From: Chiloscyllium plagiosum
Taxonomy: Eukaryota
Length of the DNA stretch: 47,023 nucleotides
Assembly: GCF_004010195.1 (NCBI RefSeq)
Contig: NC_057717.1
Span: 104,374,053-104,421,075 of the forward strand
Direction: 5' to 3'
The notes below the pieces were generated by a model that saw only the letters and a program-made list of their open reading frames with translations, searched no databases and had not been told where the DNA came from. Shown in pieces: positions 1 to 47,023 of the stretch. Each line of letters begins with the position of its first letter. The stretch's first letter is position 1. The position numbers and the translations under genes were made by a program.

Positions 1-120
1 TATCTCAGTAACCCCCTCCACCTTCTATACCCCCTCCCTATTTCTGTCACCTCCTCAGTCCCTACACCCCATCCCTATCTCTGTAACCCCCTACACCCCC
101 TCCCTGTCTCTGATTTCTCC
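1..120. repeat. C/T-rich degenerate tandem repeat (ccctatctctgtaaccccctacacc-like units)
   Basis: About four imperfect copies; runs off the window start. Confidence 0.6.
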
Positions 121-1216
121 ACCCTAGGGGCTCCCAGGCAGGGTGGAGCTGGAGAGGTTTGGCTATAGGTGGTGGTGGGGGGTGGTGCTAGGAGGCAGGA
201 ATCCTCTGTGTTGTCCGCCCTCCAACTGGCTCCCTGCTAACACTCCCCTGTCCCCTTGAGGGGAAGGGGTAGCCTGGGCTGGGGGTGATATGTGTGTGTG
301 TGTGTGTAGGTCGATTGAGGGAACGGGGTGAGGGAGAGTGACTAAGAGAAGATGCTAGCCAGTAAAATCTCCAACGCATTCTGTGAGCCATCCTTCCATC
401 CGATGTGTTCCTCCTCCTCCTGCTGCTGAGCGACTTCACATCTTAACCTGGTCTTCGGAATTTGAACCGTTAAATCTTTACAAAATATATTCTCAAATCC
501 CAGGCAGAATTTGCTTCCGTTACGTCTGGGCTAGTTAAAATGTTAACACTACAAACAAAGCATCTGATGTAATTCCTAAATAATTGACTGATTTATTGTC
601 TTCAGGCAAAGTCCTCCCACTGAATTATAGAATCCCATAACAGAGGCCATTCAGCCCATTGATCCTCTAACCTTTTGGATTAATCCCACTCTCTCTGCTC
701 TTGCCCTATTGCCCAGCAACTTGTGCCCCCACCCCAACCACTCTCCAGTTTCATTCTAAACTTTTATAGTGAACCTACTCCTGCCTCACAGTGTGGACCA
801 GACCACCGCAACTCATGTTTCTCAATATCCTCACTCATCAACCCACTCCCAGATATCATGACCCCCCCTCCCCTCCGGATCAGGTTAGGACTTGAACCTG
901 GCCCTCTTAGCTTTGTAAAAGTTTGATTCTTTTAATCGTCAGTTATCTGAAGTTGGTCTCGTCTGCTTCCTGCCTCTCCTGACCCAATTCCTCCGTCTTC
1001 ACTCCCATTGTTTTACGATTTTATAAAGTCACTCCTTAACCTTCTCTGCTGGAGTCACTCCTTAACCTTCTCACCTGAGCTACGTGCTCAAATAAATAGA
1101 GAGAGAGCACGTTTGTGTAAATGGTCTTGTATTTTCTCCCTCTCTGGGTGGGAGAAATGTGAGGCACAGGAGAGAGAACAGTGGAGACAGGGAGAGAATA
1201 TTCTGCCTTCACTCAG

Positions 1217-1535
1217 TTTAGATTAGATTAGATTCCCTACAGTGTGGAAACACGTCCCTTAGCCCAACAAGTCCACACCAACCCTCTGAAGAGTCGCCCA
1301 CCCAGACCCATTCCCTTCTGACTTATGCACCTATCACTATGGGCAATTTAGCATGACCAATTTACCTGCCCTGCACGTCTTTGGACTGTGGGAGGAAACC
1401 AGAGCACTTGGAGGAAACCCATGCAGACACGGGGAGAATGTACAAACTCCGTACAGACAGTCACCCAAGGCTGGAATTGAACCTGGGACCCTGGTGCTGT
1501 GAGGCAGCAGTGCCAACCACTGAGCCACTGTGCCG
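1217..1535 (-). mobile_element. HE1-type tRNA-derived V-SINE
   Basis: Reverse complement of the GGCACAGTGGCTCAGTGG head, the GGAGTTTG..CATTCTCCCCGTGTCTGC core and the (TCTAA)n tail. Confidence 0.9.
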
Positions 1536-2044
1536 GTAACGTCCTTTCCCAGCAGGCTGTCTCTGGGTGACACTGTGAGAATTCACCTTGCTGCTGTTGC
1601 CCACGGTCGGGCAGGTGGTGGCTAACTCACAGAATTAGGTTTAAGGCCTCCATAAAGGCTATACCTGGGCCTGGCCTGAGTGCAGAAGCCTGTCGGTAGA
1701 CTCACTCAGCTCCCGAAGCCATTACACATCACTCACTTAGTCTGATGGTGTTACTATCGGGGAGGGTTCATGCCATTGATTCTCTCACATTCCTGCTGGG
1801 CCCCATTGTCATGGCAACTGAGATTTCTCCCCGGTGCATTCTGTTCATGTAGTTCTGCTGCCAGAGGTGGAAGGATAAAGGACAAAAGAATCTGGTGTGT
1901 ATCAATGTGAAGGAAGACCCTTCTAATGAGTTTCCCTGTCCTCCCTGCTCCAGCATTGGAAGCTGTGCCTTTCACTAATGCCTGAAATTTGGAATTCTCT
2001 CCTTCATCACTTTAAGCCCATTTCCTGCTTACAGTAGAATACTA

Positions 2045-2340
2045 GGTGGCACAGTGGTTAGCACTGCTGCCTCACAGGCCAGGGACCTGGGTTCGATTCC
2101 AGCCTTGGGCGACTGTCTGTGTGGAGTTTGCGCATTCTCCCCGTGTCTGTGTGGGTTTCCTCCGGGTGCTCCAGTTTCCTCTACAAAGATGTGCAGGTTA
2201 GGGTGGATTGGCTGTGCTAAATTGCCCTGTAAGGTGCAGTTTAGGTGGTAAACGTGGACAATGGTGATAGGGTGGAATGCTCTTTGGAGGGTTAGTGCAG
2301 ACTTGATGGGCTGAATAGACTCTAGCTGCACTATAAGCAT
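2045..2340 (+). mobile_element. HE1-type SINE
   Basis: Pol III A box TGGCACAGTGG, B box GGTTCGATTCC, V-domain. Confidence 0.9.
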
Positions 2341-3511
2341 CCTATCTCCAGTTCCTCAGCCTGTGTCACTGCTGTGCAGTTATGCCTCAGTTTGCCTTCT
2401 CCTCCTGCTCATGTTTGATTTGCCCTGCAGAGGTGACACCAGCTCCTGACTCTTCAATGTGCTTATTGAAAAGCATTTTACTGTATCTCAACAATCACAA
2501 CATGTCTCTGCCCACAATTCCAGCTCAGTTTCTAGCTTTGACTCTGATTCCACACCCAGGTTACGCTGATCAGGTTCAGTGAGCAGGAAGTAGTTAGCAG
2601 ACTCTCACCATCAGACACAGGAAAAGCTGAACAATTGAACATCGTATTCCTGAAGGAGCTGGGAGAGAATTCCAAGGCCTCTCACACCCTGCCCTTACAC
2701 TACTTTGACACTGACTGTTTATGGCTATTCAACATGGGGAGCCATAACCAACTTCCCTGATCCTGTGCTCCCGACCAATGAGATTTGTTTCACTAGTGGT
2801 CACTAGCAGGCGAGGAGTGGTGAAAGAACTTTCCCCTTCTTTGTTCAGAGGAAACTGAGGCCAATTTTCAGCATCCCACCTCGACAGATGTGCAAAATCA
2901 ATAAAAGAGTTGCATTTCTATCGTGCCTTTTAAGCTGTCCCCAAATACCTCACAGCCAGTCACGTCCTCTTAAAGAGCTTTTCTCTTTGTCTGAGGCTTT
3001 GGTTACTTCACTCTGTCCAAATACCATCCATGTGTAGTTGACTGTCAATGTTTTCCGGTCATTGCTCCAGTCTTTGGATGTTTTATTCTGTGAAAGGTGC
3101 TACATAAATGCAGGATCACTAAATTGTTATGGTCCAGGGGAGGCCATTTGGCCCTCTGTGCCAGCATTGGCTTTTTGAATGATCATCGTTATCCTGTGTC
3201 AATCTCGGCCTTTTCTCCCAACCCCCTGCACACCATTTCTATCCAAATACCTACCTAATGCCTGAACTGAACCTGCCTACCTCACATTTCCGGGCAGTGA
3301 GTTCCACACCCTCACCACTGGCTGGTTTTCCCTCACATCACTCGTGCTTTATTTGCACATCACCTTAAATGCATGTCCCTCTCTTTCTTGTTCCTGTTAC
3401 ACAGAGGAACAGCTTCCCCTCATCTACTCTACCTAGGCTGCTCATGGCTTTGGAAACCTCTATCTCGACCCAATTTATCCTCAGAACTGAAGTCTGTCCT
3501 CCCTGGAATCA

Positions 3512-3724
3512 TTGAGGAGAAAGTGAGGTCTGCAGATGCTGGAGATCAGAGCTGAAAGTGTGTTGCTGGAAAAGCGCAGCAGGTCAGGCAGCATCCAGGG
3601 AACAGGAGAATTGACATTTCGGGCATAAGCCCTTCTTCAGGATTCCTGTTCCCTGTTCCCTGTCGATTCTCCTGTTCCCTGGATGCTGCCTGACCTGCTG
3701 CGCTTTTCCAGCAACACATTTTCA
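3512..3724. mobile_element. Palindromic Penelope-terminus insertion (family A) with 14-bp TSD
   Basis: Inverted arms (GCTGGAAAAGCGCAGCAGGTCAGGCAGCATCC and its complement). TSD cctccctggaatca at 3498-3511 and 3725-3738. Confidence 0.8.
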
Positions 3725-3797
3725 CCTCCCTGGAATCACTCTTGTAAATCATGTTTGCACTCTCTCTGTTGTGTGAAAGATGTGTTCGTATCTTTAC

Positions 3798-4096
3798 GGG
3801 CAGCACAGTGGCTCAGTGGTTAGCACAGCCACCTCCCAGCACCAAGGTCCTACGTTCAATTCCAGCCTCAGGCGACTGTCTGTGTGGAGTTTGCACATTC
3901 TCCCTGTGTCTGCGTTGGTTTCCTCCCACAGTCCAAAGATGTGCAGGTCAGGTGAATTGGTTGTGCTAAATTGCCCATAGTGTTAGGTGCATTAGTCAGA
4001 GGGCAATGGGTCTGGGTGAATTAGCTCTTTGGAGGGTCGATGTGGACTGGTTGGGCCAATGGACCTGTTTCCACACTGTAGGGAATCTAATCTAAG
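3798..4096 (+). mobile_element. HE1-type SINE
   Basis: Head, V-domain and GGGAATCTAATCTAA tail. Confidence 0.9.
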
Positions 4097-4145
4097 CTTT
4101 TCCATAATGTGGTGTTCACAGTACTCCTGCTGAATTGCATGAGCA

Positions 4146-4433
4146 TAGAGTCCCTACAGTGTAGAAGCAGTCCACACAGACCCTCCAAAGAGATCACTCC
4201 CAGACCCACCCCTCTATCCCTCCCTGTAATACCCATGGCTAACCCACCAAACCTACACATGCCTGTGACACGATGGGGTGATTTAGCACAGCCAATCTAC
4301 ATCTTCAGACTGGGAGGAAACCCACGCAGACACGGGGAGAATGTGCAAACTCCACACAGGCAGTCACCCGAGGCTGGGATCGAACCCGAGTCTTTGGAAC
4401 TGTGAGGCAGCAGTGCCAGTCACTGAGCCACTG
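4146..4433 (-). mobile_element. HE1-type SINE, tail-to-tail with the previous copy
   Basis: Reverse-strand head and core. Confidence 0.85.
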
Positions 4434-4484
4434 CACGGTGCCCATTGTCTTGCGTCAGTTTAACATCACCTCATAATAAAAGTA

Positions 4485-4680
4485 AAATAATGGAGAAGCT
4501 GGAAATCTGAAACCAGCACAGGAAATACTGGAGAAACTCAGCAGGTCTGGTAGCATCAGTTTGGAGAAAGAGAAAAACAGAGTTAAACATTTTGAGTCCG
4601 CTCTGACTCTTTTTTACAAACGTCAACTCTGTTTCTCTCTCCACAGATGTTGCCGAACATGCTGAGCGTCTCTGTGCTCG
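4485..4680. mobile_element. Degenerate inverted-arm Penelope/MER6-like repeat (family C)
   Basis: CTGGAGAAACTCAGCAGGTCTGG..AGAGTT arm with inverted AACTCTGTTTCTCTCTCCACAGATG. Relatives at ~13515-13570, 33595-34055 and 35290-35375. Confidence 0.55.
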
Positions 4681-4825
4681 TTTCAACATCCCCTCGCTGT
4701 TCTTCTTCCCTCTGCCCTGATTAATAATGGAGCTGAGAATGCTCTATGGTTCATTAACTGCACTTCTCCGGCCTGTCCTGCCACTCTGTGCACATATACC
4801 AACCCTCCCCACCCCATCCCTGTGG

Positions 4826-5132
4826 GTGGCATGGTGGTTAGCGCTGCTGCCTCATATCACCAGGGACTCTGGTTCGATTCCAGCCTCAGGCGACTTCTGT
4901 GTGGAGTATGCACATTCTCCCCGTGTCTGCGTGGGTTTCCTCCGGGTGCTCTGGTTTCCATCCACAGTCCAAAGATGTGCAGGTAAGGTGAATTGACTAT
5001 GCTAAATCGCCCATCGTGTTAGCTGCATTAGTCAGAGGGAAATGGGTCTGGGTGGGTTAGTCTTCGGAGGGTCGGTGTGGACTGGTTGGGCTGAAGGGCC
5101 TGTTTTCATTCTGTAGGGAATCTAATCTAATC
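4826..5132 (+). mobile_element. HE1-type SINE
   Basis: Head, core and (TCTAA)n tail. Confidence 0.9.
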
Positions 5133-5766
5133 TCCCCCAATCCTGGAGCATCTTTAGAAATGTTATTAGCAGGTGAGAGCCTGGTTTGTAGTTTGAGTTT
5201 GTAATAGCTGGGAACCTCCCAGGAACGAGCAGACGGTATGTGCTGGATGGTCACGAGATGTGAATGTTATTCAATCAGCCAGGACTTTATGTCAGTGACA
5301 CACAGTAGCAGTCTCGAGGGGAACAGGAAGCAGGTTAAGCTGCAGAGGGATTTCAGTTCATACGCAGCCAGATGAGACAGTGCCACAGAAACGGCTTGAA
5401 TGATTCACTGTCTCCATCATCAGCAACACTGTCAGAATATTCAGAGAGACTTTTAAATAAAATCATGAGGAAAATGTGTGGAAATGCACAGCAGGTCTCT
5501 CAGCTTCTGAAGGAGGAAAACACGTGTCAGTGTTTCACAGGGAGACCACTTGATCCCTGGACCCCTGCTACTGCCTAGTGACCAGGATAAAGGAAGGGGC
5601 AGGCAGCAGAGAACACGGAGTTAAGGTCAACGCAGAGACAGCCAGAGATGAGTTAAGGAAAGTTGCATTATGCCGTGAGTGTGTGATCGGGAAGGGAATT
5701 GAAGAAACATTTGAAGGGGAGAAATTTACACGGGGAGTGGAACTAATCAGAGAGCTTGTTCAAAAA

Positions 5767-5981
5767 CAGAAAATATGATGCTGGAAAAGCACAGCTGTAC
5801 AGGCAGCATCTGAGGAGCAGGAGAATCGACGTTTTGAGCATTCGCCCTTTATCAGGAATGCTTATGCTCGAAACGCGATTCTCCTGCTCCTCAGATGCTA
5901 CCTGACTGGCTGTGCTTTTCCAGCATTACACGTTTTGGCTCTGACTCTCCAGCATCTGTGGTCCTCACTTTCTCCTACCTC
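5767..5981. mobile_element. Palindromic Penelope-terminus insertion (family A)
   Basis: Inverted arms; flanking direct repeat gttcaaaaa at 5758-5766 and 5982-5990. Confidence 0.7.
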
Positions 5982-6347
5982 GTTCAAAAAGGCTGGCCTG
6001 GATATGATGGACAGAGTGGCCTCTTTCTGTACAATATTGATGATGTCAAGAAGGATGAGGAACAATTAAAATCACGACAGAGCAGTGAAGGGTAATGCAA
6101 TAACTATCATCTAATGAACCTCATAGAACAGGAATAAACACAAATTATAAACATCTGGCAGGGTCTGTGAAGATGAACATTTCAAATCAATGGCTTTTCA
6201 TAGAAACAGAAAAAAATTAGGAGCAGGAATAGCCCATTCGCCCCTTTGAGACTGCTCCACCATTCAACAGGATCACGTCTGATCATCCAACTCAGTCCCC
6301 TGTTCCCACTTCCTCCCTTTGGTCCTGTTAACCCTAACACTAGGCTG

Positions 6348-7030
6348 CAGCATTGGAGGCTGAAGGGTGCTCTTATAGAGATTTATAAAATCATGGGGGG
6401 CATGGATAGGGTGAAAAGCCAAGGTCTTCTCTCCAGAGTAGGCAGAGTCCAAAACGTGAGGTGCATAGGTTTAAGGTGAGAGGGGAAAGATTTAAAGGGA
6501 CCTAAATCTAGGGTGGCACGGTGGCACAGTGGTTAGCACTGCTGCCTCACAGCGCCAGGGACCCAGGTTCAATTCTAGCCTTGGGCGACTGTCTCTGTGG
6601 AGTTTGCATATTCTCCCCGTATCTGCGAGGGTTTCCTCCCACAGTCCAAAGATGTGCAGGTCAGGGTGAATTGGCCATTCTAAATTACCCATAGTGTTAG
6701 GTGCATTAGTCAGAGGGAAATGGGTCTGGCTGGGTTACTCTTCGGAGGGTCAGTATGGACTTGTTTCCACACTGTAGGGAATTTAATCTAAGGGGGAACG
6801 TTCTCACGCGGAGAGTAGTGCGGATATGGAATGAGCTGCCAGAGGAAGTGGTGGAGGCTGGTACAATTACAGCATTTAAAAGGCATCTGGATGGCTATAT
6901 GAATAGGAAGGGTTTGGAGGGATATAGACCAAATGCTGGTAAATGGGACTGGATTAATTGAGGATATTCTAGTTGGCATGCATGAGTTAGGCCGAAAGTG
7001 TCTCTGTGCTGTACAACTTTAAGATTCTAT
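6348..7030 (+). mobile_element. CR1/HER1-type LINE 3' fragment interrupted by an HE1 SINE (6511-6790)
   Basis: RL.G.LIE.YKIM.GMDRV before the SINE; GN...RVV..WNELPEEVVEAGT..FKRHLDGYM resumes after it. Confidence 0.9.
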
Positions 7031-8379
7031 AATATATATCTACGTCCTTCTTGAAGATCTTCAATGTTTTGGCTTCAATAGTTTCCTGTGGCAGAGAATT
7101 CCACAAGCTGCCCAATCTCTGGGTGAAGACATTTCTCCTCAGCTCAGTCTGAAATGGCTTACCCTGTAACCTTAGCCTGTGACCCCTGGTTTCTGGACTC
7201 CCCAGTCATCAGGTAAATCCTTCCTGTGTAATTTTATAGGATTTTTTAATGAAATGCCTTCTCAGGCTTCTAAACTGTAGGGAACAGAGACGCAACCAAT
7301 CTAGTCTCTCCCAGTACATCTGTCCCAGCATCCCAGGAATCAGTCGATCAACCATCTTTGCCCTCCCTTGCTGGCCAGATCATCCCCCTCAGGAGACCAA
7401 GGCAGGGAGCCATCAGGACAGGCTAATGGTTAGTATGGAACCGGCAGGTTGCCTGATGAGGAAAAGCTGGACAGACTGGGCTTGTATCCATTGGACTTTC
7501 AAAGGATAAGGGCTGCCTTGATTGGAATATCTGAGATCCTGAGGATGGAGTGTGGAGGATATTTTCTCTTGTTGGAAAATCGAGAGCGGGGGTGGGGAGG
7601 AAGGAGATGTCGCTGTTTCTGAATCGTATCTGGGTCACATGGAGACCTGCGGAAGGGAGGGACAAAGGGGCTAAAGGGTAACTACTTCTGCAAAAAAACC
7701 CACTTCCCACTATATTTTGATGCATTTATGACAATAAATCTAAATATAAGACAAAGGCAGAAAATTAAACAGATGTCACCCATTTCTCAACAGCTGTAGG
7801 GAATGTTACATTCAAAATGATACGCTTGAAAGACTGAGTTAGCCTGAGAATTGAAACATGCTGAGAGACTGAAATCTATTATGCAGTCCTGGAGAAGCTC
7901 TCGCTGTCTCCATGGGTGATCTGTACTGAGAACATTTGTCCTGGATGAATGGACAAACAGCGAGAGAGGCCAATGGATGGGAAAGAATGTCTGGATGATC
8001 CAGTCGCACTGTCTCTCTGTGCCAAATGTAGCACACTCTGAATCTCTGCTCTCAACTGTCCAGCACCTGACTAGCCTCTGCTCTGAGCTACCCCGTCAGG
8101 AGGCAGGGTGATAGTTAGTCAGGCACAACTACCTCTTGTAGCTCAAAGAACTGGGCAAATCGATTCTTCACAAATATCCTCAATGCAAGTCTGAATGTTC
8201 AAGACCTGCTCAAACAAAAATTGACTCCCTGTAGGATTGAGAGTCCGAGAACGGGTAATTAATGTGTAAAAGCAGCAACTTGGTGAAGTTTATGGGATTG
8301 TGGGAGTTGGTGGGGGTGGCGGGGAATAGAGGGCAGGCTGCAAGACAAATGGCAGAGCGATGCAGACTGTACAACAACT

Positions 8380-8541
8380 CTAAGTTAACATTCACACAAC
8401 ACCAAGTTATAGTCCAACCACCTGATGAAGGAGCGGTGCTCCGAAAGCTAGTGCTTCCAATTAAACCTGTTGGAATGTAACCTGGTGTGGTGTAATTTTT
8501 AACTTTGTCCACCCCGGTCCAACACCAGCATCTCCAAATCA
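8380..8541 (+). mobile_element. Penelope-terminus insertion (family B) with 11-bp TSD and a short inverted arm
   Basis: TSD gtacaacaact at 8369-8379 and 8542-8552. Contains CTGATGAAGGAGC..GCTCCGAAAGCTAGTG. Confidence 0.75.
8419..8453 (+). ncRNA. Minimal type I hammerhead ribozyme motif (family B)
   Basis: cac-CTGATGA-A-GGAGC-ggt-GCTCC-GAAAG-CTA-gtg: core, 5-bp stem II, palindromic AGCT helix III, CUA triplet, 3-bp helix I. Confidence 0.65.
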
Positions 8542-8714
8542 GTACAACAACTTGTTAGCATTCACAGGGCACCCGTGGCCACAGGCTGCTCAGGAATTTC
8601 CTCACCGATGTGTCAGCAGCTTTAAATGTACCGTGATTTTCTCTGCAAATATGGAGTGTTCTACAACATCCTGAGGGTCATGAAAGGTGCTATGTAAATG
8701 TAATTCTTTGGTTC

Positions 8715-9160
8715 TATGGAGAGAGGCTAGATAAGCTCCTGATGTTTTCTTTGGAGCAGGGAAGACCGAGGGAGAAGGGGTGTTAGTTGATCGAGGTGTA
8801 TACGATTATGAGGGGCAAGGACAGGGTGGACAGGGAGCAGCTGTACCCCTTAGTCAAGGGGTCAGTAACGGGGTGGGGGGGGCACCATTTTAAGGTGAAA
8901 TGCAGGAGGTTTCAAGGGAATTTGAGGAAAGTTTTCCTCACCTAGAGGATGGTGGGGATCTGGAATGCTGTGCCTGGGAGGGGAGATGAGGTGGTGAACC
9001 TCACCACCTTTAAACAGTACCTGGATGAGCACTTGAAGTGTCATCACATTCAAGGCTATGGGGAAAGGGTTGGGAAGTGGGACTAGTGTTGGCAAAAATG
9101 TATTTTTGGGAGTTTAGCCTCAATGACTGAAGGCCCTCATTGGTACGTTGTGACTCTGTG
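8715..9160 (+). mobile_element. Diverged CR1 LINE 3' fragment
   Basis: Degenerate FSLE.GR.RG.LIEVY.IM / WNA.P motifs and 3'UTR. Confidence 0.75.
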
Positions 9161-9310
9161 ATGCCTCACGTTGTTTTCTGATTTCAGAAATGTCCATAAA
9201 TGAGGTGACCTTCAGAGTCACAAATAAAAATAGGCTTGGGCAAAGAATATGGACTGACAGAGAGCATGGATCGCACACCTCTCCTTTCAAACTTCACACA
9301 ATGTCTTAGA

Positions 9311-9565
9311 ACCATAGAATCCCGACAGTGTGGAAGCAGGCCATTCGGCCCATCGAGTCCGCACCGACTCTCTGAAGAGCCATCCCACCCACCCTCCTCA
9401 CACCCACTCTATCCCTATAACCGTGCATTTCCCACAGCTAACCCACTAGCTTGCACATCCCCTGCACACACTATGGGGTAATTTCCCATGGCCAATCCAC
9501 CCCTAACCTGTACATCGTTGTGACTGTGGGAGGAAACCGGAGCACCCTGAGGAAACCCACGCAGA
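9311..9565 (-). mobile_element. HE1-type SINE, 5'-truncated
   Basis: Tail and core only. Confidence 0.8.
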
Positions 9566-10023
9566 TGGTCACCTGTAGACAAGACCATCCCTAATTACCA
9601 CTGAGCCTTCCCTGTAGGAACTGCACCCTGCTAGGCCACATCAGACTGTGCTGAGGGCTCAACTAGATTGCTGTGTGGATCTGGACCAACATTGCAGGGC
9701 TCCCAGGCTTCCCACCTGAAGGTTAACACAGTCCTCGAAGGGTAGTTTGAACCAGATGTTCCATTACAAAGACTCAGCAGTGTGGCCGTCATTATTACTG
9801 ATGACTAGCTTTTTGTTCTCAATTTATTTAATGAGCAGAGTTTAAATGCCCCAGTGGGGTTTGAACTCATCTCTCTGCTCGTTAATCAAGCTCTGTGAAT
9901 TGCTCGTCTAGTTACATAACCATTATGCGACTGTGTGGCCAAGGGGACTACTCATGCCTCATCTCATTCAGCACCCATAACCCATCCAATTCATGTAACC
10001 AACTCAGCCCAGACACATTTTCT

Positions 10024-12010
10024 ATACATAAGATTGGTGGTATAGTGGACAGTGAAGAAGGTTCTCTGGGAGTACAGCCAGATCTTGGTCAACTAGGCCA
10101 ATGGAGTTTAGATTTTCTGTTAGATTAAATTCCCTACAGTGTGAAAACAGGCCCTTCAGCTCAACAAGTCCACACCGACCCTACAAAGAGTAACCCACCC
10201 AGAACCATTTCCCTCTGACAGATGCACTTAACACTACGGGCAATTGAGCATGACCAATTCACCTGGTCTGCACATCTTTGGACTGTGGGAGGAAACCGGA
10301 GCATCCGGAGGAAACCCACGCAGACACGGGGAGAATGTGCAAACTCCACACAGTCAGTTGCCCGAGGCTGGAATCGAACCCGAATCCCTGTCATTGTTTT
10401 TTTTAGATTAGATTACTTACAGTGTGGAAACAGGCCCTTCGGCCCAACAAGTGCACACCGACCCGCCGAAGCGCAACCCACCCATACCCCTACCCCTACA
10501 TTTACCCCTAACCTAACACTACGGGCAATTTAGCATGGCCAATTCACCTGACCTGCACATCTTTTGGATTGTGGGAGGAAACCGGAGCACCCGGAGGAAA
10601 CCCACGCAGACACGGGGAGAACGTGCAAACTCCACACAGTCAGTCGCCTGAGGAGGGAATTGAACCCGGATCTCTGGCGCTGTGAGGCAGCAGTGCTAAC
10701 CACTGTGCCACCGTGCCGCCCTTAGAGAAGGAAAGTAGGATAGCAGCCTCAAGGCAGAGACCTTAAGTGAGCTCGAGGTCATTGTGAGACAGTAGTGCTA
10801 ACCACTGAGCCACCGTGCCGCCCTTAGAGAAGGGAAGTAGGATAGCAGCCTCAAGGCAGAGACCTTAAGTGAGCTCGAGGTCCAGTGAGGCCTCAGAAGA
10901 ACTTGAGCACATATGTGAAAATTATAAAACCAGGTACCACTGGACTGAGAGTCACTATCAGACAGCGAGCAGCAGTGGATATTGGTGAACTGGAATCGGC
11001 ACACATAAGGAGCAAAGGTTTGGATGAACACAACATTAGGGAGTGGCTAGTGAGGGTCCAGGTCAGATACAGAGAGAGAGAGATTGGGTTGGATAGTGAG
11101 AGAGCAGGTCAGGGAGGGAGAGAGAGATAGGGGAGGAAACAGTGAGAGACCAGGTCAGAGAGAGAGATTGGGGAGTGGGCAGTGAGAGAGCAAGCCAGGG
11201 AGAGAGAGAGAGAGTGGGGAGGAGATAGTGAGAGACCAGGCCAGACAAATGTGAGGTGTTGCATTTTGGTGGGTCAAACCAGGGCAGGACTTATACAGTC
11301 AATGGTAGAGCCCTGGGGAGTGTTATAGAACAAAGAGATCTAAGGGTACAGGTTCAGAGCTCCCTGAAAGTGGAGTCACAGTTGGACAGGGCAGTAAAGA
11401 AGGCTTTCAATCTGTTTGCTTTCGTCAGTCAGAGCATTGAGTCCAGGAGTTGAAATATCTTGTTGCACCTAAGGCCACATTTGGAGCACTGCGTGCAGTT
11501 CTGGTCACTCTACTATGGAAAGGATATTATTAAACTAGAAAGGGTGCAGAAAAGATTTATTAAGATACTACCTGGACTGGAGGGTTTGGGAGAGGCTGGA
11601 TAGACTGGAACTTTTTTCCCTGGAGCATGGGACACTGAGGGGTTACCTTATAGAGGTTTATAAAATCATGGGAGGCATGGCTAGGGTGAATAACTAAAAA
11701 CGTTTCCACATGGTAAGGCGGTACTAAAATTAGAGGGCATAGGTTAAAGGTGAGAGGGGATAGATACAAAAAGGTCCAAAGGGGCAATTGTTTCACACAG
11801 AGGGTGGCGAGTGTCTGGGAGGCTACCAGAGGGATTGATGGAGGTGGTACAATTTGTCATTTAGTAACATTTGGGCAGGTACATGGATGGGATGGGTATG
11901 GAGGGATATGGACCAATCGCAGGAAAGTGGGATTAGATTCAATGTGAAAACTGGGCAGCATGGAGGCATTGGGCTGAAGGGCCTGTTTCCATGATGCAGA
12001 CCTCTATGAC
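10024..12010 (+). mobile_element. CR1 LINE RT C-terminal half and 3'UTR, split by a ~1.1 kb insert of nested SINEs and GA-rich DNA (~10109-11240)
   Basis: KIGGIVDSEEG..Q.DL.QLGQW at the left continues as KCEVLHFG.SNQGRTYTVNG..L.SV.EQRDL.VQV at ~11245. Confidence 0.85.
10110..10822 (-). mobile_element. HE1 SINE interrupted by a second full-length HE1 SINE (10404-10720)
   Basis: TSD gtcattgt at 10390-10397 and 10778-10785. The outer SINE head resumes at 10786-10822. Confidence 0.85.
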
Positions 12011-12244
12011 TCGATGACATTGGGAGTGAAGAGTTAGATGGCTGTTTTTAACTCAACAGGCCAAAGGGCCTCTCTCTCTCTGTGCTGTAGACCTCAATGG
12101 ACTTGATGATACATTGCCACTTCATCTGACTCCAATCAAACTCTAAATTTGCAATAACCTATTCCCAACTGCAACGCTGCTCAGCACCAGAGGCCGACAG
12201 GTGGTTCCTAGCCTCTTCAGTTCTGCCAATCCAACCTGCTTTGT

Positions 12245-12660
12245 TACATAAGAAACAGAGAAACCAGGAGCTGGCCCTTCAGCCCTTCAATAGGACCATG
12301 GGTGATCCTCCAGCTCATTACCATGTTCCCATTTCCTCCCCATTGATGTCTTTAGATGTCCAACCACTGCATTGAGTATGATCAGTGACCCGGCCTCCAT
12401 CTGGGGCAGTAGATTCCACAGGTTCACCACCCTCTGAGGGAAGAACTCTTTACTCATCTCAGCTGCAAATGGCCAACCCCACTGTATCCTGAGACTATGA
12501 TTCCTGGCTGTAAACTCTTCAACCAAAAGGTACATCCTCCATAGTCTGTCCAGCCCTGTTAACATTTCATACGTTTCAATCAGAAACCCTCCTCCCATCC
12601 TTTAAACTCTATTGAGCCCAGGCCCGAGTGAACAGTCCTACCCTGCTATTAGCCCCGGGA
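12245..12660 (-). mobile_element. Diverged CR1 LINE 3' fragment
   Basis: LIETY.ML.GLDR..., FFPQRVVNLWN.LP on the minus strand. Confidence 0.75.
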
Positions 12661-12725
12661 ACCCCCACTGCACTCCCAGGAAGGCAGCTGGTGCAAGGGA
12701 AAGATAGTTTATAGATAAATATAGG

Positions 12726-12812
12726 GTCGGGGTGGGTTACTCTTCAAAGGGTTGGTGTGGACTTGTTGGGCCGAAGGACCTGTTTCCACACTGTAGGGAA
12801 TCTCATCTAAAT
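12726..12812 (+). mobile_element. HE1 SINE 3' tail fragment
   Basis: GGGCCGAAGGACCTGTTTCCACACTGTAGGGAATCT. Confidence 0.75.
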
Positions 12813-12869
12813 CTAGTTCTGACAGTGGAGTGGCAATGAAATGGTCAGACTGCAATTTGAATATGAGAG

Positions 12870-13210
12870 TGGGCGTGGAGAAGATGTTCCCACGAGTAGG
12901 AGACTAGGACCCGGGGGCACAGCCTCAGGGTGAAGGGACGACCCTTTAGAACAGAGATGAGGAGGAATTTCTTCAGCCAGAGGGTGGGGACTCTGGGGAC
13001 CCCATTGCCACAGAGAGCTGTGGAGGCCAAGTCACTGAGTGTATTTAACACAGAGATAGACAGGTTCTTGATTGGTGAGCAGGTCAAAGGTTACAGAGAG
13101 AAGGCAGGAGCATAGGGTTAAGAAACATATCAGCCAGGATTGAATAATGGAGCAGACTCAATGGGGCGAATGGCCTGATTCTGCTCCCATATCTATGGTC
13201 TCATGGTCTA
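12870..13210 (+). mobile_element. CR1 LINE 3' fragment
   Basis: KGRPFRTEMRRNFFSQRV...AVEAKSLSVF.TEIDRFL. Confidence 0.85.
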
Positions 13211-14299
13211 ATCCACTGGTGGGGAAGGTGTTGTGATCACAGAGTCAGAATGGGGAGGGTGTGTGAAGTCTCTGATACAAACACACAGCACTGTGAGCAC
13301 TGGGGCTAACACATCACTGTTCCTGTGTTAAATGATTCCATCTTCAATCTCAAAGAAGATAAGAGCTTGTGAATCACACAACTCTAAAGCCATAAATAAC
13401 CCAACAGAAGCAAACTTCCCCATCTGGAGCTGCTGACTCAAACCAGGGCTGGTTTGTCATTGCTTGCTAAATTGGTGTTGGCAGAATTCAGAGAAGTAAT
13501 TAGTTAGAACAGAAGGTACTGAGAAAACTCAGCGGGTCTGGCAGTTTCTGTGAGGAGAGAGGCAGAGTGAAGAGACAGAATCTTCTCCCCTCTCTCTCTT
13601 TCTGGTAGTGAGTTTGGAAAGTGAAGGGCATTTAAACTGACGGTACTGTACTGAGCCTAACACCTTCCACACAAACGTTACCTCACACAAAGAGGCCATT
13701 CAGTCCATCATATCCGCGTCACCCGAATAAACTGACTGCACATTCTAATCCCACCTCCTATTGCCTGCCCCACAGCCCTGCAGGTTTCATTGTTCAGGGG
13801 CAAATCCAGCTTCCTTTTCAATGAGTTTCGGGTTTCTGCGTCAACCCCCAAACTGGGCAGAGAATTCCACACACCCACCAGCCCCTGGGGGAGTAGGATC
13901 TCCTCGGGACCTCTCTAATCCATCCACCAATCAGCTCACCGAATAGGTAGTGACTGTCCTACCCACAGCTGCCAGTCTTCCACGGGGGCGCTGCTGTGCA
14001 CACAGATTCCTAGATTCCAATTGGTCGGCGGCACTAAGTGGACAGGATTTGTACTCTTCGGATCTTAAGGGCAAGATTGGTAGGTGGCCTCAGCAGTGTC
14101 TGATTGGTTCGCTGGGTCTCGAGGCAGTAAGGTGGGACCTCCCATTGGCTGGAAAGGCCCCCTATACCTCGGCAAAATTCCAGCCGACATTTCTGGCCAA
14201 TTGCCTTCCATTCCATCTGGAGAAAATGAGAGATGTCTTATAGAAGGACAGGAGGAAGGAAAATGGCAGGGGGGTGGGGCTCAGAGGGAGGGGCTCAGG

Positions 14300-15322
14300 G
14301 GGAAAGAACAAATACAGGTGGAGATTATTGAAAGATGCAGTAACAACAGGGTTGTCATAGTGGGTGACTTTAATTTCCCCAATTTGGCTGGGACTGCCTT
14401 AGAGCCAGAGGCTAAGATGGGATGGAATTTGCTAAGTACATCCAAGAGGGTTTCTTGAAACAGTATGTGGAAACAGTAAGGGCCATACTGGACCTTGTAT
14501 TGGCTAATGAGCCTGGCCAGGTGACTGACCTCTCAGTGGGAGAGCATTGAAGACTTGTATTGCAACTCTCTCAATAACCTGGGATAGATCCCATCAGGCC
14601 CTGGGGATTTAACACTTTAATGCTCTTCATCACAATTTCTTTCTTGTTCTCAAAATCTCCTAAACGTATTAGCATGCTCCACACTAATGGGGTGGTGAAG
14701 AAGACATAGTTATTGGTCAGGGAATTGAGTACAAGGATCACGCTAGAGCAGGACGTTGCAGCTTTATAAGACTTTGGTTAGGCCACATATGGAGTATTGT
14801 GCTCAGTTCTGGGTCCCTCATTACAGGAAGGACCTAGAGGCTTTGGAGAGTGTGCAAAAGTGGTTTACCAGGATACTGCCGGGGTTAGCGGGTATGAGCT
14901 ATAAGGAGAGACAAGGAAAAACTTGGGTTGTTTTCTCTGGAGCTGCGGAGTGTGTGGGGAGATTTGATAGATGTCTATGACAGTATGAGATGCATCGATA
15001 GGGTTGACAGACAGAATCTTTTTCCCAGAGTTGAAATGTCTAATACTCAGAGGCATGTGCTTAAGGTGAAAGGGCAAAAGTTCAAAGGAAACGTGAGGGG
15101 CAAGTTTTTTACACAGAGAGCGGTAGAGGTGTGAAACACACTGCCAAGGGTGGTGTTGGAGTCGGATATGATAGGGGCATTTATGGAACTTTTATTACGC
15201 ACATGAATATGCAAGGAATGGAGGGATAGGCTGAAAGGATTAGTTTAATTTGACGGCATGTTCAGCACAACATTGTGGGCCGAAGGGCCCGTTCTTGTGC
15301 TGTACAGTTCTATGTTCTATGT
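14300..15322 (+). mobile_element. Rearranged CR1 LINE: APE endonuclease piece (~14300-14545) plus RT C-terminus/3'UTR (~14690-15322)
   Basis: VVIVGDFNFP endonuclease motif; LYKTLVRPHMEYCAQFW.PHYRKD; (TTCTATG)n tail. Confidence 0.85.
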
Positions 15323-15504
15323 AACAAATGGACCAGGTAAGGCAGGACAGACTGAACAACATAAGAGCTAAGAGATGGTGATGAGCTAAGTGACGAAATG
15401 GAGGTTGTCTGGAGGAAGAAGTGTTGGGAATACTCGCTTCAACACCAATAACAATAAAGTGTAATCTTAGAGACGGAATGCTGTCAGTGACAGAAGAGCT
15501 GATG

Positions 15505-15790
15505 TATTTTCAATTCTTTCATGACTGACTTAGAGGGGAACTTGCAGGGGGTCGTGTTCCTGGTCTCTGCTGCCCCTTGTCCTTCTAGATGGAAGTGGTT
15601 GTGGGTTTGGAAGGTGCTGTCTGAGGATCTTTGGTGAGTTTCTGCAGTCGATAGTACACACTACTGCTACTTAGCATCAGTGGTGGAGGGAGCAGATGCT
15701 TGTGAATGTGGTGCCAGCCTTTGTCCTGGATGGTGCTGAGTTTCTTGGGTGTTGTTGGAGCTGCACCCATCCAGGGAGGATTCCAGCACC
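15505..15790 (-). mobile_element. Degenerate L2/CR1-clade LINE 3' fragment
   Basis: WMGAAPTT.KKL.TIQDK resembles a non-LTR RT C-terminus; frameshifted. Confidence 0.55.
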
Positions 15791-16076
15791 CTCCTGACCT
15801 GTCGATGGTGGCCGTGGCTTCATTGTAATTGACAACGTGAAGATTGAGCAAGTCTCCCAGGTTTAAAGCGGCTGTAGTTCTCATGTGATGGCTTAACATT
15901 CCAGGGGATGATGAGTATCATGCTTCTGAGAAGAAGAAACGAGGAGGGGGTGGGGAAGGAGGCACGTGCATGATAACTTTCAGAATCCCCCGCAAAGAGG
16001 AAGTAAGATCTCACTATGACAAATGAGATGGAACCTGTAAACCACAGCTGGCTATCAGTGACAATGTGAAACCATT

Positions 16077-16383
16077 TTCTGGATTAGTGGTTCTGGAAGA
16101 CCACAGCAGTCCAGGCAGCATCCAAGTAGCTTCGAAATCGACGTTTCGGGCAAAAGCCCTTCATCAGGAATAAAGGCTCTTCAACCATGTCCAGCTACTT
16201 TCTCCCCACCCTCCTCTAGCTTATCTCTCCATGCTTCAGGCTCACTGCCTTTATTCCTGATGAAGGGCTTTTGCCCGAAACGTCGATTTCGCTGCTCCTT
16301 GGATGCTGCCTGAACTGCTGTGCTCTTCCAGCACCACTAATCCAGAACCTGGTTTCCAGCATCTGCAGTCATTGTTTTTACCC
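16077..16383. mobile_element. Penelope-terminus insertion (family A) with inverted arms and 15-bp TSD
   Basis: TSD caatgtgaaaccatt at 16062-16076 and 16384-16398. Arms ~16077-16177 and ~16247-16347. Confidence 0.85.
16255..16286 (+). ncRNA. Minimal hammerhead motif (family A), with a mirror copy on the minus strand at 16138-16169
   Basis: tc-CTGATGA-A-GGGC-tttt-GCCC-GAAAC-GTC-ga. Helix I is only 2 bp. Confidence 0.55.
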
Positions 16384-16599
16384 CAATGTGAAACCATTGC
16401 CAGGTGGTGGTTCAGTGAGGAAACCAAGACAAGGTGAAGGTTCAAGGTGCCAATTGTTTCCAGGAGCAAGTGAATGGGAGGATACTTCACAGAAAGAATT
16501 GGAAATCTTCCTGTGAAATTGGGAATCGAGAATGGCTGGTGAAAATACATGAACTGGAGTAGATTACTTTCTGAGTATTGTCATATGCCTCTTGCCTGG

Positions 16600-16948
16600 A
16601 TTTAGAAATCACAGAATCCCTACGGTGTGAAAACAGGCCATTTGGCGCAATAGGTCCACACCAACCCTCCAAAGAACATCCCACCCAGACACATCCCCCT
16701 ACCCTTTCCCTGTAACCTTGCATTTCCCATGGTTAATCCACCTAACCTATACATCATTGAACACTATGGGCAATTTAACATGGCCAACACACCCTAACCT
16801 GCACATCTTTGGACTGTGGGAGGAAACCCACACAGACTCGGGGAGAATGTGCAAACTCCACACAGACAGTCACCTGAGGCTGTAATTGAACCCGGATCCC
16901 TGGTGCTGTGAGGCAGCAGTGCTAACCACTGAGCCACAGTGCCACCCC
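16600..16948 (-). mobile_element. HE1-type SINE
   Basis: Full head-core-tail on the minus strand. Confidence 0.9.
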
Positions 16949-17269
16949 ATCATGCAACACTAGTTGTTTCATTCAGCAGATGATTTATCCAGTTAACGTT
17001 AGTTTTTAGTTCATTATTTTTGTGACATTAGCCTAATGTGGGATGTGACAAGGTAAGCTCTCAGTTTCCTTCGCCTGGGTTCCTATACCTTCTTGCTCCT
17101 GGTAGTGGGCGTTATTGCAATGTTGTTCCAGGATTTTAACACTTTGGAGTATATCTGTCCCAATCTGGAGGCCTGAGCTCCATCAATAATTAAAGTTTCA
17201 GATGTAAAACCCAGACTGAACTAAAGGAAAGAATATTGAATTTCTCTGGGACTGTTGTCCCCTCGCAGA

Positions 17270-18166
17270 GCCACACACATACTAACCATACTCATACTGC
17301 ACACTCATATACATTCAAACTCATACAAACACACACACAGTTACTCAAACTCACACACTCCTAGTGATACAACCATATCACTCACACTCAAAATCACACA
17401 TTCTCAAACACACTCCTTACACTCAAACTTACACTCACACAAACATGTGTGTACATTCAAGAGTCACATACTCACACACAAACACAATCTTAAACACACC
17501 CTCACACATCTGAAACACAAAATTAAATGCACACACATTTATCATCATACTTGCATCAATCAAATATCTACAAACTTTCAATTACTCACATGTAGACGTG
17601 AGCAGACTTACTCACACACTTAAACATTGACAATAACTCAGACACACACATAAACATTGCACACACACACACACACACTCACACACACACACACACACAC
17701 TCACACACTCACACACTCACACACACACACTCACACACACACTCACACACACACACACACTCACACACACACACACACTCACACACACACACACACTCAC
17801 ACACACACACACACTCACACACACACACACACTCACACACACACACACACTCACACACACACACACACTCACACACACACACACACTCACACACACACAC
17901 ACACTCACACACACACACACACTCACACACACACACACACTCACACACACACACACACTCACACACACACACACACTCACACACACACACACACTCACAC
18001 ACACACACACACTCACACACACACACACACTCACACACACACACACACTCACACACACACACACACTCACACACACACACACACTCACACACACACACTC
18101 ACACACACTCACACACACACTCACACACACACACACACTCACACACACACACGCACACACACACAC
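17270..18166. repeat. CA-rich low complexity grading into a (CA)n microsatellite with 18-bp higher-order unit TCACACACACACACACAC (~17660-18166)
   Basis: Direct reading; source of the HT/CV repeat ORFs. Confidence 0.95.
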
Positions 18167-18852
18167 GTATCCAATACAAAAGAAGATATGGTCTTGAGTC
18201 CTATGAAAGACTTTGCGGTGTAAGATTTGAACCTGAGCCTGAGGTTGCTGAGCTGCTTATTTGGATAGAGTCAGTGATTGCAAATGTACATTTATTTTAA
18301 ACTTTGCAACGCTTTGATGTTTCCGCTATTGAGCTGTTTCCATGGAAACTGATATCTGCTTCTTCAAAGAGAGGGAGAAAGGCGAAGACAGCAACTTTCT
18401 AATCAGTAATCTCCCAAAAGTTCATCCAACTTCATGTGAAATACCGAATCCAGTGTGTAATTTTCAGGGGTTCCTTACTGTGGGGCTGCCTGTGACAGCC
18501 ATTGTGTGAGTCTTCAGTATTTCGCATTGTTAATACCTCCCAGAGACTGCGTTGGGTTTCAACAGGCATCTGCGTTGTCAACAGTCTCTCTTTCTGCTTC
18601 CCCTCGTTTCCCAAGGATGAATCTTTCATCTCCATCTCAAGGTGGCTTTGCATTTTCAAGCCCTTTGCTTTGTCTTAGCTCAATTTGCAATAGTTCCAAC
18701 TCGTACAAGGTTTTAAAAGTCATCCCCTCAAAAAACAGAAAGGACACAGTCTTGTGAGACTTGATAAAATACAACAACCAAAAACATCATCTCATGCTTC
18801 AATGCATCTTTCATCAGATTTACCTTCAATAATTCAATATTGTCCTCCCAGG

Positions 18853-19422
18853 TCATAGAGTCATAGAGATGTACAGCATGGAAACAGACCCTTCGGTCCA
18901 ATCCATCCATGCCGACCAGATATCCCAACCCAATCTAGTCCCACCTGCCAGCACCCGGCCCATATCCCTCCAAACCCTTCCTATTCATATACCCAACCAG
19001 ATGCCTCTTAAATGTTGCAATTGTACCAGCCTCCACCACATTCCCTGGAGCATCAGAGGCTGAGGGGTGGCCATACAGAGGTTTATAAAATCATGAGAGG
19101 AATGGAAAGGGTGAATAAACAAGATCTTTTCCCTGGGGTGGGGGAGTCCAAAACTAGAGAACATAGGTTTAAGGTGAAAAGGGAAAGATTTAAAAGGGGC
19201 CTAAGGGGCAATGTTTTCATGCAGAGTGTGGTACGTGTATGGAATGAGCTGCCAGAGGATGTGGTGGAGGCTGGTACATGGGTATGTGAATATGAAGGGT
19301 TTGGAGGGATATGGGCCGGGTGCTGGCAGGTGGGACTAGATTAATTTAGGATATCGGATCAGCATGGATGAATTAGACTGAAGAGTCTGTTTCCTTGCTG
19401 TACATCTCAATGAGTCTATGAC
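18853..19422. mobile_element. Two CR1 3' ends joined head-to-head (18853-19040 minus; ~19043-19422 plus)
   Basis: Both carry the same EAGT..GLEGYGP.AGRWD terminus and (CTATGACT) tail pointing outward. Confidence 0.85.
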
Positions 19423-20028
19423 TGAAATTCCTGCTCAGTCTGTCCCATTGTCTGAACAATTTGGGACTATCTTCCCAAAATCTGAGAAGACTGAGGAATG
19501 ACAAGCGGATTCATAAGGGAACACATGGAGAAGAGGTTTCCATTCTTTTGTGGAAGACAAAATCCGATGTCAGATAATCATGAATAAATCCAGTGTGGAC
19601 CTTCAGGAGCCAGTACTGGGCTCATGTGGAAGGTTACTATAGGAAGGGCACTAAGATTGATACTTCAAAGGGGAAGCTGGATGAGCACATAGGGTCAATA
19701 TAGGATAGTGAGATCTGCTGATAGGATGATGAAATAGCACGGAAGGAAACAATTCGGTCCATCGAGCGCTGTGCTAGCTTTTCAAAAGAACTGAGCAAGT
19801 CATCACACTCTCCAGCTTAATCCCTGAAAATCCAACAAATTCATCTTTCTGAAGTAAAGGCATGATTGTTTTGGTAAAGTTTGCGCGGAATCCGATTCCA
19901 GCACTGTCTCCAGCATTGTGAATAATGACCCTTTGGGTAAAATGGTTTCTCCTCACGTCTCTCAGCACTGAACGTATGTCAAGCCATTTCTGTGAGGGTC
20001 AGTGTAAGATCCATTACTGGTTGTAATT

Positions 20029-20246
20029 ATGTTGAAACTTTATTGCTGGAACAGCACAGCAGGTCAGGCAGCATCCAGGGAACAGGAGATTCGACGTTTC
20101 GGACACAGGCCCTTCCTCATTCCTGAAGAAGGGCCTGTGCCCGAAACGTCGAATCTCCTGTTCCCTGGATGCTGCCTGACCTGCTGTGCTGTTCCAGCAA
20201 TAAAGTTTCAACTTTGATCTCCAGCATCTGCAGACCTCACTTTCTC
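20029..20246. mobile_element. Near-perfect palindromic Penelope-terminus insertion (family A) with 12-bp TSD
   Basis: About 85-bp inverted arms with one mismatch (20031-20115 vs 20128-20212). TSD ctggttgtaatt at 20017-20028 and 20247-20258. Confidence 0.88.
20119..20154 (+). ncRNA. Minimal type I hammerhead ribozyme motif (best family A copy)
   Basis: attc-CTGAAGA-A-GGGC-ctgt-GCCC-GAAAC-GTC-gaat: 4-bp helix I, 4-bp stem II, palindromic ACGT helix III, GUC cleavage triplet at 20148-20150. Confidence 0.7.
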
Positions 20247-20814
20247 CTGGTTGTAATTTATGTCAAACACTTGGACTCAGATGTAAAGCGGCAATGGGTG
20301 AAGTCACCATTATCCCAGAGAACCGAAGGGCTGCTCTCTTGTTAGAGAGAAACAACTGGTGATGGTTTAATCTGAGGGTCACCACCTGAGGCCTCAGGTG
20401 AGGGGAAAGGTGGGGTAGAAGAGTCCTTCATGGTAACCTCAGCCCCGTCTGGGAATCAAACCCTCTCTGCTGGTATCACTCTGCATCCCAAACCAACCAA
20501 GACGGCTCTTGGATTCCAAACCATTGCAAAGGGGAGATTTATTTTACTCAGGGAGCTGTCAGAATCTGGAACATTCTACAACTTCTCCATTCTGGAAGCT
20601 GATTCTATAACTAATTTTAAAAGGGAACAGAGCACTCAATCGTGGGATAGGGAATGGAAAGGATTGCAGACAGAAATCAGGAAGGATGTGGGATTCTGAA
20701 TGAGGAGCCAGCACGAGCTTGATGGGTTGAATGGCCTAATTCTGTGTTCTTAGTGTCTACAATTCTGGTTCATTTGCCAGTTCTTTTAAATCTACGCCCT
20801 CTAACCATGGATCC

Positions 20815-21395
20815 AGTACTGTGTGCAGTTTTGGTCTCCTTATTGGGAAAGGATGGACTGGCACCGGAGGGGGTGCAGAGGAGGTTCACCGGGTTGGTTC
20901 CAGAGTTGAGGGGGTTGCTTTATGAGACGGGACTGAGTAGACTGGGCCTATACTCATTGGAATTCAGAAGAATGTGGGGGATATCTTACAGAAACGTATA
21001 AAATTCTAAAGGAATTGCACAGGAAAGAAGCAGGGAGGATGTTTTCACTGGGGGGTGGTGTGGGGGTGGGGGGGGGGGCTGTTGGTGGTGGAACTAGAAC
21101 TAGGGGGCATAGCCTCAAAATATGGGGGAGCAGGTTTAGGACTGAGCTGAGGAGGAATTTCTTCACCCAGAGGGTTGTGAATCTGTGGTATTCCCTGCCC
21201 AGTGAAGCAGTTGAGGCTTCCTCGTTGAATGTTTTTAAGGCAGAGATAGATTTTTGAACAGTAAAGGAATTAAGGGTTATGGTGAGAGGGCGGGTAAGTG
21301 GAGCTGAGTCCACGAGAAAGATCAGCCATGATCTTATTGAATGGTGGAGCAGGCTCGAAGGGTCAGACGGCCTACTCCTGCTCTGAGTTCTTACA
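20815..21395 (+). mobile_element. CR1 LINE 3' fragment containing a G-rich expansion (~21050-21090)
   Basis: EGVQRRFT.LVP.LRGL.YE..LSRLGLYSLEFRR; FRTELRRNFFTQRVVNLW.SLP. Confidence 0.88.
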
Positions 21396-21934
21396 TTCTT
21401 ATCCACTTTACAGAGGCAACAGTTCCTCCTGATTTACTGAATCAAAGTCCCTCCTCATTTTGGACCCCTCAATTAACCTTCCCTGGTGTTGATCTTCCCT
21501 GCCTGAAGGAGAACACTTGTAGCCTTTCCAATAAGCTGACATCCCACATTACTGGTATCAACCCCAGTCAAGATCACCTGTATTCCAGAGCTTTGGTGTT
21601 TTTCTTAAAGTAAGGGGCCCAGAAGTGAACAGAATACTCTAGCTGAGGGCAGTGCAGAGATTTGTAAAAGTTCTGCACCCATTTTTGTTTCAGTTAGCTG
21701 TGAGGGCAGAGTTCCAGTTCCTTCTCAATGGTTACTTCCCTGACTTAGAGGAGTTAGAGCAAGTGCAGGGCTGACCTCAAGCTTTGACCTTCACAGAACA
21801 CCAGGGGACAGTACCAAAGCTTCACCAATACACACAAACCATGGTGGCTCTTAACCCCTCTTTTTTATATTTCCAATAGGGCTAAACACAACCATCTATG
21901 GAGTTTAGGACATAATCCACAGGTAATGACTTTA

Positions 21935-22215
21935 TGGGAGGTGATGGCCTAGTGGCATGATCATGGACTCTTAATCCAGAGATCCCAGGTAATGTTCTGG
22001 GGACCTGAGTTCAAAACCCACTGTGGCATTAGTGGCCCATCTTGTTCACTAACGTCCTTCAGGGAAGCAAACTGCGGTCCTTACCTGGTCTGGCTTACAT
22101 GTGACTCCAGACCCACAGCAATGTGGTTGACTCAACTGCCCTCTGGGCAATTAAGGACAGGCAATAAATGCCACCTAGCCAGTGATGCCCTCATCCTGAG
22201 AATGAACAAAAGGAA
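21935..22215 (+). mobile_element. tRNA-headed SINE distinct from HE1, probably with an L2-clade tail
   Basis: A box TGGCCTAGTGG, B box GAGTTCAAA, tail GGCAATAAATG...GAATGAAC-A-rich. Confidence 0.65.
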
Positions 22216-22499
22216 AATTGGAGGGAGGAGTGAAAGCTGCATATTTTCTCTCCCTTTTAAGTTTCTCTGTTTGAAGGTTCCTTGACACTCAGGAGGTGTG
22301 ACATTCCATGGGTTCAGAACGAGCTTTGTCAGACATCCACTGAGATTATATCCACAGTCATTGTTTGTCCTCTTTTGAAAAACACACAGTGTATTAAAAG
22401 GTTCAACATGTCCGTGAGTAATTTCAGGTCCTGATCTGTTATTATGACACGTTAGGTTACATCCATCCATTCCAAACCTTCATTCTCTGGAGAAACCAT

Positions 22500-22700
22500 G
22501 GGTAGGGGCCTGAGCTCCTGACGTGAAGATAAAATGTTGGCATTTGTTTTCTAAACTGTTTGCAATGCTGGTGCCGAGAGTGTAGCTTTGGTAGTTTGGT
22601 TGTTTACCATCAGATCCTGCCTTCTGTCTTTTTTTGTCAAATCCTAAAAGCCTGTGTCAGCTTTTCTATGAACTGTTTCAATTCTGCAAAAGTGAGCATG
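22500..22700 (+). promoter_or_regulatory. Putative proximal promoter/5'UTR of the lectin gene
   Basis: Unique non-repeat DNA upstream of the first exon, with TGACGT (22519), AGATAA (22527), TGTTTGC/TTGCAA (22557-22565) and TGTTTAC (22601). Short motifs only. Confidence 0.3.
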
Positions 22701-22714
22701 GTTGGTAACGGAAG
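22698..22714 (+). CDS. Probable upstream exon (3' part) with an in-frame ATG adding MVGNGR
   Basis: ATGGTTGGTAACGGAAG|GTGAGT is a strong donor at 22715. The acceptor ctttcAG at 22836-22837 leaves one G before ATG 22839, so the spliced product stays in frame (M V G N G R M A G E...). May instead be purely 5'UTR. Confidence 0.55.
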
Positions 22715-22838
22715 GTGAGTCATGTTTGGATTTTAGGAACTGCTCTAGATCTTCCATATCACAGACAGCATAAATTTACGCGGTCCCTTAATCTGCCCCT
22801 CACAAAGCCGAGCATCACTTTCAGCAATGTCTTTCAGG

Positions 22839-22923
22839 ATGGCTGGAGAAAACAAGTACGATGATTTCCAGCACCTCGAACTGGACAGCGATCAAAAGCA
22901 GTGGCAATCTCACCAGAGTGCAG
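22839..22923 (+). CDS. Lectin exon: cytoplasmic tail MAGENKYDDFQHLELDSDQKQWQSHQSA
   Basis: YDDF is a YxxPhi motif and YDDFQHL resembles ASGR1 YQDLQHL. Donor GCAG|GTAACG. Confidence 0.85.
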
Positions 22924-25900
22924 GTAACGTTTGATGGTGTGAATCAATGTGTCAGGGTGGGCACTCTTTTGCCTGGGGTTTCCTGTTGAGGAAACAGTCA
23001 TTAATGAGTGTTTTGAGACTAACGGGGAATTTTACCCAACACAGTCATTCCCATGTCACTCTGAGTAATGTAAGAATCTGGGATATATGTAATGTGGCAA
23101 TGAAACTTTATAATAGCTCACTGATATTTACAGCTATCACATTGGCAGACACACCCCAGGGTCTGCTGTCCTATTCAGCTGTTTGCTTCCTAAGACTAAC
23201 ATGCTTTCAGGGTCAAGTCATATTTCAAGGGTCCTGTGTTAAGGTGGAGTCTGAGATCTTTCTACCATCAGGTGATAGAGTAAAGAAAGATACAATCACA
23301 GACTAACTGCGACTGGTGAAAATCAGTAACATTTACTGCTATTGAGTGAGAGAGGGATGTTGGTCCTGAAGTAATCTCCTTCTATTATGTCTTCCTGTTG
23401 GTCGGGGAACATTCACATTTCATTCCAAATAGTTTGAACTCAAATTTCAAAACCGACAAAGTTCTGGTTTGGGTCGTAAGGGCTGTACCTCTGTGGTTTC
23501 GAGATTAACCACTGTCTGTCTAACCCTGTACACAGGCAAAACAGTAAAGATCAATGGTGCTGCAAAAATCAAAGTACAGCAACATTTCCTCTCTCAGTCA
23601 GGTGCCTGTTCATTATCAACAATCTCTCAGCATCTGCCTGTTTGCCGCCTTCTCCCTGACTGTGCAGTGGCACGAACCTCTCTCTTGCATAACCAGCATC
23701 AGTGTCAAATTCCGAAGGTTTCTTTGGAGCTTGGCACTGAACTATGTGAAGGAGAGAGTCAGACAGGTGACTGAGAACCTGTTTAAACAATTATTCTCAA
23801 AGGAACACCTTAACATAGGAGAGTGTGGTGGGGAAGCAGCGAGCAATTGAAAAGGGGACTTTCGGAACACAGGACCCAGGAAAGCTTGGACTCAATGCTG
23901 GAGTGATAGAGAAAATGTAAGATGGCAGAGCCCGGGGAGTAGAGATCTTGGAGGATCATTGGCTTGGAGGGAGTTATAGAAATAGAGAAGTTTTGGATGA
24001 CCAGAAGATTAGATTCCCTACAGTGTGGAAACAGGCCCTTCGGCCCAACAAATCCACACCGACCCTCTGAAGACTAACGCACCCAGACCCATTTCCCTCT
24101 GACTAATGCACCTAACACTACGGGCAATTTAGCATGGCTAATGCACCTGACCTACACATCTTTGGACTGAGAGGAAACCGGAGCACCCAGAGGAAACCCA
24201 CGCAGACACGGGGAGAACGTGCAAACTCCACGCAGTCAGTCGCCTGAGGCAGGAATTAAACCCGGGTCCCTAGCGCTGTGAGGCAGCAGTGCTGAGATAT
24301 AAAGGCATTATATAAACCAAGAGTTTATTTTACATGTATCAAAATGGAGATGTTTCTGTTGACTCTTTGTAAGGCTATGGAATTTTTGAATCTATGATTA
24401 AAAATGAGTTAATTTGGCACCAGTCATGTTGACTCTTTATTTTGAAGATTTTAATATTGTTCAATATAACATCCTAACCAGTGTCTGTTTGAATTATCTC
24501 AGGCAATCCATTCAAATCAATCCCCTTTGGAAAAGTACTGATGTCCCTCATCTTCATTCTTCTGGGCGTCATCCTCATTGTCCTGATTATTGGGGGAGTT
24601 AAATGTGAGTAATTTCACACTTGGTGTCCATGTTCCTGGGAGGTGGGCAGGCTGGCATTTACTGTCCTTGAGAAGGTGGTGATGGTGGGTTATGTTTCTC
24701 CAGTCACTGTGGTCAGTGCGGTGATGTTGGGCTTCCACCTGATTCAGAATGTAACAGATCGAAACCTGTCAATTCCTCTGAAATTTCGGAAGGTGACGTC
24801 GAAGGCTTTGTTGTGGGTAATTTGGTTTTGGAGAATTTCATTTCCAATCTCCCAGCCGGTAAATTCACTTTGCATCTAAATTCTTGATGATATCTTAGGG
24901 TCAGAGGTCAACAGGCGAGTGGAGGAGTTTCCATCTCAAAACCAGATACAGATTTCGCAAGCACTGAAGAACGGTAAGTGGAGCATCTATGAAATCAGGG
25001 TCTCTGTGAATTCATCAGTAAAATCAAGTTCATTGTGAATTTGTCAGTGAAATCAGTGTCATTGCAAATCCATCAGTGGAATCAATGTCATTGTGAATTC
25101 ATCAGTGAAATTAATTTTGTTGTGAATTAATTAGTGAAATCAGTGTCATTGTGAATTCATCAGTGAAATTAATATCATTGTGAATTAATTAGTGAAATCA
25201 GTGTCATTGTGAATTCATCAGTGAAATCAATTTTGATGTGAATTCAACAGTGAATCCAGTGTATTGCAAATTCATCAATGGAATCAATTTCATTGTGAAT
25301 TCATTAGTGAAATCAGTTTCATTGTGAATTCATCAGAGAAATAAGTTTAATTGTGAATTTATTCGTGAAATCAGTGTCTTTGCAAATTCATCAGTGGAAT
25401 AATTGTCATTGTGAATTCATCAGTGAATTAAGTATCACTGAATTTATCATTAGTTGAATCAGTGTGATTATGGATTAACCTACGGAATTGTTTGATTGTG
25501 AATTCACCTGTCGAATCAGTTTCACTGGAGGAATTCCATCGGTCCCCTGCCCTAGCGTCCCTGTCTGCAGGAAAGGATAAATCATCAGCACCTCAGCCGC
25601 ATTGCAACTCTTTAGCCATTTTAACAACATCTAGAACTTTTTGGAAGAAATGCTTAGAAGGACATATTTATTAGTCCTTGTTAATTTTAGTCAGCTGGGT
25701 TCAGTGGGTATTGTCAATTAAAAAGTCTTCTACTCTCAGTATCAATATGGAGCATGTGTGAAAGGGGCTGAGTGACAGTGGACAAGTGTGTAGAGCTCTA
25801 GTTCAGATGTCACCTCTCACCTTCCTCTGTGTATCATCATGTTTAATGAAGCCTATTGCAGGTCACTGACAGCAGTGTAGCCCTCACATGATTGCAACTC

Positions 25901-28900
25901 CACTAAACCCACAGCGCGAGATCAGGGTTCAGTTCCCCAGCAGCTGTGATGAAGCAAGCTGGAGTTTTACTCCCTCATAACTTACTCACCAGTTCACAAA
26001 CAATGTGAGTTCATTCTGTGGATTGTCACAATGGAATGTGAACTCAAACACTGACTTGACCTGAAGCCAAGGCTCCCGTGTACCGTGATTGTAATCTCAT
26101 TCAATAATTGTGTGATATCTTGATGCCTATTGACTCTGAAGCTGGAGCAATGGACTCCAGTGGAATAAACCCAACAAAGAATTAAACATGCAGGGCAACC
26201 AGGGATTGGAGATTTGAGTGTTGTATCTGACGAGAGGGACGTGAAAAGACTCTGGATGGTCTACAAGCATTTGTCATCTCAATACTCCTCCAAATCTGGC
26301 CTCTTACATTCCACAGGATGTTGTGGTTCTGTTCGCCGAGCTGGAAGTTTTTGTTGCAAACGTTTCGTCCCCTGGCTAAGTGGTCTGTCCCTGCCGCTTC
26401 CGGTTGTCAGTTTCAGCTGTCCGCTGTAGTGGTTGGTATATGCTAACAATCCGCATACATGAACATCAACTAGCCACGAAACGACACGACCAGCTATCCT
26501 TAGTAGCCACACACGCAGACAACAAGCAACATGAATTCGACTGGGACAACACTACTATCATAGGGCAAGCCAGACAGAGAACAGCCAGGGAATTCCTAGA
26601 GGCATGGCATTCATCCACAAACTCCATCAACAAACACATCGACCTGGACCCAATATACCAACCACTACATGTGCCTCAGGGTGTTTTACCTGCGTTAAAG
26701 GCGCTATATCAAGGCAGTGTTGTTGTTTTATGTTCTATACACCAGTCCTGTATAAACTCCCTTCCCTCTTTCCCTTTCTCAGGATCACTTCCAGCAGCTC
26801 AGACCTGGGGGTTGCCTTAACCTCCTGCAGGTCTCCATTCCTGTACAATCTGAACAGCACCAATCCCAGGCCACGCACACAGTGAGTCCTTCCCTGCAAA
26901 TCCCAGCGTCAGTTGGGATGAAGTGTTTTGCTGGGAGGTGCTGGGATTCATTTCCCTCACACCCCTGCACTGGAAACTCACTGTTTAGATCAGAGTGGTG
27001 CTGGAAAAGCACAGCAGGTCAGGCAGCATCCGGGGAGCAGGAAAATCGACGTTTCAGGCATAGGCCTTCATCAGGAATTTTTTGTGGAAACTCACAATCA
27101 TTCTGTCCAAATTCTCGCCTTGGCTCAAATTTTAAATTGTTTCTCGCATTTTAGTTTTGGAGAAATCAGACCTGAAAGATATCATGCTGCAATTCCAGGA
27201 TGAAGTGACACGGATGGAGGATCGAGGTGAGTGGGATCGTACAGCATCAATAGAATGGCAGCATGTGAAACACTGAGCAAAGTTTCAGGCACAGATATCA
27301 CTATCTGTCGTCTATACAGCTCCCCCTCACCAAGTGAATAGGTTGAAAGGGCTCAGAAAAGATTTTCAAGGATGTAGCTGGAGTTTTACAAAGTTAAAAA
27401 TCACACCACACCAGCTTACAGACCAACAGGTTTATTTGGAAGCACTAGACTTCGGAGCGCTGCTCTGTCATCAGGTGGTTGTGGAATATAAGATCGTAAA
27501 CACAGAATTTATAGCAAAAGTTTACAGTGTGATGTAACTAAAATTATACACTGAAAAAGACCTGGAGTGTTTGTTAAGTCTCTCATCTTTTAGAATGACC
27601 ATGTTGGTTTCAGTTTCTTCTGGGGTTGGAGGGTTTGAGCTATAGCAAGAGGCTGAACAGGCTGGGGCTGTTTTCCCTGGAGCGTCAGAGGCTGAGGGGC
27701 GACCTTATAGAGGTTTATAACATCATGAGGGACATGGATAGGGTAAATAAACAAGGTCTTTTCCCTGGGATGGGGGAGTCCAGAACTAGAGGGCATAGGT
27801 TCAGGGTGAGAGGGGAAAGATATAAAAGAGACCTAAGGGGCAACTTTTTCTTGCAGAACGTGATGTGTGTATGGAATGAGCTGCCAGAGGAAGTGGTGGA
27901 GTCTGGTTCAATTGCAACATTTAAAAGGCATTTGGATGGGTATATGATTAGGAAGGGTTTGGAGGGATATGGACCAAGTGCTGGCAAATGGGACAAGATT
28001 AATTTAGGATATCTGGTCGACATGGACAGGTCTGACTGAAGGGTCTGTTTCAGTGCTGTACATCTCTGTGACTCTAGTTCCCTCAGACATTCTCCAAGTA
28101 TGGTCAAATATCAGTTCTGAAATAGTCAACTGAGACAGGATGCCAATTCATGGAATATTTCAGGGAACGTCGCTGGGACACACACATTAAACAACCCCAC
28201 GTCCCTGTGGACAACTACTTCAACTCCCCCTCCCACTCACCAAAGGACATGCAAGTCCTGGGCCTCCTCCAGCACCAAATCAAAGCCACCTGCCTACTGG
28301 AGGAATAATGCCTCATCTTCCATCTTGGGACCTTTCAGCCACATGGCATCAACATTGACTTCACTAGTTTCCAAAACTCCCCCTTCTCCCACTCCATCCC
28401 AGAACGAACCCTCCAAATTGGCACCACTCTCTTGAACGGTCTCACCTGTCCATCTTCCTTCCCACCTATCTGCTCCATCTTCCCCTCCGACCTATCACTA
28501 TCACCCCCCCACCAATGTCTCCCTATTGCCTTTCCAGCTACTTCACCCCCACCCCCACCCTCCTATTTATCCCTCAAACCCCCTCCCCCACCACATTCTT
28601 GATGCCCAAAATGTTGATTCTCCCGCTCCTCAGATGCTGCCTGACCTTCTGTCCATTCCCAGAGCTCTTCACTGTCTCCGAGTTGGACTGAAGGGTCTGT
28701 TTCTGTGCTGTGCAGCTGGATAACTCCACAAGTGGGACTAGATTAATTTCAGATATCTGGTCAGCATAGACGAGTTGGACCAAAGGGTTTGTTCCCATGC
28801 TGTACAATGACTCTATGAACATCTCCAATCCAATCACAGAACAGTACAGCATAGGAACAGGCCCATTGGCCCACCTTGTCTGTACCCATTCGAGATGTTA

Positions 28901-31900
28901 ATCCCTAATCCTGAGCAACAACTACGTTTTCAATTCCAAATTGTCTTTTAATGACATGGGAGGGCTTGAATGGAGTCTGAAGTGCTGTCAGTCTCCTAGG
29001 TTCAGAGTGAAAGAAATTCCTGTTGGAGTGAGGGTCAGTCTCCTGCAGGTGGCAGCAGCTCCCCACTGGCTGGAGATGTGAGAGAATCTGCCTCAATGAG
29101 GCAGGATTATCGACAGAAAGAGAGAGAGAGAAAATGTAGGGGAGGAAAACAGAGTGGGGAGGGAGAGGGAAGCAAGAGACGGAGAAAAACAGACAGCGAG
29201 GAAAAAGGAGAGAGGGAGGGAAAGAGGGAGGATGAGGGAAACACAGAGAGAGGGGGAGACAGAGGGAGGGAACCAGAGACAGAGGGAAAGGGAGAGATGA
29301 AAAAATCAGTCTGTTACATCTGACCATATCAAATCCCTTACTCCAGGTGGACGACACCCACATCAATCCTCCTTGTTACTTCCTCAAAATGTTCTATTAC
29401 ATTAGTAAAACACAGTCTTCCCTTAACAAAGCCATTCTGCCCCTCCTTGGTTAATGTGTGCCTTTTTAAATGAGGTGTAGAGGTGATTCAGACACTTTTC
29501 CCACCACCCAGGATCAGAGTAGTCATCCTCGTCATTTGGCTTCTTCCCCATCTCCATTTTAACCAAGGCTACAACATTTAGATTTCTCCAGTCCTCTGGG
29601 TAGCTCCCCTATGCAGAGTGAGGATTGCAAAATGATCCTTTTACGAACGAGAGGGACCGTATTGTTGAAGAGGAGAGTGTGAAATGGACTGGTAAGCTAG
29701 AGGAGATACTTGTTAGGAAGGAAGATGTGTTGGACATTTTGAACAACTTGAGGATAGACAAGTCCCCCGGGCCTGACGGGATATATTTTAGGATTATGTG
29801 GGAAGCAAGAGAGGAAATTGCAGTACCGTTGGCAATGATCTTTTCATCTTCACTGTCAACAGGGGTGGTACCAGGGGACTGGAGAGTGGCAAATGTTGTG
29901 CCCCTGTTCAAAAAAAGGNNNNNNNNNNNNNNNNNNNNNNNNNNNNNNNNNNNNNNNNNNNNNNNNNNNNNNNNNNNNNNNNNNNNNNNNNNNNNNNNNN
30001 NNNNNNNNNNNNNNNNNNNNNNNNNNNNNNNNNNNNNNNNNNNNNNNNNNNNNNNNNNNNNNNNNNNNNNNNNNNNNNNNNNNNNNNNNNNNNNNNNNNN
30101 NNNNNNNNNNNNNNNNNNNNNNNNNNNNNNNNNNNNNNNNNNNNNNNNNNNNNNNNNNNNNNNNNNNNNNNNNNNNNNNNNNNNNNNNNNNNNNNNNNNN
30201 NNNNNNNNNNNNNNNNNNNNNNNNNNNNNNNNNNNNNNNNNNNNNNNNNNNNNNNNNNNNNNNNNNNNNNNNNNNNNNNNNNNNNNNNNNNNNNNNNNNN
30301 NNNNNNNNNNNNNNNNNNNNNNNNNNNNNNNNNNNNNNNNNNNNNNNNNNNNNNNNNNNNNNNNNNNNNNNNNNNNNNNNNNNNNNNNNNNNNNNNNNNN
30401 NNNNNNNNNNNNNNNNNNNNNNNNNNNNNNNNNNNNNNNNNNNNNNNNNNNNNNNNNNNNNNNNNNNNNNNNNNNNNNNNNNNNNNNNNNNNNNNNNNNN
30501 NNNNNNNNNNNNNNNNNNNNNNNNNNNNNNNNNNNNNNNNNNNNNNNNNNNNNNNNNNNNNNNNNNNNNNNNNNNNNNNNNNNNNNNNNNNNNNNNNNNN
30601 NNNNNNNNNNNNNNNNNNNNNNNNNNNNNNNNNNNNNNNNNNNNNNNNNNNNNNNNNNNNNNNNNNNNNNNNNNNNNNNNNNNNNNNNNNNNNNNNNNNN
30701 NNNNNNNNNNNNNNNNNNNNNNNNNNNNNNNNNNNNNNNNNNNNNNNNNNNNNNNNNNNNNNNNNNNNNNNNNNNNNNNNTTTTTCCCCGGGTACAATAG
30801 AGTGTTACAAGGGGACATAAATTTAAGGTGAAGGGTGGAAGGTATAGGGGAGATGTCAGGGGTGGGTTCTTTACCCAGAGAGTGGTGGGGGCATGGAATG
30901 CGCTGCCTGTGGGAGTGGCAGAGTCAGAATCTTTGGTGACCTTTAAGCGGCAATTGGATAGGTACATGGATGGGTGCTTAAGCTAGGACAAATGTTCGGC
31001 ACAACACTGTGGGCCGAAGGGCCTGTTCTGTGCTGTATTGTTCTATGTTCTATGTTCTATCCTCAGAGCATTTACCATTTCCTCCCTGGCTTCCTTTAAC
31101 TGCCAGGATACAATACTGCCAGCCCGGGGGGAAATGTGTCCACTTTGAGGAAGGTCAGTCCCTCCCAGACTGCTCTTGACATTCAGCTTATTGTATTTCA
31201 GATTTCCCACTCCTTCTGTTTAATGAGACTGTCTACACATCCCCTTACTTTGTGAAGGCTAATCATTAAGAACCTGGCCCCATCTTCTGCATCTCACACA
31301 AGTTCCCATGAACATGCTAATAGACCCAACCCTTGTCTTAGTCTTCCTCTTGCTCTTAATGCACTGAATAAACACCTTTGTATTTTCTTTGATTTTGCCC
31401 TCTAATATTTTCTGATGTCCTTTTTTTTCTTCCGAGATTTCCTTTTTATTTGCCCAACACTGTGCCTTCTATATTTCTCTGGGACTTCTGCAGGATTAAG
31501 GTTTTTTTTTGAGATTGTCAACCGCTCTATTTTTCTTCTTGCCCTTACCCTGTGTGCACCTGGAATCCCCTACTGCCTGCTCTGAGCTTGTCCTGTCTGA
31601 ATCCACTCTAAGTTTCCCACCACCCTGCCAACCTCAATGAAACCATTTCCCACAGCGTGAGCATATCTTCCCTGTGAGAACCTACAACCCAGTCCTGCTC
31701 AGGTACAGACAGTTCGGCCTCTACAGGTCACATGCTCCCCAGAGCCAGTTCCAAATACCTGAGACATCTGACACTTGCCCCTCCTACACTAGCTTTTCAA
31801 CCACACCCTGGACCCCTCCAGTCTGTCTCCACTCCCTGATTGCACATGGAACTGGGAATTATCCAGAAATTAGTGTTTTAGGCAACATGCCTTTCAATCT

Positions 31901-34900
31901 CCTGCCTGAATCCCTGAATCTGTTTCCAGGACCTCGCCCGTTCCTACCCAAGTCATTTGGAACAATGTTTGACCTTGACCCCTGACTGTTCACCCTCCCT
32001 CTTCAGAATGTCCTATATCCTTGACCCTGGCACCAGGTAGGCACAGAAGCACACCAACCTGGACTCACATCTTTCACCGCAGAAACACTCCCAAATCCCC
32101 GAGCAAAACTGCTCTTCCCTCTTCTACCTTCCCTGCTTGTACAGCAGAGCCACCCATGGTGCCATGAACTTGAATCTGAATGCACTCTTCTGGGGAACCA
32201 GCACCCTCCCCGTTATCCCAAACAGCAAACCCTTTCATGTGTGGGTCCCCAGGGCATTTCTGAATGAACCCCCTGGTTTTCATGGACTGTTGGTTGGGCA
32301 GGCAGTTTCTCTCTGTGGTCATGCTGCTCATGTGTGGTGTGACCATCTCCCTGAACATGCCTTCCATGTAGTTCTCAGCCTGCTGGGGAAACCCCAGGGA
32401 CTTCAATTGCCGTTCAAGACCTGACACTTGGAGCTCAGCTTGCTGCAGCTGCTATCACTTCCTGTCACAATCTTCACTTCCATCTATGAGAGGGCACAAA
32501 TTCCACATGACAAAACTGTCCTGTCATACCTTAGCACAGTTTACCTATGCAACTTTATTTTACTTTAGTTTACTTACATTAACTTAATTATAATTTGTGT
32601 GTCTGTTAGTGTGTGATTTAGTATGTTTGTGTGTATGGGATGCGTGTGTATCAGTGTGTGTGTGTGTGTGAGTGTATGTGCATCTGTGTTTGTGTGTGTG
32701 AGTGCTTGTTTGTGTCTGTATATGTGTGTATTAGTCTGTGTGCGTGTCTGTCTGTATGTATGTGTGTGTGTTTGGGTGTATGTGTGTGTCCATGAGTTTA
32801 TGAGTGCGTGAGTGTTNNNNNNNNNNNNNNNNNNNNNNNNNNNNNNNNNNNNNNNNNNNNNNNNNNNNNNNNNNNNNNNNNNNNNNNNNNNNNNNNNNNN
32901 NNNNNNNNNNNNNNNNNNNNNNNNNNNNNNNNNNNNNNNNNNNNNNNNNNNNNNNNNNNNNNNNNNNNNNNNNNNNNNNNNNNNNNNNNNNNNNNNNNNN
33001 NNNNNNNNNNNNNNNNNNNNNNNNNNNNNNNNNNNNNNNNNNNNNNNNNNNNNNNNNNNNNNNNNNNNNNNNNNNNNNNNNNNNNNNNNNNNNNNNNNNN
33101 NNNNNNNNNNNNNNNNNNNNNNNNNNNNNNNNNNNNNNNNNNNNNNNNNNNNNNNNNNNNNNNNNNNNNNNNNNNNNNNNNNNNNNNNNNNNNNNNNNNN
33201 NNNNNNNNNNNNNNNNNNNNNNNNNNNNNNNNNNNNNNNNNNNNNNNNNNNNNNNNNNNNNNNNNNNNNNNNNNNNNNNNNNNNNNNNNNNNTATGTATG
33301 TGTGTATGTGTACGTGTTTGTGTGTGTATCTGTGTGTGTATGTATGTGTGTGTGTATGTGTGTGTGTGTACGTGTTTGGGTTTGCCTGTTACTGTGTATT
33401 TATCACGCCTTCTGATCGATACTAGATTTCCTTTTGCTGTTTAGTTTTGGCTGCATTTTCGAACAAGATGACTAACTTCATGAGCAAGATATCCATGAAA
33501 ATCGAAATGCTGCCAGAACCCGGTGAGTTTTGAAGTTGAAGATTGAAGTAAAGTGAGTGTTTGTTTCTGTAAATCACAAGGATTAAATAACAAGTGAACA
33601 CAAATGGAAATTGCTGGAGAAACCCAGCAGGTCTGGGGCAGCATCTGTGGAGAGAGAAACAGTTCACATTTCGAGTCCAGTGACCGTCCAGAACTAGAGG
33701 GCAAAGGTTTAGGGTGAGAGGGGAAAGATATAAAAGAGACCTAAGGGGCAACTTTTTCACTCGGAGGTGGTACGTGTATGGAATGAGCTGCCAGAGGAAG
33801 TGGTGGAGGCTGGTACAATTGCAACATTTAAAAGGCATCTGGATGGGTGTATGAGTAGGAAGGGTTTGGAGGGATATGGGCCGGGTGCTGGCAGGTGGGA
33901 CTAGATTGAGTTGGGATATCTGGTCGGCATGGACTAAAGAGTCTGTTTCCATGTTGTACTACTCTATGACTCTAAAACAGATCCATCGCAGAAGTTGCCA
34001 GACCTGCTGAGTTTCTCTAGCAATTTCTGTGTGTGTTTCAGATTTCCAGCATCTTACTTTATTTTAAAATAATGTTTTATTTTAAATAATTGCTTTATTT
34101 TAAATAATGAGTGATCTGGTCGAGTGAACGGGAGGAGGTCCCTCTGCACCCTCTCTGATTGGTGAGCTAGCCTTGGTGCCATGATTTATTCACAAGTCAG
34201 GAGGCCGTCCTACTGGACTGGACCAGGTTGGCAGCCAAGGTAGGAAACTACAGAAAGAGCAACTTACTCTAAGCACTTAAAGATATGAATGAAGCCAAGA
34301 CAGCAACTCATTGTTTAAAGAATGGGAGCTAATGTTTTCAATGGTCTTCGCTACGACCCAGGACGCTGTTAATGGTGCAGTGATGGGAATGGGGAGGCCA
34401 CTATTAAAAGGAAGTCATTAAAATGTGTTGAATCCCTGTCAAACTGAAACTGTTTCACACAATTCTCATTCCATTGTTGATTTATCCTCTCAGTATTGAC
34501 AATTCAGTGTGAAATCAGACATAATCAAACAGCACGGCAGGTACGATATGTCTGATGGTCTGATTGGATTCCTGTACCTTATCTCCTCAATTTTCTACAG
34601 CATGCCAGAACCTTCAGTGCCCGCGGTATTGGGTAAACTTCAATGACAGCTGTTACTACTTTTCAACTCAAGAAGCCTCATGGAACTCCAGCAAGACATA
34701 CTGCTCCCTACGACACTCCTACCTTGTCAGCATTAACACAGCTGAAGAGCAGGTGAAGTTACACTGACACATTGGGCACTGGTTCAGCTATCTGTTCAAG
34801 ACTGCATTGCAAAGACTTTCCAGATAGAAAGCAGTCCCACTTTTGTTCAGCAAAGCTATTAGAAGAATCGTAGACTCTCTACAGCACAAATAGAGAGCAT

Positions 34901-37900
34901 TCAGCCCAGCAAGTCTGCACTGACCCTCCAAAGGGCATCCCACCTAGATCCACTCCTCCACATTATCCATGGCTAATCCACCTAGGCTGCACATCCCTGG
35001 ACACTATGAGGCAATTTAGAATGGTCAATCCCCTAAACTGCACATAGAGTCATAGAATCTTACAGCACAAAAACAGACCCTTTGATCCAATTATCCATTA
35101 GGAACCCAACAATGTTCCTAAACTAAACTAGTCCCACCTGTGCTTGGCCCATATCCCTCCAAATCTTTCCTATTCATGTCCTTTTTTAAATGTTGTAACT
35201 GCACCCACATCCACCACTTCCTCAGGAAGTTAATTCTACAATCAAACCACTCTCTGTTTCAGAAAATTACCCCTTGAAGCATTAGATTGGTCTCTCTCTC
35301 TGTCTCTGTCTCTCTCTCTCTCTTCTCCATAGATGCTGTCTGACCCATTGTGATTTCCAGCATTTGTTGTTTTCAGTCCAGCTTATCCAGCCTATGTTTA
35401 AGACTCAAACCCTCCTTTGCTGGCCACATTCTGGTAAATCTTTTCTGAGCCCTCTCCAGTTTAATGAGATCCTTCCTATTACAGGGCGACCGAAACCATA
35501 CATTCCAGAGAGGACCTCACCAACGTCCTGTACAACCTCAACGTGACAATAACTCCCATACTCAATAGTCTGAGCAATGAAGGCGAGCTGCTAAATGCCT
35601 TCTCACCTACCCTGTTTCCCTGTGACGGAAACTTCAAAGAACTATGCACCTGAATCCCTCGGTCTCTCTCTGTTCTACAGCACTACCCACAACCATTAAC
35701 TGTATAAGTCCTGCCCTTGTTTGCATTCCCAAAATGCAATACCTCACCTTGATCCAAATGAAACTCCATCCTCAGCCCATTGATCAAGATCTTTTTTGTA
35801 ATCTTAGGTAATCTCCTTCACTGTTCACTATACCATCAATGTTGGTGTCACCTTTGGACTGTGAGAGGAACCCCACACACAGAAAACATGCAGACTCCAC
35901 ACAGACAGCCACCCGAGGGGAGAATCAAACCGAGCTCCCTGGTGCTGTGAGGTGGCAGTGCTAGCCAGTGAGCCACCGTGCCACACGCCCATTAACAGCT
36001 ATGGAAACCAGGGCTGGTGAATGGAGCTTCGGTGCAGGCCAGTTCTGAGCTGACTGAGTGATGAAGCAGGTTGAGGAGCTGCACAGCCTCCTTCTGTGCC
36101 TGTGTGGCCTCTGACTGAGGCTGCTATGGAGGCATGATCAGGATAATGTGGGGCGGTGATGTGGCATTGTAAAGGGGGAACAGACCAGTTTGTAAGATTG
36201 CGCATGTCCATCTCAAAGCCAGATACACTTTCTTTCCAAGAAATTATCAGAATTCCACTGTTGTGACACTTTTGAAGCCCCCAGCCCTTCACACAAATTC
36301 ATCCCGAGCCAATCACAATGTAGAGAATCTCTTATTCTGATTGGATGATCTTTGACCATCAGTCAAAACTCTTTATGTCCTGTAATTTTGCCAATGGTAA
36401 ACAAATATATCCAGGGAGGAATACTGTTGAGAATACATGATCAATTGTTGTGTCCAGGAGATTAATCTTCAATTCCTCCTGCCACCAGAGATATTCTGGA
36501 GGGCTGGTAATCCGAGAGTTAATCCTGCAGCAAAGATCTTCCAGAAAGTGAATCGCTCTTTCTGTTTTCGTCCCTTGCAGCACTTTCTTCAAGTGGAGAG
36601 TAACTCTAAATTATACTGGATTGGCCTGCATGATCACGAGACCGAGGACAATTGGCAATGGGAGGATGGCACAGACTACAAAACCAATCCAAAGTAAATT
36701 CATTGAAGGTTTACAAAATGTTGGAGGGTGGCGGCCCGATTGACTTAAAGACCGTTTTCATTTATCGGAAGACTTTAGGAAAAGGAAGTCTTCACCCAGA
36801 GAGTGGGGGAGCCTGTGGAATTCTCTGCTGCAGAAAGTGGTTGAGGCTAAAACATTGAATGTTGCCAAGGAGGAGTTGGATATCGTTCTTCGGACTAAAG
36901 GGATCAAAGGGTATGGGGAGAAAGTGGGAACAGGGTGGGGACTGAGTTGGATGATCAGGTTTGACTTTATAGGATGGTGGCGCAAGCTCGAAGGGCCGAA
37001 TGGCCAACTCACGCTCCTGTTTTCACTGTTTCGCTGTTTATTTCATCAGACATTTATAAAATAATGAGAGGTTTCGATAGAGTTAATGGGAGGTGCCTTT
37101 TTCCTAGGGTGGGGGATTTGAAGACTAGGGGGAGCACATTTTGAATGTGAGAGGAGAGAGATTTAAAAAAGACACGAGGGGCAAATATATTACACAGAGG
37201 GTGGTTTACGTGAGGAATAAACTTCCTGAGGAAGTGGGTACAGTTACAACTTTTAAAAGCCATTTGGATAAGTCCATGAATAGGAAAGGTTTGGAGGGAT
37301 ATGGGCCAGGAGCAGGCAGGTGGGACTAGGTTGGTTTGAAATTACAGTGCCCCTGTACCTGTGGGGAATACATTCCAAGGCCTACAGCAGAAGCCTGAAA
37401 CTGCGGATAGGTGCGAAGCCATTCACTTCAATGGGAAACATTCCCAGCAGCCCCCGCTCCCTGGTTCTGGAACATTCCCTTTTATAAATTCGGGCCGGGG
37501 TAAACCGTGGGTAACTGAAACCATGGTAACTGGATCCGCAGATATGGGGGTCGCCCTGTATGTTCGGCATGGACTGGTTTTACTGAGGGTCTGCTTCTGT
37601 GTTCTATGAGTCTGTGACTCTAAAAGTAAATGACTCAATACTCAAACACAGTTGCACTCCCATTATTGCAAATATTCCCAGAGATGAATATTGTTTGAAA
37701 CAATTAATATTTTGTTGCAAGGAAACGTAACCTTCTATGCACGGTGGCTCAGTGATTAGCACTGCTGCCTCACAGCACCAGGGACCCAGGTTCAATTCCC
37801 GCCTCGGGTGACTGTCTGTGTGGAGTTTGCACCATGTTTGCGTGGGTTTCCTCCGGGTGCTCCGGTTTCCTCCCACAGTCCAAAGATATGCAGACAGGTG

Positions 37901-39093
37901 AATTGGCCATGCTAAATTGCCCATAGTGTTAGGTGCATTTGTCAGAGGGAAATGGGTCTGGGTGGGTTACTCTTTGGAGGGTCAGTGTGGACTGGTTGGG
38001 CCAAAGGGCCTGTTTCCACACTGTAGAGAGTCTAATCTAATCTAACGACAGACAGAGTCTGCCCAATATATAGGATCATCCTGAGGATGTGAGTCCTATA
38101 TTTTAGTAAAGCATCCTGGGAACTATTTCATTGAGCAGGCTCCCCCTTTAAATGATATTCATTTTGTTTTAAACGTCTAAGACAGACAGACAGCCTGCTC
38201 AGACCCGAAAACTTGTCCCCCTTGATTTCTGAGCAGCCTCTCTCTCTGACTGGGATAACCTCTGTGTTTGTGTGTGAAGGTTTCCATCATCTCCCTCGGG
38301 TCACACCAGCCCTGCCTCGGGCACACTGAGTCCAGTCAAATGGCACAGCGCAGATTTGCAGCTGTCAATGGCTCCCGTGGGAAGGAAGGACACTTGTGCA
38401 GTAGGCATGTGCTTCCTGCTGGCCAGTTAGAGACCCAGGATGGGGGGGAGACGGAGGGTATACAGACTCAAGGTGACATGTGGTCCTGTGAAGCTGGTAG
38501 GTGTCAGCTGCAAATCACCTCTCCCGTGAACCAAGCAGTAACTATTAGGGTGGCTCAGTGGTTAGCACTGCTGCCTCACAGCACCAGGGACCCAGGTTCG
38601 ATTCCAGCCTCGGGTGACTCTCTGTGTGGAGTTTGCACATTCTCCCCGTGTCTGCGTGGGTTTCCTCCGGGTGCTCCAGTTTCCTCTCACAATCTAAAGA
38701 TGTGCAGGTTAGGGTGGATTGGCCATGCAAAATTACCCCATAGTGGGTCAGTTTGGTGGGTTATCCATGGGGATAGGGTAGAGGTCTGGGTGGGATAGCT
38801 CTTGGGAGGGTTGATGCAGACTCAATGAGCCAAACGACCTGTTTCCATACTGTTGGGATTCTAGGCTAACATTACTTCCTGTGTAATCTCCTTATTCTAG
38901 CCTTGTCATCGCTGTTGTGTGTTTTTATGTTTAAAGGTTTTGGGATGAAGGAGAACCCAACAATGTTGATGATGAGGATTGTGCCCACATCAATGAAAAT
39001 AGACTGTGGAATGACAACAGGTGCTCTGTGAAACTCTCCTTCATCTGCGAGCAAAACAGCAAGCCAAACAAAATTCCTGATCAATTGGATTGA
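22839..39093 (+). CDS. Multi-exon type II transmembrane C-type lectin receptor (ASGR/CLEC10A/CD209/hepatic-lectin-like), 277 aa from ATG 22839
   Basis: Exons 22839-22923, 24503-24604, 24899-24973, 27155-27226, 33445-33522, 34601-34752, 36581-36693 and 38937-39093 all have GT-AG boundaries. Phases 1,1,1,1,1,0,2 join into one 834-nt ORF: cytoplasmic tail, TM helix, neck, three-exon CTLD with WIGL, EPN and WND. Exact orthologue cannot be assigned without phylogeny. Confidence 0.9.
24007..24293 (-). mobile_element. HE1-type SINE (intronic, antisense)
   Basis: Tail and core; head slightly truncated. Confidence 0.9.
24503..24604 (+). CDS. Lectin exon: signal-anchor TM helix (GNPFKSIPFGKVLMSLIFILLGVILIVLIIGGVK)
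   Basis: Acceptor tatctcAG, donor AAAT|GTGAGT, 102 nt, phase 1-1, ~21 hydrophobic residues preceded by Lys. Confidence 0.9.
24899..24973 (+). CDS. Lectin neck exon A (WSEVNRRVEEFPSQNQIQISQALKN)
   Basis: Acceptor tatcttAG, donor AACG|GTAAGT, 75 nt, phase 1-1, open. Confidence 0.78.
24990..25540. repeat. 29-bp minisatellite, ~18-19 copies (TGTGAATTCATCAGTGAAATCAGTGTCAT)
   Basis: Direct tandem periodicity, decaying at the ends. Confidence 0.92.
26317..26670 (+). mobile_element. Penelope-like element fragment: GIY-YIG endonuclease C-terminus (~26442-26669) preceded by an inverted copy of its 3' end
   Basis: RIHEHQLA.KRHDQLSLVA.H.D...H.FDWDNT.II......AREFLEAWHS..NSINKHIDLDPIY. The stretch tgtagtggttggtatat (~26425-26441) is the reverse complement of 26653-26669. 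Confidence 0.85.
26982..27084 (-). mobile_element. Single-arm Penelope-terminus insertion (family A) with 11-bp TSD
   Basis: TSD tggaaactcac at 26971-26981 and 27085-27095; degenerate hammerhead core. Lies 70 bp before neck exon B. Confidence 0.75.
27155..27226 (+). CDS. Lectin neck exon B (VLEKSDLKDIMLQFQDEVTRMEDR)
   Basis: Acceptor ttctcgcattttAG, donor CGAG|GTGAGT, 72 nt, phase 1-1, heptad-like helical composition. Confidence 0.8.
27340..28075 (+). mobile_element. CR1 LINE 3' end with an open RT C-terminus (27626-28039), interrupted by a family B Penelope piece (~27386-27620)
   Basis: EGLSY..RLNRLGLFSLE.QRLRGDLIEVY.IM...WNELPEEVVE.G.IATFKRHLDGYM. Confidence 0.9.
28125..28670 (+). mobile_element. 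Degenerate Penelope-like element 3' end (second GIY-YIG type) ending in a family A terminus
   Basis: PV..YFNSPSHSPKDMQVLGLL......LEE*.LIF.LGT.QP.GINIDF, then a C-rich UTR and the GATGCTGCCTGACC terminus. Confidence 0.75.
29110..29300. repeat. GA-rich low-complexity tract
   Basis: Polypurine run; a similar tract lies at 11040-11245. Confidence 0.8.
29615..31060 (+). mobile_element. Young 5'-truncated CR1 LINE spanning an assembly gap
   Basis: DKSPGPDGIY.RI.WEAREEIA.PLA.IF.SSL.TGVVP.DWRVANVVPLFKK; RT end and (TTCTATG)n tail after the gap. Confidence 0.9.
29919..30780. other. Assembly gap (N run)
   Basis: Ns inside the CR1. Confidence 1.
32597..33380. repeat. TG-rich microsatellite containing an assembly gap (32817-33292)
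   Basis: Direct reading. Confidence 0.95.
33445..33522 (+). CDS. Lectin neck exon C (VLAAFSNKMTNFMSKISMKIEMLPEP)
   Basis: Acceptor ttccttttgctgtttAG, donor CCCG|GTGAGT, 78 nt, phase 1-1. Confidence 0.78.
33690..33975 (+). mobile_element. CR1 3' end lying between the inverted arms of a family C repeat (~33595-33690 and ~33990-34055)
   Basis: WNELPEEVVEAGTIATFKRHLDG; the flanks are reverse complements of each other. Confidence 0.85.
34601..34752 (+). CDS. CTLD exon 1 (ACQNLQCPRYWVNFNDSCYYFSTQEASWNSSKTYCSLRHSYLVSINTAEEQ)
   Basis: Classic long-form CTLD N-terminus (CPxxW...SCYYFS...W...C...L.SI...EEQ). Acceptor ttttctacAG, phase-0 donor CAG|GTGAAG. Confidence 0.95.
34870..35985 (-). mobile_element. 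HE1 SINE (34870-35045 plus 35852-35985) split by a CR1 3' fragment (35046-35851)
   Basis: SINE ...CTGCACAT|...|CTTTGGACTGTG continuity across the LINE. Confidence 0.85.
36581..36693 (+). CDS. CTLD exon 2 (HFLQVESNSKLYWIGLHDHETEDNWQWEDGTDYKTNP)
   Basis: WIGL and WxWxDGT motifs. Acceptor tcccttgcAG, phase-2 donor AA|GTAAAT. Confidence 0.95.
36700..37622 (+). mobile_element. Two tandem CR1 3' fragments (36700-37025; 37053-37622), the second split by a MITE
   Basis: VEAKTLNV.K.ELD..L..KGIKGYGEK; RVV.V.NKLPEEV...FK.HLDK.MNRKGLEGYGPGAGRWD. Confidence 0.85.
37345..37558. mobile_element. Tc1/mariner-superfamily (Tigger/pogo, MER44-like) MITE, 214 bp, TA TSD
   Basis: TA|CAGTGCCCCTGTACCTGTGGGG...TCCGCAGATATGGGGGTCGCCCTG|TA with imperfect TIRs. 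Removing it restores the CR1 3'UTR (attatgttcggcatggac). Confidence 0.75.
37739..38045 (+). mobile_element. HE1-type SINE
   Basis: Head, core and (TCTAA)n tail. Confidence 0.9.
38549..38863 (+). mobile_element. HE1-type SINE
   Basis: Head and core; ends ~70 bp before the last exon. Confidence 0.9.
38937..39093 (+). CDS. CTLD exon 3 and stop (KFWDEGEPNNVDDEDCAHINENRLWNDNRCSVKLSFICEQNSKPNKIPDQLD*)
   Basis: EPN and WND Ca2+/sugar motifs and terminal FICE. Acceptor tttaaAG at 38935-38936. Missed by the ORF track because it has no start codon. Confidence 0.95.
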
Positions 39094-39194
39094 ATTGAAT
39101 TGAATTTATTTTCACGTGTACGGAGGCACAGTGAAAAAGGATGGACATCGCCGTAATACACACAATGTTCTCTGATTCAGTTAGTTAGCATTTA

Positions 39195-39416
39195 TGATTT
39201 AGAGATGTCGGTGTTGTACTGGGGTGTATAAAGTTAAAAATCACGCAACACCAGGTTATAGCCCAACAGGTTTAATTGGAAGCACACTCGCTTTCGGAGC
39301 GAAGCTCCTTCGTCAGGTGGTTCATCACTACCACCTGATGATGGAGTGTCGCTCCGAAAGCGAGTGTGCTTCCAATTAAACCTGTTGGGCTATAACCTGG
39401 TGTTGCGTGATTTGTA
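39195..39416. mobile_element. Palindromic Penelope-terminus insertion (family B) with 12-bp TSD, in the presumptive lectin 3'UTR
   Basis: About 83-bp inverted arms (39238-39320 vs 39331-39413). TSD agttagcattta at 39183-39194 and 39417-39428. Confidence 0.85.
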
Positions 39417-39819
39417 AGTTAGCATTTAGAATGTGCCATGCTTTTAGGGCACTGTGCTCAACTCACCTCAGCTGTGCCAAGTGCTACAGTCACCCCTGGC
39501 ACACGTTTCTCTGCATTACAACAGCAACAACATTTCAAAAGTAGCAATCAACTCACGGATGTGTAAAACGCCATAGAAATGCAAGTCTTCCTAATTCTAA
39601 TTCCATGTGACTATCGCAACTGTTTGCAGTCTGTCTGTTTTTATACAATGATTATTTCATAGTTGACTGAATAACAACAAATCTGTAATATTTCTGAAGA
39701 TTCATTTTGTTTTTTTTTGATTATTACTGATTTATTCCTGTCATATTTCCAGTCAGTTAAGTCAATTCATTAAATTTATGAGATAGTGATTAATTCTAAG
39801 GTATAAGTCTTCTTTAAGA

Positions 39820-40090
39820 CTGTATGAGTGTGTATTTGTGTTTGTATATGAGAGAGTGTGTTAGTATGGATAATGACAGTACCTGACAGTATGTGAGAGA
39901 GTGTATGTGAGTGAGTGCGAGAAAGTAAAGTGTGAAAGCATGTGAGTGAATGTGTGTGAGTGTGAGAGAGACAGAGGATATGTGAGTGAATGTGTGTGTG
40001 TGTGAGTGTGAGAGTGAATATGAGAGAGAGAGAGTGTGTGTGTATGAAAGTATGAGTGTGTGACTGAAAGTATGTGTGAGAGTCAGCATG
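39820..40090. repeat. TG/GA-rich low complexity
   Basis: Direct reading; a similar tract lies at 45815-45960. Confidence 0.8.
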
Positions 40091-40679
40091 AGTATTGGTT
40101 AATGGGTTCCCATTAATTTCATGTCTGATTCCTTCAAATATTAAAAACCCTTTCAATTTAGTTCGAGTCACTGTGCTCCAATAGAGAGTTCATTAAACGC
40201 CTTCATAAAAGTGTGTAGACGACAAACAGATGACACAACAAACCATAGACAATGGAAATTCTGTTTCCTGCCACTTTTCTGTTGTTTCATTTGCAGACGG
40301 GGGAGGGAGAAGTTTAAACGCCCTGTCACCCTCCACCTACACCTCCATCCACTCTGTCCCAGCCTGTCTGTTGGGAAAGTAGGATTAGAAAAGCTGGAAT
40401 GTGCTGAGAATCCTGTTAGTGATCCGTGGTCAGTCTCTGAGATTCCAGAATGCACAATAAAGCAGTCCCTTATCTACTCCACTTTCTGCATTGTCTTCCA
40501 GAATGGTTGGAGAACGCAATTATAATTATTTTGAGAACTTTGATCTAGATAGTGAACAAAAGCAGCAGCAAGCCCAGCAGAGTGCAGGTAAATTTTGATG
40601 CTGCATTTGGGGTTGGGATATGTGTTGTTAGTGTTATCAGAGAAGCCAGTCCACTGCATTAGATTGAATACATTATTAT

Positions 40680-41160
40680 AGAGTCAACGAGTCAAACAGC
40701 CACAGAAACAGACTCTTCGGTCCAACCAGTCCATGCTGACCATAATCTCAAACTAAACTAGTCCCACCTGCCTGCTCCTGGCCCATATCCCTCCAAACCT
40801 TTCCTATTCATGTACTTATCCAAATGTCTTTTAAATGTTGTAACTGTACCTGCATCCATCACTTCCTCAGAAAGTTCATTCCACACACAAACCATCCTCC
40901 GTGTAAAGCATTTTCCCCTCATACCTTTTTTTAAATCTCTCTCTTCTCGCACCAAAAATGTGCCCTTGGGTCTTGAAATCTGCGAGCCTAGGGAAAAGAC
41001 ACCTGCCATTAACACTACCTATACCCCCTCTGAGTTCATAAACCTTGATAAGATCACCCCTCAACCTCCTATACTCCAGTGAAAAAGTTCCCAGCCTATC
41101 CAGCCTTTCCTTATAACTCAAACCTCCATTCCCTGCAACATCCTGTAAATCTCTTCGGAA
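40680..41160 (-). mobile_element. CR1 LINE 3' fragment
   Basis: SYKERLDRLG.FSLEYRRLRGDLI; WNELSEEV.DAGTVTTFKRHLDKYM. Confidence 0.9.
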
Positions 41161-41521
41161 TAGAGTTAGTGTTAGACTGAGACAGTGATCCTGACACTAC
41201 AGACTTAGTGTTAGACTGAGACAGTGACCCTGACGTTACAGACTTAGTGCTAGACTAAGACAGTGACCCTGATGTTACAAAGTTAGTGTTAGACTGAGAC
41301 AGTGACCCTGACGTTACAAAGTTAGTGTTAGACTGAGACAGTAACTCTGACATACAGAGTTAATGTTAGACTGAGACAGTGACCCTGATGTTACAGAGTT
41401 AATGTTAGACTGAGACAGTGACCCTGACGTTTCAGAGTTGGTGTTAGACTGAGACAGTGACTCTAGCATTACAGAGTTAGTGTTGGACTGAGACAATGAC
41501 CCTGACGTTACTGAGTTAGTG
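41161..41521. repeat. 39-bp minisatellite, ~9 copies (ACAGAGTTAGTGTTAGACTGAGACAGTGACCCTGACGTT)
   Basis: Direct tandem periodicity. Confidence 0.93.
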
Positions 41522-41561
41522 TAAGCATGGTATGCCAGTGAGAAGGTGAATGTGGTGATTG

Positions 41562-42259
41562 TGTTACCCATGGGATAAACTCTCCTGCTTAATTTAAAAC
41601 CAGCAACACAGAAAAGATTTATCCCATGCAGTAATCTGTGAAAATTCGAGTGACCAAGAACTATTCAATGTAAAAATTAACAACCTTATTTCTTAAAGTA
41701 TAACAGAGAATAATTTACCAACATCTATTTCCAAGTCCTTACTCTAACATATCTTTTACCTTCCTTTCTATAATATTAGTCCGATAAAACTCCCAATTAA
41801 GATTGACAGAAAAATTCAAGTTTTAAAACCAGCCAGCGGCCAAATCTTCTCCTTATCTTCGTCGGTAGATTGGGTCTCCCGTCAGTGTTGAGGTTTGTCT
41901 CTGTGCAAACTCCTTCCCTAGACAGGTACCTCTTGGAGAGTTCTGACTAGCAATCTACAGCTGTTGGTCTTGTGGCAGCTCTCCTCCCAACTGTTTAAAT
42001 TTCCCTGGTCTTATATCCCAAAGCATCGGATTGTCTCATTGGCTTTTAAGATTGTCAATATACTCAATTCAAACTTGATTGGAATTTGGTATTTTTTGGG
42101 GTATAATTTAAACTGATTGGCCTAATTCGAATTTGTTTTGTCATTTCCAAGTAACCAGCTACCCCAGTAGCTGGAGCATATGTTACAATGTAACACTTGG
42201 TGCTGTCACTGCTAGCTTTTACTCTCTTAAAGGTACAAGACACCCACATCTTCATAACA
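41562..42259 (-). mobile_element. Solo LTR (ERV or Gypsy type), 698 bp
   Basis: TGTTA...TAACA termini with 4-bp TSD ATTG (41558-41561, 42260-42263). Minus-strand CCAAT boxes (42116, 42078, 42038) followed by ATATAA (42011-42016). Confidence 0.8.
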
Positions 42260-42738
42260 ATTGGATACAAGACATTGTGTCCTTGCTGCCATTTCTGGCT
42301 TTAGAAGAGGAGATATTCCTGAATCGATCTAAAGGTTTTTTTTTAAATTGTGTTTGTGTCCAATCCAAACTCCACATGTTTCCTCAAAGCGAGAACAACA
42401 CACAGCAGTTCACATCTCCCGGAGTACAGGTCGGATGTTACATGTTACCGAAAGCGTCCAACCACCCAAAAGACAATTTAAGGCAGGGGTCATGCACTTA
42501 AACAAACTGGCCCCGGATTCCAACAGAAACAAGTGGAAACGTCGGCTGCCTGGTACTGGAGGGATTTATTGGAGGAGAAGGGTGAGGTGAGGAGGGCCAA
42601 TGTCAACAACGTGCATTGATATAGTGCCTCAGATGTGGGAAAAACATACCCGGGAGCTTCACAGGAATCAGAGAAGTTCAGAAAGATGCTGCGAAAAGCC
42701 AGGATTAGAGGAGCGATGAGTCCTCAGGTGATTATAGA

Positions 42739-42933
42739 CTCCCCTCCCCCAAGTCCCTCCTCCCTAACTTTTATCTTAGCCTGCTGGGCACACTTTCCTC
42801 ATTCCTGAAGAAGGGCTTATGCCCGAAACGTCGATTCTCCTGCTCCTTGGATGCTGCCTGACCTGCTGTGCTTTTCCAGCAACACATTTTCAGCTCTGAT
42901 CTCCAGCATCTGCCGTCCTCACTTTCTCCTCGA
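42739..42933 (+). mobile_element. Penelope 3'-terminus insertion (family A) with 10-bp TSD and a hammerhead core at 42803-42834
   Basis: TSD tgattataga at 42729-42738 and 42934-42943. CTGAAGA-A-GGGC-ttat-GCCC-GAAAC-GTC. Confidence 0.8.
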
Positions 42934-43039
42934 TGATTATAGATCCTCCAGAGGAAGGGAGGGTCAGTACCACTGAGGGATTTGAACAATTGAGTACAAG
43001 TTTAAATGCTGCTGTAGTGTCATTACAGGAGGCAATGAC

Positions 43040-43590
43040 ATTTATTATACCAACCTCACGGCACGGAATGGTATTCAGCTCACCACGTCTATACCAACCA
43101 TGATGCCATCCTAAACTAATCCCATCTCCCTGCACATGGTCCATATCCCTCTATTCTCTGCCTATTCATGTGCCTGTCTAAATCCTCTAAACAATGCTAT
43201 CATATGTACTTCAACAACCTCCCCTGGTAGCATGTTCCCGGCACCCACTACCCTCTGCATTAAAAAAAATCTTGTCTTGCACATCTCCCTTAAACTTTTC
43301 CCCTCTCACCTTCAACCTATACCCCCTTGTATTTGACATTTGCACTCTGGAGAAAAGACTCTGACTATCCACCCTTTCCATGTCTCTCGGAGTATGATGT
43401 AATTCAATCAGGTCACCCCTCAGCCTCCGACACACTTCTGAAAACAATCCAGGTTTGTCCAACCTTTCCTCATAACTAATACACTCCAAACCAGGCAACA
43501 TCCTGGTAAACCTCTCCTGCGCCCCTTCCAAAGCCTCCACATCCTTCCACTCGTGTGATGACCAGAACTGCACACAATACTTATAATTGC
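43040..43590 (-). mobile_element. CR1 LINE 3' fragment
   Basis: YCVQFWS...KDVEALEG.QERFTRMLPGLE..SYEERLDK.GLFS...RRLRGDLIE. Confidence 0.9.
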
Positions 43591-43952
43591 AAAATACTCT
43601 TCTCCCTGGACAATGTTGAATGGAATATTCTAGTGTTAGCAACGAGCCATTGTGGAGCCGAAGGGTGTTGAGCTGGCTTTGAAGGCTCCTTGGCCACTCA
43701 CGGAATCACCTGCTGGTTAAATGCATCGTGTTTGTAACCTTTGCAGAGTTTGTCTCTCAGACCGATGGTGATGTCAGTGCCAGTCCAGATGCTTGAACAG
43801 TTTGGGTTCCCCTCCAGTAACCTTCCTGTACCTGTCCAGTAGGTGATGGTCTTGCCTGAGGCTGTGTGTTTGAGCCTTATCCAGGGACAAAGCTTCTGAT
43901 TAATATGGGATTTACACATTAATCACTCAAAACCTGCATCCTCATTCTCTAA

Positions 43953-44922
43953 GTCATAGAGTCATGGAGTCATAGAGATGTACAGCACGGAAACAGACCC
44001 TTTGGTCTAACCCATCCATGCCGACCAGATATCCAAACCCAATCTAGTCCCACCTGCCAGCACCCGGCCCATATCCCTCCAAACCCTTCCTATTCATATA
44101 GCCATCCAAATGCCTCTTAAATGTTGCAATTGTACCAGCCTCCACCACTNNNNNNNNNNNNNNNNNNNNNNNNNNNNNNNNNNNNNNNNNNNNNNNNNNN
44201 NNNNNNNNNNNNNNNNNNNNNNNNNNNNNNNNNNNNNNNNNNNNNNNNNNNNNNNNNNNNNNNNNNNNNNNNNNNNNNNNNNNNNNNNNNNNNNNNNNNN
44301 NNNNNNNNNNNNNNNNNNNNNNNNNNNNNNNNNNNNNNNNNNNNNNNNNNNNNNNNNNNNNNNNNNNNNNNNNNNNNNNNNNNNNNNNNNNNNNNNNNNN
44401 NNNNNNNNNNNNNNNNNNNNNNNNNNNNNNNNNNNNNNNNNNNNNNNNNNNNNNNNNNNNNNNNNNNNNNNNNNNNNNNNNNNNNNNNNNNNNNNNNNNN
44501 NNNNNNNNNNNNNNNNNNNNNNNNNNNNNNNNNNNNNNNNNNNNNNNNNNNNNNNNNNNNNNNNNNNNNNNNNNNNNNNNNNNNNNNNNNNNNNNNNNNN
44601 NNNNNNNNNNNNNNNNNNNNNNNNNNNNNNNNNNNNNNNNNNNNNNNNNNNNNNNNNNNNNNNNNNNNNNNGTGTCATCTGCAAACTTACTAACTGTACC
44701 TCTTATGTTCGCATCCAAATCATTTATATAAATAACAAAAAGTAGAGGGCCCAGCATCGATCCTTGTGGAGGCACTGGTCACAACCTCCACCACCACCCT
44801 CTGTCTTCTACCTTTGAGCCAGTTCTGTATCCAAATAGCTAGTTCTCCCTGTATTCCACGAGATCTAACCTTGCTAATCAGTCTCCCATGGGGAACCTTG
44901 TTGAATGCCTTACTGAAGTCCA
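43953..44922 (-). mobile_element. CR1 LINE RT core and 3' end spanning an assembly gap (44150-44671)
   Basis: [19 protein letters not shown]...SKFADD RT motifs. Confidence 0.92.
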
Positions 44923-45150
44923 GTGATTAAAGGCTTAACAGCAATCTAGGTTTGTTCAATACTTTGCACCAGTTGTAAGACACTTTGATGTTTTACTATA
45001 AACTCTGTGTCCTTTGATCCTGCCCCTGATGAAGGAGCAGCGCTCTGAAAGCTAGTGCTTCCAAATAAACCTGTCGGACTATAACCTGGTGCTGTGTGAT
45101 TTTTTAACTTTGTCTACCCCAGTCCAACACCAGCTCCTCCACATCTTCAA
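44923..45150 (+). mobile_element. Penelope terminus (family B) with a hammerhead core at 45026-45057
   Basis: CTGATGA-A-GGAGC-agc-GCTCT-GAAAG-CTA-GTG. Confidence 0.7.
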
Positions 45151-46718
45151 CATGTTGGACAGAGGCTGGTTTGTAATGACTGAAAGTGAAACCTTGTTTA
45201 ACCTCATGCTGCTGCTGATCCTATCTGCCAGCCCTTACACTTCGAAAGCTGGGTTGACCAGTGTGTCAGTGAAACAATTTCGTTTTGTTGTTGCGTGAGG
45301 GTCTGGCACTTTGTGAAGACACACCTACCGAGACGGAGTGAAACGGACATCTGGTATTTCAACTTGTTTAAACTGCTCCCAACTTTGTCTCATTATCACT
45401 CGGTGCTCAGTAGCGACTCGTTCAGGAAATATTCCGAGCAGGGAAGTGAGTAAAAATACATTGTTTCATGTGTGGAGAAATCCTCAAAGCAGGAACATAA
45501 CTTGTCTTGTTGATATTTGGTTCAATACCAAGTAACCCTCCCAGAGTTTAAGATGGACTCTTCCAAACAGATGTGATTCCAAAGCCTCTGTTGTGACACA
45601 CTGTGTGAAGTCTTTAAAGAAAGGGTTCGAGCTGGGTGTGAACTTTCTGACGATGAATGTGGTTTCACATCTGCTGAAGGGGTAAGGATCGGACAGGCAC
45701 AGGCTCCACGCTGAAAACACACCACACAGGGAGTACATGAGCGCGGTAACTAGGGCTAACACTGAGCGAGAGGGAGGTCAAAGGGACCTGGTCATCCGAC
45801 TGCAACAGGGAAACTGTGTGTCTGTCTGTCTGTGTCTGTGTTTATGTGTGTGCCTGTCTGTGTTTGTGTCTGTGTTTATGGGTCTGTCTGTGTGTCAGTC
45901 TGTCTGTCTGTGTCTGTGTTTATGTGTGTGCCGTGTTTATGTGTGTGTCTGTGTTTGTGTTGATTTGGAGATGCCGGTGTTGGACTCTGCTGTACAACGT
46001 TAACTTTGACTCCAGAAGTCAGTTGAGGACCTCCCCCCCCGGTCTGTATAACACAATCTGAATTCTTTGTAGACTGCCTCCTGTTGTTCCTGCTCTTCAA
46101 TTATACAGCCTCGTCTGCACCCCTCCCCCACCACCTCTCTACCTTTGTTCAAAATGAACTTGCACACATCCATTACAATTCGGATCTGACACAACTGCTT
46201 TATTTTCCCACAGCATTTGTACCCGACACTGGGCAATATATTGCGATTCAGTCAGTTTACTCTTTATGGAGAGGTGGTGAGGTGTGTATTGTTTATTGAG
46301 ACATTCCAGTGGGAGGGCAGCTTCTGGTTATGTACCTCTTGTCTGTCCATGTCTCTAGTTCTGTAAGTCATTGCTGGGCAGTCATCAAAGTTTAAACAGT
46401 CTAGAGATGGTCATGGTCACAAAGTTGACATTAATTAAAGAATGAACAGGGATTTGCTCACACTTTTTTCTTGCAGGCCAGACTAGGTAAATCTGTTGAC
46501 AATCCTGTGCCTATCCTCTGTACTTTGTGTGTTGTTCCTAGCATGTTCTCAGCAGTTAATAACCACTGCATTGTAGTGTGGGGCTGGAGTTAATTTTTTA
46601 ATTTCAAAAATATACTTTCTTCATAAAATATTTTGATGATCTGCCAATTGGTCATGCCATACATGCATAAACATTCCATTTCTTTGCATACAGAGAGAGA
46701 GTAATCATTCATATATAC

Positions 46719-47023
46719 ATGATTTGGAGATGCCGGTGTTGGACTGGGGTGTACAAAGTTAAAAATCACACAACACCAGGTTATAGTCCAACAGGTTTAA
46801 TTGGAAGCACAGTAGCTTTCGGAGCGACGCTCCTTCATCAGGTGATTGTGGAGGGCTCGATCGTAACACAGAATTTATAGCAAAAATTTGCAGTGTGATG
46901 TAACTGAAATTATACATTGAAAAATTGATTGTCTGCTAAGCCTTTCATCTGTTAGAATACAGTGATAGTTTCACTACTTTCATGTGTAAATCACAAAACC
47001 TTTTTTTAAAAAGTTGCATTCTC
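46719..47023 (-). mobile_element. Penelope terminus (family B) running off the window, hammerhead core at 46813-46841
   Basis: Same sequence family as 27386-27620 and 39195-39416; reverse complement reads CTGATGA-A-GGAGC-gtc-GCTCC-GAAAG-CTA. Confidence 0.75.

Follow-up and report, generated by a model that had tools for sequence, protein, structure and literature searches.

Hammerhead-like motifs in the window

The window, by which we mean the whole 47,023-nt stretch of Chiloscyllium plagiosum DNA analysed, contains 13 insertions of two families, A (seven) and B (six), with 14 hammerhead-like cores (Table 1). Six cores are fully intact, two nearly intact and six decayed. The sequence-only reading had put the number at about 10 insertions. 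All positions named there were recovered; missing from its list were the decayed family A copy at 28588-28662, the head-to-head partner core of 39335 and the tail-only fragment of family B. The core near 3640, which it took as decayed, differs from an intact core by a single exchange.

Table 1. Insertions in the window, their cores and their target-site duplications (matching positions in brackets)
Insertion	Position	Strand	Core	Structure	Target-site duplication
A1, family A, head-to-head duplication	3514..3724	-	3613-3640(-), intact except C15.2>T (GAAATGTC)	main copy on minus strand, tail extension at left end; inverted partial arm 3661-3724; arms 3549-3616 / 3661-3728, 96% complementary	CCTCCCTGGAATCA(T/C)T (15/16)
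A2, old family A, head-to-head	5767..5978	+	5828-5855(-), dead, G8>A and G12>A	plus copy begins within stem II loop; arms 81% complementary	CT(T/C)GTTCAAAAA (11/12)
B1, family B	8380..8539	+	8422-8450(+), intact, loop GGT	homology; short inverted piece 8382-8418	C(T/A)GTACAACAACT (12/13)
A3, family A, head-to-head	16077..16382	+	16140-16167(-) and 16257-16284(+), both intact, loop TTTT	arms 16068-16177 / 16247-16356, 93% complementary	(A/C)CAATGTGAAACCATT (15/16)
A4, young family A, hairpin	20029..20244	+	20123-20150(+), intact, loop CTGT	inverted arm 20031-20119 terminates at U4 of core; arms 98% complementary, 4 nt apart	T(A/C)CTGGTTGTAATT (13/14)
A5, short family A	26982..27083	-	27048-27074(-), 1-nt deletion in stem II	starts 4 nt upstream of core	(C/G)TGGAAACTCAC (11/12)
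B2, decayed family B	27387..27485	-	27446-27474(-)	homology	looked for, no clear one
A6, old 5'-truncated PLE copy	28132..28662	+	about 28588-28615, destroyed by deletion	C-terminal remnant of endonuclease frame 28132-28347, C/T-rich 3' UTR, core, partial tail (identified by homology)	
B3, family B, head-to-head	39195..39413	+	39288-39316(-) and 39335-39363(+), both U16.1>G	arms 39231-39321 / 39330-39420, 93% complementary	GT(T/A)AGTTAGCATTTA (14/15)
A7, family A, simple 5'-truncated	42739..42931	+	42805-42832(+), intact, loop TTAT	66 nt of 3' UTR, full tail with extension	G(G/A)TGATTATAGA (11/12)
B4, family B	44922..45145	+	45026-45054(+), intact except G10.1.U closing pair in helix II, loop AGC	104 nt of element sequence upstream	looked for, none found
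B5, family B, tail-only fragment	45961..46003	-		homology; abuts (TG)n microsatellite	
B6, family B	46691..46862	-	46813-46841(-), intact, loop GTC	5' limit uncertain	

The loose pattern CTGAWGA-N(4-30)-GAAA matched the window 15 times compared with 3.15 expected (sd 1.95, largest 9), and 15 or more matches were reached in none of 100 shuffles of the window, so that the recurrence of the motifs is real. The two families account for 11 of these 15 matches. The others, at 7190, 24964, 25317 and 37021/37029, were set aside as chance or other repeats; those at 24964 and 25317 fall within a 29-nt tandem repeat. The family A core reads CTGA(A/T)GA-A-GGGC-N4-GCCC-GAAACGTC and the family B core CTGATGA-A-GGAGC-N3-GCTCC-GAAAGCTA. 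A genome-wide search returned 86,254 exact matches for family A and 16,739 for family B, while reversed control patterns gave none in the genome. Rfam hammerhead models did not match the motif even up to E 10, as expected for a motif without helix III; still, no curated model backs the assignment.

Both families carry the CUGANGA and GAAA boxes, an extra A between positions 9 and 10.1, the closing pair G10.1-C11.1 and a palindromic A15.1-N15.2-N16.2-U16.1, which is ACGU in family A and AGCU in family B. Position 17 is never G, being C in family A and A or U in family B. Helix I comprises 2-4 contiguous base pairs, as the sequence-only reading had stated, a shortness that counts against the hammerhead assignment. 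Judged at the sequence level, the extra A, the closing pair, the palindrome and the non-G at position 17 are all four features that the accessible part of Cervera and De la Pena (2014, PMC4209133), where PLE-type ribozyme-bearing elements were first described, lists besides the descriptor itself. The proposed resemblance to the minimal hammerheads of metazoan Penelope-like elements (PLEs) described there holds feature by feature: core boxes, an extra base after A9, G10.1-C11.1, a loopless palindromic helix III, a short helix I, location in the terminal region of a PLE and occurrence as widespread singles or opposite-strand pairs 100-700 bp apart. Helix II has 4-5 bp here, compared with 6-8 bp in the schistosome families, and at least 103,000 exact cores were counted, whereas that work gives about 4,000 for coelacanth and 9,000 for Xenopus; its accessible part names no cartilaginous fish as host.

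Anatomy of the insertions

Target-site duplications of 11-16 bp flank 8 of the 13 window insertions, confirming that the copies are retro-insertions. Inverted 5'-truncated copies were found in five of them, with arms 81-98% complementary, and all four family A hairpin insertions of the window carry a tail extension of ~31 nt at one end only. Window and genomic copies form a 5'-truncation series, and the insertions reach 95-125 nt past the cleavage site. For B4, the upstream homology with 39 genomic copies begins at 44922, and these copies reach further upstream; the 21 nt upstream of the B6 core are common to L044.

The head-to-head inverted duplications seen in many insertions are a known PLE signature. 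The anatomy matches the description of PLE insertions in the available part of Craig et al. (2021, PMC8557442), namely 5' truncation, an adjoining copy that is inverted and 5'-truncated, and a tail of 30-40 bp confined to one end. The Naiad/Chlamys clades share this anatomy with other PLEs; according to the same part of that work they have an N-terminal endonuclease and mostly do without canonical hammerheads, whereas here the endonuclease is C-terminal and hammerheads are present. Forty places in the genome are 100% identical over 147 nt, which indicates recent activity.

Reading frames upstream of the motifs

The association with PLEs is now direct, as reading frames for reverse transcriptase (RT) and GIY-YIG endonuclease lie upstream of both families. 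Family A cores are located 160-470 nt downstream of such a frame. At L013 the frame ends about 190 nt before the core; its sole database relative is P0001, a bamboo shark protein in which a YIDD motif, a CxxC linker and a weak match to GIY-YIG were recognised. It is the only named protein relative found and agrees with the shark host assumed in the sequence-only reading. Among the 20 loci retrieved with P0001, 15 have a family A core downstream on the same strand. An 893-aa open frame (L046:994-3672(-)), followed by a family A core 159 nt past its end, matches RVT_1 above the curated cut-off (E 6.4e-8) and GIY-YIG with E 3.5e-4, under the Pfam cut-off (21.2 vs 22.6 bits). The genome holds open PLE frames of up to 893-918 aa; in the full-length copy, the position of the 5' pseudo-LTR reads N. 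In the window copy at 28132-28662 the parts follow one another as in the genomic family A loci, and its endonuclease remnant is 61% identical to residues 288-359 of P0001 (tblastn, E 1.25e-20). For family B the link is based on three decayed loci out of 15 (L062, L054 and L056). In these, decayed frames for RT-thumb, CxxC and endonuclease precede the core by 570-690 nt, and the L062 frame shares 26% identity with that of family A (E 2e-9).

Families A and B are 3' ends of PLEs and not free-standing elements. Very probably, the motifs are minimal type-I hammerhead motifs in the 3' untranslated end of two canonical endonuclease-bearing PLE lineages, and the window insertions are dead-on-arrival products of target-primed reverse transcription. 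Synthesis would begin in the element tail, 95-125 nt downstream of the hammerhead, and pass back through it, usually halting soon after; an inverted, 5'-truncated second copy would often be added, and the 11-16 bp target-site duplication would come to flank the whole product. A comparable RT-GIY-YIG PLE with a hammerhead is Poseidon PAc of Anolis carolinensis. In the accessible part of PMC11167929, an internal RT start yields a 'tail' and each of the two DNA strands is cut and extended, which fits the head-to-head copies here. The PAc reading frame starts inside the hammerhead, whereas here the hammerhead follows the end of the frame.

Possible mobilisation in trans

The sequence-only reading took the copies as non-autonomous and mobilised in trans. 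Support for this is partial. The truncation series enters an autonomous PLE frame and long frames are open, which makes dead-on-arrival truncation the default reading. Some of the copies may still have been mobilised in trans. Among 65,074 exact cores with A at N7, the 4 nt downstream are kept in 60,499 (93%), compared with 40,596 (62%) for the 4 nt and 22,164 (34%) for the 7 nt upstream; copy boundaries thus concentrate at the 5' edge of the hammerhead, in the 7 nt before the CUGA box. Both arms of head-to-head copies stop at this edge as well. Many short copies might then represent a SINE-like or retrozyme-like element, a short RNA from hammerhead to tail copied in trans by the PLE enzyme, instead of truncated cDNAs made from full-length RNA, which we consider conceivable but on balance unlikely. 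In its favour, a non-coding unit of >3 kb with a family A terminus and its own target-site duplication is 99.9-100% identical at seven loci, so mobilisation in trans does occur, and rare tandem arrays of 38-nt and 72-nt hammerhead units exist in the genome. However, longer copies continue unbroken into the PLE reading frame, a tRNA-like or other Pol III head was not found (ARAGORN 0, Rfam none), and the pile-up is equally explicable as RT stop or template switch at the folded hammerhead. RNA with this 5' end was not seen in the reads of run X20, single-cell poly(A) data that are a poor test. Animal non-LTR retrozymes are likewise non-coding, bear hammerheads and are related to the terminal repeats of PLEs; as far as described in the available parts of PMC7229834 and 10.64898/2026.07.22.740005, they form tandem arrays giving circular RNAs, whereas the copies in the window occur dispersed, singly or as inverted pairs.

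Conservation of the core

Four family A subfamilies, with classes set solely by the 8 nt that follow the cleavage site, show no difference in any of the 23 core, stem and helix III columns, whereas 15 of the 28 flank columns differ (Fisher p 1.9e-5). N7 and the loop vary in 3 of 5 columns. Stem II differs in sequence between families A and B and is fully complementary in each. Pairing in family B covers 82% of cells compared with 27-44% after sliding the partners; at the third pair of helix I, nine rows have C-G and seven U-A. This covariation is one inherited event, and most shuffle controls were not exceeded for family B.

The hammerhead is under purifying selection in the source lineages. 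Individual copies decay neutrally; none in the window is under selection, and most are incapable of acting. The earlier statement that stems are conserved while loops vary is correct, the pattern tracing back to a few subfamilies and not to selection acting on each copy. A fortuitous likeness to the hammerhead core, multiplied only through its position in an abundant repeat, would agree with the shortness of the motif, the lack of an Rfam match and the neutral decay. We regard it as highly improbable, because the same core occurs with different compensating stems and palindromes in two PLE lineages as divergent as these in protein, because invariant core columns stand beside variable flanks and because the four published side features are all present.

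Predicted cleavage

By analogy with published PLE work, the RNA of the source elements may be cleaved directly 3' of GUC in family A and of CUA or CUU in family B. Since helix III is out of reach for a monomer, cleavage would need a dimer or an element protein. Dimers had been proposed for helix III formation; with 134 exact head-to-tail core pairs genome-wide compared with about 86,000 cores, these copies are unlikely to act as dimers in cis. In hairpin copies, long duplexes would form in place of a hammerhead. Since the tail beyond the cleavage site is retained, the insertion templates were uncut at their 3' hammerhead. For the 343 raw reads of run X20 on L028:2350-3150, no start or end pile-up was reported at the predicted site, again in single-cell poly(A) data that test this poorly; both strands were about equally covered and depth tracked copy number.

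Uncut templates, the clustering of inversion junctions at the hammerhead and the lack of read ends in this poor test would also suit a non-catalytic role of the motif in the PLE, as a fold recognised by the RT or as a self-complementary site for cDNA annealing or snap-back, with cleavage incidental. Observations on PAc point the same way: in the accessible part of PMC11167929, hammerhead mutants were without effect on insertion in vitro, the RNA was cleaved only in the presence of protein and RNA-seq reads with an end at the cut site were absent. Such a role nevertheless seems rather doubtful to us. Fungal and plant PLE hammerheads cleave well as monomers, according to the available part of PMC4209133. 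Moreover, the catalytic positions, and exactly these, are fixed, whereas N7, loop 2 and H17 (never G) can vary, a pattern that a mere binding hairpin would not need.

Hammerhead-like motifs in the window

The pattern CTGAWGA-N(4-30)-GAAA matched the window 15 times against 3.15 expected, and none of 100 shuffles reached this number. The recurring hammerhead-like motif claimed by the sequence-only reading is thus real, and every coordinate that it named was recovered. As it had proposed, there are two families, to which 11 of the 15 matches belong: family A with the core CTGA(A/T)GA-A-GGGC-N4-GCCC-GAAA-CG-TC and family B with the core CTGATGA-A-GGAGC-N3-GCTCC-GAAA-GC-TA. Its figure of about 10 insertions was too low, since homology delimited 13 in the window (seven of family A, six of family B). 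These carry 14 cores, eight of them intact or nearly so in both families together and six decayed. Rfam covariance models found no hammerhead family in the window, either at gathering score or at E values up to 10.

Intact and nearly intact hammerhead cores in the window; (-), minus strand
Core	State
16140(-)	fully intact
16257	fully intact
20123	fully intact
42805	fully intact
8422	fully intact
46813(-)	fully intact
3613(-)	nearly intact
45026	nearly intact

The remaining four matches are chance or other repeats, two of them lying inside a 29-nt tandem repeat. Another of the four, a hammerhead-like box pair at 7190-7212(-) with a 3-bp stem that lacks G10.1-C11.1, sits within another interspersed repeat and is probably due to chance. 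Other tandem repeats occupy 17660-18166, 24990-25427, 41162-41522 and 10120-10882; their units are 18 nt (CA-rich, 28 copies), 29 nt (15 copies) and 39 nt (nine copies), and duplications of 286 and 102 nt were also seen.

Fit to the minimal hammerhead and conservation of the core

In both families the CUGANGA and GAAA boxes are parted by a helix II hairpin, and a single unpaired A stands between A9 and G10.1, a column that is nearly invariant in 20 family B copies. The closing pair G10.1-C11.1 is G-C in every family A subfamily majority, and among 18 distinct family B rows it is G-C in 12 and G.U in five. Positions 15.2-16.2, which can pair as helix III in a dimer only, are palindromic (ACGU in A, AGCU in B), with 94% of the family B cells paired. 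Helix I is as short as had been claimed, with 2-4 contiguous pairs: four in the CTGT/ATGT class and two in the TTAT and TTTT classes, compared with 4-5 bp in the published PLE type, and three in family B, where two more follow past a C.C mismatch. Across the families, the base at position 17 varies among C, A and U and is never G. Cervera and De la Pena (PMC4209133) put forward four features against a chance origin, among them consensus families with compensating changes, G10.1-C11.1 and a palindromic 15.2-16.2; both families show all four.

To compare conservation, family A subfamilies were set only by the 8 nt following the cleavage site. Comparison of the majority sequences of the four subfamilies showed differences in 0 of 23 columns of core, stem and helix III against 15 of 28 flank columns (Fisher p 1.9e-5), and in three of five columns comprising N7 and the loop. 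Among the subfamilies, core and stem are more conserved than the loops, in line with the sequence-only reading. Within any one subfamily, decay of the core keeps pace with that of the neighbouring sequence and is fastest at CpG, so that selection bears on the source elements rather than on individual copies.

Between families A and B, which were compared by position because MAFFT placed the gap of the extra stem II pair at the end, stem II differs yet remains complementary and the palindrome of helix III is ACGU in A but AGCU in B. In the 18 distinct family B rows 82% of the cells pair, against 27-44% with slid partners; the exchange at the third helix I pair (C-G in nine rows, U-A in seven) is a single inherited event, and most of the shuffle controls were not exceeded.

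Insertion anatomy

Target-site duplications of 11-16 bp flank eight of the 13 window insertions. Five insertions are head-to-head inverted duplications with 4-69 nt between arms that are 81-98% complementary, and arm identity serves as a rough age clock (98% young, 81% old). Family A copies terminate at ...TTTGAT or some 31 nt beyond it, and in all four hairpin insertions that family A has in the window this extension is confined to one end. This agrees exactly with the account of PLE insertions in Craig et al. (2021; PMC8557442), namely heavy 5' truncation, a neighbouring copy that is inverted and itself 5'-truncated, and a tail of 30-40 bp at one end, a combination expected of canonical EN+ PLEs.

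The block GGATGCTGCCTGA(C/A)CTGCTG, found at 42850-42870, 20168-20188 and 16302-16322 and kept in all family A subfamilies, lies about 18-37 nt past the cleavage site and may be the signal at which reverse transcription is initiated internally. Within 45815-46003, the tail fragment B5 of family B (45961..46003, minus strand) adjoins a (TG)n microsatellite, recalling the preference for insertion at microsatellites that has been reported for some PLEs (PMC8557442). Upstream homology shared by the family B copies B4 (44922..45145) and B6 (46691..46862, minus strand), suspected by eye, received no support from BLAST.

Link to autonomous Penelope-like elements

The family A copies that reach furthest upstream enter the end of a reading frame (locus L013). 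By itself this fragment gave no Pfam match, and its only database relative is P0001, an uncharacterised bamboo-shark protein of 359 aa with YIDD, CxxC and GIY-YIG-like YIGET motifs. A genome search with P0001 yielded 178,820 first-look candidates, in which the longest open frame reached 918 aa; of the 20 loci retrieved, 15 have a same-strand family A core downstream. At L046:994-3672(-), an open frame of 893 aa ends 159 nt before a family A core. Its residues 358-541 match RVT_1 (33 bits; Pfam cut-off 29.6) and residues 777-807 match GIY-YIG at 21.2 bits, slightly below the cut-off of 22.6. This frame, together with the motifs of P0001, has the layout of an EN+ PLE, in which a reverse transcriptase is followed by a C-terminal GIY-YIG endonuclease in one frame. 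A decayed example of a frame followed by a family A core is found in the window at 28132-28662. Family B copies also continue upstream, three of 15 loci reaching decayed RT-thumb, CxxC and endonuclease frames, and the family B frame of locus L062 is 26% identical to that of family A. These frames identify families A and B as the 3' termini of two distantly related PLE lineages.

Searches with Pfam profiles added little: GIY-YIG gave one weak match among 150 scored of 14,403 genomic candidates, and of the window's 79 frames of at least 90 aa, the 30 compared with Pfam gave no match. As candidate full-length elements, cores paired on one strand at a spacing of 2.4-2.6 kb were examined in L010 and L011; they contained no PLE frame. 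Upstream of the L046 frame, the sequence reads N beyond about 300 nt, where one would look for the 5' pseudo-LTR, a partial tandem that would place a hammerhead to either side of the frame. N runs of irregular length also occur in the window (29919-30780, 32817-33292 and 44150-44671, the last ending 250 nt upstream of B4) and in L004, L005, L014, L015, L020, L024 and L064; in several long PLE copies they start just upstream of the 3' UTR.

Non-autonomous, SINE and retrozyme readings

The sequence-only reading regarded the insertions as non-autonomous and mobilised in trans. This found support only in part: copies run into a PLE frame; a non-coding unit exceeding 3 kb does look trans-mobilised. 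With a family A head-to-head terminus, this unit is present at L025:1298-3265, L026 and L027 (each 1298-~4815) and L011:2513-5401; it is 99.9-100% identical at seven loci, with differing 5' truncation points and a 13-bp target-site duplication of its own (CTACTATGGCAGT in L025). It has the look of a chimeric sequence that the PLE enzyme mobilised in trans very recently.

Continuation into a reading frame also speaks against a SINE, as does the lack of a Pol III-type head: searches for a tRNA, 5S or 7SL head gave no ARAGORN gene and no Rfam match. A non-LTR retrozyme would consist of head-to-tail repeats, each with a type-I hammerhead. None was found in the window, and exact head-to-tail core pairs with a gap of 100-130 nt number only 134 genome-wide. 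Rare family A head-to-tail arrays (G000:C15:55272602-55273101 and G000:C15:63676068-63676216), whose units repeat roughly every 72 nt and every 38 nt (a core with its GAAT-CC-ATTC spacer), resemble miniature retrozyme-like satellites.

Does the motif cut?

Self-cleavage of families A and B, as a dimer or with cofactors, is putative. The brevity of helix I (2-4 pairs) and the small number of exact head-to-tail pairs (134) weigh against it. A monomer would be without helix III, because its loop would be 2 nt, and hairpin copies would form long duplexes in place of the hammerhead. Thermodynamic folding of the monomer predicted stem II and not the hammerhead junction, and cofolded dimers put an alternative GAA/UUC-CG-CG pairing, or an exchange of stem II strands, ahead of helix III through ACGU; both results were judged uninformative for so small a motif. 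Raw RNA reads of run X20 showed no pile-up of read starts or ends at the predicted site, which, given the library type, is a weak test; both strands were about equally represented and depth tracked copy number. Of the other runs aligned, X21 placed 0 of its 8.3 million records, and X1 and X2 consist of contigs, which carry no information on ends. The window insertions retain 95-125 nt past the cleavage site, which means that the templates had not been cut at that point. The PAc result in Frangieh et al. (2024; PMC11167929) is consistent with templates uncut at the hammerhead.

Abundance in the genome and known background

Across the 3.56-Gb genome, exact core matches numbered 86,254 for family A and 16,739 for family B against none for reversed control patterns. 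Some copies are 100% identical to each other. PLEs are on record for the elephant shark and the whale shark (PMC4350176, PMC8455134) and minimal hammerheads in PLEs have been known since 2014 (PMC4209133); in the literature collection searched, no published report of these shark hammerheads was found, and the single paper that came up uses 'shark' for the shape of a fold. The finding is real and the motif call trustworthy, and the window copies are a typical case of minimal hammerheads in PLEs. The value of the case lies in its scale and freshness, with more than 100,000 exact ribozyme cores in one genome. Open RT-endonuclease frames and identical copies offer a natural system for the in vivo role of the PLE hammerhead, which the discussions in PMC8557442 and PMC11167929 leave open. 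In annotation, the right course is to mask the copies as fragments of PLEs instead of entering them as ribozyme genes.

In sequencing runs X1-X19, which carry four organism codes, exact 31-letter words of 42650-43050 were present at shares of 0.25-0.42. This is about the fraction of the region occupied by the family A element, which suggests near-identical family A copies in related species. None of the runs listed as carrying such words is recorded as RNA.

Copy boundaries at the hammerhead 5' edge

Boundaries were counted on the 65,074 exact cores with N7=A. Four nucleotides downstream were kept in 93% of them; upstream, 4 nt were kept in 62% and 7 nt in only 34%. In about two thirds of the copies, homology thus breaks off within the 7 nt that precede the CUGA box. 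Tentatively, and with the odds rather against it, we consider that the hammerhead 5' edge is the main end-point of PLE retro-copies, explained by a hammerhead-led template or by a reverse transcriptase stop, snap-back or cDNA pairing. The pile-up can be read in three ways. If an RNA begins there, most copies could have been templated by a hammerhead-led RNA some 130-160 nt long, which would amount to a SINE driven by the PLE. In the other readings, reverse transcriptase may stop at the folded hammerhead, or snap-back or pairing of two cDNAs may occur at it. Under either kind of explanation, if true, the PLE hammerhead, long a puzzle, would gain a structural role in integration, instead of or besides RNA cutting. 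The pile-up offers a concrete and testable lead to its function. In the inverted duplications both arms stop at the CUGA box, and among the loci examined most such boundaries are inversion junctions, as judged by eye from the listing.
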